Shown: one piece after another, positions 1-64,000 of the stretch
Numbering within the stretch: the stretch's first letter is position 1
Layout: each line of letters opens with the position of its first letter
Assembly: GCA_963756655.1 (NCBI GenBank)
Contig: CAVWOQ010000038.1
Span: 7,178-71,177, forward strand
DNA: 64,000 bases
Source of the DNA: an uncultured Solirubrobacterales bacterium
GTDB taxonomy: Bacteria > Actinomycetota > Thermoleophilia > Solirubrobacterales > Solirubrobacteraceae
Reading direction: 5' to 3'
Program-made: the position numbers and the translations under genes
The notes under the pieces: generated by a model
What the model was told of the DNA's origin: nothing
Database searches by the model: none
Seen by the model: the letters and a program-made list of their open reading frames with translations, nothing else

Positions 1-747
1 GAAGACGACGTGCGCCGCTGGTGGGAGATCCTCGACGCGGAGGCCCACGAGTCGGCTGAGCCGCTCAACCCGCAGCTGCTGTTCCACGAGCTGAGCAAGC
101 GGCTGCCCGACCAGGCGATCCTGACCAGCGACTCGGGATCATCGACCGACTGGTGGGCGCGCCACATGCGGCTGCGGAGCGGGATGAAGACCGCGCTATC
201 GGGAACCCTGGCGACGATGTGCCCAGCCATTCCGTACGCGCTCGCGGCTAAGTTCGCGTATCCCGATCGTCCGGTGATCGCGGCGATCGGCGACGGCGCG
301 TTCCAGATGCTCGGCATCAACGCGATGATCGACATCGCGCGCTACCACGATCGTTGGGCAAACCAGCAGCTGGTCGTGCTCGTGCTCCACAACGACGATC
401 TCAACCAGGTGACCTGGGAGCAGCGGGTTATGTCCGGCGACCCGAAACTGGAGGTCTCACAGACGCTGCCAGACTTTCCCTATGCGCGCTACGCAGAGCT
501 GATCGGCCTCAAGGGGATCCGGGTCGACACGCCGGACGCGGTTGGGCCAGCGTGGGACGAAGCCCTGAGCGCCGGGCAACCGGTGCTGATCGAGGCGATC
601 ACCGATCCCGAGGTGCCGCCGCTGCCGCCGCACATCCGCTTCGAGCAGGCGAAGGAACTCGCTCATGCGCTGCCCGGCGACCCCGCCCGTGCCGGGATCG
701 TGAAGCAGTCACTGAAGGGCATCGTCGACGAGTTCGTGAACCGCTGA
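1..747 (+). CDS. Thiamine-pyrophosphate-requiring enzyme (pyruvate oxidase/acetolactate synthase family), 5'-truncated by the window edge
   Basis: TPP-binding motif GDGAFQM...LVLHN and SGTLATMCPAIPYA; the frame is open from the window start. Confidence 0.9.
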   Translation, partial: EDDVRRWWEILDAEAHESAEPLNPQLLFHELSKRLPDQAILTSDSGSSTDWWARHMRLRSGMKTALSGTLATMCPAIPYALAAKFAYPDRPVIAAIGDGAFQMLGINAMIDIARYHDRWANQQLVVLVLHNDDLNQVTWEQRVMSGDPKLEVSQTLPDFPYARYAELIGLKGIRVDTPDAVGPAWDEALSAGQPVLIEAITDPEVPPLPPHIRFEQAKELAHALPGDPARAGIVKQSLKGIVDEFVNR

Positions 748-749
748 TC

Positions 750-1214
750 GTGAAACGTCTTCGTCGCAAGCGCCCGTTGGCTCCCAGCGACGGCCCCGCC
801 CGGTGGCTGTGGAACCTCCGCGCCGGGCGGATCCAGAAGACGCTCGCCGTGACCGTCGCCGCGAGCGGCCTGCCGCTCGGGTTCGAGATGTACCTCGAGC
901 ATTACAAGGGGTCTTTCGGGGACATCTGGATGTGGAGCCCGATCGTCACCAGCCCGCTGGTCAGCGCCGCCGGTCTCGCCGGGGCGCGCTCCAGCACGGC
1001 GGCACGGACCGTTCTGCCGGCGGTCGGCGCCCTGTACGCGGCCAACGGCGTGATCGGCACGTACACGCATCTGCGCGGCGTCTACCGCAAACCCGGCGGG
1101 TTCTCGGAGCCCACCTACAACCTCGTCACGGGGCCGCCCCTGCTCGCGCCGGGCTCGCTGGTCCTGGTCGGCGCGATCGCGATGCTGGCCGCAGTTGTCG
1201 GGCGGGAGCGCTGA
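750..1214 (+). CDS. Hypothetical membrane protein of the TPP/GMC cluster
   Basis: GTG at 750 follows the upstream stop; hydrophobic segments; EMYLEHYKGSF...WMWSP; tightly packed in the operon. Confidence 0.7.
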   Translation: MKRLRRKRPLAPSDGPARWLWNLRAGRIQKTLAVTVAASGLPLGFEMYLEHYKGSFGDIWMWSPIVTSPLVSAAGLAGARSSTAARTVLPAVGALYAANGVIGTYTHLRGVYRKPGGFSEPTYNLVTGPPLLAPGSLVLVGAIAMLAAVVGRER

Positions 1215-1216
1215 GC

Positions 1217-1972
1217 GTGCCGCCGGACTTCAGCCGCGCCGACCACCTGCCAAAGCGCCGCGACGGAGGCGCGCTCACCGATCCATATCAGCTGCCGCGC
1301 CAGCGGCGCGGTCGCACGCCCCAGATGCACGGTCGGTACCCGGACTACGACGTGCTAGCGCAGGCCGATCACTGGGACGAGATCACCCGGAAGATGGTGC
1401 TCGGCCGGGTAGAGAACGTTCCTCCGTTGCGTTTCTTCACAGCTCGAGAAGTCGCCACCTTGAGCACGCTCTGCGATCTGCTGACCGCCCAGGACTCCGA
1501 GCCCCGGATCCCGGTGATCAACTTCGTCGACGAGAAGTACTACAACTCCGAGCTCGACGGCTACCAGTACGAGGACATGCCCGATGATCGCGATGTCTGG
1601 CGGCTGGTGGCCCAGGGTCTCGACGAGCAGGCTTCGACCCGGGCGGGCGCTGCCTCGTTCCCAGACGCCGACCACGACACGCAACTGGCGATCGTGGATG
1701 ACTTCGCGAACGGGCTGCTCGACGCGGGCGTATGGATGCAGCTGAACGTCAAGCGCGCCTTCAGCCTCGTCGTGCGCGTCGTGCTCGCGTGCTTCTACTC
1801 GCATCCCTGGGCGTGGAACGAGATCGGCTTCGGCGGCCCCGCGTATCCCCGCGGCTACAGCCGCTTCGGCAGCCCCCAGCTGCAGCATGCCGAGCGCGAG
1901 ACATGGGAGGGGAGAGAGGTCTTCGACCGCGACCCCGTGTCGGGTCAGACCGAGTCCCCGCCGAACAGATGA
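1217..1972 (+). CDS. Gluconate 2-dehydrogenase subunit 3 family protein
   Basis: GRYPDYDVL...HWD..TR, FYSHPWAWNEIGFGGPAYPRGY; directly upstream of a GMC oxidoreductase; start chosen at GTG 1217. Confidence 0.8.
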   Translation: MPPDFSRADHLPKRRDGGALTDPYQLPRQRRGRTPQMHGRYPDYDVLAQADHWDEITRKMVLGRVENVPPLRFFTAREVATLSTLCDLLTAQDSEPRIPVINFVDEKYYNSELDGYQYEDMPDDRDVWRLVAQGLDEQASTRAGAASFPDADHDTQLAIVDDFANGLLDAGVWMQLNVKRAFSLVVRVVLACFYSHPWAWNEIGFGGPAYPRGYSRFGSPQLQHAERETWEGREVFDRDPVSGQTESPPNR

Positions 1973-3627
1973 GACTCGCGGGGAGTCTCGTCAAGGGTGC
2001 CGTCAGGATGCCCAAGGACAACGACTCGGCGTGGCTGCTCGATCGGCACAAGCGCGGGCTGCAGAACCTCGATCGGATGCGTCGCTACGGGGCCAGCGAA
2101 CCCGTCGACATGGTCGTCGTCGGGGCGGGCGCGGGCGGGATCACGCTCGCGCAGCGACTGGCGCGGGCGGGCTGGCGGATCGTGATCTTGGAGAAGGGAC
2201 CGTTCTGGGATCCAGACCGGGACTGGGTGTCAGACGAGAAAGGCGCCGGCCCGATCTACTGGACCGACAAGCGGATCATCTCGGGCGACGACCCGGTCGA
2301 GATGGGCAAGAACAACTGTGGCGTCGGAGTGGGAGGGTCGATGACCCACTTCGCCGGCTACGTGCCGCGCTTTCACCCGTCTGATTTCGAGGTCCGGACG
2401 CGTGACGGTGTCGCGGTCGACTGGCCGATCTCGTACTGGGATCTGAAGCCCGCCTTCGAGCGCGTCGAGCGTGAGCTGCCGGTCGCCGGCCAAGACTGGC
2501 CGTGGGGGGACCCGCACACCTATCCCCACGCCCCGCACCCGATCTCGGGCGCTGCCGCCGTTGCGTGGCGCGGGGCGGAGGACCTCGGAATCGAGATGCG
2601 GGTCGGTCCGGTTTCGATCACCAACGGAGCGTTCGGTAACCGGCCGCACTGCATCTATCGCGGCTTCTGCCTGCAGGGCTGCAAGGTCAACGCGAAGGCA
2701 AGCCCGCTGATCACCCACCTGCCCGACGCGATCGAGCACGGAGTCGAGGTGCGTGCGAACGCGATGGCCGTTCGCGTCGAGATCGACGGGTCAAGTGGAC
2801 GTTGCACGGGCGTCACTTACGTCAAGGACGACAAGGAGTGCTTCGTTGCAGCCGATGCGGTGGCCGTCTGCGGCTACGCGATCGAGACGCCGAGGCTGCT
2901 GCTGCACTCGACCAGCGCCCGCCACCCCAACGGGATCGGCAACCAGTCAGATCAGCTCGGCCGCTACGTGATGGTGCAGGGCGCGACGCAGGTAGCGGGA
3001 CGTTTTCCGGACGATCTGCGGATGTACAAGGCGCCCCCGCCCGAGGTCTCGAGCGAGCAGTTCTACGAGACCGACCCGAGCCGTGATTTCGCCCGCGGTT
3101 TCTCGATCCAGACGGTCGCGCCGCTGCCGATCGGGTGGGCCGAACACGTGCACGGCGACGGCCATTGGGGCGCGGCGCTGCGCGAGTATATGCGCGACTA
3201 CAACCACTGGACGATTCTTGGGCTCTTGTGCGAGCTGCTGCCGCAGCCCGACAACCGTGTGACGCTCGCCGACGAGCGCGACCAGTATGGGATGCCGATC
3301 GCCAACTTCTCGCACTCGCTGTGCGAGAACGACAAGCGCAACATCGCTTTTGCGACCAAGACGATCGAGCAGATCTGGGAGCACGCCGGAGCCCAGGATC
3401 AACTCAAGATCGACCGCTTCGCGCACCTGGTCGGCGGCGCGCGGATGGGCTTTGACCCCGACGACAGCGTGGTCGACGCCAACCACCGTGTCTGGGAGGT
3501 GCCGAACCTGTTCATCGTTGACGGCAGCGTGTTCCCGACCCAGGGAGCCGCGAACCCCGCGCTGGTGATCATGGCGCTCGCAGATCGTTGCGCGCAGCTG
3601 CTAAAGCACAAGCGGGTCGTCGCGTGA
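1969..3627 (+). CDS. GMC family oxidoreductase
   Basis: FAD motif VVVGAGAGG, GVGVGGS, CIYRGFCLQGC, HLVGGARMG, NLFIVDGSVFPT; ATGA overlap with the previous stop. Confidence 0.92.
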   Translation: MRLAGSLVKGAVRMPKDNDSAWLLDRHKRGLQNLDRMRRYGASEPVDMVVVGAGAGGITLAQRLARAGWRIVILEKGPFWDPDRDWVSDEKGAGPIYWTDKRIISGDDPVEMGKNNCGVGVGGSMTHFAGYVPRFHPSDFEVRTRDGVAVDWPISYWDLKPAFERVERELPVAGQDWPWGDPHTYPHAPHPISGAAAVAWRGAEDLGIEMRVGPVSITNGAFGNRPHCIYRGFCLQGCKVNAKASPLITHLPDAIEHGVEVRANAMAVRVEIDGSSGRCTGVTYVKDDKECFVAADAVAVCGYAIETPRLLLHSTSARHPNGIGNQSDQLGRYVMVQGATQVAGRFPDDLRMYKAPPPEVSSEQFYETDPSRDFARGFSIQTVAPLPIGWAEHVHGDGHWGAALREYMRDYNHWTILGLLCELLPQPDNRVTLADERDQYGMPIANFSHSLCENDKRNIAFATKTIEQIWEHAGAQDQLKIDRFAHLVGGARMGFDPDDSVVDANHRVWEVPNLFIVDGSVFPTQGAANPALVIMALADRCAQLLKHKRVVA

Positions 3628-4718
3628 CGGAGCCCGCGCCGATCAGCGACGTAGAGGCCTCCGCGTACACGATCCCGACCGACGCCCCCGAGGCCGATGG
3701 GACGCTCGCCTGGGACTCGACCACGCTCGTGGTCGCCACGGCGCGAGCGGCCGGCACGACGGGCCTCGGCTGGACCTACGGTCACTCGGCGATCGCCCAG
3801 CTGATCGACACCGAGCTAGCGAAGGCCGTCCACGGCCGCGACGCGATCGACGTGCAGGCGTGCTGGGCCGCGATGGTGAGAGCGATCCGCAACGAGGGAC
3901 GCCCGGGGCTGAGCTCGATGGCGATCGCGGCGGTCGATGTTGCGCTCTGGGACCTGAAGGCGAAGCTGCTAGGTGTGCCGCTGAGCGTGCTGCTCGGCCG
4001 CCATCACCGGACAGTGCCGATCTACGGCAGCGGCGGCTTCATCTCCTACTCCGATGAACGGCTCGGCGAGCAGCTCCGGGGCTGGGCACAGGCAGGCATC
4101 CCGAGGGTGAAGATGAAGATCGGACCCAATCCGGAACGGGAGCGGGTCCGCGTCCGGGTCGCGCGGGAGGCGATCGGCAACGACGTGCAGCTGTTCGTGG
4201 ACGCCAACGGCGCGTACCGGCCAAAGGAGGCGATCGACCTCGCGCAGGAGTTAGCCGAACAACGGGTGAGCTGGTTCGAGGAGCCCGTTTCGTCGGATGA
4301 TCTGGCCGGTCTGCACCAGGTTCGTGAGCACGTCCCGGCGGGAATCGCGATCGCCGCCGGCGAGTACGGCTACGACCTGACCTATTTCGAGCGGATGCTC
4401 GCGGCTGACGCCGTCGACGTGTTGCAAGCCGACGTCACCCGATGCGGCGGGATAACTGAGCTGTTGCGGATCGACGGCCTGTGCCGCGCTCGCTCCCGGC
4501 CACTGTCGCTGCACTGCTCGCCGACGTTGCACGCAAATGCGGGCCCCGCCCTTGAGACCGTGGTGCACATGGAGTACTTCCATGACCACGTGCGGATCGA
4601 GGAGCTGCTGTTCGATGGCGTCCCGCGGCCGAGCGATGGCGTACTGGCGCCGAACGAGTCACGACCGGGTCTCGGCGTCGAGTTTCGCTGGTCGGACGCG
4701 CAGCGCTACGCCGCGTGA
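3624..4718 (+). CDS. Mandelate racemase/muconate lactonizing enzyme (enolase superfamily) protein
   Basis: [42 protein letters not shown]; GTGA overlap. Confidence 0.9.
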
Positions 4719-4888
4719 GCGGGCTCTGATTCCTCGGCGAGGTCCTTGCCGATAAACAGGAGCGCGCCGGAGATGACGCCCGTGTCGTAACCGAACAGAA
4801 AGCCGCCGAGCGCGGCGATGATCGCGAGGGGCACAACGAACCGTGACCGGCCGCTGAACACCTCGCGCCGGAACTCGATGGTTCGGCA
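4706..4888 (-). pseudogene. N-terminal remnant of a sugar-porter MFS transporter
   Basis: The minus frame reads [41 protein letters not shown], then runs into the enolase 3' end and stops at 4706. Confidence 0.8.
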
Positions 4889-4969
4889 CTACCCGGATTC
4901 GAGTCCGTTCTGCAGGGAAGTGTCCGCGCGGACACTTCCGTGGCGCGCGAGTCTGGGGTCTAGAGGTCG

Positions 4970-5128
4970 CTAAACGCTGGCGTGGAGCGCGAACACGCCG
5001 ACGAGGAAGACGAACAGCAGCAGATAGAGACCGTACTTGCCCCACGCCGGCCACTGGGCGTCGGGGTCACGCGACATCAAGTAGCGCTCTTCCTCTCGAA
5101 TTGTGTTGTTGCAGTGAGGACAGATCAT
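4970..5128 (-). CDS. Small (52 aa) protein with an N-terminal CPHC motif and a C-terminal transmembrane helix
   Basis: MICPHCNNTIREEERYLMSRDPDAQWPAWGKYGLYLLLFVFLVGVFALHASV; a stress-type promoter match lies upstream. Confidence 0.55.
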   Translation of the reverse strand: MICPHCNNTIREEERYLMSRDPDAQWPAWGKYGLYLLLFVFLVGVFALHASV

Positions 5129-5178
5129 TTCGTAGTCAACTCCGGTCCTGGACGGCGGCGGGCTTATTAGCTCATCGG

Positions 5179-5204
5179 CTACCCGGAGATGAAACGTGAG
5201 CAAC
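5179..5204 (-). promoter_or_regulatory. Putative SigB/SigF-type promoter GTTG-N16-GGGTAG
   Basis: Motif read on the minus strand, 50 nt upstream of ATG 5128. Confidence 0.45.
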
Positions 5205-5233
5205 ATGAAGGCTTTTAAAGAATCTGATCAGGC

Positions 5234-6125
5234 TTATGTTGGGGTGGCGCCGCCGGGCGGCTCGCGGTCGTCGTCGACTGACTCGATACCGGCCACGGTC
5301 GCGAGGCCGTTGGTTGCGTCGACGATCTCGTCCAGCTCGGACATCAGCGCCGCGCGCTGGTGGTCGTCGCTCGGCTTCTGCACGCGTTCGAAGCTCGTGT
5401 AGCTCGAGCGCAGATCAGGGACCGCGGTCGATTCGTCCGTGGCTGAATCGACAACCGCCGTGCCGACCAGCTCAAGCATCCGGGTGACGCCCCCGGCCAG
5501 CGGCGCAAGCGCCGGCAGCGGCGTCCGATCGCGGTCCTCCTGCGCCTCGAGCCGCAGGACCTGGACCGCCTGGACGAGCCGTCTGGTCGCGTCTAGCGCC
5601 GCCTGCGTGCGCCTTGGGTCGATCCTGTGAGCCGCGGGCTCTGCCAGCGATCGAGCGACCGTGGCCTCGGCGTTGGTGCGCGCCAGCCGCGCCTGTCGCG
5701 CCACGGGCCGGATCTCCTGCTCGCCGAGCCGGCGCCCATCGACCAATGCGTCGAGCACCGCGGCGGCGTAGGCGCGCAGCGCATCGAGCAGCTCTGCCAG
5801 CGCCTGGCGCGCGGGAATTCTCGACCAGGTCGGCCACAGCGCGTAGGCCAGCAGCCCGATCGAGGCCCCGACCAAGGTGTCGAGCAGCCGTGCGTACGCC
5901 CATCGTCACGCCCGCCACCGGCTGGCCGATCGCGAGTCCGCCACCTAGCACTGAGACCACCGGGATCGCCGCCAGCAGACCGCCCGAGACCGATACCAGC
6001 GAGCGATCGAAGTGGGCCGCGTCGCGGACGGCGACGGTCAGCGCCGCCGGTCGCGGGGAGTCTGGGCTCTGCTGCTCGTTGCTCCGCGACGACACGGGTG
6101 CGACAGTAGCCCGCCGAGCGTGCAT
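5234..6125 (-). pseudogene. FUSC-family membrane protein with a large internal deletion and frame change
   Basis: N-terminal part (DAAHFDRSLVSVSGGLLAAIPVV...VAGVTMG) joins in another frame to C-terminal ARLLDTLVGASIGLLAYALWPTW at about 5900; the start is uncertain. Confidence 0.7.
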
Positions 6126-6429
6126 GGGGGATCGCCCGGGTAAGGACGGTCTAGAGCCCGTCAGCCAGAGCAGGCGCGGATCGAGAACTTGAGCGCGACC
6201 TATCTGACGAGCGCGGCCTCCGCGGCGACGTAACGAGTCAGCATTCGGACAGGAGCCGGATTCCGCAACGTTTGTGTCCGACGGTACGGGTTGAACGCGG
6301 CCGCTCGCGGGCTAATAGTAAGAGTGACTTGCCCGCCGCGGGACGGGTGACGAATTGGTGTCGGGGTGTGTTGGCCGTCGCGGTAGGGCGCGGCGAACGA
6401 CTGCTCGGTGGTACTCGAAAGGACTGGTG

Positions 6430-7239
6430 ATGAATCCCGAACTTGCGGAGCGTGGGAGGGAACTCCACCACGGCGGCTCGCCGGGAACGGATTCGGCAGT
6501 GCTGCTCAGACGCTTGCGCGAGACCGGCGACCCGCGGGCGCGCGAGGAGCTCGTCGGGCGATTTCTGCCGCTGGCGCGCAAGCTGGCAGCTCGCTACATG
6601 AATCCGCTACGAACCGTTCGACGATCTGCTTCAGGTTGCAAGCATCGGGCTGCTCGGAGCGATTGACCGCTTTGATCCCGAGCGTGGCGTCGACTTCAAG
6701 TCGTTCGCGGTCCCGACAATCCTTGGCGAGCTGAAGCGGTACTTTCGGGGGACCGGCTGGTCGGCGCACGTGCCCAGACGAGCCCAGGAGCTCGCGCTGA
6801 AAGTCGACAAGGGAGTTCGCGAGATCTCGGCGACACTGGCGAGACGCCGAGTGTCGAGGAGCTCGCGTGTTATCTCGAGCTGACCACCGACGAGGTGCTG
6901 ACCGGCCTCGATGCCGGCCTCGCCCACTACTCGGTGTCGCTCGATGCGCCCGCGATTGGGTCGGCCGGCGACGCGGAACCCGAGCCGTTGGTCAATGGAC
7001 TCGGGCGCGAAGACGAGGGTTTCGGTCTGATGGAGAGCGCGGTCTCGCTCAACGCGGCGCTTGAGCAGCTCCCGCAGCTTGAGGCCGAAGCGCTCAACCT
7101 GAGGCTGAACCGCGATCTGAAGCAGACCGAGATCGCCGAGCTGCTGGGCTGCTCTCAGATGCAGGTCTCACGCCTGTTGCGGCGCGCTGCCGCGCGTGTC
7201 CGGGAGCTGATGGAAGGCAAACAGACATACGGGACGTAA
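6430..7239 (+). CDS. RNA polymerase sigma factor, SigB/SigF/SigG family (two apparent frameshifts, about 6607 and 6840)
   Basis: AREELVGRFLPLARKLA, EPFDDLLQVASIGLLGAIDRFDPERG, FAVPTILGELKRYFR, SLDAP, QTEIAELLGCSQMQVSRLL, spread over three frames. Confidence 0.85.
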
Positions 7240-7305
7240 GGCCGGTGCAGGCGGCGCGCAAAGCAAGCAGACGCTGAAGAACCTGCCCACGAGGGGCCAA
7301 AAGGG

Positions 7306-8277
7306 CTAGGTGACCCCCGCGCGAGTTTCAAAGCGCGGCAGGACGTGCTCTGCATACGCGGCGAAGAACGCGTCCTGCTCGGGTCCGATCTGATTGACGT
7401 AGAGCTCATCAAACCCGGCGTCTTCATACGCCTGGATCGCGCGCAGATGGCGGTCGACCGCGGGCCCGCAAGGCACATCGGCGGTGGCCTGATCGGTGCT
7501 CACGAGCTCAGAGGCCTGCTCGAAGTGCGCCGGGGTCGGCAGGATCTGCGCCAGTTCACCCGGGAGCCCCTCGTTGGCCCACAGTCGATGGACGAGCTCT
7601 CGGGCCTGATCCTCGTCTTTACCCCAGCACACCTTCAGGCCGCCCTGGATGAGCTTGCCGGCGCCACCGGCGGAGCGAAAGCGAGCAACCGACTCAGCGT
7701 CGGGCCCGACCGTGCAGTAGCCGTCGCCGACACGGGCCGCAAGATCGACCGCGCGCGGTCCGAAGCCGGAGACGATCACCTTCGGTGGCGCCTCGTGGAG
7801 GTCGTAGAGGCGGCAATGCTCGATCCGGTAGTGAGCGCCGCGATATTCCTGAACGCCTCCGCGCCATAGCCGGCGGATGAGTTCGATCGCTTCTTCAAGC
7901 ATCTCCAGGCGTTCGGCGGCACCCGGCCAACGGTCACCGAAGATGTGCTCGTTGAGCGCCTCGCCGCTGCCGACGCCGAGGTTGAAGCGACCATCGAGCA
8001 GAACGGCCGAGGTGGCCGCGGCCTGCGCGATGATCGCCGGGTGGATCCGCATCGTCGGGCAGGTGACGGCGGTTGTCACGGTCATTGCGTCGGTGGCCGA
8101 CGCGATCGCGCCGATCGTCGACCAGACGAATGGGCTGTGTCCCTGCGCGTCGTTCCAAGGATGAAAGTGGTCTGAGATCCAGAGGCGATCAAAGCCTGCC
8201 TGCTCAGCCTTGATCGCCTGCGCGACAAGGTCTTTGGGCCCCCACTCTTCGCTGGACAAGAAGTAGCCGAGTTTCAT
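7306..8277 (-). CDS. F420-dependent LLM-class oxidoreductase (G6PDH-like family)
   Basis: AGFDRLWISDHFHPW, HSPFVWSTIGAI, TAVTCPTMRIHPAIIAQAAAT, LGVGSGEALNEH. Confidence 0.9.
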   Translation of the reverse strand: MKLGYFLSSEEWGPKDLVAQAIKAEQAGFDRLWISDHFHPWNDAQGHSPFVWSTIGAIASATDAMTVTTAVTCPTMRIHPAIIAQAAATSAVLLDGRFNLGVGSGEALNEHIFGDRWPGAAERLEMLEEAIELIRRLWRGGVQEYRGAHYRIEHCRLYDLHEAPPKVIVSGFGPRAVDLAARVGDGYCTVGPDAESVARFRSAGGAGKLIQGGLKVCWGKDEDQARELVHRLWANEGLPGELAQILPTPAHFEQASELVSTDQATADVPCGPAVDRHLRAIQAYEDAGFDELYVNQIGPEQDAFFAAYAEHVLPRFETRAGVT

Positions 8278-8287
8278 GGTCACTGGA

Positions 8288-8313
8288 ATGCCCGCGCGGG
8301 GGCGCGCGCTAAC
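8288..8313 (-). promoter_or_regulatory. Putative SigB/SigF-type promoter GTTA-N16-GGGCAT
   Basis: 10 nt upstream of ATG 8277; no SD, so probably leaderless. Confidence 0.5.
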
Positions 8314-8376
8314 AGCGAGGCTCCGGATCTGCGGCGCAGGCTCCAGATCTGCGGCCGGATCTTCCGTGCCTTGCTG

Positions 8377-8442
8377 CGTCGGGTTGCCGCCGGCGGCCGG
8401 TGTCGTGGGTTGCCGTCGTCGGGTTGCCGCCGGCGGCCGGTG
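8377..8442. repeat. 26-bp direct repeat (CGTCGGGTTGCCGCCGGCGGCCGGTG) x2, 40-bp period
   Basis: Copies at 8377-8402 and 8417-8442, with a partial GGGTTGCCG between them. Confidence 0.85.
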
Positions 8443-8447
8443 GGTAG
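8423..8447 (+). promoter_or_regulatory. Putative SigB/SigF-type promoter GTTG-N15-GGGTAG
   Basis: 9 nt upstream of the DUF6328 start at 8457. Confidence 0.5.
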
Positions 8448-8456
8448 GTTCAGTTA

Positions 8457-8993
8457 GTGGCGTCTACGGTGAGCTCCACCAGAACCGATGACCGTGACGA
8501 GACGGCCGCCGAACGGCTCGATCGCAACACGATGGAGCTCCTCAACGAGCTGCGCGTCGCCGGAACCGGAATCCAGGTGATGTTCGCGTTCCTGTTGGTC
8601 GTACCGTTCAACACCGGGTGGCGGCACGTCTCGACGTTCGGACGCGCGATCTACTTCGCGTCGCTGCTGTGCGTGGCAGCCGCGGCGGTGCTGCTGATTG
8701 CGCCCTCGATCCAGCACCGGATCCTGTTCCGTCACAGGGAAAAGCGCTATCTGGTCGACACGGCGAACCGGATCGCGATCGTCGCGATGGTGTTCCTCGC
8801 CGCAGGCCTCACGGGGATCCTGATCCTGATCTCCGACGTCGTCGTCGGGGGGGCGGCTCCGTGGATCGTCGGCGCCTTGGCGGGGTTGGGGATCGCGGCG
8901 TTGTGGTTCGGCGTGCCAGTGAGCCGGATCGCGGAAGAACGACGCGTTGCCTCGCGCGACAGCGGCGTAGACTCGATCAGTGGAGGCCGGTAG
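8457..8993 (+). CDS. DUF6328-like membrane protein
   Basis: ETAAERLDRNTMELLNELRVAGTGIQVMFAFLLVVPFN followed by four hydrophobic helices. Confidence 0.8.
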   Translation: MASTVSSTRTDDRDETAAERLDRNTMELLNELRVAGTGIQVMFAFLLVVPFNTGWRHVSTFGRAIYFASLLCVAAAAVLLIAPSIQHRILFRHREKRYLVDTANRIAIVAMVFLAAGLTGILILISDVVVGGAAPWIVGALAGLGIAALWFGVPVSRIAEERRVASRDSGVDSISGGR

Positions 8994-9047
8994 CCAGACG
9001 GCGCCCGGGCAGTGGCCTCCAACGAAAGCGACCCTGGAGGTCATCTG

Positions 9048-10151
9048 ATGACGACTCCCCTGAAAGCCCTCGCCGAGCACGGTCAAAGCCCGTGGATCGA
9101 CTACCTGTCACGACCGTTCGTGCGCGACGGCGACCTCGCCGGACTGATCGACGACGGGATCGTCGGCGTGACCTCGAACCCGACGATCTTCCAGGGCGCG
9201 ATCGCCCAGGGGGACGCGTACGACGATCAGATGCGCGAGGTGCTCGCCGATCAGAGCGACCCCAAGGAGGTCTTCCTGGCGCTCGCACGCGACGACATCC
9301 GCGGCGCCTGCGACCTGCTGGCTCCGGTCTTCGATCGCGGTGACAAGACCCGCGACGGGTGGGTGTCGCTCGAGGTCGATCCAAATCTCGCCCATGATGC
9401 GCAGGGGACTGCCAAGGAGGCGCGCCGCCTGCACGAGATGGTCGACCGGCCCAACCTATTTGTGAAGATCCCCGGGACGCTCGAGGGGCTGGAGGCCATC
9501 GAGGAGACGATCGCGGCCGGGATCCCGGTCAACGTAACGCTGCTGTTCTCGCTCGATCGCCATCGCGCCGCCGCTGAGGCGTATCTGCGTGGGCTCCGGC
9601 GGCTCCGTGAGTCCGGCGGCGATCCGACGCGCGTCGCGTCGGTCGCGTCGTTCTTCGTCTCCCGGGTCGATACCGAGGCCGACAAGCGACTCGATCAGAT
9701 TGGCGGCCACGACGACCTCAAGGGCACGCTCGCGATCGCCAATGCAAAGCTCGCCTACCAGACCTATGAGCAGCTGTTCAGCGGCGACGACTGGGACGAG
9801 CTGAAGGCCGCCGGTGCCTCGCCGCAGCGGTGCCTGTGGGCGTCGACCTCGACCAAGAACCCCGCCTACCGCGACGTCCTGTACGTCGAGGAGCTGATCG
9901 GCCCGGCGACCGTCAACACAATGCCGCGCGAGACCGTCGAGGCGGTCCAGGACCACGGCCGGATCGAGCGGACGCTCGACCGCGACGTCGACGAGGCGCA
10001 CCGCACACTCGAGCGCTTCGCCGAAGCGGGTATCGATTACGACGACGTGGTCGCGGTGCTCGAGCGCGAGGGCGTCGAGAAGTTCGCCGCCTCGTTCAAA
10101 GAGCTGTTCGACGGCGTCGCGTCCAAGCGTGAGCAGCTGGTGGCCGCATAG
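9048..10151 (+). CDS. tal: Transaldolase (class with GQSPWID motif)
   Basis: GQSPWIDYLSR, GVTSNPTIF, VSLEVDP, NLFVKIP, VNVTLLFS, SVASFFVSRVD, LWASTSTKNP; GGAGG SD upstream. Confidence 0.95.
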   Translation: MTTPLKALAEHGQSPWIDYLSRPFVRDGDLAGLIDDGIVGVTSNPTIFQGAIAQGDAYDDQMREVLADQSDPKEVFLALARDDIRGACDLLAPVFDRGDKTRDGWVSLEVDPNLAHDAQGTAKEARRLHEMVDRPNLFVKIPGTLEGLEAIEETIAAGIPVNVTLLFSLDRHRAAAEAYLRGLRRLRESGGDPTRVASVASFFVSRVDTEADKRLDQIGGHDDLKGTLAIANAKLAYQTYEQLFSGDDWDELKAAGASPQRCLWASTSTKNPAYRDVLYVEELIGPATVNTMPRETVEAVQDHGRIERTLDRDVDEAHRTLERFAEAGIDYDDVVAVLEREGVEKFAASFKELFDGVASKREQLVAA

Positions 10152-10195
10152 CGCCTCGGTCCGCCCCTAGCTCCTAGGCGGCAACCACCACCCGG

Positions 10196-10219
10196 GTGAG
10201 AACACGGGTCTGCGGGTAG
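10196..10219 (+). promoter_or_regulatory. Possible SigB/SigF-type promoter GTGA-N14-GGGTAG
   Basis: Lies upstream of the SDR-GH15 operon. Confidence 0.35.
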
Positions 10220-10288
10220 CACACCCCTGTCCGCCGACCCGGTTAGCTCGTCGCGCGGTCAGAACGCAAACGAGACAAGGAGCGAACG

Positions 10289-11299
10289 GTGAGGGACGGC
10301 CAGCAGCCGGAGGTTGTGGTTGTGACGGGGGCTTCAGGTGGCGTCGGGCGCGCGATCGCGCACGCGTTCGCCAAGCGCGGTGCCCACATCGGGCTGGTGG
10401 CGCGCGGTGAGCAGGGCCTCGACGAAGCCCGCCGCGAGGTTGAGCAACTCGGCGGCCAGGCGCTCGTCGTGCCCACCGACGTGGCGCTCGCCGATCAGGT
10501 CGAGGCCGCCGCCGAGGCGGTCGAAGACCGCTTCGGGCCGCTGGACACATGGGTAAACGATGCGATGGCGACCGTGTTCGCGCGGGTCGTCGACATGAAC
10601 GCCGACGAGTTCAAACGCGCGACCGAGGTCACGTATCTGGGGACCGTGTACGGGACGATGGCGGCGCTGAAGCGGATGACCGCGCGCGACCGCGGAACGA
10701 TTGTCCAGGTCGGATCCGCCCTGTCTTACCGAGCGATCCCGCTACAGGCGGCCTACTGCGGTTCGAAGTTCGCGATCCGCGGCTTCACGGACTCGATCCG
10801 CTCCGAGCTGCTGCACGACAAGAGCAGCGTTCACATCACGATGGTGCAGCTCCCGGGCGTCAACACGACCCAGTTCAACTGGTGCCGTTCGAAGCTGCCG
10901 GATCATCCGCAGCCGGTGCCGCCGATCTACCAGCCAGAGATCCCGGCCGAAGCGGCCTACTGGGCCGCGCATCACCGCCGTCGCGAGCTGTGGGTCGGTT
11001 ACAGCGCGGTCGAGGCGATCGTCGGCAACAAGATCGCGCCCGGGTTCGCGGACCGCTATCTGGCACACAAAGCATTCTCGGGGCAGCAGGTGAAGAACAT
11101 GCCGGTGTCGCCAGACCGCCCGGACAACCTGTTCGAGCCCGTCCCGGAGCTCGCCGCGACGCACGGGATCTTCGACGACCGCGCCAAGCGCCGCAGCCCG
11201 CAGCTGTGGGCCAACACGCACCGTGCGCTGCTGGCCGGAGCGGCTGCCGTTGGCGCGGTCGCCGGCGCGGCCGGGTTCGCCGCTGCCCGCGCTCGATGA
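10289..11299 (+). CDS. SDR family oxidoreductase
   Basis: VVTGASGGVG, WVNDA, YCGSK (YxxxK), C-terminal membrane anchor. Confidence 0.92.
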   Translation: MRDGQQPEVVVVTGASGGVGRAIAHAFAKRGAHIGLVARGEQGLDEARREVEQLGGQALVVPTDVALADQVEAAAEAVEDRFGPLDTWVNDAMATVFARVVDMNADEFKRATEVTYLGTVYGTMAALKRMTARDRGTIVQVGSALSYRAIPLQAAYCGSKFAIRGFTDSIRSELLHDKSSVHITMVQLPGVNTTQFNWCRSKLPDHPQPVPPIYQPEIPAEAAYWAAHHRRRELWVGYSAVEAIVGNKIAPGFADRYLAHKAFSGQQVKNMPVSPDRPDNLFEPVPELAATHGIFDDRAKRRSPQLWANTHRALLAGAAAVGAVAGAAGFAAARAR

Positions 11300-13066
11300 A
11301 TACCGCCGGTCCGGCCGCGAACGTCAGCGTGCCGCACATCCTGCGCGAGTACGCGCTGATCGCAGACGGCGAGCGCGGGGCACTGGTTGGTCCGCGCGGC
11401 GACTACACCTGGATGTGCTTTCCGCGCTGGGACTCCGACGCGTGCTTCGCGACGCTGATCGGCGGCGCCGGGACATACGCGGTGACGCCCGACGCGCGCT
11501 TCGTCTGGGGCGGCTACTACGAGCACGGGCTGATCTGGTGCAGCAGGTGGGTGACAGACGGCGGGCTGATCGAGTGCCGCGAGGCGCTGGCGCTGCCCGG
11601 TCACCCGCAGCGGGCCGTGCTCCTGCGCCAGATCCGCGCCGTGACGGGGGCGGCACGCGTCAACGTCGTATTGGATCTGCGGACCGAGTTCGGTGCCAAG
11701 CGCGTCACACATCTGCGGCTCGACGACGGCGGGGTCTGGCACGGTCGGCTCGCCGGCGCGCAGGTCAGTTGGAGCGGGGGCGAGCGCGCAAAGCCGGTCG
11801 ACGAAAATGGCGGCCGCCCGTTGGCGATGACCGTCGCGCTCGAGCAGGGGGAGGTTCACGACCTGGTGCTGGTGCTCGATGCGGGCGCCGATCCCGAGCC
11901 GGTCCCCGAACGCCGCGCGCGCGTGGTCTGCGACCGAGGCGGCGTGGCGCGACTGCGTCCCCGAGCTCGAGTGCGCGGTCGGGCAGCGCGACGCGCGGCA
12001 CTCGTATGCGGTGCTGAAAGGGCTGACCAGCGCCGGCGGCGGGATGGTCGCGGCGGCCACGATGTCGCTGCCTGAGCGCGCGCGGGAGGGCCGCAACTAC
12101 GACTACCGCTACGTCTGGGTGCGCGACCAGTGTCTGACCGGGCAGGCGGTGGCGAAGGCCGGCCCGCATCCACTGCTGGACGACGCGGTCCGGTTCGTGT
12201 CCGAGCGGCTGCTCGACGACGGGCCAGACCTAGTCCCCGCCTACACGACCGACGGCGGCAGCGTCCCCAACCAGCGGAGCCTCGGCCTCCCCGGCTACCC
12301 CGGGGGCACCGACGTCGTCGGCAACTGGGTCAACCGCCAGTTCCAGCTCGACGCGTTCGGCGAGTCGTTGCTGCTGTTCGCGGCGGCCGCCGGCCACGAC
12401 CACCTCGACGCGGACGGGTGGCGCGCGGTCGAGGCGGCGGTCGCGGCAATCGAGCAGCGCTGGCGCGAGCCCGATGCGGGGATCTGGGAGATCGAGCCCG
12501 ACAACTGGACCCACAGCCGGCTGATCTGCGCCGCTGGGCTGCGAGCGATCGCTTCGCACCAGCCGTCTGAACGGGCGGCAGCGTGGTCGTCGCTGGCGGA
12601 CGTGATCGTCGCCGAGACCTCGGCGACCGCGATGCACCCGGAGGGCCGCTGGCAGCGCTCGCCGAGCGACGATCGAGTCGACGCGGCGCTGCTGCTGCCC
12701 GCGATCAACGGCGCGATCGCGTCCGACGATCCCCGTTCGCTGGCGACCTTGCACGCGGTCGAGCGAGAGCTCGCCGATGACGGTTACTGCTACCGGTTCC
12801 GCCCCGACGCCCGCCCGCTGGGCGAGGCGGAGGGCGCGTTCGTGCTGTGCGGCTTCCTGGTCGCGCTGGCCTGGGATCAGCAGGGCGACCAGGTTCGCGC
12901 TGGGCACTGGTTCGAGCGCAACCGTGCGGCATGCGGGCCGGCTGGCTTGATCTCGGAGGAGTTCGATGTCGCCCAACGCCAGCTCCGTGGCAACCTCCCG
13001 CAGGCGTTCGTGCACGCCGCGCTACTCCAATGCGCGATGACGCTGCACGGAGACGGCCGCTCATGA
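11296..13066 (+). CDS. Glycoside hydrolase family 15 (glucoamylase/trehalase-like), frameshift at about 11905
   Basis: YALIADGERGAL, WMCFPRWDS; then MVAAATMSLPE..RNYDYRYVWVRD, DAGIWE, SEEFD..LRGNLPQAFVH in the second frame. Confidence 0.88.
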
Positions 13067-13402
13067 ACGGCGCGCTTTTCGGGCTGCGCTGCATCTACGG
13101 CGCCATGCTGCTGCTCGCGCCCCGGCGGGCGCTGGCGGAGCTTGCCGGCGCGCCGGTCGACACGCCAGCCACGATCGTGGCCCGGGTGCTGGGCGCCCGT
13201 GAGTTGGCGCAGGCCGAGCTTGTCAGGCGGCATCCCGGCCGCGCGGCGCAGCTGACGAGCGCAGGCGTCGATGGAATCCACGCGGCGACGATGTTCGCGC
13301 TCGCGAGCGGCTGACCGTGGCCGGCGACGGCTCGCGCTGCACAACGGCGCGACCGCCACCGCGCTCGCGCTCGCATCGGTCTTGGCCGCACGCCGCGGCT
13401 AG
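13063..13402 (+). CDS. Small hypothetical membrane protein (apparent frameshift at about 13310)
   Basis: ARVLGARELAQA...VDGIHAATM; another frame continues DRGRRRLALHNGATATALALASV to TAG 13400-13402. Confidence 0.55.
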
Positions 13403-13426
13403 CGATGTCAGGCAACGGACCGGATC

Positions 13427-13451
13427 GTTAGTCGTCGATCGCAGCGGGTAA
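13427..13451 (+). promoter_or_regulatory. Putative SigB/SigF-type promoter GTTA-N15-GGGTAA
   Basis: 35 nt upstream of the oxidase/bc operon start. Confidence 0.5.
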
Positions 13452-13486
13452 CGGCGAAAAGCCCAGCCCATTCCGGCCCGTCGCGT

Positions 13487-14518
13487 GTGTCAATCCCTGT
13501 TCGTCAACGCCGCCACCGCAACCGGCGACTAGCCGTCGCAGGCGCGACGGCGGCCGCCGGCGCGCTGCTCGCCGGCTGCGGCAAGCAGTCGATCCTCTCG
13601 ACCCACAGCCCGCAGGCGCACAACATCATGCTGCTGTGGTGGTGGATGTTGGGAGCCGCGGTGATCGTGTTCACCGGGGCGGTGGTGATGCTGGTGATCG
13701 CGTACTTGCGCCGGGGAACGGCGGGACTGCCGATCTTCGGCCAGCGCGAGAGCGTCGCCGAAGGGATGGTGCTGGTGTTCGGTCTCGCGATCCCGGTGGT
13801 CGCACTGGTGGCGCTGTTCGGGGTCGCGAACGTGTACCTGATCCGCCAGACGTCGCCGCCAGCACCGGCGAGCACGGCGATGACGATCGACGTGATCGGC
13901 CATCAGTGGTGGTGGGAGGTCCGCTACCCGGGGACCGACGCCGTCACCGCGAATGAGATCCACATCCCGGTCGACACGCGTGTCAACGTCGTGGCGACGA
14001 CCGCCGACGTGATCCACAGCTTCTGGGTACCGGCGCTGAACCGCAAGATCGACATGATCCCCGGGCGCCGCAATCGGATTCTGCTATACGCCTCGAGCCC
14101 GGGCGTCTACCGCGGGCAGTGTTCGCAGTTCTGTGGTCTGCAGCACGCGCACATGGCACTGTACGTGTTCGCGCAGCGACCGCCGCGATATCGAGCGTGG
14201 CTGGCCAACATGGCGTCCGCGGCGAGGGTCCCGATGACTGCCGCGGCGCGGGCCGGCGAGCGGCTGTTCATGGGCAGCCAGTGCGCGAGTTGCCACCGGA
14301 TCGCGGGCACCCCGGCGCAGGGCGACGTCGGCCCCGACCTGACGCACGTCGCGACCCGCACGACCCTGGCCGCGCTGACGATCCCCAACACGCCGAATTG
14401 GCTGGCGGCGTGGATCCGCAACCCGCAGGCGATCAAACCCGGCGACCTGATGCCCGACCTGGGGCTGTCGGCGAGCCAGGTCTCATCGCTGGTCGCGTAC
14501 GTGGAGACCTTGAAGTAG
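13487..14518 (+). CDS. ctaC: Cytochrome c oxidase subunit II with fused C-terminal cytochrome c (caa3 type), lipoprotein
   Basis: Lipobox LLAGC; GHQWWWEVRY; DVIHSFWVP; CuA motif CSQFCGLQHAHM; heme c CASCH; MPDL. Confidence 0.93.
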   Translation: MSIPVRQRRHRNRRLAVAGATAAAGALLAGCGKQSILSTHSPQAHNIMLLWWWMLGAAVIVFTGAVVMLVIAYLRRGTAGLPIFGQRESVAEGMVLVFGLAIPVVALVALFGVANVYLIRQTSPPAPASTAMTIDVIGHQWWWEVRYPGTDAVTANEIHIPVDTRVNVVATTADVIHSFWVPALNRKIDMIPGRRNRILLYASSPGVYRGQCSQFCGLQHAHMALYVFAQRPPRYRAWLANMASAARVPMTAAARAGERLFMGSQCASCHRIAGTPAQGDVGPDLTHVATRTTLAALTIPNTPNWLAAWIRNPQAIKPGDLMPDLGLSASQVSSLVAYVETLK

Positions 14519-16420
14519 ATGGCGACGACCATCACCCCGGACGGGCAACGGCACATGGAGCGCCTGGACAGGATCTGGGCCGAGCGCAGGGGACTGGTCG
14601 GCTGGCTGACGACGACTGATCACAAGCGGATCGGGATCCTCTACTTCTTCACCGCGCTGGCGTTCTTCGGCGCCGGCGGCGTCGAGGCGCTGCTGATTCG
14701 CACCCAGCTGATCGGCCCGAACGGACACCTGCTGTCCCCCCAGGCCTACGACGAGGTGTTCACGATGCACGGGATCACGATGATCTTCCTGTTCGTGATC
14801 CCGATGACCACGGGCGCGTTCGGCAATTATCTGATTCCGCTGATGATCGGGGCGCGGGACATGGCCTTCCCGCGCATGAACGCGCTCTCCTACTGGATCT
14901 ATCTGGCCTCGGGGATCTTCATGTATGTCGCGCTCGCCCAGGGCCACGCGCCGAACGCGGGTTGGTTTGACTACGTGCCGCTCGCGTCCAAGCAGTTCGA
15001 TCCGGGCAACAACATCGACTTCTACGGCTGGGGGCTGATCTTCAACGGCATCGCGAGCACGGCGGCGGCGATCAACTTCATCGTCACGATCTTCAAGCTG
15101 CGGGCGCCGGGCATGTCCATCAACCGCATGCCGCTGTTCTGCTTCGCGTTCCTCGCCGTCGCGTTCGCGCTGTTGTTTGCGTTGCCTTCACTGAGCGTCG
15201 CGGCTCTTTTTCTCGAGCTCGACAGGCAGCTCGGTTTTCACTTCTACGACGTCTCGCACGGCGGCGATCCGCTGCTGTGGCAGAACCTGTTCTGGATCTT
15301 CGGACACCCCGAGGTCTACATCATCATCCTGCCGGCGTTCGGGATCGCTACCTCGATCATCCCGGCGTTCGTGCACCGTCGGATGGTGCTGTTCCCGCTG
15401 GTCGCACTGTCGGAGATCCTGGTCGCGTTCCTCGGCTTCGGCGTCTGGCTGCACCACATGTTCACGGTCGGGTTCTCGAGCCTGACGACCGTCTACTTCG
15501 CCGCCGCCAGCCTGATCATCGTGATCCCGTCGGCGATCCAGCTGTTCGCCTGGATCACGACGATCCTGACCGGCACGCCTGACTTTCAGACGCCGCTGCT
15601 GTTCATCGTCGGCTTCATTGTCTACTTCATCATCGGCGGCCTGTCGGGGATCACGCTGGCGGCGATCCCGTTCGACCAGCAGGTCCATGACAGCTACTAC
15701 GTCGTGGCCCACTTCCACTTCGTGATCTTCGGCGCCGCGGTGTTCCCGATCCTCGCCGGGATGTACTTCTGGTTCCCGAAGTTGACGGGACGCATGTATC
15801 ACGAGGGCGTCGGCAAAGTGAGCTTCTGGCTCACGTTCGTCGGTACGTTCGTGACCTTCTTTCCGATGCACATCGTCGGCATCCTCGGGATGCCGCGGCG
15901 CAACTACACCTATCCGCCCGGCCTGGGCTGGGCGCTGCTGAACTTCATCGAATCGATCGGCTCCTACCTCCTCGCCGCCGGGCTGGTGTTGATCGTCCTC
16001 AACCTGTTCGTCAGTCGGTTCCGCGGGCCGGCGGCCGGGAACGACCCGTTCGGCGGTGACACGCTCGAATGGTCGGTTAGCTCGCCGCCGCCGCCATACA
16101 ACTACGCGGTCATCCCGACGGTCACCAGCGCCTATCCGATGTGGGACGAGGAGGACCGCAAGGCCGACAGCCGCAGGCTGGATCGCGGCGAAGGGCTGCT
16201 GGAGCGAGGTCACGAAACGCCGGCGACGACGGTCCAGGACGCGCAACTCGACGAGATCCTCGAGATGCCGCCTTATTCGGCCTGGCCGCCTATGACGGCG
16301 CTGATGCTGTCAGGCATCTTCGCGATGCTGCTAATGCGCCACTACTGGATCGCCGTCGGCTTCGCGGTCGCCGGCGGGTTGGCGCTGCTGGGATGGCACC
16401 GCAAGGGGGTGGCAGTCTGA
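14519..16420 (+). CDS. ctaD: Cytochrome c oxidase subunit I (A family) with C-terminal extra helices
   Basis: TTDHKRIG, FTMHG, DMAFPRMN, FWIFGHPEVY, VWLHHMF, YVVAHFHFV, GMPRR. Confidence 0.96.
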   Translation: MATTITPDGQRHMERLDRIWAERRGLVGWLTTTDHKRIGILYFFTALAFFGAGGVEALLIRTQLIGPNGHLLSPQAYDEVFTMHGITMIFLFVIPMTTGAFGNYLIPLMIGARDMAFPRMNALSYWIYLASGIFMYVALAQGHAPNAGWFDYVPLASKQFDPGNNIDFYGWGLIFNGIASTAAAINFIVTIFKLRAPGMSINRMPLFCFAFLAVAFALLFALPSLSVAALFLELDRQLGFHFYDVSHGGDPLLWQNLFWIFGHPEVYIIILPAFGIATSIIPAFVHRRMVLFPLVALSEILVAFLGFGVWLHHMFTVGFSSLTTVYFAAASLIIVIPSAIQLFAWITTILTGTPDFQTPLLFIVGFIVYFIIGGLSGITLAAIPFDQQVHDSYYVVAHFHFVIFGAAVFPILAGMYFWFPKLTGRMYHEGVGKVSFWLTFVGTFVTFFPMHIVGILGMPRRNYTYPPGLGWALLNFIESIGSYLLAAGLVLIVLNLFVSRFRGPAAGNDPFGGDTLEWSVSSPPPPYNYAVIPTVTSAYPMWDEEDRKADSRRLDRGEGLLERGHETPATTVQDAQLDEILEMPPYSAWPPMTALMLSGIFAMLLMRHYWIAVGFAVAGGLALLGWHRKGVAV

Positions 16421-17043
16421 TGGAGGCCTCGCCGCGGAGCGCCGTCGCCCGCACCAGCCGCAGCGCGGCCGCGGTCGCGCGCGGGAGAGTCGCGCAGCCG
16501 AGCGGCTGGTGGGGAATGGCGCTGTTCCTGTGCGCCGAGGCGTCCCTGTTCGGGATCCTGATCGCGACCTACTTCTACCTCGACTTCGACGCGCGCTCGT
16601 GGCCGCCGGACGGGATCAAGCCGCCAAGCGTGGCACTGCCGCTGGTCGCGACCGCGGTCCTGATTTCGACCACGATCCCACTGCTGCTCGCGGTGCGGGC
16701 GTCCCGTGCCGACCGGCGCTGGCGGGTCGTGGTGCTGGTGATGGTCGCCGTCGTGGTGCAGTGCTGCTACCTGGCGGTCCAGATCCTTCTGTTTCGTCAC
16801 GACCTGCGCCAGTTCTCGCCCAAGGCGACCGCCTACGGGTCGATCTACTTCACGCTGCTGGCCGCCCACCACGCGCACGTCGCGCTCGGGATCCTGCTCG
16901 AACTGGCGGTGCTGTGGCAGGTCGTGCGCAAGGGGCTGACCAACTACTGGCTGACCGGGGTCCGGATCGTGGCTCTGTACTGGTACGTGGTCTGTGGGCT
17001 GGCCGTGTTCGTCGTCCTCACTCAACTGAGCCCGACGCTATGA
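16420..17043 (+). CDS. ctaE: Cytochrome c oxidase subunit III (short, 5-TM type)
   Basis: WGMALFLCAEASLFG, WPPDG, YGSIYFTLLAAHHAHV, LYWYVV. Confidence 0.88.
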   Translation: MEASPRSAVARTSRSAAAVARGRVAQPSGWWGMALFLCAEASLFGILIATYFYLDFDARSWPPDGIKPPSVALPLVATAVLISTTIPLLLAVRASRADRRWRVVVLVMVAVVVQCCYLAVQILLFRHDLRQFSPKATAYGSIYFTLLAAHHAHVALGILLELAVLWQVVRKGLTNYWLTGVRIVALYWYVVCGLAVFVVLTQLSPTL

Positions 17044-17447
17044 CCCATAAGCTGCTGCCCTCCAACACGCTGCTGTGGTTCGGGGTGCTCGGCGGCGCCG
17101 CCGCGTGGGCGACGCAGTTCCTGGCCAACCTGTTCTTCACCTTCGCCCAGTGCGACCAGCCGGTCCAGCGGTGGATGCTGCCGGTCCACAGCTGGGAGAT
17201 CGGCCTCTCCGTGCTCGCGCTCGCCGTCGGCCTGAGCGCGACCGCGGTCTCGCTGACGATCTTCGTCCGTACCGGCCGCGTCGACGATGTCTCGGCCAAG
17301 GAACGCGAGGGCAGGGGCACGCAGCCACCGCTAGGCCGGGTCCACTTCCTGGCGATGGTCGGCCTGCTGGTGAATTTCCTCGCGCTGGCGATCATCGCCA
17401 TGACCGGCGTCGGCGCGCCCCTGCTCCCGGTCTGCCAGCAGTCATGA
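17040..17447 (+). CDS. Hypothetical membrane protein within the oxidase operon
   Basis: LLWFGVLGGAAAW..QF; three hydrophobic segments; overlapping start/stop on both sides. Confidence 0.65.
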   Translation: MTHKLLPSNTLLWFGVLGGAAAWATQFLANLFFTFAQCDQPVQRWMLPVHSWEIGLSVLALAVGLSATAVSLTIFVRTGRVDDVSAKEREGRGTQPPLGRVHFLAMVGLLVNFLALAIIAMTGVGAPLLPVCQQS

Positions 17448-18237
17448 GCCGGGTGCGGGTCGCAGCGTTGACGGTCGCGGTGATGCTGCTCGGGTCGGTC
17501 CCGATCGCCGAAGCACAGCCACAATCCGGGATCGTCCGCCCGACGACGGAGCCGCCGACGCCGAGCGTCGCGCTCGGCGCCGAGCTGTTCGCCGGAAACT
17601 GCGCGAGCTGTCACGGGATCGCCGGCTCGGGCATCTCGACGCCGCGGCCGGGCGGCGGAAACATCGTCGGCGCCGGACCGTCGCTGCACGGCGTCGGCGC
17701 GCTGGCCGCGGACTTCTACCTGCGACGCGGCTACATGCCGCTGTCGAGCATCCACGATCAGCCGTGGGACGACGCCGTTCAGTTCTCCAACAAGGAGATC
17801 AGCTCACTGACCGAGTATGTCGCCTCGCTGGGGAAGGGCCCGGCGATCCCGCGACCCAGAATCCGGGCGCCGGCAAGATCTCCGACGGACAGCAGCTGTT
17901 CAGCATGCACTGCGCCGGCTGTCATCAGATCGATGCCCGTGGCGGCTTTGTCACCGGTGCGCGGGTTCCGCCGCTGCAGAGCGTGCCGGCAACGCAGATA
18001 GCCGAGGCGGTGCGGATCGGGCCGTATCTGATGCCGCGCTTCTCGACCACGCAGATCTCGAACTCGCAGTTGAACTCAATCGTCAAGTACGTGCTGAGCA
18101 CGAATCACGTCGACAACGCCGGCGGTTGGGGGATTGGAAACATCGGCCCGATTCCGGAGGGTCTGGTCGCGTGGTGGATCGCGGCGCCGCTGCTGATCTT
18201 GTCGTGTCGGATGGTGGGGCGGAGGAGGCATAGATGA
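17444..18237 (+). CDS. qcrC: Diheme cytochrome c subunit of the bc complex (frameshift at about 17868)
   Basis: CASCH, AADFYLRRGYMP, then CAGCH, EAVRIGPYLMPRF, GGWGIGNIGPIPEGLVAW. Confidence 0.85.
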
Positions 18238-19244
18238 AGGGCTGGCAATGGTTTGTGGCACTCCTGGCCGCCTGGTGGGAGCGGCTCCGGGGAAAGGATC
18301 CGGAGCTCGCCTCGACGGTTGACGGAGAGCAAGGCCAGCGGAGGATCGTTCCGGCCGGAACGCCGCAACGGGCGGCCGAGAACGTGGTTCTCGCACTGTT
18401 CGCGATCGCGGCCCTGCTCGCGCTCGGCTTCGTGGTCGTGTACGCCGAGTTCAGCGCCACCGCGGTGCCGAACGAGCTGCTGGGGCTGTGCCTCGGCCTA
18501 TCGCTCGTGTTCATCGGCGCGGCGCTGACGGTGGTCGCAAAGCGGCTCGTGGTGACCGAGGAGCTCGAGGATGACTATCCCGAGGAGCATCCGCAGCAGC
18601 AGCAGGAGATCGCCGAGATCGTGCACGAGAGCGGCAGCCGGATCACGCGCAAGCGGCTGCTGCTCGGAGCCGGCGCGGCGACCGGCGGCGCGCTCGGGCT
18701 GGCAGCGCTGACTCCTGTGCTGTCGCTGGGTCCTGTCTGGGACACGCGGCCGCTGGACGAAACTCCGTGGCGCCGAGGGGTCCGGGTCGTCGACGTCGAC
18801 GGCGTGCCGCTGAAGGCCGCCGAGATCGAGCAGCAGACCTTTTACACGGGCTTCCCGGAGGGAGCGAACTTCGAAGACATCGCTTCACCGCTGGTGATCA
18901 TCCGGCTCGACCCCAGCAAGCTCGAGCTGCCCGCCGGGCGTGCCGACTGGGCGCCAAACGGGATCCTCGCCTACTCGAAGATCTGCACACACGCCGGCTG
19001 CGCGATCGCGCTTTATCGCAAGCCGACGTTCCCGGTGCTCGAGCCCAACAACGCGCTCGTCTGCCCGTGCCATTACTCGACCTTCGATCCGTACACGGGC
19101 GGAACGGTTACCTACGGTCCGGCCGGTCGCCCGCTGCCGCAGCTGCCGCTGATGATCGATGCCGATGGCTACCTGCGGGCGGCGGGGAACTTCTCGGCCC
19201 GGGTGGGGCCGAGCTGGTGGGCCGTGAGAGAGCGACCGGAGTGA
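18234..19244 (+). CDS. qcrA: Rieske iron-sulfur subunit
   Basis: YSKICTHAGC, CPCHYSTFD, GPAGRPLPQLP; internal ITRKRLL segment. Confidence 0.93.
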   Translation: MKGWQWFVALLAAWWERLRGKDPELASTVDGEQGQRRIVPAGTPQRAAENVVLALFAIAALLALGFVVVYAEFSATAVPNELLGLCLGLSLVFIGAALTVVAKRLVVTEELEDDYPEEHPQQQQEIAEIVHESGSRITRKRLLLGAGAATGGALGLAALTPVLSLGPVWDTRPLDETPWRRGVRVVDVDGVPLKAAEIEQQTFYTGFPEGANFEDIASPLVIIRLDPSKLELPAGRADWAPNGILAYSKICTHAGCAIALYRKPTFPVLEPNNALVCPCHYSTFDPYTGGTVTYGPAGRPLPQLPLMIDADGYLRAAGNFSARVGPSWWAVRERPE

Positions 19245-20638
19245 GCAACGAGTCGGCAGACCGTGTGCTCGATCCGGTCCGGTTCATCGACGAGCGGACC
19301 GCCGCCGCGCCGCAGATGCGTAAGTTCATGCGCTACCTGTTCCCTGACCACTGGTCGTTCCTGCTCGGCGAGGTGGCGCTGTATGCGTTCCTGGTCCTGA
19401 TTGCGACCGGGATCTACTTGGCGCTGTTCTACGACCCGAGCACCGCACAGACCGTCTACCACGGCCCGTACGCGCCACTCGACGGACAGTCGATGAGCAT
19501 GGCGTACGAGTCCGTGCTGGATCTTTCGCTGGCGACCAAGGCCGGGCTTCTGATCCGGCAGACGCATCACTGGGCCGCCGACGTGTTCATGGTCGCGATC
19601 GTCTTGCACCTGATGCGCGTGTTCTTCACGGGCGCGTTTCGCAAGCCCCGTGAATTGACCTGGCTGGTCGGGCTGCTGCTGCTGTTCACCGCGCTGTTGG
19701 AGGGCTTTCTCGGCTATTCGCTGGTCGACGATCTGCTCTCTGGCATGGGGCTCGCGATCGGCTACGGCGTCGGTCTATCAATTCCGGTGATCGGTGGCCC
19801 GATGACGCTCGCGATCTTCGGGGCGCCGTTTCCGGGCAAGCCCGACTTCTTCTCGCGGATGTACATCGCACACGTGTTCCTGCTCCCGGCTCTGCTCGCG
19901 ACGTTGATCGGGATCCATCTGGCGCTGATCATGGCCCGCCACCACACGCAGTTTCGGGAGAGCAAGCGGACGACCGAGCGACGGATCGTCGGTGTGCCGT
20001 TGTTTCCAGGCCAGGCGCCACGCTCGCTGGCGCTGATGTTCTTCACCGCCGGCCTGTTGTTCCTGCTTGGTGGGCTGGTGCAGATCAACCCGATCTGGCA
20101 GTGGGGGCCGTTCCACACGTATCTAGGGACTAACGGGGCACAGCCCGACTGGTATCTGGGATGGCTGATCGGCGCGCTACGACTGATGCCGAGCTTCGAC
20201 GTCACGATCGGCCACTTCACGCTGGTGCCTAACCCGTTCTGGGGCGGCGCCCTATTCCCGCTGTTCGTGCTCGCCGTGCTGGCGAGTTTTCCGTGGGTCG
20301 AGCGCCGTCTGAGCGGCGACCGCGGGGTCCACAACATCGCCGATCGCCCGCGCGATGCGCCGCTCCGGACCGCGTTCGGGGTCGCGTTCCTGAGCTGGGT
20401 GTTTCTGGTGTTCGTGTTCGGCGCCGCAGATCGCATGTTCGTGCTGTTCGGGCTCAGCTACAACACGCAGTTGTACGTCTTCCGGATCGGCATCTGGGTC
20501 GTGCCGTTCGTCCTGTTCTTCCTCACCCGCCGGATCTGTCGTGAGCTGCTCGCGGCCGAAGCGGTCGACGCGGTCCGTCGACAGGCCGAGCTCGAAGGAG
20601 CGGCGCACGAGCGCTCGCTGGCGGCGCACGGCAGATGA
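19241..20638 (+). CDS. qcrB: Cytochrome b subunit of the bc complex
   Basis: FPDHWSFLLGEVALY, IRQTHHWAA..LHLMRVFFTGAFRKPRE, HVFLLP..IHL, QPDWY. Confidence 0.95.
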   Translation: MSNESADRVLDPVRFIDERTAAAPQMRKFMRYLFPDHWSFLLGEVALYAFLVLIATGIYLALFYDPSTAQTVYHGPYAPLDGQSMSMAYESVLDLSLATKAGLLIRQTHHWAADVFMVAIVLHLMRVFFTGAFRKPRELTWLVGLLLLFTALLEGFLGYSLVDDLLSGMGLAIGYGVGLSIPVIGGPMTLAIFGAPFPGKPDFFSRMYIAHVFLLPALLATLIGIHLALIMARHHTQFRESKRTTERRIVGVPLFPGQAPRSLALMFFTAGLLFLLGGLVQINPIWQWGPFHTYLGTNGAQPDWYLGWLIGALRLMPSFDVTIGHFTLVPNPFWGGALFPLFVLAVLASFPWVERRLSGDRGVHNIADRPRDAPLRTAFGVAFLSWVFLVFVFGAADRMFVLFGLSYNTQLYVFRIGIWVVPFVLFFLTRRICRELLAAEAVDAVRRQAELEGAAHERSLAAHGR

Positions 20639-21519
20639 CCCACCTGGCCGAGTTCATACCGCCGCTTGGCGCAACGTTCCTTTACCTGCTTCTGTACCGC
20701 CGGCGGATGGCGACGCTCGCCGCCGAAGGCCGACCGGTCGCGCCCTGGCGAGTGGCCTCGTTCGTATGTGGCGTCGTGATGGTCGCTGCGGTACAGGTGG
20801 GGCCGTTGGACGGGCTGGCCGACACGCTGCTCGTCGCCCACATGATCCAGCACATCGTGATCGGCGACCTGGCGTCGCTGCTGATCGTGCTGGGGCTGAC
20901 CGGTCCGGTGCTCGCGCCGCTCATGCACACGAAGGCTTCGCGAGCGATGCGACGTCTGTCGCACCCGCTGGTCGCACTCACGCTGTGGGCGATTGATCTA
21001 TATGCCTGGCATCTGCCGCTCTTCTACCAGCTGGCGATCGAGCACGACCTAGTGCACGCCCTTGAGCACGCGTGCCTGCTGTGGTTCGGCTGCCTGCTGT
21101 GGCTGGCGCTAGTCGGCCCCCTCCCGAAACCCAGCTGGTTTTTGGGCTGGTGGAGCCTGGGTTATGTGATCCTGGTCCGGTTCGTCGGCGCCGTGCTCGC
21201 GAACGCACTGATCTGGGCCCAGACCGTCTTCTATCCGGTCTACCGCGCGAGCGACGCCGCGCGGGGACTGAGTCCGCTGTCGGACCAGAATCTGGCCGGC
21301 GGGGTGATGATGGTCGAGCAGGTGCTGCTGACGACGGCGCTGCTGGTCTGGCTGCTGGCCCGTCTGCTGCGCCAGGACGAGGACCGCCAGGGGCTGCTGG
21401 ATCTCGCAGCGAGTCGTGGCTTGCAACTCGACGAGGAACGCGCCGCCCGAGCCGCGCGGGCCGGTGCGACGGCCCGGATGCGCGAGCGGCTGCAGAGCGG
21501 TCCGACCGGACGTCTGTGA
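20635..21519 (+). CDS. ctaG: Cytochrome c oxidase assembly protein CtaG (caa3 type)
   Basis: AHMIQH, YAWHLP, HALEH, DQNLAGGVM. Confidence 0.85.
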   Translation: MTHLAEFIPPLGATFLYLLLYRRRMATLAAEGRPVAPWRVASFVCGVVMVAAVQVGPLDGLADTLLVAHMIQHIVIGDLASLLIVLGLTGPVLAPLMHTKASRAMRRLSHPLVALTLWAIDLYAWHLPLFYQLAIEHDLVHALEHACLLWFGCLLWLALVGPLPKPSWFLGWWSLGYVILVRFVGAVLANALIWAQTVFYPVYRASDAARGLSPLSDQNLAGGVMMVEQVLLTTALLVWLLARLLRQDEDRQGLLDLAASRGLQLDEERAARAARAGATARMRERLQSGPTGRL

Positions 21520-21532
21520 CAGAGGTCACAGT

Positions 21533-21557
21533 GTGACGTTTAGCGCTGACCGGGTAC
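21533..21557 (+). promoter_or_regulatory. Putative SigB/SigF-type promoter GTGA-N15-GGGTAC
   Basis: 10 nt upstream of ATG 21568. Confidence 0.45.
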
Positions 21558-21567
21558 GCCGTAGTAC

Positions 21568-22062
21568 ATGAACTACAACGAACGAACTTCCGGCGGAGTC
21601 ATAGGGAAAGTCGTAGGGAAGGCCAAACGGGTGCTCGGGGTCGCAGCGGACCGCGACCGACTCGCCTGCGAGGGCAGGCTGCAGGAAGCGAAGTCCGAGG
21701 CTGAGCTCGGTGCCCGGCACAGCGCGGAGCGCGCCCGCGAGCGCGAGCGGCGGGCAGCGCTGGACGCGCGGGCGGTGCAGCGCGAAGCGGATCGCACGCG
21801 CCTCGAGAACCGGGTCCTCGCCGATCAACGCGCGGCGGACATCGAGGCGATGTGGCGCCAGGAGAACGCTGACGCAGCTTTGCAGGCAGACCGGCAGCGC
21901 GCCGCCGCCGAATCCGAAGAGCGCGATCAGCACGCGGGCGCCGAGCGGTCGGTCCAGGCGGCGGAGCGGGCGAACGTGGCAGCCGCCGAAGACGCCAACC
22001 AGCTCGAGCGTGAGGCGACCGCGGCCGAGGATCGAGCGCGACGACTCGAGGAGGGCCGATGA
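21568..22062 (+). CDS. CsbD-like N-terminus followed by an A/E/R-rich coiled coil
   Basis: GKVVGKAKRVLG..DRDRLACEGRLQ resembles the CsbD pattern. Confidence 0.65.
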   Translation: MNYNERTSGGVIGKVVGKAKRVLGVAADRDRLACEGRLQEAKSEAELGARHSAERARERERRAALDARAVQREADRTRLENRVLADQRAADIEAMWRQENADAALQADRQRAAAESEERDQHAGAERSVQAAERANVAAAEDANQLEREATAAEDRARRLEEGR

Positions 22063-22688
22063 GCTCACGGACACTCACCACTGCGATGGTTGACCGCTAC
22101 CTGAGGCTGGCCCGCTGGCCCGTCGATCTGGTGACCACGGTGCTTCCCGGCACGCGTACCGGGCCGGGGACGACCGCACGATTGGTCGTCGACCGCGTCG
22201 ACGCGAGCATCCGTGCGACGCTCGCGGCCGTGCTGGGCGACGACTCACTGCGGGCAGACGCGGCACGACGCGACGCGGCCGTAGAGGAGCGAGAGCGCGC
22301 GCTCGACCTGCGCCGTGAGGCCCGTCGCCGCGCCGAGCAGAGCGAGGCTGAGCTTCGCAAACGTCACCAAGAGGCCGGTCGCCGCCGCGAGCGCGCCACC
22401 GCGAAGGCGACGCAGCAGCGGCGAGCCGCGAGTACGAGCCAGGAGCGACGCAAGAGCAACGCATCTCAGGCAGCGCGGCAGCGCGCCAAGATCAGCCAGG
22501 CGCAGCGGACGGCCAACGAGCAGCGAACTCATGAGCAACAAGCGGCGGCGGAGCTGCCGGCCGTAAAGGAGCGGGGAACGGCAGTCCGCGATCGTGAGCT
22601 CGCGGTGCACAAGCGCGACGAGGCCCAGCGTCTGGGCGAGGCGGCCGCGCGTGTGAAGGAGCAGCGCAGGCACGACGACGCTCCCTAG
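22059..22688 (+). CDS. Hypothetical A/R/Q/E-rich coiled-coil protein
   Basis: YLRLARWP..VDRVDASIR..LGDDSLRADA, then a hydrophilic helical tail; ATGA coupling to the previous gene. Confidence 0.65.
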   Translation: MSSRTLTTAMVDRYLRLARWPVDLVTTVLPGTRTGPGTTARLVVDRVDASIRATLAAVLGDDSLRADAARRDAAVEERERALDLRREARRRAEQSEAELRKRHQEAGRRRERATAKATQQRRAASTSQERRKSNASQAARQRAKISQAQRTANEQRTHEQQAAAELPAVKERGTAVRDRELAVHKRDEAQRLGEAAARVKEQRRHDDAP

Positions 22689-22716
22689 GTCCGGCAGTGG
22701 CCTGCCGCCGGGCCAA

Positions 22717-23460
22717 GTGGCGGTATCTTTGGCGCTGATGATGTCCAGCGCTGACCGTCGGCCGGTGGTGTGGAGATGGTCCGGAGCAGCGCTGCTGCCG
22801 CCGGCGGCGTTCGCGGTCCACCAGCTGCGCTTCGTGCTCGCATTCGGCAGTGGCGCGAGCGCTGAGCTGCAGCGCACGGGTCACTCGTATCTGCACTCGG
22901 TGATCCCGTGGCTGGTCGTGCTCGTGGCGCTGGTCGTCGGCATCTTTCTGCTTGCGCTTGGGCGGGCGCTCGCGGGCCAGACTTCGGCCGCCAGGTTCAC
23001 GGTCTCGTTCGCCGGCCTTTGGCTTGCGTGCGCGGCAGCGCTGGTCCTGATCTATTGCGTGCAGGAGTTCCTCGAGGGAGTCTTGGTCGTCGGCCACCCG
23101 GCCGGCCTGGTGGGAATCTTCGGCTACGGAGGCTGGTGGGCGATCCCCGTCGCCGCCTGCATAGGCCTGGTGCTGGCGGCCGTCTTCCACGGCGCCCGCT
23201 GGTTGCTCGACGAGACCGCCGCGCGGCGCCGGGTCGTGGTCGTGCGGCGCACGCCGGTCGCGCAACCTTGCTGGGAAGGCTTCTTCGCACCCGTGCCGGC
23301 CCCGCTGGCGGGCGGCTGGTCGGGACGCGGACCTCCGTGTTCAGGGAGTGGCATCGGCCTGAGTCCCGCGCCGGGACGCGCCGCTGCCAGAACCGGCACA
23401 CCCAGGGCACACCAAGCCGCTATCGACGGCGTCCTGCCGCGTGTGCATCTCCCGCCGTGA
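22717..23460 (+). CDS. His-containing membrane protein with a late RGPP motif (possible arrest-peptide-type leader)
   Basis: AFAVHQLRF, GHSYLHS, GHPAG, VFHG; SGRGPP at 23326-23337; the start may be ATG 22738. Confidence 0.65.
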   Translation: MAVSLALMMSSADRRPVVWRWSGAALLPPAAFAVHQLRFVLAFGSGASAELQRTGHSYLHSVIPWLVVLVALVVGIFLLALGRALAGQTSAARFTVSFAGLWLACAAALVLIYCVQEFLEGVLVVGHPAGLVGIFGYGGWWAIPVAACIGLVLAAVFHGARWLLDETAARRRVVVVRRTPVAQPCWEGFFAPVPAPLAGGWSGRGPPCSGSGIGLSPAPGRAAARTGTPRAHQAAIDGVLPRVHLPP

Positions 23461-23479
23461 GTGAAGGAGTTCCATCCAG

Positions 23480-24463
23480 ATGACAACGAGTGCCGCCGAC
23501 CAACGCCGGCGCACGCTCGGGAGCCGTGCAGACGCCTCACTGATCCCGAGGGCGCGCACATACTTCGCATCCGACAGTCGCGGATCGTGCAAACGGTCCT
23601 GGGAGTGATCTGGCTGCTCGACGGTGCCCTGCAGTTTCAGTCGTTCATGTACGGCAAGGGCTTCATCCATGCTTCTGACGAGCCTGACTGCTGGTCAGCC
23701 CGGCTGGATATCGAGCAGCGTCCACTGGGGCGCCAGAGCCATGCAGAGCGACCAGTTGGTCTTCAACACGCTGGCCGGTTTGACCCAGATCGCGATCGGC
23801 ATCGGGTTCCTCTATCGCCCGACCGTGAAGGTGGCGCTCGCGGTCTCGTTCGCCTGGGCGCTCGTCGTCTGGTGGTTCGGGGAGGCGTTCGGGATGCTGT
23901 TCATGAACATGGCGCAGCCGCTCACAGGCGCACCGGGTGCGGTGCTCCTGTACGCGCTCGCCGGGCTGGTCGTGTGGCCGAACGGACGTCCGGGAGGTCT
24001 GCTGGGCGTCCGCGGCGCGCGCGCCATGTGGCTGGCGCTGTGGCTGGTGATGGCGTGGCTCTGGCTGCTGGCTCCGAGCAGCAGCGCGAACGCGACGTAC
24101 ACATCGATCTACGCCGCTCCATCGGGCATGAGCTGGCTGAGCACGTTGCAGGTCTGGGCCGCCGACGCGGCCAAGGGCAACGGACTGCTGATCGCGATCG
24201 TGCTGGCGTTCGCGTCGGCGGCGATCGGGATCGCGGTCTACCGCAACTGGCACCCGCGGCCGTTCCTGCTGCTCGCCGTCGTTCTGAGTCTCGCGTACTG
24301 GGTCCTCGGCCAGGGCTTCGGCGGCATCTTCATGGGCGGCGCGACGGATCCGAATGCCGGACCGCTGTTCGTCGTGCTCGCGTACGCGATGTACGCGTTG
24401 ATCCCATTCGATAGCCGGGCGGACTCGCCGGGCGTACTGACAGCGAGGTCACAAAGTGCTTGA
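23480..24463 (+). CDS. DoxD/DoxX-like multi-pass membrane protein with internal duplication (frameshifts at about 23582 and 23668)
   Basis: AAGGAG SD 23464-23469 before ATG 23480; LGVIWLLDGALQFQ; repeated WWFGEAFG..TGAPG / YWVLGQGFG..TDPNAGPL. Confidence 0.65.
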
Positions 24464-25082
24464 CAGAACTCAACTTCGCGCCGCGCTGCTGGCCGCGGCG
24501 ACGGTCATGTTGCTCGCGGGTTGCGCGAGTGCCAACAAGACCACTTCGAGCTCGTCGGCCGCCGCCGCGGCCGGATCCGGAAGCATGGCGGGCATGAGCA
24601 GCGGCTCGGGCGCGAGCTCGAACGCCGCGATGGAGGTCGACGGGATCAAACCGATCCCGATCCAGCCGCTCGCCGTCGCGAGCTGGCAGGGGATGAAGAT
24701 CGAGGCGCGGGCGATGACCGCCGTGCCGTTCGTGGTCTTCAACGGGACCAAGGAGCAGATGGTCAAGCCCGGCCCGAAGACGAGCTTTCACCTGATGGTG
24801 ATGCTCAACGACGCCCACACCGGGGTCGCGATCCCGTACGCGAGCGTCTGGGCGACGATCACCCGCGACGGCAAGGTCGTCTACGACGAGCGCCAGTGGC
24901 CGATGCTGTCCGAGTACATGGGCCCTCACTACGGCAACAACGTCGCGCTCCCGGGAGCAGGAACCTACAAGCTCAGCCTGCTGATCAGCCCTCCGGTGTC
25001 GGCCCGGCACCTCGAGTACCAGCACGTGTGGCTGACGCCGCATCGCGTCAGCTCGAGCTTCAACTGGAAGCCGGTCTCGTGA
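24456..25082 (+). CDS. P19/Tpd (FetP)-family metal-binding lipoprotein, Met-substituted variant
   Basis: Lipobox LLAGC; FHLMVM, WPMLSEYMGPHYGNNVALPGAGTYKL..ISPP..ARH. Confidence 0.8.
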   Translation: MLDRTQLRAALLAAATVMLLAGCASANKTTSSSSAAAAAGSGSMAGMSSGSGASSNAAMEVDGIKPIPIQPLAVASWQGMKIEARAMTAVPFVVFNGTKEQMVKPGPKTSFHLMVMLNDAHTGVAIPYASVWATITRDGKVVYDERQWPMLSEYMGPHYGNNVALPGAGTYKLSLLISPPVSARHLEYQHVWLTPHRVSSSFNWKPVS

Positions 25083-26344
25083 CGCCGGAGGGCCCACGGC
25101 GAGGGCTGACCCGCCGCAAGCTGCTGATTGGCGCCGCGTCGGTGGCGGCCGGCGGCGCGGCGGTCGGCGTCGGCCTCGAACAGGCGTCGGGCGGCGCGAG
25201 CGAGCCCGAGATCCCGCGCGTTGCGCTTGGGAGCCAGCCCGCCGGGCTGCCGGCGCGCCAGCACGCCTGGACTGCGACGCTGGCGGTCGACTCTGACGGC
25301 GACTCGATCCCGCCGCGCTTTGACCGGCTCCTGTTGTTCGATGTCAACGGAACACCCACGCCCGCGCACGCGAGGCTGTTGGAAGCGTCACTGAGAACGC
25401 TCGAGCGCCGGTACAAGTGGGGTCCGTCGGGCCTGTTGTTCACGGCCGGCTGGGGGCCGAGCTACTTCGAACGCTTGCTGCGCGTACGGTCCCCGATCCC
25501 GCAGGCCAAGGGCCTGTCGGACTTCGAACTGCCGTCGATCGACGACTACCACCTGTGCCTGCACTTCGCGTGCAACGACGAGCAGCGCCTCGCGGCGATC
25601 GAAGCCGCACTACTGCACGGCGAGCCGCTCCCGGGAGCCGACGGCCCGCTCTCGATCGCCAGCGCGCTGACGTGGCGCGAAACGCGGACCGGCTTCGTCG
25701 GCGTCGGCCTACCGGCCGCGCATCAGCACACCGGCGGGATCCCGGCCGGCGATCCCGTCGCCCCGAGCGCGCCGCTGTTCATGGGCTTCAAGTCGGGCCT
25801 GCGCAAGAACCAGGCGACCGAGGACTTCGTGACGATCCCGGACGGACCGTTCGCCGGCGGCACGACGATGCAGGTCAGCTACATGCGCCTGCGACTCGAC
25901 AGCTGGTACGACGGGCTGAGCTACCGCGAGCGAGTTGCGCGGATGTACGCGCCGCAGGTCACCCCTCAGCAGGTCAAGCACTTCAAGACCGACGCCGAGA
26001 GCGACCCCAAACTGCTCGGCCAGGCGATCAACCACTACGGCGTGATCGGCCACTCGCAGACGTCGGCCCGCGCACGCCGCCACGGCAAGCCGCTGATCAT
26101 CCGCCGCGACTTCAACACCGTCGACGGCGGCCAGGCGGGGCTGCACTTCGTCTCGGTCCAGCGCACGATCGAGGACTTCGTGACGAGCCGCAACGCGATG
26201 AACGCCTCGAACGCGCAGCTCCAGAACCCTGGGATCACCAACACCGTCAACAACGGGATCAACGAATTCATCTTCGTCCTCAAGCGCGCCAACTACATCC
26301 TGCCGCGGCGCGCCGACCGTTCGTTCCCGCTGCTGCGGGCGTGA
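25079..26344 (+). CDS. Tat-exported DyP-type peroxidase-like protein
   Basis: TRRKLL + hydrophobic signal; FMGFKSG, IGHSQ, IIRRDF, GLHFVSVQR, INEFI. Confidence 0.7.
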   Translation: MTPEGPRRGLTRRKLLIGAASVAAGGAAVGVGLEQASGGASEPEIPRVALGSQPAGLPARQHAWTATLAVDSDGDSIPPRFDRLLLFDVNGTPTPAHARLLEASLRTLERRYKWGPSGLLFTAGWGPSYFERLLRVRSPIPQAKGLSDFELPSIDDYHLCLHFACNDEQRLAAIEAALLHGEPLPGADGPLSIASALTWRETRTGFVGVGLPAAHQHTGGIPAGDPVAPSAPLFMGFKSGLRKNQATEDFVTIPDGPFAGGTTMQVSYMRLRLDSWYDGLSYRERVARMYAPQVTPQQVKHFKTDAESDPKLLGQAINHYGVIGHSQTSARARRHGKPLIIRRDFNTVDGGQAGLHFVSVQRTIEDFVTSRNAMNASNAQLQNPGITNTVNNGINEFIFVLKRANYILPRRADRSFPLLRA

Positions 26345-26410
26345 TCAGTTCCAGCTCCCGCGGCGGTCTATGGATATCGACTGCGCAACGCTGGTCCCGC
26401 TGTTGACCGA

Positions 26411-26860
26411 CTACTTCGCCTGGCTCGCGCAGCTCTCGCAGAGCCCGACGATCGCGAAATGCGTGAAGCGGGCCGTGTGGCCGAAGTTGTCCTTGATGTG
26501 TTCGCGGACCGGCGCCAGCTGATCGGGGTCGAGCACCGTGACCTTGCCGCAGCGTTCGCAATAGAGGTACTCGCCGTCGTCGCGTCCGACGAGCGCGTAC
26601 AGGCCCGGCCCGTGCCCGAGGTGGACGTGGCGGATCAGACCATGGCGTTCGAGCACCTCGAGGTTGCGGTAGACAGACGACTCGTCGAGCGTCAGCGTTC
26701 GCGCCAGGTCAGGGGCCGAGACCGGGCCGTCGGTCGCGAACAGCGCCTCGATCACCAGTCGGCGTGGGGTCGACAGGCGCAGCCCAGAGGTGCGCAGCGC
26801 GTCGATCGCCTGATCGGGACTCGAGACCGCCAGCCGCGGCACGTCGGGCGCGATCGTCAC
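26411..26860 (-). CDS. nur: Fur-family regulator, most like nickel-responsive Nur
   Basis: GLRLSTPRRLV, SSVYRNLEVL, HVHLGHG, CERC, THFAIVGLCESC; start overlaps the NiCoT stop. Confidence 0.8.
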   Translation of the reverse strand: MTIAPDVPRLAVSSPDQAIDALRTSGLRLSTPRRLVIEALFATDGPVSAPDLARTLTLDESSVYRNLEVLERHGLIRHVHLGHGPGLYALVGRDDGEYLYCERCGKVTVLDPDQLAPVREHIKDNFGHTARFTHFAIVGLCESCASQAK

Positions 26861-27978
26861 GGCCCGACGCCGGGCTGTTCGAGGTGTGCACTCCAGCGCT
26901 CCTCGATCCGGCCGAGCCTCCACACCGACAGCGCGATCGCCCACGTCGCGACGAACATCCCGACGATCACGAAGCCGAGGACGTTGATGTCGATGTTCTC
27001 GAACCAGTTCCAGAACGAGCCCGACAGGTTGAGCTCCGACGCGAACAGGCCCCCGACCTCGATCGTCCCGATCACGAGCGCGACGGCGACCGATAGGCCC
27101 GTGATCGTGATGTTGTAGAAGACCTTGCGGACCGGCTTCGAAAAGGCCCAGCCGTAGGCGAAGTTCATGAACGAGCCATCGATCGAGTCCATCAGCGACA
27201 TCCCGGCGGCGAACAGGACCGGCAGGCACAGAATCGCGTACCAGGGGAGCCCGGCAGCGCCGGCGCTCCCAGCGATCACGAGCAATGCGACCTCGGTCGC
27301 GGTGTCGAACCCGAGCCCGAATAGGACTCCGATCGGGTACATCTGCTGGGGCTTGGTCACGGTCTTGGTGAGCCGGCCGAAGAAGCGGTTCATCAGCCCG
27401 CGACTGTCGAGCTGGCGCTCGAGCGCCGCCTCGTCGTAGCGGCCGGTCTTCATCTCGCGAAAGACGCGGATGATCCCGAACAGGATCACGATGTTGAGCG
27501 CGGCGATCAGGTAGAGAAACCCGCCGGAGACGCCGGTGCCGATCGAGTTGGTCGTCTGGTGAAGCGTCGAGGTGTCGTTCTTGACCGGGCCGTCGAGCGC
27601 GCGCACGCCGAGCGAGATCAGCAGCGCGAGCGCGAACACGATCGTCGAGTGCCCGAGGGAAAACCAGAACCCGACGCTCATCGGTCGCTTCCCCTCGGCC
27701 ATCAGCTTGCGGGTGGTGTTGTCGATCGCCGAGATGTGGTCGGCGTCAAACGCGTGCCGCAAACCGAGCGTGTACGCCGTGACACCGATCCCGATCGTGA
27801 ACGCGCCGGTTCTGCCGAGGTGGTAGTGGCTCGGAGCGACGACCGCGACCAGAACTACGAAGCCCGCGACGTGCAAAGCGACGACGACGAACGCCATCAT
27901 CATCATGGTCCGGCGCTGGCCGGAGTCGAGCGATCCCCAGAAGGACCTGGTCCTGCTGGCCAGCGAAGCGACCGACAA
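26857..27978 (-). CDS. High-affinity nickel/cobalt permease (NiCoT; HoxN/HupN/NixA family)
   Basis: Signature LRHAFDADHISAID, FSLGHSTIV, LFGLGFDTATE, MDSIDG. Confidence 0.95.
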   Translation of the reverse strand: MSVASLASRTRSFWGSLDSGQRRTMMMMAFVVVALHVAGFVVLVAVVAPSHYHLGRTGAFTIGIGVTAYTLGLRHAFDADHISAIDNTTRKLMAEGKRPMSVGFWFSLGHSTIVFALALLISLGVRALDGPVKNDTSTLHQTTNSIGTGVSGGFLYLIAALNIVILFGIIRVFREMKTGRYDEAALERQLDSRGLMNRFFGRLTKTVTKPQQMYPIGVLFGLGFDTATEVALLVIAGSAGAAGLPWYAILCLPVLFAAGMSLMDSIDGSFMNFAYGWAFSKPVRKVFYNITITGLSVAVALVIGTIEVGGLFASELNLSGSFWNWFENIDINVLGFVIVGMFVATWAIALSVWRLGRIEERWSAHLEQPGVGP

Positions 27979-28033
27979 TCGATCTCCTTGACCCGAGCGA
28001 TGTCCCGGGTCGCGAAGCTAAACCGAGCGGGAC

Positions 28034-28058
28034 GTAATTGCAAGGTGCTCTGAATTAC
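28034..28058. promoter_or_regulatory. AT-rich inverted repeat GTAATT-N13-AATTAC, candidate metalloregulator operator
   Basis: Read directly; about 55 nt upstream of the NiCoT start, in a GC-rich background. Confidence 0.4.
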
Positions 28059-28109
28059 AAGTCGCTCGTTGCAGACGACGGGTGCTAGTGTGCGAGCCAG
28101 CTTGCGGTT

Positions 28110-28221
28110 GCGCCTAGGGTTCCGCCGGCGCCCACCCGAAAAAGGGCGTTCCGGGCCTGGACCGAGCGGCGCCAGCCGGTCTGTCGACCGGCCACACCTG
28201 ACGGGATAAAAGCCCCGAGGG
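28110..28221 (+). ncRNA. ykkC-motif riboswitch (subtype-2-like variant)
   Basis: GCGCC-TAGGGTTCCG...CTGGACCGAGC-GGCGC (P1)...CACACCTGACGGGATAAAAGCCC; directly 5' of a transporter gene. Confidence 0.88.
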
Positions 28222-28247
28222 CCTCCTCTCTCCCTACCCGGAGGTCC
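28219..28247 (+). promoter_or_regulatory. Anti-SD hairpin (expression platform): GGGCCTCC pairs with GGAGGTCC containing the SD
   Basis: 8-bp stem with one G-U; SD GGAGG at 28240-28244, TTG start at 28250. Confidence 0.7.
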
Positions 28248-28249
28248 GT

Positions 28250-29083
28250 TTGCCAATCGCACCCGTCGTTCTGTTTGCCGCCGCGCTCCACGCGACCTGG
28301 AACGCGGTCGTCAAGTCCGTGACCGACCGGCTCGCGCTGATGGCGGTCATGGGCCTGTCGACGGTCGCGATCTGTGTGCCGATGGCGCTGCTTGTCAAGG
28401 CCCCGAGCAGCGCGGCGTGGCCGGAGATCGCAGGCTCGGTGCTGCTGCATACGGTCTACAACCTGTTGCTGATCGAGACCTACCGCGACGGGGACTACAA
28501 CCAGGTCTACCCCGTCGCGCGCGGGATCGCACCGCCGACTGTCGCGATCGCGTCGGTGCTGATCGTCGGTGAGACGCTCAGCGCGGTGCAGGCCGCGGGG
28601 GTGTTGATCGTCAGCGGCGGGCTGATGGTGCTGGCCCACGGCAGCCGCCACGAGCCCAAGCGTGCGCTCGCGTTCGCCGCCCTGACGGGCCTGCTGATCG
28701 CCTCGTACACGGTCGTCGACGGCGTCGGCGTGCGCCGGTCTGACTCGGTGCTCGGCTACACGAGCTGGCTGTTCACCGCCGAAGGGTTGATGATGGTTGG
28801 CGCGCTGGTCGTCGGCACCAGGCTCAGCGCCCGGCGGCCGACGTTCGACCGCGAGCTCGTGCAGCGCGGTGCGGTCGCCGGGGTACTGTCGCTGATCGCC
28901 TACGGCCTCGTCCTCTGGGCGCAGACCCGCGGGGCGCTGGCGGTCGTCGCCGCGCTGCGTGAGACGAGCGTCGTGTTCGCCGCGATGATCGGCGCGGTCG
29001 TGTTCCACGAGCAAATGCCGAGCCGGCGGATCCTTGCCAGCGTCCTGATCGCGGCCGGCGCCGCCGCGCTGGCGCTGGGCTGA
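28250..29083 (+). CDS. EamA/DMT family transporter
   Basis: AAALHATWNAVVK, YNQVYPVARG, IASYTVVDG, VAALRETSVVFA; about 10 TM helices. Confidence 0.9.
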   Translation: MPIAPVVLFAAALHATWNAVVKSVTDRLALMAVMGLSTVAICVPMALLVKAPSSAAWPEIAGSVLLHTVYNLLLIETYRDGDYNQVYPVARGIAPPTVAIASVLIVGETLSAVQAAGVLIVSGGLMVLAHGSRHEPKRALAFAALTGLLIASYTVVDGVGVRRSDSVLGYTSWLFTAEGLMMVGALVVGTRLSARRPTFDRELVQRGAVAGVLSLIAYGLVLWAQTRGALAVVAALRETSVVFAAMIGAVVFHEQMPSRRILASVLIAAGAAALALG

Positions 29084-29091
29084 CGGCCGAC

Positions 29092-29117
29092 GTTACCGGG
29101 GGCGCGCAGTCGGGTAG
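29092..29117 (+). promoter_or_regulatory. Putative SigB/SigF-type promoter GTTA-N16-GGGTAG
   Basis: 9 nt upstream of the GTG start at 29127. Confidence 0.55.
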
Positions 29118-29126
29118 CTGCTGTTC

Positions 29127-29612
29127 GTGCTCCGGCGCGTGTTCGCGTTCTCTGTCTGCTGGCTGCTGGCGGCCGGGGTGTACCTGCTGCTGATCGACAT
29201 CACCGATCTGCCGGAGCTGATCGTCGGCGCCGGCGCGGCGCTGCTGGCCGCCGTTGGCTTCGAGTTGACGCGCGAGCGGGAGATCGCGGATCTGAGCACG
29301 AGGTGGCGCTGGCTGGGACGGCTCTACAGGCCGGTGCTCAAGGTTCCGTCCGATGTGCTTGCGGTGTCGCTCGTCGCCTTGCGCCAGCTCCGTCACGCGC
29401 GGGCGGTCAACGGCGAGTTTCGCGCAGTCCGCTTCCGCTGTGGCGAGGACGAGCGACTCGAGACCGGGAAGTGGGCGCTGGCGGAGTCGTTCGGGTCGTT
29501 CGCCCCGAACACGATCATCGTCGGAGTAGACCCCGAGCGCGAGCTGATCCTCGGCCATCAGCTTCGCCGCTCCGGTGCGGCTGATGCGATCGACGTGCTG
29601 GGGCTCGGATGA
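29127..29612 (+). CDS. mrpE: Mrp/Mnh antiporter subunit E-like
   Basis: N-terminal TM pair, ELIVG, SFAPNTIIVGVD..LILGH. Confidence 0.7.
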   Translation: MLRRVFAFSVCWLLAAGVYLLLIDITDLPELIVGAGAALLAAVGFELTREREIADLSTRWRWLGRLYRPVLKVPSDVLAVSLVALRQLRHARAVNGEFRAVRFRCGEDERLETGKWALAESFGSFAPNTIIVGVDPERELILGHQLRRSGAADAIDVLGLG

Positions 29613-29860
29613 ACGAGTGGCAGATCGCAGCGGCGGTGTTGGGCGCGGCATTCATCCCGTGCGTTGCAATCGCGCTGCTGGCGTCGCCGACGCATGGCCT
29701 CGCGGCCGCCGAGGTCGCCGCGGTGCTGTTGAGCACGATCCTGATGCTGCTGTCGGAGGGGTTTCACCGCCAGCCGTTCATCGATCTCGCTGTCGTGTTC
29801 GCCCCGATGTCGCTCGTCGGCTCACTGATGTTCGCGCGGCTGATGGAGCGCCACCTATGA
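29609..29860 (+). CDS. mrpF: Mrp/Mnh subunit F-like
   Basis: 83 aa, three TM helices, FIDLAVV..SLVGSLMFARLMER. Confidence 0.75.
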   Translation: MNEWQIAAAVLGAAFIPCVAIALLASPTHGLAAAEVAAVLLSTILMLLSEGFHRQPFIDLAVVFAPMSLVGSLMFARLMERHL

Positions 29861-30186
29861 GCTGGCGCGCGATCGTCGCGCTGCTCCTGCTGATCACCGG
29901 CGGCGCTCTGGAGCTGCTGGCGGTGATCGGCATGTGTGCGATGCGAGATGTCTACGACCGTCTGCACTACGTCGGGCTAGCCGGCTTCGGCGCCTTTCTG
30001 ATCTCGGCGGCGATCGTCTTTCGCGAGTCGTTTTCGCTGATCGGCGACAAGGCGCTGCTGGTGGGCGTGGTGCTGATCGTGACCGGTCCGATCCTCGTGC
30101 AGACGACGGTGCGTAGCTTCCTAATCCGCGAGCACGGCGACTGGAGGGCGAAGATCGCCGACGCCGAGCCGGAGGAGGGGCGGTGA
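29857..30186 (+). CDS. mrpG: Mrp/Mnh subunit G-like
   Basis: DVYDRLH motif, three TM helices. Confidence 0.8.
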   Translation: MSWRAIVALLLLITGGALELLAVIGMCAMRDVYDRLHYVGLAGFGAFLISAAIVFRESFSLIGDKALLVGVVLIVTGPILVQTTVRSFLIREHGDWRAKIADAEPEEGR

Positions 30187-30461
30187 CCGTGCTGCAGATC
30201 GCGGCGCTGGCGGCGGTGGCGGTCGGCGGCACCGCGGCGGTCGCGGCACGAGATCCACTGCGTCAGACGCTGGTGATCGCGATCTACGGGATGGCGCTGA
30301 CGATGCTGTTCTTCGTCTTCCAAGCGCCGGACGTAGCGCTGTCCGAGATCGTCGTGTCGAGCGTCGGTTTGCCTGTCATGGTCCTGCTCGCGCTGCGCAA
30401 GGTGCGTGAGCAGGAGCAGGAACAAGGGCGCCAGCCGCAGGACGAGCGCGAGCAAGAATGA
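30183..30461 (+). CDS. Standalone DUF4040 (MrpA C-terminal/MrpB N-terminal domain) protein
   Basis: FQAPDVALSEIVV. Confidence 0.8.
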   Translation: MTVLQIAALAAVAVGGTAAVAARDPLRQTLVIAIYGMALTMLFFVFQAPDVALSEIVVSSVGLPVMVLLALRKVREQEQEQGRQPQDEREQE

Positions 30462-31219
30462 GCCGGCGGGCCCGCCTGACGCTGTTCGCGGTCGCCGGCG
30501 CCGGATTCGGAGCGGTGCTCGTGATCGGCTTCGCGAAACTGCCGGCGTTCGGCCACTACCACGGCGTCTACGGACGGGTGCTCGATGGAGTCGGGGTCAG
30601 CCTGCGTCATGCCACTGACCTCGTGACCGGCCTCAACTTCGACTTTCGTGGCTTCGACACCCTGGGGGAGGAATTTATCCTGTTCGGATCTGTGCTTGGG
30701 GTGATCCTGATCCTGCGCGACATGCGCGAGGAGAGCGGCCCTCCCAACCGGCGCGAGGCGGACGAGCACGCTTTTGGAGGAGCGAGCGAGGCGCTGCGAG
30801 CGCTCTCGCTCGTGCTCGTCGCGGCGCTTATCGCGCTCGGGATATACATCGTCGTGCACGGGCAGCTGACGCCAGGTGGTGGCTTTCAGGGCGGGCTGAT
30901 CCTCGCCACGGCCCCGCTGGCGGTGTTCGTCGGCGGCCGCTACATCCGGATGAGGTTCGTCGCGCCGCACCTGCTGGTCGAGCTCGGCGACGCGATCGGC
31001 GCGGTCGGCTACGCGCTCGTCGGGCTCGCCGGGCTGGTGTTCGTCGGTGTGTTCTTCAAGAACTTCCTGCCGTTGGGAATACCAGGGCATCTGCTGTCGG
31101 CCGGGCAGATGGACATCGCCAGCACGGCGGTCGGGCTCGAGGTGAGCGGGGCTTTCCTGGTCGCCTGGAGCGAGTTTCTCGATCAGGCGATCCTCGTCGA
31201 GGAGGGAGAAGAGGCGTGA
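30458..31219 (+). CDS. mrpB: Mrp/Mnh subunit B
   Basis: DFRGFDTLGEEFIL, HGQLTPGGGFQGG, VGLEV. Confidence 0.88.
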   Translation: MSRRARLTLFAVAGAGFGAVLVIGFAKLPAFGHYHGVYGRVLDGVGVSLRHATDLVTGLNFDFRGFDTLGEEFILFGSVLGVILILRDMREESGPPNRREADEHAFGGASEALRALSLVLVAALIALGIYIVVHGQLTPGGGFQGGLILATAPLAVFVGGRYIRMRFVAPHLLVELGDAIGAVGYALVGLAGLVFVGVFFKNFLPLGIPGHLLSAGQMDIASTAVGLEVSGAFLVAWSEFLDQAILVEEGEEA

Positions 31220-31560
31220 GCTTCGCGCCGTTCGCGGTCGCCGCTTGGCTGTTCGTCGCCGGCCTGTACGGGGTCGTCTCGAGCCGCAACCTGATTCGGA
31301 CGATCCTGTCGCTGACGGTCGTCCAGTCGGCGACCTACCTGCTGCTGCTGGGCATCGGCTACCGCAACGGCGGGCAGGCGCCCATCTTCGCCGACATCCC
31401 GGCCGTCAGCAAAGCGGTCGATCCGGTGGTCCAGGTCCTGGTGCTGACTGACATCGTGATCGAGGCGACCGTCACGGGACTCCTGCTGGCCCTCGCGATC
31501 CAGGCGCACAAACGGTTCGGCAGCCTCGACCCGAACGACCTGCGCGCGCTGCGCGACTAG
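31216..31560 (+). CDS. mrpC: Mrp/Mnh subunit C
   Basis: SRNLIRTILSL, DPVVQVLVLTDIVI. Confidence 0.88.
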   Translation: MSFAPFAVAAWLFVAGLYGVVSSRNLIRTILSLTVVQSATYLLLLGIGYRNGGQAPIFADIPAVSKAVDPVVQVLVLTDIVIEATVTGLLLALAIQAHKRFGSLDPNDLRALRD

Positions 31561-31563
31561 CGC

Positions 31564-33387
31564 ATGCACATCACGGCGCTTCCTGTCTTGATTCCGATGA
31601 TCGGCGCTGCGATGCTGGTGGCGGTCAGACACTGGGCGCCGCGATGGTTCAACGACCTCGCCGCGACGGCGGTGGCGATGAGCGTCGTCGTGCTGTGCGC
31701 GATCCTGCTTGTCCACGCCGGGCATAACCCGTTCGCGTACTGGATGGGCGGCTGGCGGCCCAGCCACCAAGTGACGATCGGGATCTCTTTCAGTGTCGAC
31801 TCGGTCGGCGCCGGAATGGCGACCTTCTCGGCGCTGCTGGTGAGCGCGGCGTTGATCTACTCATGGCGCTACTTCGACTCCGCCGACGGGCTGTTCCACG
31901 CCCTGATGCTCGTGTTCCTGGCGGCGGTCGTTGGCTTCTCGCTGACCGGGGATCTGTTCAACCTGGTCGTTTTCTTTGAGCTGATGGGGGCGGTCGCCTA
32001 CGCTCTGACCGCTTACAAGATCGAGGAACGGGGCCCGATTCAGGGCGCGATCAACTTCGCGATCTCCAACAGCATCGGCGCGTACGCGATCTTCATCGGC
32101 GTCGGCCTCCTGTATGCCCGGACCGGGGCGCTCAACATGGCCCAGATCGGCAAGACGCTCGATGGCCACCCGGCCGACCCGCTGGTCGTGCTCGCGCTGA
32201 CGCTCCTGTTCGCGGGCTTTTTGACCAAAGCGGCTGTCGTCCCAATGCACTTCTGGCTCGCCGACGCGCACGCCGTCGCCCCAACGCCCGTCTGTGTCCT
32301 GTTCTCGGGAGTGATGGTCGAGCTCGGGATCTACGCGATCGCCCGCCTCTACTGGGCGATCTTCGCGGGCGCGATCGGCCCGCACGAGTTCCAGCTGCGC
32401 GCGATCCTGATCGCGTTCGGGACCGTCACTGCGCTCTGGGGGGCCGTGATGTGCTTTTCGCAACGCCACATCAAGAGGCTGCTGGCGTTCTCGACCATCA
32501 GCCACGTCGGAATGTTCGTCTGCGGGCTCGGGCTGCTGAGCGCTAAGGGGCTCGCGGGTGTCGCCACCTACGTGGTCGGGCATGGCTTGACCAAGGCCGC
32601 GCTGTTCATGCTCACAGGGGTCCTGCTGCACCGTTTCGGGACGGTCGACGAGTTCGACCTGCATGGCCGCGGCCGGGAGCTGCGCGTCGTCGGCGTGCTG
32701 TTCGCGCTCGGCGGACTGATGCTCGCGGCGCTGCCGGTGGTGACTGAGTTCTTCGGCAAGTCGCTGCTCGACGGCGCAGCTATTGACGCCAACTACGGGT
32801 GGCTGCTGGCCGTGTTCGTGATCGCGTCGATGCTCACCGGAGGGGCAGTGCTGCGCGTGGCCGGTCGCGTCTTCTGGGGCTGGGGTCCGGCTGTCGGCGG
32901 TGACGACGGACAGCAGGAGCGCGTCGCGAGGGTGCAGGACGAGGAGCGCGGCGCGGCTGGGTGGACACCGCCGTTGATGGTGATCGTGCCCGCGACGCTG
33001 CTATTGGCCGCGATCGTGGTCGGCCTGATTCCGGGCGCCGTGCCCGCGATCGAGCGCGCGGCTGACCAGTTCCACGATCATCGCGCCTACGTGGGTTGGG
33101 TGCTAACCGGGCGGCGGCCGCACTTCGGCAACGTCGCGACGAGCCACGTCGAGGCGTACGACTACCTCTACGCGGCCGGGGCGAGCCTCGGGGCGGTAGC
33201 GCTGGCAGCTCTGGGACTGTTCGGACGGCCGTTGCGCGATCGCCTGCCGGGCGTCCTCATCCGGCCGGTTGTCGCAAGCGTCGATCGGCTGCGGTCACTG
33301 CACAGCGGCCACATCGGCGACTACATCGCCTGGTGGACGACCGGTGCCGCGTTGCTCGGCGGCGCCTCGATGCTGCTGCTGACATGA
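31564..33387 (+). CDS. mrpD: Mrp/Mnh subunit D (complex I subunit 5 family)
   Basis: TGDLFNLVVFFELM, TKAAVVPMHFWLADAHAVAPTP, KRLLAFSTISHVG, HGLTKAALF. Confidence 0.88.
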   Translation: MHITALPVLIPMIGAAMLVAVRHWAPRWFNDLAATAVAMSVVVLCAILLVHAGHNPFAYWMGGWRPSHQVTIGISFSVDSVGAGMATFSALLVSAALIYSWRYFDSADGLFHALMLVFLAAVVGFSLTGDLFNLVVFFELMGAVAYALTAYKIEERGPIQGAINFAISNSIGAYAIFIGVGLLYARTGALNMAQIGKTLDGHPADPLVVLALTLLFAGFLTKAAVVPMHFWLADAHAVAPTPVCVLFSGVMVELGIYAIARLYWAIFAGAIGPHEFQLRAILIAFGTVTALWGAVMCFSQRHIKRLLAFSTISHVGMFVCGLGLLSAKGLAGVATYVVGHGLTKAALFMLTGVLLHRFGTVDEFDLHGRGRELRVVGVLFALGGLMLAALPVVTEFFGKSLLDGAAIDANYGWLLAVFVIASMLTGGAVLRVAGRVFWGWGPAVGGDDGQQERVARVQDEERGAAGWTPPLMVIVPATLLLAAIVVGLIPGAVPAIERAADQFHDHRAYVGWVLTGRRPHFGNVATSHVEAYDYLYAAGASLGAVALAALGLFGRPLRDRLPGVLIRPVVASVDRLRSLHSGHIGDYIAWWTTGAALLGGASMLLLT

Positions 33388-33773
33388 GGCGGTGCCCCTG
33401 GCTGGCGCTGTTCGCTGTCGGTCTCTGCGGCTGTGGTCCGCCGCCGCCGCAGGCGCCGCTGATCGACGCCAAGAAACTCGACGCCTCGACCGGCGCGATC
33501 TCGACCACCTGTGGGGAGAGCTACCAGCTACTGGCGTTCGCGGCTGGCGCTCGGCAGGACCTGCAGTCGCTCGAGGCAACCGCGACCGCCGCCGCGCGCA
33601 AGCTCGCGGCCGTCTACGCACGGAATCCGGCGTGGATCTACCAGGGCGAGACAGTCACCGAGATCGTGCACGACAGCGCCTCAATGTTGCGCTCCTGCCG
33701 ACTGGAGGCGGCGGCTGCTGCACTCGTCTCGGCCACGCGCCCGTTTAGCCGTTCACACAACGGGAAGCCATGA
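33384..33773 (+). CDS. Hypothetical lipoprotein
   Basis: Signal peptide ending GLCGC; ATGA overlap with mrpD. Confidence 0.55.
   Translation: MRRCPWLALFAVGLCGCGPPPPQAPLIDAKKLDASTGAISTTCGESYQLLAFAAGARQDLQSLEATATAAARKLAAVYARNPAWIYQGETVTEIVHDSASMLRSCRLEAAAAALVSATRPFSRSHNGKP
33743..33767 (+). promoter_or_regulatory. Putative SigB-type promoter GTTT-N15-GGGAAG
   Basis: 12 nt upstream of GTG 33780. Confidence 0.45.
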
Positions 33774-33779
33774 GGCAAG

Positions 33780-34205
33780 GTGGACGCAACCAAGCCTCAC
33801 GACTCGCAGGTCTCGCAAGCGTCGCTGCCTGAGCTCGTGCAGCAGCTGTCGGAGCAGACGAGTCGCCTCGCCCGCAAGGAGGTCGAGCTCGCAAAAGCGG
33901 AGCTGACCGCGAAGGGCAAGCGGGGCGGGATCGGCGCCGGCATGTTCGGCGGCGCCGGCGTGTTCGGCCTCTACGGCGTCGGGGCTCTGATTGCGTCGGC
34001 AATCCTCGCGCTTGCGACGGCCGTTGCGGCTTGGCTTGCGGCGTTGATTGTCGCTGTCGTGCTGGGTGCAATCGCCGGGGCGCTGGCGCTAGGGGGACGC
34101 AGGCGGGTCCGCGAGGCAACCCCGCCGGTGCCCGAGCAGGCGACCGAGAGCGTCAAGGAGGACGTCGAAGTCGTCAAGACGCGAGTCCAGGAGGCAAGAC
34201 AATGA
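33780..34205 (+). CDS. Phage-holin-like (YqjE/DUF1469 type) membrane protein
   Basis: SLPELVQQLSEQTSRLARKEVELAKAEL, PVPEQATESVKEDV. Confidence 0.85.
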   Translation: MDATKPHDSQVSQASLPELVQQLSEQTSRLARKEVELAKAELTAKGKRGGIGAGMFGGAGVFGLYGVGALIASAILALATAVAAWLAALIVAVVLGAIAGALALGGRRRVREATPPVPEQATESVKEDVEVVKTRVQEARQ

Positions 34206-34516
34206 GCGCCGCGAGCGATCCTAAGCAGATCCAGGAGGAGATCGACCGGACGCGAGCCGAGCTCGGCGACACGGTCGAAGCCTTGGCGCAGAAGGCTGAC
34301 GTCAAGCGTCAGGCCAAGCGCAAGATCCAGGAGACAAAGGCGTCAGTCGCCGACAAGCGGGACGACATCCTGAGCAAGGCCAAGGAGGTGTCGCCCGACG
34401 GCCCGGCATCAGCCGCCGCGCAGGTCTCGGAGAAGGCGCGCGCGAACCCGCTGCCGCTGGCGACCGTCGGTGCGTTCGCAGTCGGGTTTCTTATCGGCCG
34501 AGCGAGCGGGCGGTAG
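34202..34516 (+). CDS. DUF3618 domain protein
   Basis: IQEEIDRTRAELGDTVEALAQKADVK with a C-terminal anchor. Confidence 0.85.
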   Translation: MSAASDPKQIQEEIDRTRAELGDTVEALAQKADVKRQAKRKIQETKASVADKRDDILSKAKEVSPDGPASAAAQVSEKARANPLPLATVGAFAVGFLIGRASGR

Positions 34517-34524
34517 GCGAGTCG

Positions 34525-35139
34525 ATGAGCGGGGAGGTACTGAACACGCGGGACGCGAAGCTCGTCAAGTGGCTGCAGGAGGCGCACGCCAAGGAGGCGG
34601 AGCTGGAAGCGGACCTCACGGCTCATATCGCGCTGACTGAAAAGCAGTCCTACAAGAAGCGACTCCGCCGGCATCTGACGGAGACCCGTGATCACAAGAA
34701 GCGGGTCGCTCGGCGGATCAAGCAACTCGGCGGCTCGGCGGGCGGAGAGCCACCGCTGGGTGCGGTCGCTGAGTTGACCGGAAAGACCGTTGCAACGATC
34801 AAGGGACAGGCCGGGGTGATCCGCGCCGCGCTGACCGAGCAGGCTGAGACCCACCTGAGAAACGCGCACGAGGAGCTGCGTGAAGAGCACGTCGAGATCG
34901 CGCTCTATAGCCGGATCGAGACGTTTGCGAGCGAGGTCGGCGATCGCGAGACCGCAAAACTGGCGGCCGCGATTCGGCGCGACGAGGAACGGATGGCGAA
35001 GTACCTCTCGGCAGAGCTCGAGCGCCTCGTCAAGGCACTCGTGCGGGCGGAAATCCCGCGGGAGCAGCGGGCAGCGGGCCAACGCTCGACGCGGACACGC
35101 CGCGCGACCGCGCGCGCGGGTGCTGCAAGCCGGACCTAG
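34525..35139 (+). CDS. DUF892 (YciE/YciF) ferritin-like protein
   Basis: WLQEAHAKE, HLTETRDH, EHVEIALY, IRRDEERM. Confidence 0.8.
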   Translation: MSGEVLNTRDAKLVKWLQEAHAKEAELEADLTAHIALTEKQSYKKRLRRHLTETRDHKKRVARRIKQLGGSAGGEPPLGAVAELTGKTVATIKGQAGVIRAALTEQAETHLRNAHEELREEHVEIALYSRIETFASEVGDRETAKLAAAIRRDEERMAKYLSAELERLVKALVRAEIPREQRAAGQRSTRTRRATARAGAASRT

Positions 35140-35142
35140 CGG

Positions 35143-36138
35143 TCAGCGCATCCCGGCGCCGCGAGCGGCCGCGCTGGAACCGCCGCGCGCGGCCGCCTGC
35201 TGAAACCGTGTCGCGAGATCCTGGACGCGGGCGATCAGCTCTGGCGGTTCGACGACCTCGAACTCAACTCCGATGTTGGCGATGTAGATCGCCAGTCCGT
35301 CGAGCCAATCAGAGCCCGTGTGGAGCAGGCATCGGCGCTCGTCGATCGGCTCCAGCGTCCCGCTCGCGGGCGGCACCCGGGCCGCGACGGCATCGAGCGG
35401 GGCGTGCAGGATCACGCGCGCGTGGTAGCTGTCGCGCGCCGTCGACACCCCGCGCGCGACCCACGCGGCGAGGTCGTCGGCAGGGGGCTCGCGCGGCGCA
35501 AAGCGCCGGTCGGCGCGCGGCTTGGCTTCGATCCTGTCGACCCGGAACGTCCGCCAGTCGGCCCGGTCCGTGTCCCACGCGACGAGATACCAGCGTCGGC
35601 CGGTGTGGACGAGGCCCTGAGGCTCCACGACACGACTGCCGGCGTCGCCGTCGTGGGTGCGGTAGCGGAAGCGCAGCCGCTCGTGATCCCGGCAGGCGGT
35701 CGCGATCGCCAACAGCGTCTCGGGGTCGACGACCGGACCGCCGGCCGGGTACGGCACGGTCGCCACGCCGACCGCGTGGACGCGGCGACGTACATGCTCG
35801 GGCAGTAGCGCCTCGAGCTTCGACAGCGCTCTGACCGACGTCTCGCCAATCCCGGCGACGCCACCGCGGACCGCCGTCCGCAACCCGACGGCGATCGCGA
35901 CCGCCTCCTCGTCGTCGAGCAACAGCGGCGGCAGCGATGCCCCGGCGCGCAGCCGGTAGCCGCCCGCGACGCCCGGTCGCGCCTGCACCGGGTAACCGAG
36001 CCGTCGCAAACGCTCGACATCGCGCCTTACCGTTCGCGGCGTGATCTCGAGGCGCTCGGACAGCTCCGGACCGGACCAGTCGCGGCGCGACTGAAGTAGG
36101 CCGAGCAGTTTCAGGAGGCGGGTGGACGTCTCGAGCAC
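35143..36138 (-). CDS. HTH + WYL domain transcriptional regulator (YafY family)
   Basis: RLLKLLGLLQ..WSGPELSERLEITPRTVRRDVERLR, RWYLVAWD..DWRTFRVDRI; start chosen at GTG 36138. Confidence 0.93.
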   Translation of the reverse strand: MLETSTRLLKLLGLLQSRRDWSGPELSERLEITPRTVRRDVERLRRLGYPVQARPGVAGGYRLRAGASLPPLLLDDEEAVAIAVGLRTAVRGGVAGIGETSVRALSKLEALLPEHVRRRVHAVGVATVPYPAGGPVVDPETLLAIATACRDHERLRFRYRTHDGDAGSRVVEPQGLVHTGRRWYLVAWDTDRADWRTFRVDRIEAKPRADRRFAPREPPADDLAAWVARGVSTARDSYHARVILHAPLDAVAARVPPASGTLEPIDERRCLLHTGSDWLDGLAIYIANIGVEFEVVEPPELIARVQDLATRFQQAAARGGSSAAARGAGMR

Positions 36139-36161
36139 GAGCTCAAGTAATCGTAGATCGA

Positions 36162-36176
36162 GGACCGTAACGGTCC
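36162..36176. promoter_or_regulatory. Perfect inverted repeat GGACCGT-A-ACGGTCC between the divergent WYL and VOC genes
   Basis: 7-bp arms read directly. Confidence 0.6.
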
Positions 36177-36227
36177 GCAATTGACCGTACCTTCGAACGT
36201 ACGTCAAACGAGGAAAGGACAAGCACG

Positions 36228-36596
36228 ATGGATTACAAGCTCGAGCTGGTGGCGGTCCCGGTTTCGGACGTCGATCGCGCGAAGGCGTTCTACGAGCGGG
36301 CTGGCTTCAACGCCGACCACGACCATGCGGTCAGCGACGAGATCCGCTTCGTCCAGCTGACGCCGCCGGGATCGGCGTGCTCGATCGCGATCGGCAAGGG
36401 CCTCACGCAGGCTCAGCCCGGGTCGGTCGAGGGCATGCAGATGACGGTCGCGGATGCCGACGCGGCGCGCACCGAGCTGCAGCAACGGGGCGTCGAGGTA
36501 TCAGATATCGAGGAGTTCCCGTGGGGCCGGTTCGTGTTCTTCAGTGATCCCGACGGAAACAAGTGGGCGCTGCAGGAGCTGCCGACGCGAGGCTGA
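36228..36596 (+). CDS. VOC/glyoxalase family protein
   Basis: LELVAVPVSDVDRAKAFY, VQLTPPGS, FSDPDGNKWALQE; AGGAAAGGA SD. Confidence 0.92.
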   Translation: MDYKLELVAVPVSDVDRAKAFYERAGFNADHDHAVSDEIRFVQLTPPGSACSIAIGKGLTQAQPGSVEGMQMTVADADAARTELQQRGVEVSDIEEFPWGRFVFFSDPDGNKWALQELPTRG

Positions 36597-36642
36597 GCGC
36601 GTGTGCGCCGCGCCGCGCGGCGCCGCGGTCCGACAGTCGAGG

Positions 36643-36816
36643 TCAGACGCTCAAGCAGGCCCGGTCAAGTCCCGCCCGCTTGGCGTCGTAGAGCGCGCGG
36701 TCGGCGCGGGCGATGACCGAGTCCGATGACTCGTTCCGGACCCATGCCAGCAGGGCCACCGCCGCGAACGGCAGCAGGCCGGCCGTGATCCGTCGAATTG
36801 CGCGATCGACGCTCAT
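36643..36816 (-). pseudogene. Internally deleted diguanylate cyclase remnant
   Basis: Hydrophobic N-terminus (AGLLPFAAVALLAWV) fused directly to the GGDEF-domain tail ESSDSVIARADRALYDAKRAG. Confidence 0.6.
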
Positions 36817-36863
36817 GCCCGGGCCTATCGGCGCGCTGCGCTGGAAACCTGAGCTTTCAGCGC

Positions 36864-38258
36864 CTAGGTCGGCGCTGGCGTTGGCGCGTTGGCCCGGCGG
36901 CCGCCGAGGCCGAGCGGCACCAGCGCCAGCAGGCTCAGCAGCGCGCACAGCAGCAATGGCTCGCGGAAGCAGCGCGTGACGGCGCGGACAACGATCTCCT
37001 CGACCTGCGTCTCGAGCGCTGCCAGCGTCAGTCGGGTCGACGCGCTGGCTCCGGCGGCGGCGCGTGCGAACGGCGGTCCGAGGTCTGGCAGCTGGCTCTG
37101 GGGCGCCTTTGCGCTGGCGGACACGAGCCCGGCCCCGAGCTCGAACTTGGTCGCAAGCGAAACGGGCGCCTCGACCACCGCTTTGGTGATCGGCGGGGTC
37201 GCGCGCCCCTGAGCCCCGCCGAGCTGGTTGACGAAAATCGGCGTCAGCAAGACCAGCCCCAGCACCAGGCCGCCCTCGCGCGCAGCGACCGTCCGTGCGG
37301 CGCGCGCGACGAGCGGACCATGCGTCTCGAGCGCGGCCGTCGTCAGCGATGGGAACGCCAGCCCGAGCCCCGCGCCGCAGAGCCCGAGGGCGATCAGAGC
37401 CGGTACGAGCTCGCGGTGCGAGATCAGCGCCAACAGCGCGAGCCCGGCCGAGAGCACGATCGCACCCGCTGCCGCGGTCGCGCGTTCGGGGCGGGTCTCG
37501 GCAAGCTGCCCGGTCACGGCGGTCATGATCGGGATCGCGGCCAGTGCCGCAGCGGCGCCGAGCGGGCTCAGCTGCCAGACGTTGATCAGCAGCACGGTCG
37601 CGAGGAACAGCGCCCCGATCAGCGCCGCCGACAGAAGCGCCAACGACACGTTCGCGAGCACCGGGGAGAGCTCACGGCGCTCGCTCAGCGGTGGCTCGGG
37701 GTCGCTCGCCGCGTCTGGCTGCACGCCGGCGACGATCGCCATCACCGCCGCTACGGCGGCGACCGGCGCCTGGGCGAAGAAGATCGCGCGCCAGTCGAAC
37801 AACTGCGTCAGGATCCCGCCGGCTGCCGGACCGAGGGCGGCTCCGATCGCCGCAGTCGCCGCCCAGCGGTGCAACGAGTTGCCACTGCCGGTGAACAGCG
37901 GCAGCGAGGCACATACGAGCAGCGCCGCGCCGGCCCCCTGGACGCACCGGAACACGATCAACACCGTCAGGTCGCCGGCGGCGCCAGAGCCCAACGACGC
38001 TAGCCCGAAGATCGCCAGCCCGGTGACAAGGGCCGCACGGGATGCGAGCCGGGTGGCAAACGGAACGATCAGGAGCGTGCAGGCGATGAACGACAGGTTG
38101 TAGGCGGTGATCACCCACGTCACATGCGAGATCGAGGTGTGCAACCGGATCACTATCTGCGGCAGCGCCAGCACCACGACCGACGCGTCGGCAAACGCGA
38201 GCGCGATCGACAGGCTGATCGAGGCGCGCGCCCACCGCTGTGAGGGGCTGGCCGGCAT
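36864..38258 (-). CDS. MFS transporter
   Basis: ADASVVVLALP, SWVITAYNL-like segment, FRCVQGAGAA, LGPAAGGILTQLFDWRAIF. Confidence 0.88.
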   Translation of the reverse strand: MPASPSQRWARASISLSIALAFADASVVVLALPQIVIRLHTSISHVTWVITAYNLSFIACTLLIVPFATRLASRAALVTGLAIFGLASLGSGAAGDLTVLIVFRCVQGAGAALLVCASLPLFTGSGNSLHRWAATAAIGAALGPAAGGILTQLFDWRAIFFAQAPVAAVAAVMAIVAGVQPDAASDPEPPLSERRELSPVLANVSLALLSAALIGALFLATVLLINVWQLSPLGAAAALAAIPIMTAVTGQLAETRPERATAAAGAIVLSAGLALLALISHRELVPALIALGLCGAGLGLAFPSLTTAALETHGPLVARAARTVAAREGGLVLGLVLLTPIFVNQLGGAQGRATPPITKAVVEAPVSLATKFELGAGLVSASAKAPQSQLPDLGPPFARAAAGASASTRLTLAALETQVEEIVVRAVTRCFREPLLLCALLSLLALVPLGLGGRRANAPTPAPT

Positions 38259-38388
38259 CGGTTAGGGCGCAGCCTATGGAAAGGCGGCCGGGTCGGGTTA
38301 ACCCCACCGCGAAAGCCGGGGGCCAGCGCGAGTGCGAACTCCCGCGCGCTCCAGCGACGCGGAGCTTCGCGGGCGCGAGGCTGCGGTC

Positions 38389-40611
38389 ATGTCAATCAAA
38401 GCTCCACACACCCCACCGTCCGGCCGGCACGCCGACGCCGGACTGCTCGCGCGAGTCGTGCGAGTCGCGGCCAGCGCTTCGGCGCGCCGCCCGAAGACGA
38501 CGGTCGCATTCTGGTTCGCGCTGATCACGGCGTGCGTCGCGCTCGGCACCCTGAGCGGGATGCGCACGCTGAGCAACTCGGGCTCCGGGACGGGCGAGTC
38601 GGCCCGTGCCGACGCCAGGCTGGCGGCCTCGGGCCTCACGGGGCCGACGACCGAAGACGTGCTGGTCCGCTCGCCGAGCGCGGCGCGGACGGCGGCCGCC
38701 GTCGCGACCTTGGAGGCCGGAGCGCGGCGACTGCCCGACACGCTCAGGGTTCAGGGACCTCAGAGCTCGCCCGAGCTGTCACGCGACGGTGGCCGCACGG
38801 CGCTGGTGGTCGCCTCGTTGCGTGGCGACACCTCGCAATCGGACGCCGGCGCGGCACGGCTCGAGCGATTGGTTTCATCGCTGTCGAGCCGCGACCGCGG
38901 CGTCAGCATGGTCGAGGCGGGGGCCGGCTCGGGCGACAACGCGATCAACCAGCTGGTCTCGAGCAGCCTGCACCGCGCGGAGCTGATCTCGATCCCGATC
39001 ACGCTGCTGATCCTCGTGCTCGCGTTCGGTGCGTTGGTCGCCGCGTCGGTGCCGCTGCTGCTGGGCCTGACTTCGGTCGGTGCGGCGCTGGGCGCGCTCG
39101 GGCTGGTGTCCCAGATCGCACCCGACGGCTCCTCGACGGCGCCGGTCGTCGTCCTGATCGGCCTCGCGGTCGGGGTTGACTACTCGCTGTTCTACATCCG
39201 GCGTGAGCGCGCCGAGCGCCGCGCAGGCGCGAGCGTCGAGGCGGCGCTGGCGGCCACGTCGGCGACCGTCGGGCGCGCGATCCTGGTCGCCGGTGCGACC
39301 GTCGTGATCGGGCTCGCCGGGCTCCTGTTCACCGGCGTCGGCGTGTTCACGTCGATGGCGTTGGGGGCGATCCTGGTGGTCGCGATCGCGGTCGTAGGCT
39401 CGCTGACGGTGCTGCCGGCGATGCTGACGCTGCTGGGCGACCGGGTCGACCGAGGCCGGCTCTGGGCCCGCCGCCCGCGCCGCCGTCGCACGGTCTGGCA
39501 GCTCCTGGCGACGGCTGTGACCGGACGACCCCGGGTCGCGCTGGTCGGCTCGCTGCTGCTGCTCGCGGTGCTCGCCATCCCGGTGCTCTCGATCCAGACC
39601 GCCGAGCCGGGCGAGAACGACGTCCCGGCCAACACGCCGATCCGCGTCGCCGAGCGCGCGATCAATCACGCCTTCCCGGGCTCTGGGGACACAGCCGATC
39701 TGGTCGTCAGCGGCCGGCGGCTCGGACGGCCACGGGCGCTCGCGCAGTTGCGGGCGATCGGCGAGCGAGGGCTCGCGATCACCGGCGGCCGCGGGACCGT
39801 GGCGCTCGAGGTCTCACGCGACGGCGGGACCGCGCAGCTCCAGATCCCGATCCCCGACAGCAGCCTCAGCGTCGCCAACGATCGAGTGCTGGCGTTGCGC
39901 CGGCAGCTCGAGCCGGCCGTCGCGAGCGCGATCCCGGGGGCTCGGGCAGCGCTGACCGGTGACTACGCCGGCAACCTCGACTTCTCGAGCCGTCTGTCGA
40001 GCGTCACGCCGATCGTGATCGCGTTCGTCCTTGGCCTGGCGTTCATCCTGCTGGTGGCGACCTTCGGCTCGCCGCTGCTGGCGCTGTCGGTGATCGGCCT
40101 GAACCTGATGTCGGTCGGAGCCGCGTTCGGCGTGCTGGTCGCGGTCTTCCAATACGGCTGGGGCCAGTCGCTGCTCGGTTTCCAGTCAGACGGCGCGGTC
40201 GTCGAGTGGCTCCCACTGTTCGCGTTCGTCGTGCTGTTCGGCCTCTCGATGGACTACACGGTGCTGGTGCTGGAGCGGGCTCGCGAGGCGCGACGCGCGG
40301 GCGCCGGCGCCAGGCAGGCGGCGGCCGAGGCGCTGAGCTCGACGGGTGGCACGGTGACGAGCGCCGCGGTCGTGATGATCGCCGTGTTCTCCGTGTTCGC
40401 GACGCTACCGCTGCTCGAGTTCAAGCAGCTCGGCGTCGGTCTGGCCGCGGCGATCGCGCTTGACGCGACGCTCGTGCGGGGTGTCGCGCTGCCGGCCGTG
40501 GTCACGTTGCTCGGCGATCGCGGCCTGGCGCCGAGCCGGGCGCGCGGTGCGCGCGTGCCGGACTGGGATCATGGTGTCCATGTCGCAGCGCTCGGGTCGA
40601 GCCATGACTAA
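38389..40611 (+). CDS. MMPL/RND family transporter
   Basis: LAFGALVAA, AVGVDYSLFY, FGLSMDY, LDATLVRGVALPA. Confidence 0.92.
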   Translation: MSIKAPHTPPSGRHADAGLLARVVRVAASASARRPKTTVAFWFALITACVALGTLSGMRTLSNSGSGTGESARADARLAASGLTGPTTEDVLVRSPSAARTAAAVATLEAGARRLPDTLRVQGPQSSPELSRDGGRTALVVASLRGDTSQSDAGAARLERLVSSLSSRDRGVSMVEAGAGSGDNAINQLVSSSLHRAELISIPITLLILVLAFGALVAASVPLLLGLTSVGAALGALGLVSQIAPDGSSTAPVVVLIGLAVGVDYSLFYIRRERAERRAGASVEAALAATSATVGRAILVAGATVVIGLAGLLFTGVGVFTSMALGAILVVAIAVVGSLTVLPAMLTLLGDRVDRGRLWARRPRRRRTVWQLLATAVTGRPRVALVGSLLLLAVLAIPVLSIQTAEPGENDVPANTPIRVAERAINHAFPGSGDTADLVVSGRRLGRPRALAQLRAIGERGLAITGGRGTVALEVSRDGGTAQLQIPIPDSSLSVANDRVLALRRQLEPAVASAIPGARAALTGDYAGNLDFSSRLSSVTPIVIAFVLGLAFILLVATFGSPLLALSVIGLNLMSVGAAFGVLVAVFQYGWGQSLLGFQSDGAVVEWLPLFAFVVLFGLSMDYTVLVLERAREARRAGAGARQAAAEALSSTGGTVTSAAVVMIAVFSVFATLPLLEFKQLGVGLAAAIALDATLVRGVALPAVVTLLGDRGLAPSRARGARVPDWDHGVHVAALGSSHD

Positions 40612-41602
40612 CAGCTCCGAGCAGCGGTCGGCGCTGCAGCGGGCGGTGGTGACGCCGCCCGCTGTCCTGTGCGTGTCGCTCGTGATCATCTGGCTGTTCA
40701 CCGGCGCGGGTTACTTCTGGCCGATGTGGGCCGTGCTGGGGATCGCGATCCCGACCGGGCTGTGGGTGGCTTGGCGGTGGGCGAAGACGCAGCCGGGTGG
40801 CACGAGCCGCCGCTACGCGATCCACGCGGGCGTCTCCTGCGTCCTCGCCGCGACGGTGATCGCGGTCTGGGCGATGGCGGGTGCCGGCAACTTCTGGCCG
40901 ATCTACCCGCTCGTCGGGTTAGGCGCCCTGCTCGCGCTGCACCGCGCGTTCCTGGGTCCTGGCCAGCGCTCGCTGCAGATCCGGGTTGACGAACTGACCC
41001 GGACCCGCAGCGGGGCGCTCGACGTGCAGGCATCGGAGCTGCGGCGGATCGAGCGCGACCTGCACGACGGGGCGCAGGCACGGCTGGTGGCGCTCAGCAT
41101 GCAGCTCGGTCGCGCCGAAGAGCGGCTCGCCGACCACCCGGAGAGCGCCGCGCTGGTCCGCAGCGCTCGGGAGGAGGCGACTGCCGCGATCGCCGAACTG
41201 CGCGATCTGGCGCGCGGGATCGCCCCGCCGGTCCTGGCCGACCGCGGGCTCGTCGCCGCCGTGCAGTCGCTCGCCAACCGCTCGAGCGCGGTCGTCGAGG
41301 TCAAGGGCGAGCTCGCACGCCGGCCGCCGCCGGTGGTCGAGGCGGCCGCCTACTTCGTGGTCGCCGAGTCGCTCACCAACGTCGTCAAGCACGCCCCGGG
41401 AGCGGCCGCCCGGGTGACCGTCAGCCAGGACGGCGCGATGCTCGTCGTCGAGGTCGCCGACAACGGCCCCGGGGGCGCCGTTCCGTCCGGCGGCGGACTG
41501 ACCGGGCTGCGCCAGCGTGTCGAGGCGCTCGACGGCCGGCTCGACGTCCACAGCGTCAAGGGCGAAGGGACCGTCGTCTGGGCCGTGCTGCCGTGCGAGT
41601 AG
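40604..41602 (+). CDS. Sensor histidine kinase (HisKA_3 type)
   Basis: RIERDLHDGAQARL, ESLTNVVKHA, VADNGPGG, GLTGLRQRV. Confidence 0.93.
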   Translation: MTNSSEQRSALQRAVVTPPAVLCVSLVIIWLFTGAGYFWPMWAVLGIAIPTGLWVAWRWAKTQPGGTSRRYAIHAGVSCVLAATVIAVWAMAGAGNFWPIYPLVGLGALLALHRAFLGPGQRSLQIRVDELTRTRSGALDVQASELRRIERDLHDGAQARLVALSMQLGRAEERLADHPESAALVRSAREEATAAIAELRDLARGIAPPVLADRGLVAAVQSLANRSSAVVEVKGELARRPPPVVEAAAYFVVAESLTNVVKHAPGAAARVTVSQDGAMLVVEVADNGPGGAVPSGGGLTGLRQRVEALDGRLDVHSVKGEGTVVWAVLPCE

Positions 41603-42252
41603 TCATCGTCGAGGATCAGGCGCTGCTGCGTGAAGGGATCGTGGCGCTGCTCGCCGAGAACGGGATCGAGGTCGTCGCGCAGGCAGACGACGGCCCCGGA
41701 CTGCTGCGGATCGTCGACGGCCACAAGCCGGACCTGGCGATCTGCGACGTGCGGCTGCCGCCGACCTTCACCGACGAGGGGATCCGCGCGGCGCTCGAAG
41801 CCCGCCGGCGCCACCCAGAGCTCGCCGTGCTCGTGCTCTCGCAGTACGTCGAGCCGGTCTACACCGGCGAGCTGCTGGCGGCCGGCGAGAGCGGCGTCGG
41901 CTACCTGCTCAAGGAGCGGGTGGCCGAGGTGAGGACGTTCATCGAATCGGTCAAGCGGGTCGCGGCCGGCGGCACCGCGCTCGATCGCGAGGTCGTCAGC
42001 GCGCTGATCGCCGACCGCGACCGGTCCGGCGGCGGCGAGCTCGACGCGCTGACGCCGCGCGAGCGCGAGACGCTCGAGCTGATCGCCCAAGGGCGGACCA
42101 ACGCGGCGATCGCGCGCGAGATGGTGGTCACGCTCGGCGCGGTCGAAAAACACGTGTCAAACATCTTCGCCAAGCTCGACCTGCCGGCCGGCGACGATGA
42201 CCACCGGCGGGTGCTGGCGGTGCTCGCCTACCTGCGCGCGACCGGGGGCTGA
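41593..42252 (+). CDS. NarL/LuxR-family response regulator
   Basis: VIVED, CDVRLPP, GYLLKERV, LTPRERETLELIAQGRTN. Confidence 0.95.
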   Translation: MRVVIVEDQALLREGIVALLAENGIEVVAQADDGPGLLRIVDGHKPDLAICDVRLPPTFTDEGIRAALEARRRHPELAVLVLSQYVEPVYTGELLAAGESGVGYLLKERVAEVRTFIESVKRVAAGGTALDREVVSALIADRDRSGGGELDALTPRERETLELIAQGRTNAAIAREMVVTLGAVEKHVSNIFAKLDLPAGDDDHRRVLAVLAYLRATGG

Positions 42253-42397
42253 GCTTTGCCGCGCCGGGGTGGACTTGCCGTCAGATGCGCGGACTGAATT
42301 CGACCCGAGTTCGATCCCTCGCCATATACGTCAGAGATCGAACGCGGCTCATCCGGCGCCGGCGAGCTCGTGCGCCCGGGGGCCGTACCCGTGGCGC

Positions 42398-42421
42398 GTG
42401 AACCACCTCGCGAGCGGGTAG
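42398..42421 (+). promoter_or_regulatory. Putative SigB/SigF-type promoter GTGA-N14-GGGTAG
   Basis: 10 nt upstream of ATG 42432. Confidence 0.45.
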
Positions 42422-42431
42422 AGCGACACAT

Positions 42432-42659
42432 ATGACCGTAGTCGACCTGTTCACGCGGCTCGAAGTTCCGCAGCCGACCGAGCCACCGACGCCGGTGGTC
42501 CCCGACGCCCCGGTGACCCCGATCGATCCCGACCCTGGCACCCCGGCCGACCCCGCGGAGCCGCTGATCGTGCCGGTGCCGCAGGAGGAGCCGACGCCGG
42601 TCGATCCGGAGACGAACCCGCAGCCCGAGCCTGAACCCGAGCCGGACGCCGCAGCCTAG
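42432..42659 (+). CDS. Small Pro/Glu/Asp-rich, probably disordered protein
   Basis: MTVVDLFTRLEVPQPTEPPTPVVPDAP...PEPEPEPDAAA; promoter match upstream. Confidence 0.55.
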   Translation: MTVVDLFTRLEVPQPTEPPTPVVPDAPVTPIDPDPGTPADPAEPLIVPVPQEEPTPVDPETNPQPEPEPEPDAAA

Positions 42660-44299
42660 TAGCGCGTGAGCATCGAGCGTCCTCGGCCAAGGCGGAGCGA
42701 GGCGAGCGGAGGGCGCTCTGAAACCGGGATCGAGGCTATCGCGCCGTCCGCCCACGGCCGTCGATAGGTGCCGCCGATCACAGCGTGGTGGTCGCGTCGG
42801 CACTCGACGGCCGCCAGCACCGCGTAGGCCATCTCACCCAGCGCGCGCAGTGGCTGGTGGCGATTCTGGCGGCTGCCGAGGTCGCACTCCGCGAGCGCAT
42901 CGAGGCCGTCGCGACGCAGTGCGTCGATCAGGACCGCGATCTCGACCCCGTACCCGCTCGGGAACGGGATCGCCTCCAGCAGCGATCGGCGGGCGGACAG
43001 CTCGCCGGCCAGCGGCTGCGCAAACCCGGCCAGCCGCGGCTGATGCATGTTGAGCAGCGGGCGCGCCATCAGCTCGGTGACGCGGCCGCCCTCGTTGGGG
43101 AGGCTGGCGCCGCCTGCCTGCCGTGGCCGCTCAAACGCCCCCTTGACGAGTTGCACGCCGTCGTCGCTGAGGATTGGCCCGAGCAACCCCTGCAGGTGAA
43201 GCGGGTCCGGATCCTGCGTGTCGCCGTCGAGAAAGCAGACGACATCGCCAGCGGTGATGCTCAGCGCGCGCCACATAGCGTCGCCCTTGCCGAGTGCCGG
43301 ACCCCAATCGTCCATGATCTCGTCCTGATCAACCGTCGTCGCGCCCGCCGCGGCGGCGACGGCGGCGGTCCCATCGACCGAGCCGGCGTCGACGACGATC
43401 AGCTCGTCGACGAGCCCATGCTCCGACAGCGGGCCGACCGTATGGCGCAAGATCGCCTCGATCGTGTCGGCGCACTCCTTGGTCGGGATCACGACGCTGA
43501 CCGATGTCGCCCCCTTGTGGGCAGCGAGCGATGAGAGGCTGAACTCGGCGGCGCGATAACGCCGGTGCTCGGCCCATAGCGAGACCTCGAGATCGACGGA
43601 CAGGCCGTGGGCGACCCGGCCCTGCGACCGTGCCGAAGTACGGACCCTGACGTCGCGCACGCGCCGGATCCGCACCCGGTGCTCTCCGAGGCGCCTGGCG
43701 AATGCAGCGTCCTCGAGCGCCGCCAGCGGCTCGAGGCCGCCGACTGCACGGTAGGTGGCGGCGGTGACCGCGAGCGAGGCGCCGGCGAAATGGTGATGCT
43801 CGGCTGCTGGGTCCAGACGCCGCACGCGCGCGAGCCGCTGTGCGGCGTCGCGTTCGCGGCGGGCGAGGACCGCGGCCGGCAGGTCCGCTTGCTGCGCCGG
43901 TTCGAGCTCGATCAAGCCGGCGATCGCGGTCGCGCCATCGCGGGCGTGGGCCAGCTGGCGCTCGAGCCAGTCGGGCGCCGGCCGCGAGTCGGCGTCGGTG
44001 CAGGCGATCAGCCCGTCGTTCGCGCCGAGCGCGAGCAGGCGCGCTGCGGCGGCGTCCATTCCCAGGCGCCGCGCGGCGCCCGAGCCCCCGCCCGGGCCAT
44101 CGAGCATCGTGATCGGCAGCTCGTTGCGCGTCGCGAAGCCGGCGACGACCTCGCGGGTGGCGTCCCGGCAGGCATCGATCACGACGATTGTCTCAAAGCT
44201 CTGGCGGCCGATCGTCTGGGAGGCCAGTGCCTGCAAACAGCTCGCGATCGTGTGTTCCTCGTCGCGCGCCGGGATCACGACGATGCATTTCAGCTCCAT
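42656..44299 (-). CDS. gpgS: Fusion: N-terminal GT2 glycosyltransferase + glucosyl-3-phosphoglycerate synthase domain
   Basis: N: VIPARDEE, CTDADS, HHHFAGAS; C: GKGDAMW, FLDGD, GGRVTELMARP, QPLAGE, YGVEIAVLID. Confidence 0.85.
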   Translation of the reverse strand: MELKCIVVIPARDEEHTIASCLQALASQTIGRQSFETIVVIDACRDATREVVAGFATRNELPITMLDGPGGGSGAARRLGMDAAAARLLALGANDGLIACTDADSRPAPDWLERQLAHARDGATAIAGLIELEPAQQADLPAAVLARRERDAAQRLARVRRLDPAAEHHHFAGASLAVTAATYRAVGGLEPLAALEDAAFARRLGEHRVRIRRVRDVRVRTSARSQGRVAHGLSVDLEVSLWAEHRRYRAAEFSLSSLAAHKGATSVSVVIPTKECADTIEAILRHTVGPLSEHGLVDELIVVDAGSVDGTAAVAAAAGATTVDQDEIMDDWGPALGKGDAMWRALSITAGDVVCFLDGDTQDPDPLHLQGLLGPILSDDGVQLVKGAFERPRQAGGASLPNEGGRVTELMARPLLNMHQPRLAGFAQPLAGELSARRSLLEAIPFPSGYGVEIAVLIDALRRDGLDALAECDLGSRQNRHQPLRALGEMAYAVLAAVECRRDHHAVIGGTYRRPWADGAIASIPVSERPPLASLRLGRGRSMLTRY

Positions 44300-45459
44300 G
44301 ATGCCCCGCCTGCGATCAGCTTCTGGCCGCGCTCGTATGCGTCGTCGAGTTCGTGGCTGAGGACCCCGACGAGCCGGGATTCGCGTCCATACCAGGCGCT
44401 GAATGACCCGTCTGACCCGCGCTCGAACCGGACCTCGTCATAGCCGTCGCCCCACGCGGCGTACTTGAGCGTCCGGCGCCCGATCGTCGACCAGAAGCCG
44501 GGCACGTCGTCCCAGCTGGCGTCAACCCCGGCAGCCGTCCGCCCAGCCACGCGGCCCTGCCCCAGGGCGTCGCCCCAGTGCTCGACGCGAAGCCTCCTTC
44601 CGGCCGCGACGTTCTCCGCCAGCGCGACGTCGCCAGCCGCCAGCACCCCGGCGGCCGACGTGCGCATGCCGGCGTCAGTGGGCACGGCACCGTCTTCGAT
44701 GTCCAAGCCCGCCGCGATCGCGAGATCGGATCGAGGCGAGACACCGGTCGCCATCACGACCAGATCACCGCCCGCCTGGCCGTCGCCGGTGTAGACCTCG
44801 AGCCGGCCGCCGGCTTGGGCGATCTTCGTGACCTCGGCCCCGAGCGCGAGCTCGACACCCAGGTCGTCGAGCCAGCCGGTGATCTCCGCCGCAGCCTGCG
44901 CGCCGAGGCGGCGCTCGTTGGGCGCTGGTTCGTCGGATACGAGCACCACCGGGTGACCGAGCAGGCGCAGCGAGGCCGCGATCTCGCAGCCGATGAATCC
45001 AGAGCCGACGACCACGACCGCGAGCCCCTTCTCGAGCTCGCTTCGCAGGTCGCGCAGATCGTCGAGCGAGCGCAGCACGCGAACGCGCGGGTCGTCGTTG
45101 CCCGGCACCGGGAGTCGCTTCGGCTCGGCGCCCGGTGCGAGTAGGCAGCTGGTGTAGCTCAGCGGCCGGCCTCCGGACAGCGTGACTTCGCGCTTGGTCG
45201 GGTCAAGCGCCACCGCACGGGCGCCGACGAGCCCGATCCTCTGCTCTACGAACCACCGTTCCTCCTCGAGCGCGAGCTCGCTCTCGCTGATCTCACCGCG
45301 GAGCAGGTCCTTGCTCAGCGGCGGCCGGTTGTACGGGATCCGTCGCTCCTCGCTGACCAGGGCGACCGGCCCCTTCCCGCCCGCCTGGCGGTAGGCGCGC
45401 GCGGCCGCCAGCCCGGCCGGGCCGCCGCCGATGACCAGCAGCTCGTAGTCGCTGCTCAC
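44290..45459 (-). CDS. FAD/NAD(P)-dependent ferredoxin-reductase-type oxidoreductase
   Basis: IGGGPAG, YNRPPLSK, VVGSGFIGCEIAASL, VLAAGDVA, RVEHW. Confidence 0.9.
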   Translation of the reverse strand: MSSDYELLVIGGGPAGLAAARAYRQAGGKGPVALVSEERRIPYNRPPLSKDLLRGEISESELALEEERWFVEQRIGLVGARAVALDPTKREVTLSGGRPLSYTSCLLAPGAEPKRLPVPGNDDPRVRVLRSLDDLRDLRSELEKGLAVVVVGSGFIGCEIAASLRLLGHPVVLVSDEPAPNERRLGAQAAAEITGWLDDLGVELALGAEVTKIAQAGGRLEVYTGDGQAGGDLVVMATGVSPRSDLAIAAGLDIEDGAVPTDAGMRTSAAGVLAAGDVALAENVAAGRRLRVEHWGDALGQGRVAGRTAAGVDASWDDVPGFWSTIGRRTLKYAAWGDGYDEVRFERGSDGSFSAWYGRESRLVGVLSHELDDAYERGQKLIAGGASWS

Positions 45460-46025
45460 GTCCGCTCCAATGCGTCGAGCAGGTAGTCGTCGGTCGTCGT
45501 GGAGGCGCGCGGCGCGAGCCATGGCTGGGCTCTGAGCGCCGAGTGGACCTGCGCGGCGGTGAACGGACGGTCGCGACCCGCCGGGCGCCAGTGCACGGCG
45601 ACGAGCCGGCCGCCCGGCCCCAGCACCCGCGCCAGCAGCGCGAGCGTCGCTTCAAGACTCTCGGGGCCGAGGTAATAAAGGATCTCCGAGGCAACGACGA
45701 GGTCGTAGCGCCGGCGCGGAACATCGTCGGGGATCGTGCCCACGATCACGTTGACCAGATCGGAGCCGCCGAGCCGCGATCGTGCCGCCGCCACCGCCGT
45801 CGGAGCGCCGTCGATCGTCGTCAAGCGCCGGCAGCGCGGTGCGAGCTGCTGACTGAACACGCCAATCGAGCCGCCCAGCTCGAGCGCACTCGAAAACGGC
45901 CCCGGTCCGCACGCCGCGAGCGTCGCCGTGTATTTGTCGCGCTCGTACGAGGAGCTCTGATAGCCCCACGGATCGGGGTCGGCGCGGTAGCGCGCCTCGA
46001 ATTCTGCCGGCGTCATCGCAGTCAT
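45456..46025 (-). CDS. NodS-like SAM-dependent methyltransferase
   Basis: FEARYRADPDPW..SSYERDKY, ALELGGSIG, VASEILYY, LVAVHW. Confidence 0.88.
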   Translation of the reverse strand: MTAMTPAEFEARYRADPDPWGYQSSSYERDKYTATLAACGPGPFSSALELGGSIGVFSQQLAPRCRRLTTIDGAPTAVAAARSRLGGSDLVNVIVGTIPDDVPRRRYDLVVASEILYYLGPESLEATLALLARVLGPGGRLVAVHWRPAGRDRPFTAAQVHSALRAQPWLAPRASTTTDDYLLDALERT

Positions 46026-47143
46026 CGCGCCGGCGGCTCGGTTCGACCTGCTGCCTGCTCGAGGGCGGCGGCGCCGGCCTGGGCCAGCAGCGGATCGAGC
46101 CGGTGCTGGAGCAGGAAGACCTCGAGGTCGCGCCGCGCGCGGTCCAAGCTGCCGCCGCGCGCAAATGGCCGCGAGCCGCATGCGCGCGCGGCTTCGTCGA
46201 GCAGCGCCCGGCAGGCGTCCGAAATGCAAGCGCGTGCGTGCAGGGCGACCGCCGCGAGATCCGGGCCCGACTCGTCCATCTTCCGGGCGGCCACATCGAG
46301 CCACGCGGAGATCGTCTGCTGTGCGGTCAGCATCCGCCCGGCAGCCAGTTCTTCCAGCGCTCCGCGGCTCGGCCGCGCGGCGAGCTCGTCGATCGCCGCA
46401 CCGACGGCGGTATCCGCCATCCCGGCCCATGAGGCAGCCGTTCGCAGCGCGTCGCGGCCGAACCACGGTTGCGCTGAGATGCCGCCGGGTGGGCCGAGGC
46501 GGGCGAGCACCGGCGCGTCCTCGAACACGACCCGGTGCGAGACTGACGCCCGCAAGCCATGGGACTGATACCAGCTCGGGTCGATCCCGACCCGGCGCGA
46601 GTCGCTGACGTCGACCCAGGCCGAGACCGGCGGGCCGCCGTCCTCGGGTCGCCCGAGAACCAGCGCGCGGTGAATGCCGCCGGCGCCCGAGCAGAAGGTC
46701 TTGACGCCCCGCAGGAACTGCTTGCCGCCACGTGCGATGACGGTTGCCGGCGGACCCTCGCCCGCGACCGGGTCACCGCCCCAGACGCCGGCGCGCAACT
46801 CGCAGCGACTGATCGCTGCGAGCTCACGCTCGGCGAGCTCCGGCGGGCCCTGGACGATCAGTCGTTCGATCGCGTTAAGGTGGCCGTCGAAGATCCTGCC
46901 GACCGCCCCATCGGCACGAGCGACCTCGCGGACCAGGCGCAGTTCGTCGGCGGCGGGCGGGCGTCCCCGCCCGGGTACGGCGTTGAAGGTGGTCGCCCCG
47001 GCGCGCTCGAGCTCGATGAAAGCGGCCTCGGGAAACGCCGGGCTGGGCTCGGCGTCACGCTCATGCGCTGTCTTGCGGATCCGGTGCAGCGCCGCCTCCA
47101 GGGTCATCTCCGAAGGCGCTTTGGCATGCGCGAGCCGGGTCAC
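46022..47143 (-). CDS. Acyl-CoA dehydrogenase-like protein
   Basis: GRIFDGHLNA, GVKTFCSGAG, GLRASVS, ACGSR, RDLEVFLLQ. Confidence 0.82.
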   Translation of the reverse strand: MTRLAHAKAPSEMTLEAALHRIRKTAHERDAEPSPAFPEAAFIELERAGATTFNAVPGRGRPPAADELRLVREVARADGAVGRIFDGHLNAIERLIVQGPPELAERELAAISRCELRAGVWGGDPVAGEGPPATVIARGGKQFLRGVKTFCSGAGGIHRALVLGRPEDGGPPVSAWVDVSDSRRVGIDPSWYQSHGLRASVSHRVVFEDAPVLARLGPPGGISAQPWFGRDALRTAASWAGMADTAVGAAIDELAARPSRGALEELAAGRMLTAQQTISAWLDVAARKMDESGPDLAAVALHARACISDACRALLDEAARACGSRPFARGGSLDRARRDLEVFLLQHRLDPLLAQAGAAALEQAAGRTEPPAR

Positions 47144-47712
47144 GCCAATGCCTTCAGCGAGATCCCCGACCGCTGCGCGTGGTCGATGACCAGCTTCGCG
47201 TACGCGACCGTCTCCTCGGCGCCCCTGCGGAGCGCGCCCGGACCGATGCCGTCGTGCGCGAGCACGACCGCGCCGGGCTCGAGCGACTGCCGTGTCGAGG
47301 CGAACATGTCGTCGGCGCGATCGCCGCGCCAATCGTTGGTGTCGACACTCCAGCCGACCAGCCGGAGCCTGCGCTCGTGCGCGATCTGGCACGTCCATGG
47401 AGCTATGTCGCCCCAGGGCGTTCGCCACAGAACCGGGTCGACGCCGAGGTCCGCGAGACGCTGCAAGGCTCGATCAGCGTCGCGTGCGCACCACGCCTTG
47501 TCGCGGCTGCTGTGTCGCACATGCTGGTCGCAATGCAAGCCGACGGCGTGCCCTTCGCGAACCATCCGCTCGATCAGTGCCGGGTGCGCTGGGGCGCGCG
47601 GAGCGATCACGAAGAACGTCGCCGTGGCCGCGGCCTCACCCAGGAGGTCGAGCAGCATCGGCGTATAGCGGCAATCGGGGCCGTCGTCGAAGGTCAGCGC
47701 AAGCGCCCGCAC
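47140..47712 (-). CDS. Polysaccharide deacetylase (NodB/CE4 family)
   Basis: LTFDDGP, ATFFV, LHCDQH, WRTPWG, WSVDTNDW, VLAHD; start at GTG 47712 (TTG 47721 is an alternative). Confidence 0.88.
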   Translation of the reverse strand: MRALALTFDDGPDCRYTPMLLDLLGEAAATATFFVIAPRAPAHPALIERMVREGHAVGLHCDQHVRHSSRDKAWCARDADRALQRLADLGVDPVLWRTPWGDIAPWTCQIAHERRLRLVGWSVDTNDWRGDRADDMFASTRQSLEPGAVVLAHDGIGPGALRRGAEETVAYAKLVIDHAQRSGISLKALA

Positions 47713-47721
47713 CCGGAACAA

Positions 47722-47747
47722 ATACCCGCTCGACGCCGCTTCATCAC
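47722..47747 (-). promoter_or_regulatory. Putative SigB/SigF-type promoter GTGA-N16-GGGTAT
   Basis: 9 nt upstream of GTG 47712. Confidence 0.5.
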
Positions 47748-47772
47748 GCGCGCAGCTCTAGGATCGTGATGG

Positions 47773-48426
47773 ATGCCGACCGCCGTCCTCGACATCGACG
47801 GGACGCTCGTCGACACCAACTACCACCATGCGCTGGCCTGGTTCAGGGCCCTTTGCGAGTTCGAGCTCGTGCTCCCGATCTGGCGCATCCACCGCCATCT
47901 CGGGATGGGCGGCGACCAGATGGTCGTCGCCCTGTGCGGCGATCGGGTCGAACGTGACAACGGGGATGCGATCCGCGAGGCCGAGGGAAGCCGCTACGGG
48001 GAGCTGATCGGAGAGGTGCGGACGATGGTTGGGTCGCGAGAGCTGATCCTTGCGCTCAAGGAGCGTGGACACACGGTCGTGCTCGCCAGCTCGGCCAAGG
48101 CCGACGAGGTTGAGCACTACGTCGAGCTGCTCGACGCCCGCGATCTGGTCGATGGGTGGACCACGTCGGCCGACGTCGAGTCGACCAAGCCCGCGCCTGA
48201 TCTCGTCCACGCCGCGCTCGAGCGAGTAGGCGGCGGCGCCGATCAAGCGGTGATGGTCGGCGACACCCCGTGGGATGTGAAAGCCGCCGCCGCGGCGGGG
48301 GTGCAGACGCTCACGGTGGTGACCGGTGGCTTCAGCGAGCAGGAGCTGCGCGATGCGGGCGCGGCGGCGGTGTTCGAGTCGGTCGCCGAACTCTGCGACC
48401 GACTCGACGAGACGCCGTTGCACTGA
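47773..48426 (+). CDS. HAD family hydrolase
   Basis: LDIDGTLVD, KPAPD, VGDTPWD. Confidence 0.92.
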   Translation: MPTAVLDIDGTLVDTNYHHALAWFRALCEFELVLPIWRIHRHLGMGGDQMVVALCGDRVERDNGDAIREAEGSRYGELIGEVRTMVGSRELILALKERGHTVVLASSAKADEVEHYVELLDARDLVDGWTTSADVESTKPAPDLVHAALERVGGGADQAVMVGDTPWDVKAAAAAGVQTLTVVTGGFSEQELRDAGAAAVFESVAELCDRLDETPLH

Positions 48427-48434
48427 GTGTTCTG

Positions 48435-49967
48435 CTAGGCGGGCCTTGGGCTCCGTTTGGTGGTCACCGTCGCTGCGTGCTGCACGCCGCTGCGCGCCGC
48501 GCTCGTTACTGCGGTGAGCGGTGCGGCGATGCTCTCGAGCCCTCGGCGCTCTGCCTTGACCCCGTAGACGATCTCGACCAGGCCGCCGACGATCATCAGG
48601 ATCGCACCGATGGAGAGGGCAAAGAACACGTCAGAGGTGTTGCCCGTCGGCACCAGCCGACCGAACAGCTGCGGCCCGATGATGCCGCCGATCCCCGTGC
48701 CGACCGCGTAGAACAGGGCGATCGCCAACGCGCGGGTCTCCAGCGGGAAGATCTCACTGACGGTCAGGTACGCGGCGCTCACACCTGCGGAGGCGAAGAA
48801 GAACACCACGCTCCAAGCGATCGTGAGCGTCGTCGCGTTCAGCTGATGCTGATCGAACATGTAGCCGGTGATCAGCAACAGCACGCCCGAGAGAATGTAG
48901 GTTCCCGCGATCATCGGCTTGCGGCCGACACTGTCGAACAGGGGACCGAGGATGATCGGCCCGAGCAGGTTGCCGACCGCGAACGCGACCAGGTAGTACG
49001 GCGCATCGGCGGTGGCGACGCCGAAGAAAGTGCTGAGCAGGGTCGCGTAGCCGAACAGAATCGCGTTGTAGAGGAACGCCTGGCCGATGAACAGGGCAAG
49101 GCCAAGCACGGTCCGCTTCGGGTAGGTCTTCACGATCGCGCGCGAGATCTCCCACAGGCCGATCGACTTTCGCTGCTTGATGGTGATCGTCTCGTCGGGG
49201 TCGTCGAGCTGCGCGCCGGTGCTCTCCGCCACCTGGTGTTCGATGTCCTGCGTCACCTCCTCAGCCTCGTCTTCGCGGCCGTGGATGAACAGCCAGCGAG
49301 GGCTCTCAGGGACGCTCCGGCGGACGATCAGGATCGCGGTTCCGAGGATCGCGCCGAGCCCGAAGCAGACCCTCCAGCTGAGCAACGGAGAGAAGATGTG
49401 CAGCGCCGCCACCGACAGCAGCGCGCCCGCTGCCGCCCCGAGCCAATAGGTCCCGTTGATCAGAATGTCGATCCGGCCGCGGTGTTGGGCCGGGATCAGC
49501 TCGTCGATCGCGGAGTTGATCGCCGAGTACTCGCCGCCGATACCCATTCCGGTCACGAACCGGCAGGCAAAGAAGAACAGCGGCGTCCATGCGAAGGCGG
49601 TCGCGATGGTCGCTGCCAGATAGACGCCGAGCGTGACCATGAACAGGCGCTTTCGTCCGAACATGTCGGTCAGGCGGCCGAATAACAGCGCTCCCACGCA
49701 CGCGCCCGCCACGTACATCGATGCCGCCCAGCCAGCGATGTCGGCGGCAGAGATGTTGATGCCACTGCCCTTGGCGGAGATTGCCCCCGCGATCGAGCCG
49801 ACGACCGTCACCTCAAGACCATCGAGAATCCAGACCGTTCCCAGCCCGATGAGGATCTTCCAATGCCAGCTCGACCACGGCAACCTGTCCAGCCGTGCCG
49901 GGATATTGGTCTCAATGGTCCCTAGTTCGTGGCCCGTGCCCGTGCGTGTGGCTGTAGCTGTCGCCAT
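48435..49967 (-). CDS. MFS transporter (sugar/organic-ion type)
   Basis: ARLDRLPWS, DMFGRKRLF, GIGGEYSAINSAIDE, VPESPRWL, SEIFPLETRA. Confidence 0.92.
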   Translation of the reverse strand: MATATATRTGTGHELGTIETNIPARLDRLPWSSWHWKILIGLGTVWILDGLEVTVVGSIAGAISAKGSGINISAADIAGWAASMYVAGACVGALLFGRLTDMFGRKRLFMVTLGVYLAATIATAFAWTPLFFFACRFVTGMGIGGEYSAINSAIDELIPAQHRGRIDILINGTYWLGAAAGALLSVAALHIFSPLLSWRVCFGLGAILGTAILIVRRSVPESPRWLFIHGREDEAEEVTQDIEHQVAESTGAQLDDPDETITIKQRKSIGLWEISRAIVKTYPKRTVLGLALFIGQAFLYNAILFGYATLLSTFFGVATADAPYYLVAFAVGNLLGPIILGPLFDSVGRKPMIAGTYILSGVLLLITGYMFDQHQLNATTLTIAWSVVFFFASAGVSAAYLTVSEIFPLETRALAIALFYAVGTGIGGIIGPQLFGRLVPTGNTSDVFFALSIGAILMIVGGLVEIVYGVKAERRGLESIAAPLTAVTSAARSGVQHAATVTTKRSPRPA

Positions 49968-50097
49968 TGTCGACCTCCTTGGTGTTGCCCCGACAACGGG
50001 GTGCTACCCGAGTCCCGCGGCAGACATGCGGCGGCGCTGTGTCACAGATCGGACCGATTGACAGCGCTCCGACTAAGGGTCACTTGAGGGCGCGGGC

Positions 50098-50122
50098 GTG
50101 TACGGGCGGCCAGTACGGGTAG
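50098..50122 (+). promoter_or_regulatory. Putative SigB/SigF-type promoter GTGT-N15-GGGTAG
   Basis: 60 nt upstream of the PfpI-family gene. Confidence 0.45.
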
Positions 50123-50182
50123 TGCCAGGGCGTAGCGATCACCGCGCAGCACAGCGAGCCGCACGAACACGATTGGAGCCCA

Positions 50183-50768
50183 ATGGCCGACTCACTGACG
50201 GACAAGAAGATCGCGATCATCGCGACCGACGGCGTCGAGCAGGTCGATCTCGTCAAGCCGCGCGAGGCGGTCGAGCAGGCCGGGGCCGACACCGAGCTGC
50301 TGTCGCTCAACAAGGGCGAGATCCAGGCGATGAACCACGACCTCGAGCCGGCCGACAAGCTTCCCGTCGACAAGCGGGTCGCCGATGCCTCGGCGGCCGA
50401 CTACGACGGCCTGATCCTCCCGGGCGGCAGCCGTCAACGCCGACAAGCTGCGGCTCGACGGCGACGTGATCTCGTTCGTGACCGACTACTTCAAGTCCGG
50501 CAAGCCCGTCGGGGTGATCTGTCACGGACCGTGGACGCTCGTCGAGGCCGACCTCATACGCGGACGGATGCTGACCTCGTATGCGAGCCTTCGCACCGAC
50601 ATCCGCAACGCCGGTGGCGAGCCGGTCGACGAGGAGGTCGTCGTCGATCAGGGACTCGTGTCATCGCGCGACCCGGAGGACCTGCCGGCGTTCTGCGCGA
50701 GGATCGTCGACGAGTTCGCCGCGGGCACGCACGACGTCGCGAGCGCCGGGGCGACGGCCAGCTCGTGA
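50183..50768 (+). CDS. PfpI/DJ-1 family protein (type 1 glutamine amidotransferase domain), frameshift at about 50430
   Basis: IATDGVEQV, YDGLILPGG, then NADKLR, GVICHGPW, SSRDPEDLPAF. Confidence 0.88.
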
Positions 50769-50769
50769 C

Positions 50770-51270
50770 TCAACCGCGCTCGCGGAGGCGCCGCTGTGAC
50801 GCGTCGATCTCCGCCAGCGCCTCCTCCCGCGAGTGCCAGCCGCCGACCTCGACGAACTTGCGCGGCTCGAGCTCCTTGTAGATCGAGAAGAACTGCTCGA
50901 TCTCGGCGCGCAGCAGAGCGGGCAGGTCCTCGATGCGGTCGTAGCCGTTCCAGTACGGGTCGTGGTACGGCACGCACAGGATCTTGTCGTCGGGGCCCTT
51001 CTCGTCGGCCATCGCGAACATGCCGATCGCCTTGACCGGGATCAGGCAGCCCGGAAAAGTCGGCTCGGTCAGGCACACGAGGGCGTCGAGCGGATCGCCG
51101 TCCTCGGCGAGCGTGCCGCGCAGGTAGCCGTAGTCGGTCGGATAGGTGGCGGCGCTCATCAGGAGGCGATCGAACTTGATCCCACCGAGCTCAGGGTCGA
51201 ACTCGTACTTGTTGCGGCTCCCCTTCGGGATCTCGACGACACACACGAGCTGGGAATGAGCGGCGTCCAC
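50770..51270 (-). CDS. ppa: Inorganic pyrophosphatase (family I)
   Basis: EIPKGSRNKYE, YPTDYG, DGDPLD, DEKGPDDK, IEQFFSIYKELE. Confidence 0.95.
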   Translation of the reverse strand: MDAAHSQLVCVVEIPKGSRNKYEFDPELGGIKFDRLLMSAATYPTDYGYLRGTLAEDGDPLDALVCLTEPTFPGCLIPVKAIGMFAMADEKGPDDKILCVPYHDPYWNGYDRIEDLPALLRAEIEQFFSIYKELEPRKFVEVGGWHSREEALAEIDASQRRLRERG

Positions 51271-51366
51271 CGGCTCGTGATCCTACGGCTTAGCTGCGCG
51301 CGGAGCGGGTAGAGCTGATCGCCTGGGCCGAACGGGAGTTGCTGCCCGCGCTCCGCTCGCTCTGAT

Positions 51367-51790
51367 TCAAGCGGGGACGCCCTCGTCGTAGCGAGGCACC
51401 CCGTCGTCGGGGAGCGTGTCCCACGGCGGCATCGAACTGACCCAGATGTGCCAGCGCGGCTCGATCTGAGGCATCGGGTCGAGCGTCCCGGGACGGATGC
51501 CGATCGGGCCGTCGCCGTCGAGCTCGCCCGCGAACAAATGCGTCCCACACAGGCCGCAGAACCACTTCGGGTTGCCGGTCTCAGGGCGCCACACCCGCAG
51601 TTCGTCGGCGCCGCCGGAGATCGTCACCGCCGCGCGCGGCACGCGACCCAGAAGGCTCGACGTCTGGCCGGTTCTGGTCTGACAGCGCTCTGCAGTGGCA
51701 GCGGCCGGCGTCCATGAACGGGGGCTGGACCGTGAATTGGATCGCGCCGCAGAGGCAGCGCCCGCTGTACGCATCTTGCGACGCGGCCAT
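51367..51790 (-). CDS. GFA (glutathione-dependent formaldehyde-activating/CENP-V) family protein, frameshift at about 51690
   Basis: GRCLCGAIQF, CHC..CQ, FCGLCGT, WHIWVSS. Confidence 0.85.
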
Positions 51791-52827
51791 CATCCCAGCG
51801 GCTTCTCGGCGTGTCCGCCGAAGCCCTTGCGCATCGCCGACAGCAGCTTGTCGGCGAACTCCTCGAGCCCGCGCGACGCAAAGCGCGAATAGAGCGCGGT
51901 CGTCAGCACCGGGGCGGGCACGCCGACATCGATCGCCGCGATCGACGTCCAGCGGCCCTCGCCGGAGTCCGACACGCGGCCCGTGAACTCATCGAGCGTC
52001 GGCGACGCGTACAGCGCCTCGGCGGTCAGATCCAAAAGCCACGACGAGATGACGCTGCCGCGACGCCAGAGCTCGGCGACCTCGGTCGTATCGATCGTGT
52101 ACTGGTAGTACTCGGGCGACTCCATCGGCGTGGTCTCGGCGTCCATCTCCTGCTGGCGCTTGCCGGCGTCGGCGTTCTTGATGATGTTCATGCCTTCGGC
52201 GTAGGCGGCCATCAGGCCGTACTCGATGCCGTTGTGGACCATCTTCACGAAGTGGCCCGCGCCGTTAGGCCCGCAGTGGTAGTACCCGTGCTCGGCGGGC
52301 GTCGGATCTCCCTCGCGGCCGGGCGTCCGGGGAGCAGCGTCGACGCCGGGAGCGATCGACGCGAAGATCGGGTCGAGGCGCTCGACCGGCTCGTCCTCGC
52401 CACCGATCATCAGGCAGAAGCCGCGCTCGAAGCCCCAGATGCCGCCGCTCGTGCCGACGTCGATGTGATGGATGCCCTTCTCCCTCAACGCCGCCGCGTG
52501 ACGCATGTCGTCGTGGTAGTAGGTGTTGCCGCCGTCGATGATCGTGTCGCCCGGCTCGAGCACTTCGGCCAGCTCGGCGATCGTCTCGTCGGTGATCTCG
52601 CCTGCGGGGACCATCACCCACGCCGCGCGCGGCTTCTCGAGCTTGGCGGCGAAGTCCTTCAGCGACCCGGCGCCGACGGCGCCGTTTGCCTCGACCGCCT
52701 TGACGGCGTCGGGAGAGACGTCGTAGGCGACACAGCGGTGTCCATCGGCCATCAGGCGCCGGACGAGGCCGGCTCCCATCCGGCCGAGGCCCACCATTCC
52801 GAGTTGCATCGGTGTCTCCGTGGCCAC
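51790..52827 (-). CDS. gnd: 6-phosphogluconate dehydrogenase (decarboxylating, short NAD-type)
   Basis: GLGRMG, DGGN, GTSGGIWG, GHFVKMVHNGIEY, DSGEGRW, GFGGH. Confidence 0.95.
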   Translation of the reverse strand: MATETPMQLGMVGLGRMGAGLVRRLMADGHRCVAYDVSPDAVKAVEANGAVGAGSLKDFAAKLEKPRAAWVMVPAGEITDETIAELAEVLEPGDTIIDGGNTYYHDDMRHAAALREKGIHHIDVGTSGGIWGFERGFCLMIGGEDEPVERLDPIFASIAPGVDAAPRTPGREGDPTPAEHGYYHCGPNGAGHFVKMVHNGIEYGLMAAYAEGMNIIKNADAGKRQQEMDAETTPMESPEYYQYTIDTTEVAELWRRGSVISSWLLDLTAEALYASPTLDEFTGRVSDSGEGRWTSIAAIDVGVPAPVLTTALYSRFASRGLEEFADKLLSAMRKGFGGHAEKPLG

Positions 52828-52852
52828 TGTCAGCTCCTTTGAGCGCGCTTTG

Positions 52853-54499
52853 TCATTGAGTTCGCAGCTTGCGGTAGCGCCGAATCAGCGCGTTAGTCGA
52901 ACTGTCGTGCTGCAGGTCCGGATCGTCGACGGATTCGAGCTCCGGGATGATCCGCTTCGCCAGCACCTTGCCCAGCTCGACGCCCCACTGGTCAAACGAG
53001 TTGATGTTCCAGATCGTGCCCTGGGTGAAGACGCTGTGCTCGTAGAGCGCCACCAGCGCCCCGAGCGTGCGCGGCGTCAACCGCTCGGCAAGGATCACGT
53101 TCGTCGGCCGGTTGCCCTCGAACACCCGGTGCGGAACGACCGCCTCGGGCGTGCCCTCCGCGCGGACCTCCTGGGCTGTCTTGCCGAACGCGAGCGCCTC
53201 GGCCTGCGCGAACACGTTTGACATCAGCAGGTCCTGATGGTCGCGGATCGGGTTGAGGTTCTTGCCGAACCCGATCAGGTCGACCGGGATCAGCTTCGTG
53301 CCCTGGTGGATCAGCTGGTAGAAGCTGTGCTGGCCGTTGGTGCCCGGCTCGCCCCAGTAGACGGCCCCGGTCTGGTAGTTGACCTCGGTCCCGTCGAGCC
53401 TCACGTACTTGCCGTTGGACTCCATCGTCAGCTGCTGCAGGTATGCGGGAAACCTCTTCAGATACTGGCTGTAGGGCATCACGCCGACCGTCTGGGCGAG
53501 GAAGAAGTCGCCGTACCAGACCGCCAGCAACCCCATCAGGACCGGGAGGTTGCGCTCGAACGGCGTCGTCCGGAAGTGGACGTCGATCTCGTGGAAGCCG
53601 GCCAGCAGCTCGCGGAAGCCGTCGGGCCCGACCGCCAGCATCGTCGACAGGCCGATCGCCGAGTCCATCGAGTAGCGGCCCCCGACCCAGTCCCAGAAAC
53701 CGAACATGTTCTGGGTATCGATCCCGAAGCTCGCCACCTCGCGCTCGTTGGTCGAGACCGCGACGAAGTGCCTGGCGACCGCCGACTCGTCGCCCAGCGC
53801 CGCCAGCGCCCAGTCGCGGGCCGTGTGCGCGTTGGTCATCGTCTCGAGCGTCGTGAACGTCTTCGAGGAGACGATGAACAGCGTCTCCTCGGCGTCGAGG
53901 TCGCGGGTCGCCTCGGCGAAGTCGGTCGAGTCGACGTTCGAGACGAAGCGGAAGGTCAGGTCGCGCCGCGTGTAGTGGCGCAGCGCCTCATAGGCCATCA
54001 CCGGTCCGAGGTCGGAGCCACCGATACCGATGTTGACGACGTTGCGGATCGGCTTGCCGGTGTGGCCCTTCCAGTCGCCCGACCGGACGCGGTCGGCGAA
54101 CGCGGACATCCGATCCAGAACCTCGTGCACCTCGGCGACCACGTCGACGCCGTCGACCACCAGCGACTCGCCCTTCGGCATCCGCAGCGCGACGTGCAGG
54201 ACGGAGCGGTTCTCGGTCGTGTTGATCCTGTCGCCGCGGAACATCGCGTCGATCCGCTCGCGCAGCGCCGACTCCTCGGCCAGCTTGAGCAGCAGCGCGA
54301 CCGTCTCGTCGGTGATCCGGTTCTTCGAATAATCGAGGTACAGCCCGGCCGCCTCCGCCGTCAGACGCTTGCCCCTGGCCGGGTCGTCGGCGAACAGTTC
54401 GCGCAGGTGAACGGGCTCGAGTTCGGCGTGGTGCTTCTTCAGCGCCTGCCAGGCCGCCCGATCGCGGAGGGGGGTCATGGTCGTTTCGCTCGTGCTCAT
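52853..54499 (-). CDS. pgi: Glucose-6-phosphate isomerase
   Basis: [55 protein letters not shown]. Confidence 0.97.
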
Positions 54500-55407
54500 C
54501 GAGACACCTCCGGTCGACTGGTCAGTGCGGGCGCCGCGACGATCTCGGTTGCGACCGCTCGAGCGCCGTGACGACCAAACGCGATCGTATAGTGGTTGCA
54601 GTCCGGGACCTGGCTCGCGCGGCGCCGGTCGGGATCCGCCGCCGCCCACTCCTCGACGAGCGCCAAAGGCTGCATCGGGTGGGGGTCATCGACCATCCCG
54701 CGCGGAGCGCACAGCAGCATCGCGGGGAGCGCGAGGGAGTGCGCGTCGTCGACCGCGAACAGATCGATTCCATCGACGCGGACCGATTCCGGATTGACCG
54801 ACGAATGAAGCTCGGGCGGCTCGCCCTCGAGATCGTGGTCGGCGTATTCGGCGAGCTCGTCGGGATCGACGTCGGAGTGGGCGAACGCCGGGTGCTGAGC
54901 CCACCACGCCCGGTAGTCCTCCCAGTCTGGGAACGTCATCTGCAGGCGCGCGAGCGCCGGTCCCAGAAACGCCTCGAGGAACCGCTCAGGGTCGGCACCG
55001 TCGCTCGCGGGGATCGTCAGCCCGCCGTCGACCAGGACCAGGCTGGCGACGCGATCCGGTTGCGCGGTGGCGAGCGCGGCCGCGATGTAGGCCCCGAGTG
55101 AGTGGCCGACGACCACGGCGCTTCGAAGGCCGAAGTGATCGAGCACGGCGGCCATGTCGCGCACGTGCGCGGGGATTCCGAACGGCCCGGGGAGCCGGCT
55201 GCTGCGCCCGCGCCCGCGCAGATCGACCGCGATCAGCGCCGCCGAGTCGCCCAGCGCCTTGCCGATCGCGAGCCACGAGCGACTGCTCGAGGTGATGCCG
55301 TGGATCGCGAGCGCGACAGGCGCCTCGGGACGCAGACTGCCGAGCCTGAAGGTCGCGAGCGTCCCGCCCTCGACCGGCACATCGACCCGCGCGGCGAGGT
55401 CAGTCAC
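54496..55407 (-). CDS. Alpha/beta hydrolase
   Basis: IHGITSS, DLRGRG, GHSLG, NHYTI. Confidence 0.88.
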
Positions 55408-56335
55408 GGGCGAGCGCTTCATCGGGCGCGGGCTCGGCGAGCTCCTCGGGTTCGACGTGCTCGGCGGTCGCCGCGAACGGACGCGCGTACACCAGCCAAG
55501 CGACCGCGCCCGCGAGCAGCATTGCGCACAGGATCCAGCCGAGCGCCGTGGTCCCGACGCCGACGTACTTGAGGCCCGAGGCGAAGATCACGAACGCGAT
55601 CCCCGGGCGGATGTAGCGGTCTGGGACGGTCGAAGACAGCAGCGACCCGACAAGCACCCCGGGCACACTGCCGAGGATCAGCGAGCCGGTCACCGACAAC
55701 TCGACGTGGCCGAACGCCAGCGCGCCGAGCGCCGCGGCGAGCGTCAGCGGAACGGCCTGCGTGAGGTCGGTTCCGACGAGCTGGTTGGCGCCGAGCATCG
55801 GGTAGACGAACAGCAGTCCGACGATCATCAGCGAGCCTGATCCGACCGAGGTCATGCCGACGATCAGCCCGCCGATGATCCCGATCGCGAGCGTCGGCAG
55901 CGGACGGGTGTGGACATCGGCGACGAATGCCGTCCGGGCGTGGCCACGGTGGCGGTCGAGCGCGAATCGCAGCGCCATCGCCCCGGCGCCGATCAGCAAT
56001 GCGGCTCCGAGGAACACCTCGATCGTGCTCTCGGCCGACTTGGCGTCGCCCATCAGATGGAGCAGGTATGCGCCGAGGAACGCGGCCGGCACAGAGCCGA
56101 GCACCATCCACCGCACGAGCTTGAGGTTGACCGTCCCAGCCCGCATGTGCACGGCGGCTCCGATCGGCCGCATCACGACCGCGGCGACGAGGTCGCTCGA
56201 GATCGCCGTCGACGGCGTGATCCCGAACAGCAGGATCAGCATCGGCGTCATCAGCGCGCCCCCACCGGCGCCGGTCATGCCAACGAGCAGGCCGACGACC
56301 GCGCTGCCGAGGACGATGTAGGGGTCAATGTGCAT
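55400..56335 (-). CDS. Sulfite exporter TauE/SafE family (TSUP)
   Basis: GMTGAGGGALMTP, GMTSVGSGSL, LVGTDL. Confidence 0.92.
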   Translation of the reverse strand: MHIDPYIVLGSAVVGLLVGMTGAGGGALMTPMLILLFGITPSTAISSDLVAAVVMRPIGAAVHMRAGTVNLKLVRWMVLGSVPAAFLGAYLLHLMGDAKSAESTIEVFLGAALLIGAGAMALRFALDRHRGHARTAFVADVHTRPLPTLAIGIIGGLIVGMTSVGSGSLMIVGLLFVYPMLGANQLVGTDLTQAVPLTLAAALGALAFGHVELSVTGSLILGSVPGVLVGSLLSSTVPDRYIRPGIAFVIFASGLKYVGVGTTALGWILCAMLLAGAVAWLVYARPFAATAEHVEPEELAEPAPDEALARD

Positions 56336-56339
56336 GTCG

Positions 56340-57392
56340 TCAGCGGGCGGCGGCCGTCCCGACCACGGGCGCGGCTTCGACGGCCAGCTTGTGGAGCGCG
56401 TCGGCGACCTCGGCCGGGCGCTCGATCGGCGACATGTGGCCGGTCCGTTCGAGCTCGATCAGCCCCGCCGGACGGGGCAGCGTGTCGGCGATCCGCCTCG
56501 CGTGCGCCGGCGGCGTCAGGCGATCGTCGCTGCCGGCGATCACGAGCGTCGGCACCGTGATCCGCGCCACCGCCCGCCACAGATCCATGTGCGAGATCGC
56601 GATCCCGGTCGCGGCCCGCACCTTGGGCGGGCACTCGATCAGCATCCGCTCGTAGAACGCCACCTGACCGGCGGTGGCATCCGGTCCGAACGCGATGTGA
56701 CGGATCAGCGTGTGCGCGAGCGGGGACGAGAACGAGGGCAGAGGAGCGCGCGACCCCATCATCAGGCGACCGACGAACGGGCTGCTGAAGCGTGCCGTGA
56801 GGCCACCGAGCAGCAGCTGGCCGCTGACGAGGTCGCCGAGGCCTGTGTTGAGCATCGCGGCGGCCCGCGCGCGGCGCTCGACCTCGTGGCGCTCCGCCCA
56901 GGCGGCGATCGACATCGCGCCGAGCGAATGGCCGGCGATCACCGCGCGCTGTCCGTCGCCGACGACGGCGGCCAGCACCGCTTCGAGGTCATCGCCGTAG
57001 CGAGCGAGCGAATAGTCGCCGCCGGCGGCGGGCCCGCTGCGGCCGTGACCGCGCAGGTCGTAGGCCACAAGACGGCATCCCCGCCCGCGCAGGAGCCTGA
57101 TCACCGGCCGCCAGAACGACAGCTGCTCAGTCCAGCCGTGGACGAGAAGCACTACGGCCTGGTCGTCGGCGCCGAACGACTCAACGTGCAGATCGGTGCC
57201 GTCGCTTGACCGGACCGGCAGCACGTCGCCGTCGAGCGGGGCGGTCAGACGCACGTACTCGGGATCGCGCGCGATCGAATGCGCGTGCCGGCGCTGGAGC
57301 GCGATTCCGGCGCCCGCCCCGACGGCGGCCGCCGAGAGCGTCAGCGCGCGTCCGGTCAGCCTGCGCCTGCGCTCAGGGGTCTCGGAAGCCAT
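56340..57392 (-). CDS. Alpha/beta hydrolase with N-terminal anchor
   Basis: VHGWTE, YDLRGHGRS, GHSLG, GSDDRLTP, GHMSPIE. Confidence 0.88.
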   Translation of the reverse strand: MASETPERRRRLTGRALTLSAAAVGAGAGIALQRRHAHSIARDPEYVRLTAPLDGDVLPVRSSDGTDLHVESFGADDQAVVLLVHGWTEQLSFWRPVIRLLRGRGCRLVAYDLRGHGRSGPAAGGDYSLARYGDDLEAVLAAVVGDGQRAVIAGHSLGAMSIAAWAERHEVERRARAAAMLNTGLGDLVSGQLLLGGLTARFSSPFVGRLMMGSRAPLPSFSSPLAHTLIRHIAFGPDATAGQVAFYERMLIECPPKVRAATGIAISHMDLWRAVARITVPTLVIAGSDDRLTPPAHARRIADTLPRPAGLIELERTGHMSPIERPAEVADALHKLAVEAAPVVGTAAAR

Positions 57393-57471
57393 CGCGCAAG
57401 AACCGTACATGCCCCCCGGGTGGGGGTGATCCCGGGGCCGCGTCGATCGGGGGCTACGCTGCCACGTAGGA

Positions 57472-58509
57472 TTGCCGCCAGTGCGGCTCGGATTGCTTAC
57501 CGGAGGCGGCGATTGCCCTGGACTGAACGCGGTCATCCGGGCGGTCGTACGCAAGGGAATCGACGTCCACGGCGACGAGTTCGTCGGCTTTCGCGACGGC
57601 TGGCGCGGGGTGCTCGACGACGTCTGGGATGAGCTGACGATCGAGTCGACGCGCGGGATCCTCCCTCGCGGCGGGACGATCCTCGGCAGCTCGAGAACCA
57701 ATCCGGACAAGCGCGAGGGCGGCACTGAGCTGGTCCGGCAGACGCTCGAGCGCCACGGCCTCGACGGCATGATCGCGATCGGCGGCGAGGACACACTCGG
57801 CGCCGCGAACCGGCTCGGTCAGGCGGGGATCAAGGTGATCGGGGTCCCGAAGACGATCGACAACGACCTCGGCGCGACCGACGTGACGTTCGGGTTCGAC
57901 ACGGCGCTGCACGTCGCGAGCGAAGCGATCGACCGGCTCCACACGACCGCCGAGAGCCACCATCGCAACCTGGTGGTCGAGGTGATGGGGCGCAACGCGG
58001 GCTGGATCGCGCTGCATTCCGGGATCGCCGGCGGCGCCGACGTGATCCTGATTCCGGAGATCCCGTTCGACATCAGCGAGGTCTGCCGGCTGATCGAGCG
58101 CCGGCACGCGCGCGGGCGGTATTTCGCGATCGTCGTCGTCGCCGAGGGTGCGCAGCCGATCGAGGGGACGATGAGCGTAACTACCGGCGAACTGGATGAG
58201 TTCGGTCACCCGCGGCTGGGCGGCATCGGCCAGCGGCTCGAGAAGGAGATCGAACGGCGGACCGGGTTCGAGACGCGCGCCACGGTGCTCGGTCACGTCC
58301 AGCGCGGCGGCACCCCGACGGCCTTTGATCGAGTGCTCGCGACCCGCCTCGGGCTGGCCGCGATCGACGCCGCCCACGAGGGCCGCTGGGGATCGATGAC
58401 CGCCCTGCGTTCGACCCAGATCGAGCTCGTCGCGCTCGCCGACGCGGTCGCCGAGGTTCGCCGGGTGCCGGTCGAGGAGTACGAGCGCTATGGGGTGTTG
58501 TTCGGTTGA
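57472..58509 (+). CDS. pfkA: 6-phosphofructokinase, group III; PPi-type signature residues
   Basis: TGGGDCPGLNA, IGGEDT, PKTIDND, VEVMGR, GHVQRGG. Confidence 0.93.
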   Translation: MPPVRLGLLTGGGDCPGLNAVIRAVVRKGIDVHGDEFVGFRDGWRGVLDDVWDELTIESTRGILPRGGTILGSSRTNPDKREGGTELVRQTLERHGLDGMIAIGGEDTLGAANRLGQAGIKVIGVPKTIDNDLGATDVTFGFDTALHVASEAIDRLHTTAESHHRNLVVEVMGRNAGWIALHSGIAGGADVILIPEIPFDISEVCRLIERRHARGRYFAIVVVAEGAQPIEGTMSVTTGELDEFGHPRLGGIGQRLEKEIERRTGFETRATVLGHVQRGGTPTAFDRVLATRLGLAAIDAAHEGRWGSMTALRSTQIELVALADAVAEVRRVPVEEYERYGVLFG

Positions 58510-58602
58510 GGCCGGTAGGTTCACGGCAACGACTGTTTTGAAACGAGCCGTTATGACTATGCTGCTTTTCGTTGCAGTGCCAACCACCACAGCTCTCACG
58601 CC

Positions 58603-60630
58603 GTGACAGCGATTTCTGAGACCACTGATCTCGACCAGCTGTGCGTGGACACGATCCGCACGCTGTCGATGGACGCCGTCCAGAAGGCGAACTCGGGCCA
58701 CCCGGGAGCGCCGATGGGGCTGGCGCCGCTCGCCTATGTCCTCTACACGCGGGTGATGCGTCACAACCCGTCCGACCCTGACTGGCTGGACCGCGACCGC
58801 TTCATCCTGTCGGCCGGGCACGCCTCGATGCTGCTGTATTCGATGCTGTACCTGACGGGTTATCCGATGACGCTCGAGGACATCAAGCACTTCCGTCAGG
58901 TCGGCTGGCCGACGGCCGGGCATCCCGAACGCAAGTACAGCCCCGGCATCGAGGCGACCACCGGACCGCTGGGCCAGGGGATCTCGATGTCGGTCGGGAT
59001 CGCGCTCGCCGAACACATGCTCGCGGCCCGCTTCAACCGCGACGGGCACGACATCATGGACCACTACACGTTCGTGATCGCATCCGACGGCGACATGCAG
59101 GAGGGCGTCGCCTCCGAGGCGTCGTCGCTGGCCGGGCACCTCGGCCTCGGCCGCCTGATCGTCTTCTACGACGACAACAAGGTGCAGCTCGCGGGTCCGA
59201 CGTCGCAGTCATTCTCCGAAGACGTCGCCGAGCGCTATGACGCCTACCACTGGCACGTCGAGAACGTCGGCGACGACATGTCGCTCGACCGGCTCGAGCA
59301 GGCAGCGCGGACGGCGATGGAGATCGAGGATCGGCCGTCGCTGATCCTTGTGCGCTCGCACATCGGCTACGGGAGCCCGCACAAGCAGGACACATCGGCC
59401 GCGCACGGCTCGCCGCTGGGCGAGGAGGAGGTGCGCCTCACCAAAGAGGCCTACGGCTGGGACCCCGACAAGCACTTTTACGTGCCCGACGAAGCGCTCG
59501 CCCACTTCCGGCGCTGCTGCGAGCGTGGGCGCGAGCTCGAATCCGAGTGGGACGCACGCTTCGATGCCTATCGCGAGGAGTTCCCCGAGGAGGCCGCGAA
59601 GCTCGAGTTGATCGACGCCGGCGAGCTGCCCGCCGGCTGGGATGCGGGCCTGCCGCGCTTCTCGCCCGACGACGACCCAGTCGCGACCCGCAAGGCGTCG
59701 GGCGAGGTGATCCAGTGGGCCGCCAGGGCGATCCCGTACCTGATCGGCGGCTCCGCCGACCTCGCCACCTCGACCAACACCGACATCGAGGGCGGCGGCG
59801 ACGTCGAGAAGGGCCAGTACGCGGGTCGCAATCTTCGCTTCGGCGTGCGCGAACACGCGATGGGCGCGATCGTCAACGGCCTCGGGCTGCACGGCTTCCG
59901 GGCCTTCGGCGCGACCTTCCTGACCTTCTCTGACTACATGCGCGGAGCAATCCGTCTGTCAGCGCTGCAGAAGCTGCCGTCGATCTGGATCTACACGCAC
60001 GACTCGATCGGGCTGGGCGAGGATGGGCCGACCCATCAGCCGATCGAGCAGCTCGCAGGGCTGCGCGCGATCCCGCGGCTGAACGTGGTCCGTCCCGCCG
60101 ACGCAAACGAGACGGCGCTCGGCTGGCGCTTTGCGCTGCGCAGCAGCGAGGCCCCGACTGCGTTCGCGCTGTCGCGCCAGAATCTCCCGATCCTCGACCC
60201 CGACGCGGTGCCCGACGACGCGATCGAGCGCGGCGCGTACGTCCTGCGCGATGCGGAGGGGGGCGATCCGGAGCTGATCCTGATCGGCACCGGGTCCGAG
60301 GTGTCGCTCTGCGTGCAGGCGGCCGACTTGCTTGACGGGATCCGCGTGCGGGTCGTCAGCATGCCGTGCATGGACACCTTCACGGTCGCCGACGAGGCCT
60401 ACCGGGAGCAGGTGCTTCCGTCTTCGTGCGCCGCGAGGGTCGCGGTCGAGGCCGCCAGCCCGTTCGGCTGGGACAAGTGGATCGGGCCTGGGGGAGCCTT
60501 CCTGGGGATGACGACGTTCGGCGAATCGGGCCCGGCCAAGGATGTCTATGAGCACTTCGGCATCACCGCCGAGCACGCCGCGGAGCTGGGGCGCGAGGCC
60601 GTGGAGCGAGCGCGGCGAGCCGGCCCGTGA
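58603..60630 (+). CDS. tkt: Transketolase
   Basis: SGHPG, RDRFILSAGH, TGPLGQG, GDMQEG, FGVREHAM, THDSIGLGEDGPTHQPIEQ. Confidence 0.97.
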   Translation: MTAISETTDLDQLCVDTIRTLSMDAVQKANSGHPGAPMGLAPLAYVLYTRVMRHNPSDPDWLDRDRFILSAGHASMLLYSMLYLTGYPMTLEDIKHFRQVGWPTAGHPERKYSPGIEATTGPLGQGISMSVGIALAEHMLAARFNRDGHDIMDHYTFVIASDGDMQEGVASEASSLAGHLGLGRLIVFYDDNKVQLAGPTSQSFSEDVAERYDAYHWHVENVGDDMSLDRLEQAARTAMEIEDRPSLILVRSHIGYGSPHKQDTSAAHGSPLGEEEVRLTKEAYGWDPDKHFYVPDEALAHFRRCCERGRELESEWDARFDAYREEFPEEAAKLELIDAGELPAGWDAGLPRFSPDDDPVATRKASGEVIQWAARAIPYLIGGSADLATSTNTDIEGGGDVEKGQYAGRNLRFGVREHAMGAIVNGLGLHGFRAFGATFLTFSDYMRGAIRLSALQKLPSIWIYTHDSIGLGEDGPTHQPIEQLAGLRAIPRLNVVRPADANETALGWRFALRSSEAPTAFALSRQNLPILDPDAVPDDAIERGAYVLRDAEGGDPELILIGTGSEVSLCVQAADLLDGIRVRVVSMPCMDTFTVADEAYREQVLPSSCAARVAVEAASPFGWDKWIGPGGAFLGMTTFGESGPAKDVYEHFGITAEHAAELGREAVERARRAGP

Positions 60631-62174
60631 GTACCGCCCAGGACCTGGGAACGCTTTCTGACGAGAATCCGCTCGTCGCGGGACTGGAGCGCCAACCGGT
60701 CCGCCCGACGTCACTGGTGATCTTCGGCGCGACCGGCGACCTCGCGCATCGCAAACTGCTGCCGGCGCTCTACAACCTCGCGCACGAGGGACAGCTGCCC
60801 GAGCGTTTCGAGATGATCGGGGTCGGGCGGCGCGATCAGGAGCACGACGACTTCCGGCATGCCGTGACCGACTCGATCGAGCGCTACTCGCGTCGCGAGC
60901 CAGATCGCAACGTGCTCGAGGGCCTACTCGACGATATGCGCTACGTGCAGGGGCAGTTCGACGACGACGCGGCCTACGCGGAGCTGGAGCGGACGCTGAC
61001 CGAGTTCGACGAGCAGGCCGGCGGCACGCTCGATCGCATCTTCTACCTGTCGACGGCGCCGGAGTTCTTTCCGCTGATCGCCGGCAAGCTCGGCGCCGCC
61101 GGGCTCGAAAAGGCCGCCGGCGCGAACGTCCGGATCGTGATCGAGAAGCCGTTCGGCTACGACCTCGCCTCCGCCCGCAAGCTCAACGCGGAGCTGCTCG
61201 AGGTGTTCGAGGAGGCGCAGATCTTCAGGATCGACCACTACCTGGGCAAGGAGACGGTCCAGAACCTGATGGCGCTGCGGTTCGCCAACTCGCTGTTCGA
61301 GCCGGTCTGGAACCGCAACTACATAGACCACGTTCAGATCACTGCCGCCGAGGACATCGGGATCGAGGGGCGTGCCGGCTACTACGAGCGCGCCGGCGCG
61401 CTCCGCGATCTCGTCCAGAACCACATGATGCAACTGCTGGCGCTGCTGGCGATGGAGCCGCCGACCGCGTTCGACGCCGACCGCGTGCGCGACGAGAAGC
61501 TGAAGGTGCTCGAGGCGATCGTGCCGCCCGAAGTCGATCAGGTCGCCTCGATGGCGGTCCGCGCGCAGTACGGACCAGGCGTCGTCGGCGGCGTGCACGT
61601 GCCCGGCTATCGCGAGGAGAAAGGCGTCGCGCCCGACTCGCGGACGCCGACCTACGCCGCGCTGAGGCTGCACGTCTCCAACTGGCGCTGGGCCGGGGTC
61701 CCGTTCTACCTGCGGACCGGCAAGCGTCTGGCGCGCAAGCTGACCGAGATCGCCGTGATCCTCAAGCCGGTCCCGCACATCGCATTTCAGAGCTCGGGCT
61801 CGGTCGGGATCCAGGCCAACCAGATCGTGTTCACGCTCCAGCCCGATGAGGGCGTGTCGGTCTCGATCGGCGCCAAGATCCCTGGCCCGCGGATGCGGAT
61901 CCGCCCGGTCAACATGGAGTTCCGCTACGGAACCTCGTTCCTGTCGCAGTCGCCCGAGGCCTATGAGCGGCTGATCCTCGACGCGATGCGCGGCGACGCG
62001 ACGCTGTTCACGCGCAACGACGAGATCGAGGCGCTGTGGGGCGTGATCGACCCGATCCTGGTCGCCTGGGAAGAGGACCAGACATCGCCGATCCCACAGT
62101 ACGAGTCCGGCTCATCAGGCCCCGAAGAGGCCGACCGGCTGACCGAGGACGGGCGGGTCTGGCGGCGGCTGTGA
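60627..62174 (+). CDS. zwf: Glucose-6-phosphate 1-dehydrogenase
   Basis: FGATGDL, IEKPFG, RIDHYLGKE, RDLVQNH, GVPFYLRTGK. Confidence 0.97.
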   Translation: MSTAQDLGTLSDENPLVAGLERQPVRPTSLVIFGATGDLAHRKLLPALYNLAHEGQLPERFEMIGVGRRDQEHDDFRHAVTDSIERYSRREPDRNVLEGLLDDMRYVQGQFDDDAAYAELERTLTEFDEQAGGTLDRIFYLSTAPEFFPLIAGKLGAAGLEKAAGANVRIVIEKPFGYDLASARKLNAELLEVFEEAQIFRIDHYLGKETVQNLMALRFANSLFEPVWNRNYIDHVQITAAEDIGIEGRAGYYERAGALRDLVQNHMMQLLALLAMEPPTAFDADRVRDEKLKVLEAIVPPEVDQVASMAVRAQYGPGVVGGVHVPGYREEKGVAPDSRTPTYAALRLHVSNWRWAGVPFYLRTGKRLARKLTEIAVILKPVPHIAFQSSGSVGIQANQIVFTLQPDEGVSVSIGAKIPGPRMRIRPVNMEFRYGTSFLSQSPEAYERLILDAMRGDATLFTRNDEIEALWGVIDPILVAWEEDQTSPIPQYESGSSGPEEADRLTEDGRVWRRL

Positions 62175-63226
62175 CCGAGGATGTCTGGTTCGAGCAGGAC
62201 ACCAACCCGGACGCGATCGAGGCGGCGCTGCGGCGGTTGCTGTTCCGCCGCCACGCCGAGAACGAGGCGCTCGTCCCCGCCCGGGTCCTGAACCTGGTGG
62301 TGATCGTCGACCGCGACTGGAAGGGGGAGATCACCAACCGGCTCGAGCGCGTCGGCCGCTACCAGGCGTCGAGGACCGTGCTGTGCGCCGTCGAGGAGGG
62401 CCGCACGCAACTCGATGCGGTCGCGACCGTGAGCTACGAGGAGCCGGGTGCCGGCACCATCGGGGTTGTCCGCGAGCACGTCGAGATCGACCTCGGTCCC
62501 GAGCACCTCGCAGCGCTCGAGACGGTCATCGACCCGGTGCTCGCAGCGGGCATGCCCACGATCGCGTGGTCGCCGCACGGCCACGACGACGCGATCCGCC
62601 GGATCCTGCCGCTGATCGACGTGATCCTGCTCGACTCCGACGATCTGCCGAACCCGGGCGATGCGTTTGCGCGCGCCGGCGACCTCTCTGGACACGCCTA
62701 CATCGTCGATCTCGCGTGGCTGCGCACGACGCCGTGGCGCGAACGGCTGGCGGCGGGCTTTGACCTACCGGTCCGCAAGCCCTCCCTGCGCCGCGTCGGG
62801 GCGGTCGACATCTGCTACCGGGAGCACTCGACGGCCAGCGGGCTGCTGTTGACGGGATGGTTGGCGTCGCGTCTTGGCTGGGATGGCTCGCCACTCGCGG
62901 ACGAGGGCGGCGGGCGGCTGCACGGGTCGCTGCGTCGTGAGGGCGGCGAGGTGGCGGTCTCGATGCGAACGCTCGAGCAGGCGGCGCCGGGACTCGGCGG
63001 CGTCACCGTTGGCTCGGACCGCGGTGCGTCGCTGTCGCTGCAGCGCGGCGAGGGCGGACTCAACGCGACCGAGCGGCTGATCGACGGCACGACCCGGGAG
63101 TGGAAGATCCTGGGCGCGTCGCGGGGCGAAGGCGGGATCCTCGGCGAGGGCGTCCGGCAGGCGCTGCTGCGCGACCCGACCTACCGGCCGGCGCTCGATG
63201 CCGCGCGGGAGCTGTGCCCGGCGTGA
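62171..63226 (+). CDS. opcA: G6PDH assembly protein OpcA
   Basis: Lies between zwf and pgl; VLNLVV, DLAWLRTTPWR, LTGWLASRLGW. Confidence 0.85.
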   Translation: MTEDVWFEQDTNPDAIEAALRRLLFRRHAENEALVPARVLNLVVIVDRDWKGEITNRLERVGRYQASRTVLCAVEEGRTQLDAVATVSYEEPGAGTIGVVREHVEIDLGPEHLAALETVIDPVLAAGMPTIAWSPHGHDDAIRRILPLIDVILLDSDDLPNPGDAFARAGDLSGHAYIVDLAWLRTTPWRERLAAGFDLPVRKPSLRRVGAVDICYREHSTASGLLLTGWLASRLGWDGSPLADEGGGRLHGSLRREGGEVAVSMRTLEQAAPGLGGVTVGSDRGASLSLQRGEGGLNATERLIDGTTREWKILGASRGEGGILGEGVRQALLRDPTYRPALDAARELCPA

Positions 63227-63942
63227 CGCTGTCGCTGGAGGTCGTCGAGGACCCGGCGCGCGCGGCCGCAGCGATGATGATCAGCGCGGCGCTCGGCGGC
63301 GGGCAGATCGTGCTGGCCGGCGGCACGACGCCGCGGGCGGCCAACGAACAGTTCGTCGACGCGGTGCGCGCGGTCGGCCTCGACGTGTCTTCGACCACGT
63401 TCTGGATCGGCGATGAGCGGTGCGTCGGTCCCGACGACGAGCTCGCCAACTTCAAGATGATCAGCGAGTCGCTGATCGAGCCGCTGGCTGGATTGGCAGC
63501 GCTCGACGTGCGCCGGATCAAGGGCGAGCTCGGGCCCGAGGCCGCCGCCGACGACTACGAGCAGCAGCTGCACGCCGCCGGGGCGCCCGAGTTCGATCTG
63601 GTGATGCTGGGTCTAGGGGCCGACGGGCATACGGCGTCGCTGTTCCCGGACCAGCCCTCGCTCGCCGAGCGCGAGCGGCTGGTGGTCGGCGTGCCCGAGG
63701 CGGGGCTGCAGCCGTTCGTACCGCGCGTGACGCTGACGATTCCGGCGCTGACCGCCTGCAAGCAGATCGTTTTTCTCGCCGAGGGCGACTCGAAGGCCGA
63801 TGCGATCGCGGCGGCGTTCGGGCCCGACGCGAAGCCCAACCCGCACGTGCCAGCGTCGCTGCTCGTCCCCGATGCCGAGGAGCTGATCGTGCTGATGGAC
63901 CGCGCCGCCGCCGCCAAGGTGACGCCGGGGGACGGGTCGTGA
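63223..63942 (+). CDS. pgl: 6-phosphogluconolactonase
   Basis: LAGGTTP, GDERCV, LGLGADGHTASLFP, RVTLT. Confidence 0.93.
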   Translation: MTLSLEVVEDPARAAAAMMISAALGGGQIVLAGGTTPRAANEQFVDAVRAVGLDVSSTTFWIGDERCVGPDDELANFKMISESLIEPLAGLAALDVRRIKGELGPEAAADDYEQQLHAAGAPEFDLVMLGLGADGHTASLFPDQPSLAERERLVVGVPEAGLQPFVPRVTLTIPALTACKQIVFLAEGDSKADAIAAAFGPDAKPNPHVPASLLVPDAEELIVLMDRAAAAKVTPGDGS

Positions 63943-64000
63943 CCGAGGTAATCGGCGTCGACCTGGGTGGCACCAAGGTCGCGTTGGCCCGCCTGCGTGA
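63939..64000 (+). CDS. ROK family sugar kinase (glucokinase-like), 3'-truncated by the window edge
   Basis: VTEVIGVDLGGTKVA. Confidence 0.75.
   Translation, partial: MTEVIGVDLGGTKVALARLR

Follow-up and report, generated by a model that had tools for sequence, protein, structure and literature searches.

The SigB regulon of Bacillus subtilis has CsbD- and PfpI-type members. In Mycobacterium smegmatis, SigF recognizes the consensus GTTT-N14-19-GGGTA, including GGGCA and GGGAA variants, at sites 8-11 nt from start codons, and its target types include oxidoreductases, SDR proteins, transporters, a Na+/H+ antiporter, topoisomerase I, ChaB and anti-sigma genes (PMC4694148). A further report links SigF to respiration-inhibitory conditions (PMC7693655). 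Streptomyces coelicolor SigB and its eight homologues use GNNT/GTTT-N12-16-GGGTAY, and these paralogues cross-recognise promoters, so that sequence alone cannot assign a promoter to one sigma (PMC8346170).

We analysed a 64,000-nt stretch of DNA (the window) from an uncultured soil actinobacterium of the Solirubrobacterales. Within 45 kb of it, about a dozen operons appear, with good sequence support, to lie behind the known SigB/SigF stress promoter, about half of them predicted to be leaderless. This promoter island adds a well-supported new case to a regulon type already known, and its mechanism is not new. We estimate at roughly 85% the probability that its sites belong to the SigB/SigF (group 3, general-stress) promoter class and that a SigB/F/G-family sigma serves at least 12 transcription units. 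The sites and downstream genes are as follows:

5179..5204 (-): candidate promoter GTTGCT-N15-GGGTAG, 51 nt before the gene of a 52-aa CPHC/TM small protein (4970-5128); -35 p=0.047
6120..6143 (+): candidate promoter GCGTGC-N15-GGGTAA, 287 nt before the sigma gene; weak -35 (p=0.15)
6430..7239 (+): SigB/SigF/SigG-family sigma gene with Pfam r2, r3 and r4 regions
8288..8313 (-): predicted promoter TGTTAG-N15-GGGCAT, 10 nt upstream of the ATG of an F420-dependent LLM oxidoreductase gene (7306-8277); predicted leaderless
8423..8447 (+): predicted promoter GGTTGC-N14-GGGTAG, 9 nt upstream of the GTG of the DUF6328 gene; predicted leaderless; DUF6328-transaldolase operon 8457-10151 (Pfam)
10196..10219 (+): predicted promoter GGTGAG-N13-GGGTAG, 70 nt upstream of an SDR gene (10289-11299), then GH15 (11879-13066)
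13427..13451 (+): predicted promoter CGTTAG-N14-GGGTAA, 36 nt upstream of ctaC; caa3-type oxidase, qcr (bcc) and ctaG operon 13487-21519
21533..21557 (+): predicted promoter AGTGTG-N16-GGGTAC, 10 nt upstream of the ATG of the gene of a CsbD-like 164-aa protein (21568-22062); predicted leaderless
29092..29117 (+): predicted promoter CGTTAC-N15-GGGTAG, 9 nt upstream of the GTG of mnhE; predicted leaderless; Mrp antiporter cluster 29127-33773
33743..33767 (+): predicted promoter CGTTTA-N14-GGGAAG, 12 nt upstream of the GTG of Holin-X; Holin-X-DUF3618-DUF892 operon 33780-35139 (Pfam)
42398..42421 (+): predicted promoter CGCGTG-N15-GGGTAG, 10 nt upstream of the ATG of a 75-aa Pro-rich ORF (42432-42659); predicted leaderless
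42656-47712 (-): deacetylase-ACAD-NodS methyltransferase-reductase-GT2::GpgS operon (Pfam)
47722..47747 (-): predicted promoter cGTGAt-N15-GGGTAT, 9 nt upstream of the GTG of the polysaccharide deacetylase gene; predicted leaderless
50004..50030 (-): further candidate promoter CGCATG-N15-GGGTAG, 37 nt upstream of an MFS transporter gene (48435-49967); -35 p=0.07
50098..50122 (+): predicted promoter CGTGTA-N14-GGGTAG, 61 nt upstream of the PfpI/DJ-1 gene (50183-50768)
51307 (+): orphan gene-facing site, a motif match

The candidate promoters at 42398 and 50004 were assessed within the window. The eleven motif matches of the original prediction were all found exactly where it had placed them, the minus-strand coordinates including the sixth base of the -10 hexamer, and its six start-codon gaps of 9-10 nt (8277, 8457, 21568, 29127, 42432 and 47712) were correct. 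Three gene-facing sites were absent from that first list, namely those of the sigma gene at 6120 (+) and the MFS gene at 50005 (-) and the orphan at 51307 (+). The oxidase operon had Pfam support (COX2+Cytochrom_C, CtaG), and the CsbD/MBP-1 matches of the CsbD-like protein were weak. The 52-aa protein is conserved (31 homologue clusters), and the 75-aa ORF had 22 metagenomic homologues, though its sequence is of low complexity. The apparent frameshift of PfpI at 50433 is an assembly error, the indel being absent from the contigs of 4 runs.

The motif and its enrichment were observed directly. In an unbiased k-mer scan, GGGTA was the most intergenic-enriched 5-mer, with 15 of its 36 copies in the intergenic 6.7% of the window (p=3.7e-9), and the top intergenic 6-mers were CGGGTA and GGGTAG. 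The pattern GTK-N15-17-GGGTA gave 12 matches, 10 of them intergenic and gene-facing, as compared with 1 match overall and 0 intergenic for the reversed control. When intergenic DNA was simulated by a Markov model, the mean was 0.29 against 9 observed, and 0 of 1000 simulations reached 9. The loose pattern first proposed, with GGG[T/C/A]A, showed no excess in the window overall (25 vs 26 in the reversed control); in intergenic DNA it gave 11 vs 2. Furthermore, with a -35 matrix learned on relatives only, intergenic GGGTA copies scored higher than coding copies (median 3.78 vs -0.39, p=5e-5). For the non-GGGTA sites at 8288 (GGGCAT) and 33743 (GGGAAG), counts alone do not separate them from chance; they had the two top -35 scores of the window (p=0.008 and p=0.003, the latter being the best), and both were kept in relatives. 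Genome-wide, the two-box pattern showed no excess over the reversed control (109+109 vs 138+138), indicating that most matches outside intergenic DNA are chance. Covering 1.4% of the genome, the window held 12 of its ~218 matches (P about 1e-4), with an intergenic share of 10/12 vs 6/27 elsewhere, and carries about one fifth of the genome's candidate sites.

That the motif is conserved at orthologous positions throughout the genus, and the spacing to start codons with it, was likewise observed directly, in a comparison of up to 80 genomes of the genus, in which the gene cluster of the window recurs. The two boxes were kept at orthologous genes while the spacers diverged. Against a background of GGGTA upstream of 27.6% of neighbouring genes, GGGTA(G/A/T) was present at 29 of 30 orthologous loci of the deacetylase/GpgS operon (p about 1e-15; modal gap to the start, 9-10 nt), and GGGTA(G/A/T/C) at 30 of 30 PfpI loci, 35-77 nt upstream (p about 1e-17). 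Given this background, the presence counts for DUF6328 (24 of 59 orthologous loci with GGGTAG and a GSTTG -35 box, in most cases 9-10 nt from the start) and SDR (GGGTAG upstream in 14 of 30 orthologues; GGTGAC..GGGTAG at 72 nt in the closest relative) are just modestly higher, and their support is positional conservation. At ctaC, 8 of 11 orthologues had GGGTA(A/G), 5 of these 35-39 nt upstream with a GTTT-type -35 at N15-16. Conservation was only partial for MnhE, CsbD-like, SDR, Holin-X and LLM. The MnhE footprint was found in 11 of 18 orthologues; the 3 nearest kept GTT(A/T)..GGGTAG at the start, and 2 more distant ones had GGGTA(T/C) 9-10 nt before the start codon. GGGTA was upstream of 16 of 26 CsbD-like homologues, mostly at 28-71 nt. 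Holin-X kept GTTTA-N14-15-GGGAA/GGGCA in the closest relative and about six others, with GGGTA in three more, and the LLM site read TGTTAGC-N15-GGGCAT-N9-ATG in one relative (L001), GGGTAG in another (L053) and GATTAC-N15-GGGCA(G/T) in others. Upstream of the 52-aa protein gene, 4 of 6 distinct lineages had GGGTA(G/T) at varying positions.

A matrix of 122 relatives' sites, anchored on GGGTA only, gave sGTKTs-N13-16-cGGGTAg, the same as the mycobacterial SigF and Streptomyces SigB consensus, as predicted for this promoter class (PMC4694148; PMC8346170). It had an independent information peak, GGTKT, at -20 to -16, with C at -1 and G at +5, and T was depleted where a SigA-type TANNNT box would need it. 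The refined matrix had sGTKTs with spacers of 13-16 nt, where the class has GTTT/GNNT about 14-17 nt (tetramer to GGGTA) upstream. The -10 box was GGGTA in 9 of the 11 listed sites and in the 122 relatives' sites, the remaining two being GGGCA and GGGAA. The oxidase/bc, Mrp and GpgS operons, which the original prediction had included, each carry a conserved promoter of this class. Some DUF6328 orthologues carry GCGTAGGCT (a TANNNT-type box) and a Shine-Dalgarno sequence instead, so the housekeeping promoter class looks ordinary in Solirubrobacterales.

At six window sites, the -10 box lies 9-10 nt before the start codon, leaving no room for a Shine-Dalgarno sequence. Of 27 deacetylase loci, 18 had a hexamer-to-start gap of 9-11 nt; for DUF6328 and MnhE, the gap was 9-10 nt in 9 of 21 and 3 of 6 loci, respectively. 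This conserved gap implies leaderless mRNAs for six to seven operons. With 9-12 nt between the end of the -10 box and the start codon, the transcripts of these units would begin at or beside that codon and would be translated with neither a leader nor a Shine-Dalgarno sequence. The leaders of PfpI, ctaC, SDR and the 52-aa protein gene would be 36-70 nt long. The description "largely leaderless" fits about half of the promoters and not the rest.

Next to be considered is the sigma itself. The local gene reads in three frames owing to two indels (6608 and about 6834-6837). We rejected a broken gene, and with it the predicted need for repair, since both frameshifts are assembly artefacts absent from the Illumina contigs of 4 runs; an intact, 96%-identical copy lies on a duplicate contig (C4). 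The family was directly observable: the protein scored 222.9 bits with NCBIfam SigBFG, just under the cut-off of 234.35, and 165 bits with NCBIfam Sigma_B, and among solved structures it came closest to the sigma chains 8x6g_H and 1l0o_C. About four SigB/F/G paralogues are encoded in the genome: TIGR02980 gave two matches above cut-off, of 271.7 and 259.7 bits, and another two to three of 215-223 bits, one of them the local sigma. Partner-switching genes were observed elsewhere in the genome: HATPase_c_2 (RsbW-like kinase) and SpoIIE (PP2C) genes adjoin the sigma at C15:223070, and a STAS and a PAS-GAF protein adjoin that at C15:219257. RsbW/STAS/PP2C genes sit only by these other paralogues. 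The C15 sigma loci also carry GGGTA sites, and orthologues of this type have a conserved GCTTGA-N15-cGGGTAT just upstream.

A self-contained module, in which the island's own sigma is the dedicated driver of its regulon, is possible but rather unlikely. This sigma gene sits within the cluster, a SigB/F/G gene lies near the same target genes in several relatives, and the excess of mostly intergenic matches in the window would fit such a module. A GGGTAA site also lies upstream of the gene, at 6120, and may indicate autoregulation; it is conserved in the C4 duplicate, but its -35 is weak and it is distant, and sigma orthologues had GGGTA upstream in 8 of 14 cases, mostly at 110-137 nt and at irregular positions. 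Among the window genes scanned with Pfam, no anti-sigma, antagonist or partner-switching gene was found beside this sigma. Furthermore, a close orthologue (best E <= 1e-90) was found in only 13 of 80 genomes, yet each of the 29 PfpI loci from other genomes kept the promoter, including 18 in genomes without this orthologue, so that the driving sigma is not assignable. The cross-recognition among S. coelicolor SigB homologues also argues against a dedicated driver (PMC8346170). Thus, the original wording, the sigma at 6430 "or a paralogue", needed its hedge.

The favoured reading remains an alternative sigma of the SigB/F/G family. Such a sigma would bind a -35 s-G-T-K-T-s and a -10 c-GGGTA-g across a 13-16 nt spacer and recruit RNA polymerase. 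Its targets would include the accessory caa3-oxidase/bcc respiratory operon, the Mrp cation/proton antiporter, the GpgS-containing glycoconjugate operon, PfpI, the CsbD-like protein, DUF6328 with transaldolase, Holin-X-DUF3618-DUF892, the F420-dependent oxidoreductase, and SDR with GH15. Several paralogues would likely cross-recognise these promoters; the main drivers would most probably be the partner-switch-controlled pair on C15, with the local "orphan" sigma as a possible additional one. We infer actual transcription initiation at the island sites from their sequence, and stress induction would be expected from knowledge of the family. The only RNA runs found contained 4-5% of the sampled words.

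It is improbable that the two-box motif is instead a transcription factor operator or a promoter of another sigma class (ECF or a lineage-specific housekeeping variant). Sigma dependence is read from sequence, and GGGTA is common in the genus, as the 27.6% background indicates; however, the spacer, fixed at 13-16 nt, and the equally fixed distance of 9-10 nt to leaderless starts are promoter geometry, and the consensus is that defined experimentally for SigF/SigB. The motif is also unlike TANNNT, boxes of which type occur at other orthologues, and unlike the ECF consensus, GGAAC..CGT. That the matches are chance picks by a degenerate pattern is very improbable: despite the loose-pattern and genome-wide counts without excess, intergenic enrichment, orientation, -35 co-occurrence and orthologous conservation in up to 30/30 genomes reject it for the class as a whole, and it survives only for the weak single sites 6120, 50005, 5179 and 51307, which may be chance matches, as the original caution about a degenerate -35 had allowed.

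Compared with known systems, the island shares with the B. subtilis SigB regulon (GTTTAA-N12-14-GGGWAW) the sigma family and RsbW/RsbV/PP2C-type partner switching, but has a longer spacer, a high-GC context, predicted leaderless mRNAs and a sigma gene outside any rsbV-rsbW-sigB operon. As in S. coelicolor, there are several SigB-like paralogues per genome (about four here vs nine), the -10 has a near-invariant GGG and A at position 5, and the -35 (GTTT or GNNT) is less conserved than the -10; unlike there, no developmental or sporulation context is known. The island resembles the SigF regulon of M. smegmatis and M. tuberculosis in its two-box consensus, GGGCA/GGGAA variants, short gaps to start codons that imply leaderless mRNAs (8-11 nt in M. 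smegmatis), overlapping target types, actinobacterial host and several RsbW/STAS-type regulators, mycobacteria using RsbW/UsfX with RsfA/RsfB partner switching. Unlike the mycobacterial and Streptomyces systems, it is known from sequence alone, and its host is an uncultured member of the Thermoleophilia (Solirubrobacterales). It also differs from the mycobacterial regulon in that no anti-sigma gene was found next to the local sigma among the window genes scanned, GGGTA is preferentially followed by G (GGGTAG), the -35 is more often GGTKT/GSTTG, and the targets include a whole caa3-bcc operon, an Mrp cluster and a GpgS operon, strongly clustered in one conserved neighbourhood.

All eleven candidate SigB/SigF-type promoters of the original prediction (GT[T/G]N-N14-16-GGG[T/C/A]AN, window positions 5179-50122) were present in the sequence, and the six gaps of 9-10 nt between a site and a start codon were correct. 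Gene calling used a codon-usage model that had the window as its training set, and annotation used Pfam and NCBIfam. On both strands of the window, the pattern as written matched 25 times versus 26 times for the reversed control; in intergenic DNA only, the same loose pattern gave 11 matches versus 2. The GGGTA-restricted form matched 12 times versus 1 for the reversed control, and 10 versus 0 in intergenic DNA. First-order Markov simulation of the 4.46 kb of intergenic DNA yielded a mean of 0.29 matches versus the 9 observed, with 0 of 1000 runs reaching 9. A pattern-free k-mer scan returned GGGTA as the top intergenic-enriched pentamer (15 of its 36 copies fall in this 6.7% of the sequence; p = 3.7e-9) and CGGGTA and GGGTAG as the top hexamers, and 12 of the 15 intergenic GGGTA copies pointed at a gene within 300 nt. 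Individual copies with other placements are as follows.

Individual GGGTA-containing elements of the window (position, strand, description)
42386, minus strand: intergenic GGGTA copy opposite a gene end
28235-28260, minus strand: CGATTG-N14-GGGTAG in the leader of the EamA gene, facing the NicO-Fur-like operon 260-330 nt off
51287-51312, plus strand: well-formed GGCTTA-N14-GGGTAG (GGGTA at 51307), an orphan flanked by the inorganic pyrophosphatase gene and a minus-strand ORF of 91 aa

No plausible ORF was found downstream of the orphan site, which could be an sRNA promoter, an antisense promoter or a chance match. A further GGGTAG, at 4890 on the minus strand, lacks a -35 box and lies 28 nt upstream of a sugar-porter remnant; a tRNA as its cause was rejected, there being no tRNA at that position. 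The remnant itself (4706-4861, minus strand) comprises the first 51 codons only, with the sugar-porter motif, and is overlapped by a convergent gene of the enolase superfamily; in L333, a syntenic relative, its place is taken by a Sugar_tr gene of 461 aa. Directly after the neighbouring 52-aa gene, a perfect 11-bp inverted repeat, GGAAGTGTCCG/CGGACACTTCC (4932-4957, minus strand), is likely a terminator.

The shape of the motif was derived from a matrix of 122 unique sites of relatives, anchored on GGGTA alone and with the window left out. Composition around these sites was flat apart from three features, a G-G-T-K-T peak at -20 to -16, C at -1 in 79/122 sites and G at +5 in 90/122; a variable-spacer fit gave sGTKTs-N13-16-cGGGTAg. 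Within the window, -35 regions scored a median of 3.78 with this matrix if the GGGTA copy was intergenic and -0.39 if it was coding (p = 5e-5), and the two best -35 boxes belonged to sites with weaker -10 boxes (GGGCAT and GGGAAG). A housekeeping reading of GGGTAGnnT as TANNNT was rejected; T is depleted at +8, so the motif is not a SigA-type box.

For footprinting, the DNA upstream of orthologues of the downstream genes was inspected in further genomes belonging to the genus and the order. The background was high, with GGGTA within 150 nt upstream in 27.6% of 525 neighbouring genes at the same loci, about four times the compositional expectation, indicating that this promoter class is common in these loci. 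Against this background, the promoter box stood out most at the deacetylase gene (47712), the first of the GpgS operon, with 29 of 30 loci (p~1e-15), and at the PfpI gene (50183), where all 30 of 30 loci had a box 35-77 nt upstream (p~1e-17). The CsbD-like gene (21568) had the box in 16 of 26 homologues (p = 3e-4). CtaC (13487) had GGGTA(A/G) in 8 of 11 orthologues (p = 2e-3); in 5 of the 8 it lies 35-39 nt upstream and is preceded, at N15-16, by a -35 box of the GTTT type. At MnhE (29127; p = 3e-3), GTT(A/T)..GGGTAG at the start codon was retained in the three nearest orthologues, and GGGTA(T/C), 9-10 nt before a start codon, in two more distant ones. SDR (10289) had the box in 14 of 30 loci (p = 2e-2), at the same distance in its closest relative as in the window.

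At DUF6328 (8457; p = 2e-2), 24 of 59 loci have a GSTTG box followed 15-16 nt downstream by GGGTAG, the latter mostly 9-10 nt before the start. Six other orthologues (L016, L019, L021, L022, L027 and L031) carry GCGTAGGCT, a TANNNT-type box, with a Shine-Dalgarno leader in place of the leaderless GGGTAG; the promoter class appears to have been swapped between lineages. Upstream of Holin-X (33780), the closest relative and about six others have GTTTA-N14-15-GGGAA/GGGCA, and three have GGGTA. The LLM oxidoreductase (8277) has TGTTAGC-N15-GGGCAT-N9-ATG in locus L001, GGGTAG in locus L053 and GATTAC-N15-GGGCA(G/T) in others. Across orthologous loci, the spacers between the -35 and -10 boxes have diverged freely. 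Comparative support for the site at 5179 is only moderate, and the material for the site at 42398 consisted of homologues of its small ORF only.

Spacing to the start codon followed two geometries. Six window units, or seven with Holin-X (12 nt), have a predicted leaderless geometry; at the deacetylase, 18 of 27 loci have the hexamer 9-11 nt from the first in-frame start codon, and spurious in-frame GTG codons account for most other gaps there; at DUF6328 and MnhE the distance is 9-10 nt in 9 of 21 and 3 of 6 loci, respectively. Leaders of 36-70 nt are predicted for PfpI, ctaC, SDR and the small-protein gene, indicating that the motif is a promoter element that is not tied to leaderless starts. 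Intergenic enrichment, footprints and the consensus match support the interpretation of these sites as SigB/SigF-type promoters.

The source is a metagenome-assembled genome from soil (Solirubrobacterales; Thermoleophilia; Actinomycetota) with 4.44 Mb in 42 contigs and 94% completeness, and the window, at 68-72% G+C, is C38:7178-71177. Compared with contigs from four short-read runs, the window has single-base indels at 6152, 6214, 6608, 6834-6837, 50074 and 50433. The local SigB/SigF/SigG-family gene (6430-7239) is spread over three frames and has Pfam regions 2, 3 and 4; the short-read contigs have one base fewer at 6608 and a net +1 at 6834-6837, exactly at these frame breaks, and they do not show the break in the PfpI frame at 50433 either. 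Furthermore, the end of contig C4 of the same genome (L062/L121) holds a second copy of window 5897-7639, 98.5% identical, in which the sigma has an intact 302-codon frame; this duplicate reflects strain-variant redundancy or else an unresolved overlap between contigs. A broken or pseudogenised sigma was therefore rejected, and the repair envisaged in the original prediction concerns assembly indels only. Since the indels break the sigma and PfpI frames, the assembly contains errors of the long-read type, and any other apparent frameshift here is suspect. One such case, the FUSC-like membrane protein gene (5234-6125, minus strand), is in two frames, the break near 5890 being probably one more indel error; in L333 the orthologue, which adjoins the same small-protein gene, is annotated FUSC. 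As for RNA genes, an ARAGORN tRNA-Ser call within the MMPL gene (39393-39481, plus strand) is most likely a false positive, and an Rfam search of the whole window returned no family at gathering score.

The corrected sigma scored 222.9 bits with NCBIfam SigBFG (cut-off 234.35) and 211 bits with SigF, and its nearest solved relatives are the sigma chains 8x6g_H and 1l0o_C. No partner-switching neighbour was found beside it among the window genes scanned with Pfam, and upstream there is only a weak GGGTAA site, 287 nt away. The whole genome has 35 sigma-70 region-2 matches and about four distinct SigB/F/G paralogues. The two top-scoring ones (L060/L061) lie at C15:219-224 kb, divergent, 3 kb apart and conserved across the genus, and their orthologues share a conserved GCTTGA-N15-cGGGTAT. 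One is followed by an RsbW-like kinase with an extra C-terminal domain and adjoined by a PP2C; the other stands in the order topoisomerase IB, sigma, STAS antagonist and PAS-GAF protein, the topoisomerase IB gene having a predicted GGGTAG promoter of leaderless geometry. A close orthologue of the local sigma was found in 13 of 80 genus genomes, and the PfpI promoter is kept in all 29 loci from other genomes, including 18 whose genomes lack that orthologue. Because S. coelicolor SigB homologues cross-recognise promoters (PMC8346170) and PfpI promoters persist without the local sigma, the regulon is not attributable to one sigma; assigning it to the local one was rejected as unprovable and conflicts with presence and absence across genomes. 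Elsewhere in the genus, the paralogues appear at least sufficient.

Genome-wide statistics were based on pattern counts and inspection of the first 29 matches. The two-box pattern gave 109+109 matches versus 138+138 for the reversed control, with no overall excess, indicating that the signal lies in intergenic placement rather than totals. Eight of the first 29 matches were intergenic, 2 of the 8 belonging to the C4 duplicate, which raises genome-wide site counts by two. The window held 12 matches versus 3.1 expected (P = 1e-4), with an intergenic share of 10/12 versus 6/27 elsewhere (P = 5e-4), and the 29-match sample puts its share of the genome's candidate promoters at roughly a fifth. By hit coordinates, at least nine relatives have the same target genes within 30-80 kb of one another; several of these clusters include a SigB/F/G gene (e.g., G036:C6, G011:C10, G034:C10 and G021:C8), and that at G017:C48 137-175 kb, also with such a gene, is collinear with the window. 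The caa3-bcc operon (13487-21519), which lies behind a predicted stress-type promoter, has close orthologues in 10 of 60 relatives searched, all in the genus, and CtaC at only about 30-40% identity in the rest, indicating that the caa3-type oxidase and bcc form an accessory respiratory chain.

The window may be a conserved, sigma-wired "stress/dormancy island" of the genus, a tentative reading to which we assign a probability of roughly 0.3. The island would be a neighbourhood of 30-80 kb, recurrent in at least 9 genomes, that combines a SigF-like sigma without its own anti-sigma and operons that it (co-)drives; the partner-switch-controlled paralogues would stand above the local sigma, which would serve as a feed-forward amplifier. 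The driven operons would encode a dedicated alternative respiratory supercomplex (caa3-type oxidase with haem c, plus bcc), the Mrp antiporter and a glucosylglycerate-type solute pathway. If true, a general-stress sigma factor would switch a whole respiratory chain.

Thermoleophilia are abundant in soil and almost uncultured, and to our knowledge the class is without transcriptional data; none of the RNA sequencing runs screened contained this organism, and a literature search for sigma regulons in Solirubrobacterales found no paper. The consensus sGTKTs-N13-16-cGGGTAg is sharp enough to fix ambiguous start codons in these metagenome-assembled genomes and can also be used to predict stress-responsive genes, here the accessory respiratory chain, the Mrp antiporter and the GpgS operon, providing testable hypotheses on how these soil bacteria survive drying, salt or low oxygen.

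The mechanism is an ordinary one, the SigF/SigB class being already known. In M. smegmatis, the SigF consensus is GTTT-N14-19-GGGTA with the variants GGGCA and GGGAA, many sites lie 8-11 nt from the start codon, and the promoter of sigF itself is about 1 kb upstream of the gene (PMC4694148). In promoters of the S. coelicolor SigB homologues, GGG is invariant, position 5 is A, and the -35 box is GTTT or GNNT (PMC8346170). With the sites described here, the SigF/SigB general-stress regulon and its leaderless promoter geometry, known from mycobacteria and streptomycetes, would also extend to Thermoleophilia.

Follow-up and report, generated by a model that had tools for sequence, protein, structure and literature searches.

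Glutamine at the K-channel lysine position defines a clade of probable accessory caa3-like cytochrome c oxidases

The stretch of DNA analysed here (the window, 64,000 nucleotides from an uncultured Solirubrobacterales bacterium) encodes an A-family haem-copper oxidase in which glutamine stands where A-family oxidases have the K-channel lysine. Judging from sequence comparisons, we lean towards the view that this is a working accessory cytochrome c oxidase of caa3-like type, one member of a large clade that has rebuilt the classical K-pathway and dispensed with both of its charged residues, the lysine of subunit I and the entrance glutamate of subunit II. The presence of every ligand together with a confident AF2 fold argues for functional integrity, and the oxidase is under strong purifying selection.

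The ctaD-like gene for subunit I (14519–16420, + strand) encodes 633 residues and matches PF00115 with 483.5 bits; its TIGR02891 (CtaD_CoxA) score of 667.9 bits lies slightly under the cut-off of 670.75. The protein consists of 12 core helices and, at its C-terminus, two more, equivalent to those with which subunit III begins in I+III fusions; its residues 9–626 align with residues 7–623 of an 830-residue fusion of that kind. The AF2 model has a pLDDT of 92.9, and its top Foldseek match is 2yev_A (the caa3 I+III fusion) over 614 columns. Compared with A1-type aa3 and caa3 references (R. sphaeroides 1M56/2GSM, P. denitrificans 1AR1, T. thermophilus caa3 2YEV and B. subtilis aa3-600 6KOB), subunit I has the same fold at a Foldseek probability of 1.0 and 34–42% identity in the aligned part, and phmmer gave E-values of 1e-112 to 1e-136 against canonical A1-type oxidases.

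The catalytic core is conventional, as a preliminary description of the window had reported for the metal ligands, HPEVY and the D-channel aspartate. The six histidines that bind haem a, haem a3 and CuB (H84, H263, H312, H313, H398 and H400) do not vary in alignment A1, and neither do P264, V266 and Y267 of the HPEVY motif (15305–15319, +), which supplies the CuB ligand H263, E265 (= E286) and the cross-link tyrosine Tyr267 (= Y288). Residues 259–267 read WIFGHPEVY, the A1 form and not the A2 'YSHP' form; the cross-link itself is predicted. The D-channel is complete, with its entrance D114 and N121 (= D132 and N139) in RDMAFPRMN (14858–14881, +) and with N103 and N186 (= N121 and N207) and S180 (at the S201 position) also in place, and R460 and R461 are both present. 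NO reductase or other chemistry was rejected, given that the tyrosine and all three CuB histidines are kept (criteria in PMC11214002).

Helix VIII reads IIVIPSAIQLFAW (15515–15553, +), with Gln341 (codon CAG, 15539–15541) at the position of K362 and Ser338 (TCG, 15530–15532) at that of T359, so both replacements first noticed in the preliminary description stand. Gln341 lies 28 residues past the second CuB histidine, which is exactly the spacing of Lys362 from H334 in R. sphaeroides numbering. It also occupies the lysine column of a 132-sequence alignment. The change from threonine to serine occurs in 7 of 73 Lys-type sequences as well and is unremarkable.

The glutamine is not a misread lysine codon (CAG versus AAG), a possibility raised earlier that is refuted by homologues, further loci and metagenome contigs. 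Each of the 121 closest subunit I homologues (at least 79% identity) carries IPS[AG][IV]Q[LI]F[AS]W, and the codon is CAG in 12/12 further loci, comprising 11 orthologues from other Thermoleophilia genomes (61–85% identity) and one 48% relative. Contigs of soil-metagenome runs X1 and X2 (study P1) span the codon and show 0 differences; from run X5 (study P2), one contig spans it with 2 differences in 312 bases, and among the differences listed none falls at 15539–15541. Sequencing error or a decaying pseudogene would gain from the indel errors of the assembly, seen in qcrC and probable in the COX1 paralogue on contig C29 and in a GH15 gene; against an intact subunit I reading frame, these concordant contigs and conservation of the glutamine in more than 180 homologues overall, we give that explanation practically no weight. 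In this assembly one extra base near 17851 and another near 17858 break the qcrC gene (dihaem cytochrome c; 17443–18237, +) into two frames. Runs X1, X2 and X5 lack the extra bases and have qcrC intact, and qcrC is a single reading frame in locus L008; the frameshift is an assembly error, and we rejected a pseudogene reading based on it. RNA run X13 spans parts of subunit I only at 90–95% identity, which indicates that its reads come from relatives, and it was rejected as evidence for expression of this gene.

That the glutamine might define a clade, as had been suggested beforehand, is borne out by alignment and tree: all Gln-bearing sequences fall into one clade with support of 1.0, which holds 54 glutamines and 0 lysines among 64 sequences. 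The clade includes subunit I+III fusions of 830–860 residues on rhizobial plasmids, which we read as megaplasmids, where the gene order is coxB, ctaD(I+III), a small ORF, CtaG and cytochrome c, with the CtaG counterparts annotated as 'cytochrome c oxidase assembly protein'. Carriers of the Gln class include culturable Ensifer and Sinorhizobium, which have it on plasmids, and strains of the Pseudomonas mendocina group, which have it in the chromosome. Within Thermoleophilia the distribution is patchy (12 of 201 genomes, the window's own counted), and across Actinomycetota we counted 45 of 401 genomes, a tally that includes eight unpublished ones (G201, G217, G312, G338, G362, G410, G511 and G561) on which no sequence-level claim rests. 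Our literature search (including bll4479–4481 and K362Q) found no description of a Gln variant or class and no characterised member, and the K-channel variant table in PMC8239418 holds no Gln entry. Lysine-less A-type oxidases are already catalogued, while the Gln class is apparently undescribed in the literature searched.

The second charged residue of the pathway is missing from subunit II. The ctaC-like gene (13487–14518, +) encodes a CuA domain with a fused C-terminal cytochrome c of caa3 type (PF00116 and PF00034; TIGR02866 CoxB 151.8 bits, cut-off 147.7), the haem c domain bearing CASCH. At the start of TM2 (AEGMVLVFGLAIP, 13757–13795, +), the K-pathway entrance glutamate (E101 in R. sphaeroides, E78 in P. 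denitrificans) is replaced by Val/Leu; the A1 and A2 subunits II of the same genome read 'RLEVVWT' and keep it. The column contains L 105, V 15 and I 1 in 121 subunit II homologues, and it is likewise hydrophobic or non-Glu in the other aligned orthologues and in two rhizobial forms. Four residues upstream, the same 121 homologues have E 97, Q 23 and R 1, a semi-conserved glutamate one turn closer to the cytoplasm than the canonical one. We rejected a mere one-turn shift of the entrance glutamate because this upstream residue is not conserved in other orthologues, and it may make a local contribution at most.

The uncharged part of the K-pathway is well kept. Subunit I retains the hydroxyls of Tyr267, Thr278, Ser338 and Ser331, and among Gln-type sequences the tyrosine is present in 55/57, with Ser or Thr at the S299 position in 49/57, at the T359 position in 51/59 and at the T352 position in 57/59. 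Thr278 (= S299; 15350–15352, +), the lower K-pathway hydroxyl, is threonine throughout the narrow clade (100%). Across the Gln-type sequences the D-channel residues vary much more (N121 in 27/54, N139 in 34/54 and E286 in 39/57). Five loci (L031, L037, L039, L041 and L019) keep the glutamine and serine, while their residue at the E286 position is W, L or I; lacking the D-channel terminus, they would rely on a lysine-free K route, as B-family enzymes do.

A candidate new K-pathway carboxylate is Glu299 in helix VII (15413–15415, +; = R. sphaeroides 320, bovine M277). It lies 14 residues ahead of the CuB ligand H313, which, from helix periodicity, would put it about four turns below that ligand on the same helical face as the CuB histidines. 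The position is glutamate in 100% of the narrow clade and M/T/I/S in Lys-type sequences; among 12 Thermoleophilia genes the codon is GAG in 11, namely that of the window and 10 of its 11 orthologues, and the residue appears in two supported sub-clades and in 0/73 Lys-type sequences. Glu299 adjoins the position equivalent to H247 of the cbb3 K^C-channel, also on helix VII (PMC8239418 supplement), and its placement relative to Gln341 is a prediction from helix periodicity and this cbb3 analogy. It was not found in the fused, rhizobial half of the Gln clade and therefore cannot be a general solution. A lysine that had moved nearby was rejected as a candidate, none being among the clade-specific residues.

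We propose that protons taken up in the reductive half-cycle still come in below haem a3, along what would be a neutral hydrogen-bonded chain of waters, Gln341, Ser338, Thr278 and Tyr267 resembling that of lysine-free B- and C-family enzymes. Glu299 might act as an internal or entrance proton donor replacing the pair of lysine and subunit II glutamate, and pumped and oxidative-phase protons would pass through the intact D-channel. As a more ambitious and decidedly tentative reading of the comparisons, which we regard as possible but doubtful, the Gln clade could represent a fourth kind of haem-copper oxidase proton-input channel, lysine-free on an A-family scaffold, with Glu299, placed like the cbb3 K^C histidine, standing in for Lys362 and Glu101 in the actinobacterial half. 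An altered proton route, as the preliminary description had suggested, fits the comparative data, because the glutamine is invariant and clade-defining, the lysine and glutamate are gone, the hydroxyls are kept and helix VII has a new glutamate. In model A-type enzymes, removal of the lysine nearly abolishes turnover, which counts against a rebuilt pathway, and glutamine neither carries protons nor offers a positive charge of the kind proposed to aid electron transfer to the binuclear centre. The consensus stated in PMC10341450, that the K-channel needs K362 to deliver protons, counts against it as well. Weak activity would also be tolerated, since the Gln oxidase was never the sole haem-copper oxidase in the 17 genomes checked.

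The K-pathway could instead be dead, with all substrate and pumped protons moving through the intact D-channel and the glutamine and hydroxyls serving for packing only. Loss of both ionisable pathway residues and the complete D-channel and E265 of subunit I agree with this, and a dead pathway has been argued for Acidithiobacillus-type COX1 by Degli Esposti et al. (bioRxiv 10.1101/2020.03.01.968255). Lineages that seem to have abandoned the pathway look different, however: the fourth oxidase paralogue of this genome (contig C29), which we take to be of the iron-oxidiser lysine-less kind, falls on a separate hydrophobic-substituted branch of the tree, and it and its clade have Ile/Met/Leu for the lysine and often Phe for Thr359, whereas here a polar glutamine is invariant and the Ser/Thr/Tyr residues are retained. 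Clade members without an E286-type residue nonetheless keep the glutamine and hydroxyls, and in model enzymes the D-channel does not stand in for the K-channel during the reductive phase (PMC7196763). We regard a dead K-pathway as unlikely.

The preliminary description had also offered low-rate scavenging of O2 or peroxide as the role of this enzyme, an idea that the genomic setting does not support. The operon runs ctaC(cyt c)-ctaD-ctaE-orf-qcrCAB, and the oxidase gene always lies within such an operon. A short subunit III of the 5-helix type (about 207 residues; 16420–17043, +; PF00510 48.3 bits, best NCBIfam matches QoxC/CyoC) is syntenic in 11/11 orthologous loci. Between ctaE and qcrC, in the subunit IV position, lies a 135-residue membrane ORF (17040–17447, +) that is kept in 10 of the 11 orthologous loci at 29–64% identity, locus L018 giving no match. 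After qcrC follow qcrA (Rieske subunit of actinobacterial type; 18234–19244, +; NF050121 211.6 bits; single genome copy), qcrB (actinobacterial-type cytochrome b; 19241–20638, +, start approximate; NF050120 510.4 bits, cut-off 500) and a caa3-type CtaG, the CuB insertion factor (20635–21519, +), for which tblastn found paralogues beside other oxidases. Elsewhere the genome has no qcrA, no qcrC and no full-length qcrB, and its only actinobacterial-type QcrCAB is the one in this operon; relatives without the Gln oxidase also lack such a QcrB. These genes would form a self-contained branch running from quinol through bcc, the cytochrome c domain and CuA to O2, operating in addition to the housekeeping A1 and A2 oxidases.

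A slow enzyme devoted to scavenging and not to energy conservation would suit a paralogue that is accessory to canonical A1 and A2 oxidases, and would suit its patchy occurrence in Thermoleophilia. Vygodina et al. are said to have reported in 1998 that K362M mutants retain peroxidase activity, which would count in the same direction. Against such a role, a dedicated bcc complex, subunit III, CtaG and the pump apparatus (D-channel, E265, R460/R461) are conserved together, the operon contains no peroxide-related genes and, the lysine itself aside, the sequence bears no sign of low turnover. We consider scavenging improbable, more so than a dead K-pathway. Because the D-channel and ligands are intact, purifying selection is strong and QcrCAB and CtaG are co-encoded in 11/11 orthologous loci, the oxidase looks like an energy-conserving respiratory branch and not a crippled scavenger.

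Among known systems, A1-type oxidases share with this enzyme the six histidine ligands, HPEVY with its cross-link tyrosine position, the D-channel with E286 and a CuA subunit II, here fused to cytochrome c as in caa3. They differ from it in having Lys362 (here Gln), Glu101 of subunit II (here hydrophobic), no helix VII glutamate and a CuA-loop glutamate (here Gln, in a sub-clade only). Towards the caa3 type the picture is mixed: subunit II has the CuA loop and the CASCH domain, whereas subunit I includes only the first two helices of subunit III (2YEV has the whole of it) and subunit III is a separate 5-helix protein. Sousa et al. 2011 (PMC3084760) define A1 by a K-channel lysine (K362/K354) with Thr, Ser and Tyr; here Tyr267, Thr278 and Ser338 are present, and Gln341 replaces the lysine, with the subunit II glutamate (E101/E78) also absent. 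Lysine-less A-family oxidases with a 'modified K-channel' are known from acidophilic iron oxidisers and relatives (Acidithiobacillus rus operon CoxA, Thioclava, Acidithrix; Degli Esposti et al. 2020, 2021, PMC8239418), which likewise lack the subunit I lysine and the COX2 entrance glutamate (E78) and keep the D-channel; that type has hydrophobic I/L/V/M/F/A at the K354 position and forms another branch, whereas the clade here combines an invariant polar glutamine with retained hydroxyls. B-family (T. thermophilus ba3) and C-family (cbb3) enzymes are alike in working only, taking in protons below haem a3 without a lysine through Ser/Thr/Tyr and water, plus helix VII residues in cbb3 (CcoN S240, S244, H247 and Y255 of the K^C-channel, H247 being the one whose equivalent Glu299 adjoins). 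The present enzyme retains the D-channel, E286, the A-type tyrosine position and A-type similarity and belongs to neither; B-family oxidases have no D-channel, no E286 and a K-analogue as sole input, and here the D-channel and E265 are present.

In gene-cluster architecture and subunit I length class, the locus matches the 'COX operon type a / a-II' of Degli Esposti et al. 2014 (PMC4013037), characterised by COX1-3 fusions, COX1 of 630–670 residues with a C-terminal extension, a 5-helix COX3 and caa3_CtaG. The K-channel goes unmentioned in that paper, and Supplementary Table S1 of a later Degli Esposti paper lists subtypes a and a-II with a K-channel. The bcc-aa3 supercomplexes of M. smegmatis (6ADQ/6HWH) and C. 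glutamicum (7Q21) offer a further parallel in their actinobacterial-type QcrC (dihaem), QcrA and QcrB and in a 5-helix CtaE, here beside qcrCAB; the present system differs in a subunit II with its own haem c, a single operon for all genes and a lysine-free K-pathway. Scores fall short of the actinobacterial aa3 models (NF050116 CtaD 524.9 against 880, NF050117 CtaC 105.4 against 250, NF050119 CtaE 39.7 against 190).

Whether Lys362 shuttles protons, acts as a gate or brings a mobile positive charge that aids reduction of the binuclear centre has been debated since the 1990s, and to our knowledge all the evidence has been gathered on a few model enzymes, with loss-of-function mutants. A large clade in nature that has an invariant glutamine, has dropped the subunit II glutamate and retains everything else suggests that evolution found either another route that works or a means of dispensing with the pathway. 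If Gln enzymes turn over and pump normally, the role proposed for the lysine in A-type oxidases, that of a strictly required proton carrier or a charge-compensating 'dielectric' element, would not be general. A spare oxidase with a conserved glutamine thus provides a natural test of the lysine's purpose, one that the culturable carriers (Ensifer, Sinorhizobium and the P. mendocina group) make directly accessible, and for soil Actinomycetota it defines an accessory, self-contained bcc-oxidase respiratory branch.

The CuA loop of subunit II (CSQFCGLQHAHM, 14120–14155, +) retains its Cys, Cys, His and Met ligands and has glutamine in place of the glutamate that also binds Mg/Mn. The CSQFC reading in the preliminary description is real, and C[SA]Q[FY]C is found in 121/121 of the nearest subunit II homologues; as a general trait it fails, since more distant orthologues keep the glutamate (CAEFC, CDEFC or CAEYC), and we rejected it on that ground as a general feature of the same adaptation. 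The substitution is genuine but restricted to a sub-clade.

The open reading frame at 14519-16420 on the + strand encodes a haem-copper oxidase subunit I of 633 aa (PF00115, 483.5 bits), which scored 667.9 bits against TIGR02891, marginally below the cut-off of 670.75. Its helix VIII reads IIVIPSAIQLFAW, with a CAG codon at 15539-15541 placing Gln341 28 residues past the second CuB histidine; the spacing from H334 to Lys362 in R. sphaeroides numbering is 28 residues as well. In an alignment of 132 sequences this Gln occupies the Lys column (Lys 68, Gln 36), as expected from the preliminary description, which reported Gln in place of the K-channel Lys alongside intact metal ligands, HPEVY motif and D-channel Asp. 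The latter part of that description also stands: subunit I has HPEVY, RDMAFPRMN, the remaining D-channel asparagines, six His ligands and the Arg pair. A confident AF2 model of the protein (pLDDT 92.9) aligns with both T. thermophilus caa3 I+III (2YEV) and E. coli bo3 across more than 600 columns, which identifies its two C-terminal helices as the counterpart of the beginning of subunit III.

The possibility that CAG is a base-call error for AAG is refuted. Gln is present in each of the 121 homologues with 79% identity or more, whose source names point to Solirubrobacteraceae, and the codon is CAG in 11 of 11 orthologues from other Thermoleophilia genomes (61-85% identity) and in one relative of 48% identity. 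Soil-metagenome contigs from two runs of one study showed no mismatch across the codon; a contig from a second study's run spans it, and none of the differences listed falls there. The Gln is a real, conserved and clade-defining replacement. In our trees, a single clade with support of 1.0 held every Gln sequence and no Lys sequence, which answers in the affirmative the earlier question of whether Gln defines a clade. Gln was present in 31 of 42 clade sequences in the first tree and in 54 of 64 when genome-derived sequences were added, the rare non-Gln members carrying A, V, L, I, H or G. In a homologue search spanning 1.84 billion representatives, the nearest other clusters were mostly subunit I+III fusions of 830-860 aa, likewise with Gln, from Pseudomonas mendocina-group strains, Martelella, Hoeflea, Actinomycetota MAGs and others. 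Such fusions are often plasmid-borne (Ensifer/Sinorhizobium, Agrobacterium, Aminobacter, Sphingobium and Tistrella), with 194 plasmid records covering at least 80% of the query; several of these plasmids exceed 1 Mb, and we regard them as megaplasmids.

Lys is included in the definition of A-type oxidases (PMC3084760), and reviews state that K-channel proton delivery needs it (PMC10341450) and that the channel serves the two reductive steps (PMC7196763). Lysine-less A-family oxidases have already been catalogued (Degli Esposti et al.; bioRxiv 10.1101/2020.03.01.968255, PMC8239418). Gln is missing from the table of K-channel variants (PMC8239418), a related supplementary table gives the a/a-II operon type as K-channel-bearing, and our literature search found no description or characterisation of the Gln class. 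The window's genome encodes four COX1 paralogues: canonical A1, A2, Gln-type and hydrophobic lysine-less. The last, on another contig (C29, locus L004, 1198-2847, -), carries Ile where Lys362 would be (LPTGFIFLCAM), has D132 and N139 replaced by Arg and Glu (RRMAFPRIES), retains HPEVY and has a broken frame close to its C-terminus. In the tree it groups with a separate lysine-less branch bearing hydrophobic residues at the Lys position, which we read as the type reported from Acidithiobacillus and related organisms.

The entrance Glu of subunit II, found within RLEVVWT in the A1 and A2 subunits II of the window's genome, is replaced by Val, Leu or Ile in the Gln clade and by Ile in the rhizobial forms, so that, with the Lys also replaced, neither charged K-pathway residue remains. 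The K-pathway hydroxyls are kept (Tyr267, Thr278 = S299, Ser338 = T359 and Ser331 = T352), and their positions are far better conserved than the D-channel in Gln-type sequences (n = 59), among which N121 is found in 27 of 54, N139 in 34 of 54 and E286 in 39 of 57, with Glu in half at N207. Our data somewhat favor, as the likeliest reading, a functional enzyme whose K-pathway has been rebuilt without lysine. A dead K-pathway, with protons supplied by the D-channel only, seems unlikely given several actinobacterial relatives in which W, L or I takes the place of E286, the A2 'YS' motif is absent and Gln and Ser are still kept. Such relatives, having no D-channel terminus, would rely on a sub-haem route, a dependence they would share with B-family oxidases, and their retention of both residues is our chief reason for thinking that protons pass along the Gln-containing route. 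That the enzyme is a low-turnover scavenger appears more doubtful still.

If the K-pathway was rebuilt without Lys, a candidate compensator for its lost charges, judging from sequence conservation, is Glu299 in helix VII, which is present in 100% of the narrow clade, versus M, T, I or S in Lys-type sequences (0 of 73 with Glu). Of 12 Thermoleophilia genes compared, 11 encode it with GAG: the one in the window and all but one of the 11 orthologues. A second actinobacterial sub-clade, likewise supported, has Glu at this position too, and Thr or Asn stands there in neighbouring lineages. Glu299 lies 14 residues (~3.9 turns) ahead of the CuB ligand H313, a spacing at which, by helix periodicity, it should face the same pore ~20 Å lower, at lower K-pathway depth. 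It adjoins the position equivalent to H247 of cbb3 CcoN, a helix VII residue that Degli Esposti et al. 2021 (PMC8239418) list for the K^C-channel. The fused half of the clade does not have Glu299 and has additional glutamates around the D-channel instead.

The gene order ctaC(cyt c)-ctaD-ctaE-orf135-qcrC-qcrA-qcrB is conserved across 11 orthologous loci, with orf135 undetected in one and the qcrB match failing in two. The genome contains one copy each of qcrA, qcrC and full-length actinobacterial qcrB, all within the Gln-oxidase operon. Among the Solirubrobacteraceae genomes checked, full-length QcrB above the curated cut-off occurs only alongside this operon; relatives without the Gln oxidase have a b6-like cytochrome b, and in one (G017) a QcrB-like match with a broken frame and a score below the cut-off lies beside a different oxidase gene. 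The operon is patchily distributed: counting the window's genome, 12 of 201 Thermoleophilia genomes have it. Each of the 17 genomes checked encoded at least one other haem-copper oxidase besides the Gln oxidase. Its own QcrCAB, patchy occurrence and constant coexistence with other oxidases point to an accessory quinol-to-O2 branch that is self-contained.

All Solirubrobacteraceae genomes checked had a short b6-like cytochrome b (C29:10679-11284 in the window's genome; loci L021 and L024-L028 in relatives), which presumably belongs to the housekeeping bc complex. Other Actinomycetota lineages also have an oxidase cluster with qcrC/qcrA nearby and CtaG between, in variable gene order. Gln-type oxidases from these lineages (loci L029-L048) have D, W, L, I or V at the E286 position and no A2 'YS' motif; they are A-family scaffolds that lack both the K-channel Lys and a D-channel terminus of the classical kind.

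Between ctaE and qcrC, a 135-aa membrane ORF (17040-17447), found in 10 of the 11 orthologous loci at 29-64% identity, received no family assignment and is probably a subunit IV-like or bridging subunit. The adjacent qcrC (17443-18237) is split into two frames in the assembly by single-base insertions near 17851 and 17858. Contigs of three soil-metagenome runs have one base fewer at each site, and without the two extra bases qcrC is one ORF, as in the closest relative (locus L008); the insertions are assembly indel errors, and a pseudogene is ruled out. A GH15 trehalase-like gene directly upstream of the operon (10549-13066) also occupies two overlapping frames (10549-12075 and 11879-13066), probably through another such error.

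Subunit II, encoded upstream of subunit I, combines a fused cytochrome c domain with the CuA loop CSQFCGLQHAHM, confirming the CSQFC noted earlier in place of CxExC. The pattern C[SA]Q[FY]C occurs in 121 of 121 nearest subunit II homologues and Glu is kept in more distant orthologues, which rules out the CuA-loop Gln as part of a Lys-to-Gln syndrome; its distribution marks it as a more recent change at the CuA/Mg site, restricted to one sub-clade. In subunit I, most orthologues have Thr in place of the Mg-site His, H390 (H390-D391 at 15686-15691). The Mg/Mn site thus varies inside the clade: the Glu-to-Gln change in subunit II (14120-14155) is found only in the Solirubrobacteraceae sub-clade, and His and Gln occur together at this site in the window and its closest relative.

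What the first reader, a model, noticed from the sequence alone, without database searches (positions are those of the whole stretch)
22717..26344. Candidate undescribed copper/metal-handling operon: RGPP leader + DoxD-like protein + Met-substituted P19 + Asp-less DyP
Seen: four co-oriented genes, the last three overlapping, with no FTR1/EfeU permease or ABC transporter anywhere in the window. Established: P19/FetP/FtrA and DyP/EfeB normally work with an FTR1-type permease in iron uptake. Here both proteins deviate at key residues (see the separate findings), and a duplicated DoxD-like protein occupies the membrane slot. The unit lies about 1.2 kb downstream of a Cu-requiring oxidase operon with ctaG and next to a NiCoT/Nur pair. 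From memory, similar P19-like + Tat DyP-like pairs exist unstudied in haloarchaea. Inference: a Cu(I) acquisition or delivery system, or a metal-redox module.
Basis: partly seen in the sequence, partly recalled or inferred. Interest (0 to 1): 0.85.

Follow-up and report, generated by a model that had tools for sequence, protein, structure and literature searches.

The report
Uncharacterised copper-handling operon in soil actinobacterium
A four-gene operon pairs an iron-transporter-like lipoprotein, whose iron-binding residues have become copper-friendly methionines, with a distant secreted haem peroxidase relative; related genomes place this pair beside known copper chaperones and importers, so it is probably an unstudied route for supplying copper to respiratory enzymes.

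Summary
Four co-oriented genes lie at 22717-26344, and the last three overlap.

- **g1:** a 4-TM membrane protein ending in GRGPP.
- **g2:** an internally duplicated 8-TM protein with no family assignment.
- **g3:** a P19-fold lipoprotein (Pfam DUF7350). Its Cu ligands are kept, but the P19 iron patch E44/D46/D92 reads Met/Met/Met.
- **g4:** a Tat-exported DyP-fold protein (Pfam DUF7405). It keeps the proximal His and distal Arg but lacks the distal Asp.

Apparent frameshifts in g1 and g2 are assembly errors. Independent metagenome contigs restore both frames.

The g3-g4 pair recurs in Solirubrobacterales and other Actinomycetota and in haloarchaea. Of 80 genome loci, 57 carry the P19-like gene. 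Of those 57, 34 have Sco, YcnI or CopC-CopD within 7 kb, against 3 of 23 loci without it. None has an FTR1-type permease or a PCuAC-motif gene. One locus reads Sco-g1-P19like-DUF7405-YcnI-CopCD. g2 and CopCD never share a locus.

The best reading is an extracytoplasmic copper relay and redox module feeding cuproenzyme assembly, analogous to the Streptomyces sco-ecuc-copCD-dtpA operon but built from different proteins. All the evidence is genomic; no biochemistry exists. The "DoxD-like" label for g2 is unproven. I rate it a new variant of a known kind, of moderate to high interest.

The parts
22738..23362 (+). g1: a ~207-aa, four-TM membrane protein of an unnamed family. An in-frame GTG at 22717 is an alternative start. 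Conserved His/Glu motifs (HQLR, GHSYLH, QExLEG, GHPxG, GGWW) are predicted to face outward. The conserved extreme C-terminal motif is GWSGRGPP. The window has one spurious base at ~23340-23343 that hides the true stop (TGA 23360-23362).
   Evidence: Sequence and ORFs. Indel against L004. Indel against independent contigs. Family alignment of 23 members. No Pfam or NCBIfam hit. Present in 27 of 80 loci, upstream on the same strand in most.
23480..24463 (+). g2: a 327-aa, roughly eight-helix membrane protein made of two homologous four-helix halves, from an unnamed family. The window has a missing base at 23579 and an extra T at 23670. Both are assembly errors and make the gene look split into ORFs 23461.. 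and 23624...
   Evidence: Indels. Intact homologue P0391 (94% identity, 327 aa) and 120 homologues without any Pfam domain. Internal duplication, hhalign probability 95.6%, E 1.1e-8. Weak DoxX_3 hits (2 of 24 members, E 0.11). AF2 model pLDDT 69. Weak Foldseek resemblance to the GGCX membrane domain only. Never in the same locus as CopCD.
24456..25082 (+). g3: a P19-fold lipoprotein of 208 aa (Pfam DUF7350 / Iron_transport).
- Lipobox LAGC, Cys23.
- Met-rich linker motif SMAGM(N/S)(M/S)G, residues 43-50.
- Cu-site equivalents H112, M150, H158, H185.
- P19 acidic Fe/Mn patch replaced: H112-L-M114-V-M116 (nt 24789-24803) and M155 (nt 24919-24921).
   Evidence: Pfam PF10634 E 2.7e-9 and PF24041 E 1.9e-8. 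PDB FtrA 8vv5 E 3e-8 to 3e-9, with residue alignment to FtrA and FetP. Family conservation. P19 site residues from the literature. Metatranscriptome contigs on it.
25079..26344 (+). g4: a Tat-exported DyP-fold protein of 421 aa (Pfam DUF7405). Residue numbers below count from nt 25070.
- Twin-arginine motif T14-R-R-K-L-L (nt 25109-25126).
- Candidate GXXDG equivalents are RTGFVG211VG and FMGFKS242G (S242 at nt 25793-25795). Neither has Asp.
- Proximal-His candidate H328 (nt 26051-26053).
- Distal-Arg candidate R345/R346 (nt 26102-26107).
- Invariant E251 and W279.
   Evidence: Pfam PF24152 E 9e-98; Dyp_perox_C only 16.4 bits, below the cut-off of 20. Alignment of 24 diverse members. AF2 pLDDT 83.6, pTM 0.83. 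Foldseek top hits are all DyPs, E ~5e-16. Profile against PDB aligns H328 and R345 to the TyrA proximal His and distal Arg. GTGA start/stop overlap with g3.

Best explanation
The operon encodes an extracytoplasmic copper relay and redox module. It supplies copper to cuproenzymes, above all the haem-copper oxidase whose genes lie just upstream.

Proposed steps:
1. The lipoprotein g3 has a P19 fold, a retained His3Met copper site, three Met in place of the P19 iron carboxylates, and a Met-rich linker. It captures copper outside the membrane. It can hold copper in a His-rich (Cu(II)-type) or a Met-rich (Cu(I)-type) environment.
2. The Tat-exported haem protein g4 (DUF7405, DyP fold) is translationally coupled to g3. 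It acts as g3's redox partner and sets the copper oxidation state, as has been proposed for DtpA in Streptomyces.
3. The membrane proteins g1 (outward-facing His/Glu motifs) and g2 (duplicated 4+4 helix protein) fill the slot that YcnI plus CopC-CopD fill in sister loci. They either move copper across the membrane or connect the module to the quinone pool.
4. Copper is handed to Sco-type chaperones and the oxidase assembly machinery. The P19-like protein plays the part that PCuAC/ECuC or CtaK plays elsewhere.

Shown: gene content, residue patterns, folds, export signals and co-occurrence.
Inferred: metal specificity, haem binding, direction of redox and transport, and the client enzymes.
For: **Residues**
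- P19's Mn/Fe patch is Glu3/Glu44/Asp46/Asp92, about 7 Å from Cu (PMC9174327).
- Here H-x-E-x-D reads H112-L-M114-V-M116 and D92 reads M155. The Cu ligands H112/M150/H158/H185 are kept.
- Among 72 P19-like domains next to DUF7405, Met occupies position 114 in 67 and position 155 in 63. Neither position is ever Glu or Asp.

**Partner protein**
- DUF7405 has a DyP fold, an invariant His and Arg-Arg and a Tat signal.

**Context**
- In 80 genome loci the P19-like gene sits beside DUF7405 in 57. Of those, 34 have Sco, CopCD or YcnI within 7 kb, against 3 of 23 without it (Fisher p 1.6e-4).
- L085 reads Sco-g1-P19like-DUF7405-YcnI-CopC/CopD/YtkA. L086 reads Sco/redoxin-g1-g2-P19like-DUF7405.
- g2 (29 loci) and CopCD (8 loci) never coincide.
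- The g1 C-terminal motif covaries with the partner: GWSGRGPP with g2, AAGRAPP with CopCD.
- No FTR1-like ORF and no PCuAC-motif ORF occurs in any locus.

**Window and precedent**
- The window places the unit after ctaC (CuA motif), ctaD, qcrCAB and ctaG.
- The S. lividans operon sco-ecuc-SLI_4212-dtpA is the precedent. There DtpA is proposed to convert Cu(I) to Cu(II), and oxidase activity drops in the dtpA mutant (PMC4736821).
- PCuAC and CtaK are unrelated proteins doing the same job (PMC9145763).
Against: - There is no experimental datum on any of the four families.
- The window itself has no Sco, CopCD or YcnI in 64 kb.
- 23 of 57 P19-like loci show no known copper gene within 7 kb. The haloarchaeal clusters contain only DUFs and an ArsR-type regulator.
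- The co-occurrence statistics are not corrected for shared ancestry among the mostly Solirubrobacterales MAGs.
- A close relative has lost most of g1 and g2 yet keeps g3-g4. The membrane proteins are therefore dispensable for whatever the pair does.
- Met-rich sites can also serve copper detoxification.
- Without the distal Asp, peroxidase-type chemistry of g4 is uncertain.
Confidence: 0.6

Rival explanations
1. This is a divergent iron-uptake system of the EfeUOB / FetMP / FtrABCD kind. The P19-like protein binds iron next to its copper site, the DyP-like protein oxidises Fe(II) or extracts iron from haem, and g2 is a new kind of iron permease replacing FTR1.
For: - g3 passes the Pfam Iron_transport threshold, and databases call its homologues 'iron transporter'.
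- g4 is nearest in sequence motifs to EfeB-type DyPs (NQATED after the GXXDG-like motif).
- A Fur-family regulator lies next door.
Against: - All three alignable carboxylates of the P19 iron site are Met, family-wide.
- No FTR1-type permease occurs in 84+ loci.
- The neighbours that recur are copper genes (Sco, YcnI, CopCD), not iron genes.
- The Fur-family gene is convergent, paired with NicO, and absent from the closest relative.
Confidence: 0.1
2. This is a copper-detoxification module. g3 sequesters periplasmic Cu(I) through its Met residues. g4 oxidises Cu(I) to the less toxic Cu(II), acting like a cuprous oxidase. g1 and g2 are accessory.
For: - Met-rich motifs and a His/Met site occur as in CopC/PcoC-type and CusF-type resistance proteins (the family knowledge is from memory).
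- CopC/CopD were first named as resistance proteins.
Against: - The recurrent partner is Sco, an oxidase-assembly chaperone. The YcnI/YcnJ-type pair is linked to copper import (role from established literature).
- No CopA-type ATPase, CsoR/CopY regulator, CopZ or multicopper oxidase emerged among the conserved neighbour clusters.
- In this lineage the unit follows the cta/qcr/ctaG genes.
Confidence: 0.15
3. This is a quinone-linked extracytoplasmic redox module whose real substrate is not a free metal, for example thiol or peroxide handling around oxidase assembly. g2 would be a DoxX/HTTM-like quinone-binding subunit and g4 a haem peroxidase removing H2O2. The Sco-like neighbours would act as thiol-disulfide oxidoreductases.
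For: - g2 gives weak DoxX_3 hits.
- g2 shows a weak but coherent Foldseek resemblance to the vitamin-K-binding membrane domain of GGCX (probability up to 0.99, TMq 0.42-0.49).
- The Sco homologues also score as AhpC-TSA/Redoxin, and one carries an extra redoxin domain.
Against: - The DoxX and GGCX signals are not significant (E 0.1-1).
- The Sco homologues carry the Sco-type CxxxC and downstream His, not CxxC.
- This reading does not explain the P19 fold with a retained Cu site plus Met substitutions, nor the YcnI/CopCD neighbours.
Confidence: 0.1

Closest known systems
Streptomyces lividans sco operon (sco - ecuc - SLI_4212 - dtpA), and the related C. glutamicum Cg1884/Cg1883 cluster
   Same: - It is an extracytoplasmic copper-trafficking gene cluster. 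It combines a Sco chaperone, a small Cu-binding lipoprotein, a CopC/CopD-type membrane protein and a Tat-exported DyP-fold haem protein.
- DtpA is proposed to change Cu(I) to Cu(II), and it affects cytochrome oxidase activity (PMC4736821; PMC9145763).
- Sister loci of the window's operon have just this composition.
   Different: - The small Cu protein here has a P19 fold (DUF7350), not a PCuAC/ECuC fold.
- The DyP-fold protein belongs to a separate Pfam family (DUF7405). It shares 14-19% identity with solved DyPs and lacks the distal Asp.
- Two extra unnamed membrane proteins (g1, g2) are present.
- In the window itself, Sco and CopCD are not in the 64 kb.
P19-cFtr1 / FetMP / FtrABCD iron uptake systems (P19, FetP, FtrA)
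   Same: - g3 shares the fold and family (PF10634; FtrA E ~3e-9).
- It keeps the His/Met/His/His copper site by alignment.
- It is located outside the cytoplasm.
   Different: - The acidic iron/manganese patch (E44, D46, D92) is replaced by Met.
- There is no FTR1/FetM permease partner in any locus.
- The partner is a DyP-fold protein instead.
- g3 is a lipoprotein with a Met-rich linker.
EfeUOB (EfeB / YwbN DyP-type peroxidase with EfeO and EfeU)
   Same: A Tat-exported DyP-fold protein is encoded next to a periplasmic metal-binding protein and a membrane protein. A local motif after the GXXDG position resembles B. subtilis EfeB (FGFKDGTGNQSTED against MGFKSGLRKNQATED).
   Different: - There is no EfeU (FTR1) and no EfeO (cupredoxin/M75).
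- The distal Asp is absent.
- Whole-sequence similarity to EfeB is not significant (E 1.5).
Bacillus subtilis YcnJ / YcnI copper acquisition proteins (CopC-CopD fusion plus DUF1775)
   Same: These genes occur directly downstream of DUF7405 in several sister loci. g2 appears to alternate with them.
   Different: g1 and g2 share no detectable sequence similarity with CopC, CopD or DUF1775. The equivalence is inferred only from mutually exclusive occurrence.

Membership tests
P19 / FetP / FtrA (Pfam PF10634 Iron_transport) | Sequence and fold homology to P19-type proteins | tested here: met
   PF10634 scores 37.8 bits against a cut-off of 21. FtrA 8vv5 E 2.9e-8 with the single sequence and 3.3e-9 with the profile; FetP 3nrp E ~3e-6.
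P19 / FetP / FtrA (Pfam PF10634 Iron_transport) | Copper site His42/Met88/His95/His132 (P19 numbering, from memory; His-x-Glu and M-x3-D-x2-H motifs are visible in the alignments) | tested here: met
   By alignment the equivalents are H112, M150, H158 and H185. They are conserved in 63-70 of 72 family domains.
P19 / FetP / FtrA (Pfam PF10634 Iron_transport) | Acidic iron/manganese patch Glu44, Asp46, Asp92 next to the Cu site | tested here: not met
   These positions are M114, M116 and M155 here. Neither position 114 nor 155 is Glu or Asp in any of the 72 domains. Site definition is from PMC9174327.
P19 / FetP / FtrA (Pfam PF10634 Iron_transport) | Encoded with an FTR1-type permease (cFtr1, FetM, FtrC) | tested here: not met
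   No ORF with two RExxE motifs and four or more hydrophobic helices was found in the window region or in any fetched locus. This is a motif test only.
Pfam DUF7350 (PF24041) | Match above the gathering score | tested here: met
   34.9 bits against a cut-off of 27. Homologues carry PF24041 and PF10634 together.
DyP-type peroxidase superfamily | Two-domain ferredoxin-like DyP fold | tested here: met
   AF2 model pLDDT 83.6. The Foldseek top 50 hits are all DyPs, E down to 4.8e-16, TM (target-normalised) 0.55-0.73.
DyP-type peroxidase superfamily | Proximal haem His and distal Arg | tested here: met
   H328 and R345/R346 are invariant in 24 diverse members. They align to the His and Arg of TyrA (2hag). 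Haem binding itself was not tested.
DyP-type peroxidase superfamily | GXXDG motif with the catalytic distal Asp | tested here: not met
   Two candidate equivalents exist, RTGFVG211VG and FMGFKS242G. Neither has Asp, and this holds across the family.
DyP-type peroxidase superfamily | Pfam Dyp_perox match above the gathering score | tested here: not met
   Dyp_perox_C scores 16.4 bits against a cut-off of 20. The protein belongs instead to PF24152 DUF7405 (327.8 bits).
DyP-type peroxidase superfamily | Haem content and H2O2-dependent peroxidase activity | not testable with these tools
   This needs protein expression and spectroscopy.
DoxX / DoxD-like membrane proteins | Significant match to DoxX, DoxD or related Pfam models | tested here: inconclusive
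   - No hit at E<0.01 for the corrected g2.
- None of 120 homologues has a Pfam domain.
- DoxX_3 appears in 2 of 24 members at E 0.11.
- The only coherent Foldseek matches are to the GGCX membrane domain, at non-significant E.
- The 4+4 helix layout with ~140-aa repeats is compatible with a tandem DoxX-like protein but is not diagnostic.
Sco-operon-type copper trafficking cluster (Streptomyces sco-ecuc-copCD-dtpA) | Sco chaperone gene in the cluster | tested here: not met
   Absent from the 64-kb window. A Sco gene with the CxxxC and His signatures lies within 7 kb in 34 of 80 homologous loci, and it is co-oriented and adjacent in L085 and L086.
Sco-operon-type copper trafficking cluster (Streptomyces sco-ecuc-copCD-dtpA) | PCuAC/ECuC-type Cu chaperone | tested here: not met
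   No ORF with the H..M..H.M PCuAC motif occurs in any locus. This is a motif test only. The P19-like lipoprotein occupies this position.
Sco-operon-type copper trafficking cluster (Streptomyces sco-ecuc-copCD-dtpA) | Tat-exported DyP-fold protein | tested here: met
   Twin-arginine motif TRRKLL plus the DyP fold.
Bacterial lipoprotein (g3) and Tat substrate (g4) | Lipobox L-A-G-C after a signal peptide; S/T-R-R-x-F/L-L-K motif | tested here: met
   LLAGC23 is invariant in the actinobacterial family. T-R-R-K-L-L lies at residues 14-19 of g4, and R16 is nearly invariant. Export itself was not tested.

The most novel reading that the evidence does not exclude
A P19-fold protein family has been converted from copper-assisted iron handling into a dedicated Cu(I)/Cu(II) chaperone. 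Together with an Asp-less DyP-fold haem protein it would form a previously unrecognised cuproenzyme-maturation pathway shared by soil Actinomycetota and haloarchaea. In this pathway it would replace PCuAC/CtaK as the partner of Sco. It would draw on a new two-component membrane unit (g1 and g2) that substitutes for YcnI plus CopC-CopD, possibly coupling copper redox to the quinone pool. This would assign functions to DUF7350, DUF7405 and two unnamed membrane protein families at once.
Probability: 0.35. Interest if true: 0.75.

Novelty: new variant of a known kind. Interest (0 to 1): 0.62.

Why it matters
How bacteria and archaea load copper into respiratory oxidases is known for only a few model organisms. 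The known helpers (Sco, PCuAC, CtaK, CopC/CopD, YcnI, CtaG) are patchy across phyla.

This operon offers a concrete and testable candidate for the missing helper in Solirubrobacterales, a dominant but almost uncultured group of soil Actinomycetota. The same core pair occurs in cultivable haloarchaea, where genetics is feasible.

It would also be a clear example of metal-specificity switching on a fixed protein fold: the Glu/Asp iron site becomes a Met copper site. It would give a physiological role to a DyP-fold protein that lacks the canonical catalytic Asp.

In practical terms, current annotations call these proteins 'iron transporter' and 'Fe2+ transport protein'. Those labels are probably wrong and mislead metabolic inference from soil metagenomes.

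Tried and rejected
- **Pseudogene reading of g2 (and the long g1).** Rejected. The indels are private to the window assembly. L004 and four independent metagenome runs restore the frames.
- **Regulatory RNA or leader upstream.** Rfam finds nothing relevant between 21000 and 27500. The promoter and terminator scans are not above chance; there is only a weak hairpin at 22702-22723.
- **g1 as a third copy of the g2 repeat.** hhalign finds no relation.
- **Pfam and NCBIfam naming of g1, g2 and the recurrent neighbours c9, c11, c14.** No hits.
- **Fold search for g2.** No significant PDB match; only a weak GGCX resemblance.
- **Literature search** for DUF7405/DUF7350, HVO_0163 neighbours, and P19-like/FetP-like copper roles. 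Nothing describes this system.
- **First search for related loci attempt.** It failed with the 24-sequence alignment because no stretch was conserved enough. It was repeated with 8 sequences.
- **First ORF clustering.** It merged g1-g4 through alternative-frame ORFs. It was redone with stricter coverage.
- **NiCoT/Fur and CsbD-like neighbours as parts of the unit.** Rejected, because they are absent from the closest relative.
- **Koch et al. 2011 (FetP).** The paper could not be read. FetP copper-site details are therefore from memory.

Full report
**What is in the sequence**

The window has 68% G+C. Its closest relatives are Solirubrobacteraceae and Solirubrobacterales metagenome-assembled genomes from soil.

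Four + strand genes lie between 22717 and 26344.
- g2 (stop at 24461-24463) overlaps the GTG start of g3 (24456) by 8 nt.
- The g3 stop and the g4 start share GTGA (25079-25082).

Upstream on the same strand lie ctaC, ctaD, ctaE, qcrC, qcrA, qcrB and a Caa3_CtaG gene that ends at 21519. ctaC carries the CuA motif CSQFCGLQHAHM. Two small genes follow: a CsbD-like gene and a 209-aa highly charged protein. Downstream, convergent on the minus strand, are a Fur-family gene and a NicO nickel/cobalt transporter.

**Assembly errors**

The ORF list made g1 look like 247 aa and split g2 between two frames. The window was compared with L004, a 98.3% identical contig from another assembly. The comparison showed single-base indels at 23343, 23579 and 23670 in the window. 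It also showed different indels (24186, 25417, 25506) in L004. This is the signature of long-read assembly noise.

Contigs from four independent soil metagenome runs were laid on 23250-24300. Every contig covering these places drops a base at about 23340/23343, adds one at 23579/23581 and drops one at 23670/23672.

With these corrections:
- g1 ends ...GGWSGRGPPCSGVASA* (stop 23360-23362).
- g2 is a 327-aa protein starting at ATG 23480, matched at 94% identity by the intact database protein P0391.

Neither gene is a pseudogene.

**The four proteins**

*g3 (208 aa).*
- It passes the Pfam thresholds for Iron_transport (P19 family) and DUF7350.
- It matches solved FtrA, FetP and P19 structures by sequence, with E down to 3e-9.
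- It has a lipobox (LLAGC) followed by a conserved Met-rich linker, S-M-A-G-M-N-M-G in most relatives.
- In the alignments to FtrA and FetP, the P19 copper-site motifs are retained: H112, M150, H158 in W-P-M-x-S-x-Y-M-G-P-H-Y-G, and H185.
- The P19 acidic patch binds Mn/Fe about 7 Å from the copper. It consists of Glu3, Glu44, Asp46 and Asp92 (PMC9174327). Here its alignable members are replaced. H-L-E-A-D of FtrA reads H112-L-M114-V-M116, and the Asp before G-P-H reads M155.
- In 72 P19-like domains found next to DUF7405 genes, position 114 is Met in 67 and position 155 is Met in 63. Neither position is ever Glu or Asp.

So the 'Met-substituted P19' is real and is a family trait. It is shared by the N-terminal domains of the tandem haloarchaeal versions.

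*g4 (421 aa from GTG 25079).*
- It matches Pfam DUF7405 at E 9e-98. It stays below threshold for Dyp_perox_C and has no significant sequence match in the PDB.
- Only 408 clusters at 50% identity exist among 1.8 billion representative proteins.
- An AlphaFold model built on 24 diverse members is confident (pLDDT 83.6, pTM 0.83).
- Its best structural matches are all DyP peroxidases: VcDyP, DtpB, encapsulin DyPs, B. subtilis EfeB and DtpAa. E reaches 5e-16 at 14-19% identity.
- The family alignment shows an invariant His (H328 in V-G-H-x-Q-K) and Arg-Arg (I-L-R-R-D-F).
- A profile search aligns these residues with the segment of Shewanella TyrA that carries the DyP proximal-His (SH-I/V-xR) and distal-Arg (LR) motifs (motif identity from memory).
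- The GXXDG Asp is missing. HMMER aligns the TyrA G-F-V-D-G with R-T-G-F-V-G211-V-G. The B. subtilis EfeB F-G-F-K-D-G-T-G-N-Q-S-T-E-D lines up with M-G-F-K-S242-G-L-R-K-N-Q-A-T-E-D. Spacing to the next strand favours the second alignment. Asp is absent under either alignment.
- The N-terminus has a twin-arginine motif (TRRKLL), and many archaeal members add a lipobox.

*g2.*
- It has no Pfam or NCBIfam match, and neither do 120 homologues.
- Its two halves are homologous (hhalign probability 95.6%, E 1.1e-8 over 112 columns). 'Duplicated' is therefore right.
- 'DoxD-like' rests only on DoxX_3 hits in 2 of 24 members at E 0.11. It also rests on non-significant but geometrically coherent Foldseek matches to the vitamin-K-binding membrane domain of gamma-glutamyl carboxylase. 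From memory, Pfam places that domain in the DoxD-like clan. I treat this as a lead, not a result.

*g1.*
- It is a four-helix membrane protein with conserved HQLR, GHSYLH, QExLEG and GHPxG motifs. By the positive-inside rule these face outward.
- It has a conserved extreme C-terminal motif.
- It is unrelated to g2.

**Comparative genomics**

A scan of one genome per species (185,579 species) found 284 DUF7405 relatives. The best 80 loci are 76 Actinomycetota MAGs, mostly Solirubrobacterales, and four haloarchaeal isolates.

Within 7 kb of the DUF7405 gene:

| Feature near DUF7405 | Loci (of 80) |
|---|---|
| P19-like gene | 57 |
| g2 | 29 |
| g1 | 27 |
| SCO1/SenC gene | 34 |
| CopC-CopD-YtkA fusion | 8 |
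| DUF1775 (YcnI) gene | 8 |

- The P19-like gene is directly upstream on the same strand in most of its 57 loci.
- The SCO1/SenC genes carry the Sco-type CxxxC and downstream His.
- Of the 57 loci with the P19-like gene, 34 carry at least one of the known copper genes (Sco, CopCD or YcnI). Of the 23 without it, only 3 do (Fisher p 1.6e-4, not corrected for phylogeny).
- Flanking genes beyond the cluster are otherwise not conserved, so the association has survived rearrangement.
- Gene calls with Pfam labels show two complete co-oriented arrangements. L085 reads Sco - g1 - P19-like - DUF7405 - YcnI - CopC/CopD/YtkA. L086 reads Sco+redoxin - g1 - g2 - P19-like - DUF7405.
- g2 and CopCD never occur in the same locus (0 overlap between 29 and 8 loci).
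- The g1 C-terminal motif changes with the partner. It reads GWSGRGPP beside g2 and (C/S/A)AAGRAPP in all five CopCD-linked loci.
- No locus, and no part of the window, contains an ORF with the paired RExxE motifs and helices of an FTR1 permease.
- No locus contains a PCuAC-motif ORF.
- A member at 47% identity from an unrelated metagenome keeps the P19-like gene with a 4-nt overlap.
- DUF7405 genes without a P19 partner form a different arrangement. They pair with a divergent PF03640/SCO0930-type lipoprotein.
- The haloarchaeal clusters read DUF7282 - DUF7471 - ArsR-type regulator - tandem DUF7350 - DUF7405.

**What is specific to this lineage**

- The closest relative (88-92% identity; L002, L003, L063) keeps qcr-ctaG followed by g3-g4. 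It has lost window positions 22871-24196, which is most of g1 and g2. It also lacks the CsbD-like pair and the NicO/Fur pair.
- CtaG adjacency is seen in only about seven loci.
- So the cta neighbourhood and the NiCoT/Fur pair are not conserved features of the unit. The membrane genes are not strictly required by the g3-g4 pair.
- The window's own 64 kb has no Sco, CopCD or YcnI.

**Expression**

Metatranscriptome contigs from two studies lie on g3. One of them (25008-25181, one mismatch) crosses the g3/g4 junction. This is weak evidence for transcription and co-transcription, because DNA carry-over cannot be excluded.

**Interpretation**

The most economical reading is a copper, not iron, module working outside the cytoplasmic membrane.
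- The P19 scaffold normally places a copper ion beside a carboxylate site for iron. Replacing the alignable carboxylates with thioethers, and adding a Met-rich linker, gives a protein suited to Cu(I) next to, or alternating with, a His-rich Cu(II) site. CopC/PcoC and PCuAC-type chaperones show the same logic.
- Its obligate neighbour is a cofactor-type Tat substrate with a DyP fold and intact proximal His and distal Arg.
- The closest studied precedent is DtpA of Streptomyces lividans. It is encoded in sco-ecuc-SLI_4212-dtpA and is needed for copper-dependent GlxA maturation and full oxidase activity. It is proposed to convert Cu(I) to Cu(II) (PMC4736821).
- The sister loci found here reproduce that operon's logic with non-homologous or very distant parts. 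The P19-like protein stands for ECuC/PCuAC. DUF7405 stands for DtpA. g1 with g2 stands for, or sits alongside, YcnI and CopCD.
- Reviews of oxidase assembly already note that unrelated proteins (PCuAC and CtaK) fill the same role beside Sco (PMC9145763).

I therefore commit to an extracytoplasmic copper relay and redox module that feeds cuproenzyme assembly (confidence 0.6).
- Shown: the residues, the folds, the export signals and the gene associations.
- Inferred: copper binding, haem binding, the direction of electron and metal flow, and the oxidase as client.

Rival readings are iron uptake (0.1), copper detoxification (0.15) and a quinone-linked non-metal redox role (0.1). They are set out in their own section with tests.

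**Novelty**

- No paper in the searchable library mentions DUF7405 or DUF7350, or describes a copper role for P19-like proteins of this type.
- Databases label the g3 homologues 'iron transporter' or 'Fe2+ transport protein'.
- g4 homologues are labelled 'hypothetical', 'Tat pathway signal protein' or 'dye decolorizing peroxidase'.
- g2 homologues are labelled 'hypothetical protein'.
- The kind of system, a Sco-linked copper trafficking cluster containing a DyP-fold protein, is known. The components are new.

I rate it a new variant of a known kind, with interest 0.62.

Noticed in passing
window 23340-23343, 23420-23425, 23470, 23579, 23670; also overlapping long ORF pairs such as 38302-41602 and 52853-57818: The window carries single-base indels relative to a 98.3% identical contig and to independent metagenome contigs. 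This is typical of long-read-only assembly. Several other long genes in the window look split into overlapping frames and may suffer the same problem.
   Followed up: partly
L002/L003/L063 against window 22871-24196: The closest relative (88-92% identity) has a ~1.3 kb deletion that removes most of g1 and g2. It leaves g1 codons 1-54 and g2 codons 253-327, and it keeps g3-g4 intact. So the membrane genes are dispensable, or are replaced elsewhere in that genome.
   Followed up: partly
loci L012, L019, L021-L023, L039, L042, L044, L051, L053, L061, L078 (clusters c9, c11, c14): Three further unnamed proteins recur with Sco near the pair. They are a ~220-aa lipoprotein (c9), a ~355-aa protein with an N-terminal outside domain plus helices (c11), and a ~230-aa domain (c14) that is also fused to the N-terminus of Sco. 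None has a Pfam or NCBIfam match. They may be additional unrecognised copper-assembly factors.
   Followed up: partly
L027, L043, L045, L052, L053, L055, L058, L060, L064, L076, L082: DUF7405 paralogues without a P19-like partner instead have a divergently transcribed PF03640 / SCO0930-family lipoprotein. Often a ~550-aa secreted protein without a family assignment is also present. Some genomes carry both kinds of DUF7405 locus.
   Followed up: no
g1 C-terminus, window 23326-23340 and homologues (alignment): The extreme C-terminal motif of g1 covaries with the membrane partner in the locus. It reads GWSGRGPP where g2 is present and (C/S/A)AAGRAPP in all five loci with CopC-CopD. This suggests the tail contacts that partner.
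   Followed up: no
L080, L083, L084 (haloarchaea); P0130 (bacterial): Tandem two-domain P19-like proteins occur. The first domain has the H-x-M ... M ... M-G-x-H pattern and the second is degenerate (Y-A ... T ... L-H-H). Haloarchaeal clusters also carry DUF7282 (a PGF-CTERM protein whose mature end starts AHVNH), DUF7471, an HVO_0163-type ArsR regulator and a zf-AN1/CAP protein.
   Followed up: partly
window 21568-22688: A CsbD-like gene and a 209-aa highly charged (Arg/Glu/Ala-rich) protein without a family sit between ctaG and g1. They are absent from the closest relative. A weak hairpin with a T-rich tail at 22702-22723 separates them from g1.
   Followed up: no
window 26411-27978 (minus strand): The Fur-family regulator plus NicO transporter pair is convergent with g4. 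The listed 272-aa ORF for the regulator is probably over-extended, because the near-identical contig aa. The pair is present in L004 and L037 but not in L002/L003. 'Nur' identity was not tested.
   Followed up: no
window 13403-14518: Subunit II of the oxidase has the CuA motif as C-S-Q-F-C-G-L-Q-H-A-H-M, with Gln where most oxidases have Glu. It also has a C-terminal cytochrome c domain (CASCH), so it is a caa3-type subunit.
   Followed up: no
window 24621-25181: Soil and rhizosphere metatranscriptome contigs match g3. One crosses the g3/g4 junction with a single mismatch. This is a hint of in-situ expression and co-transcription.
   Followed up: partly
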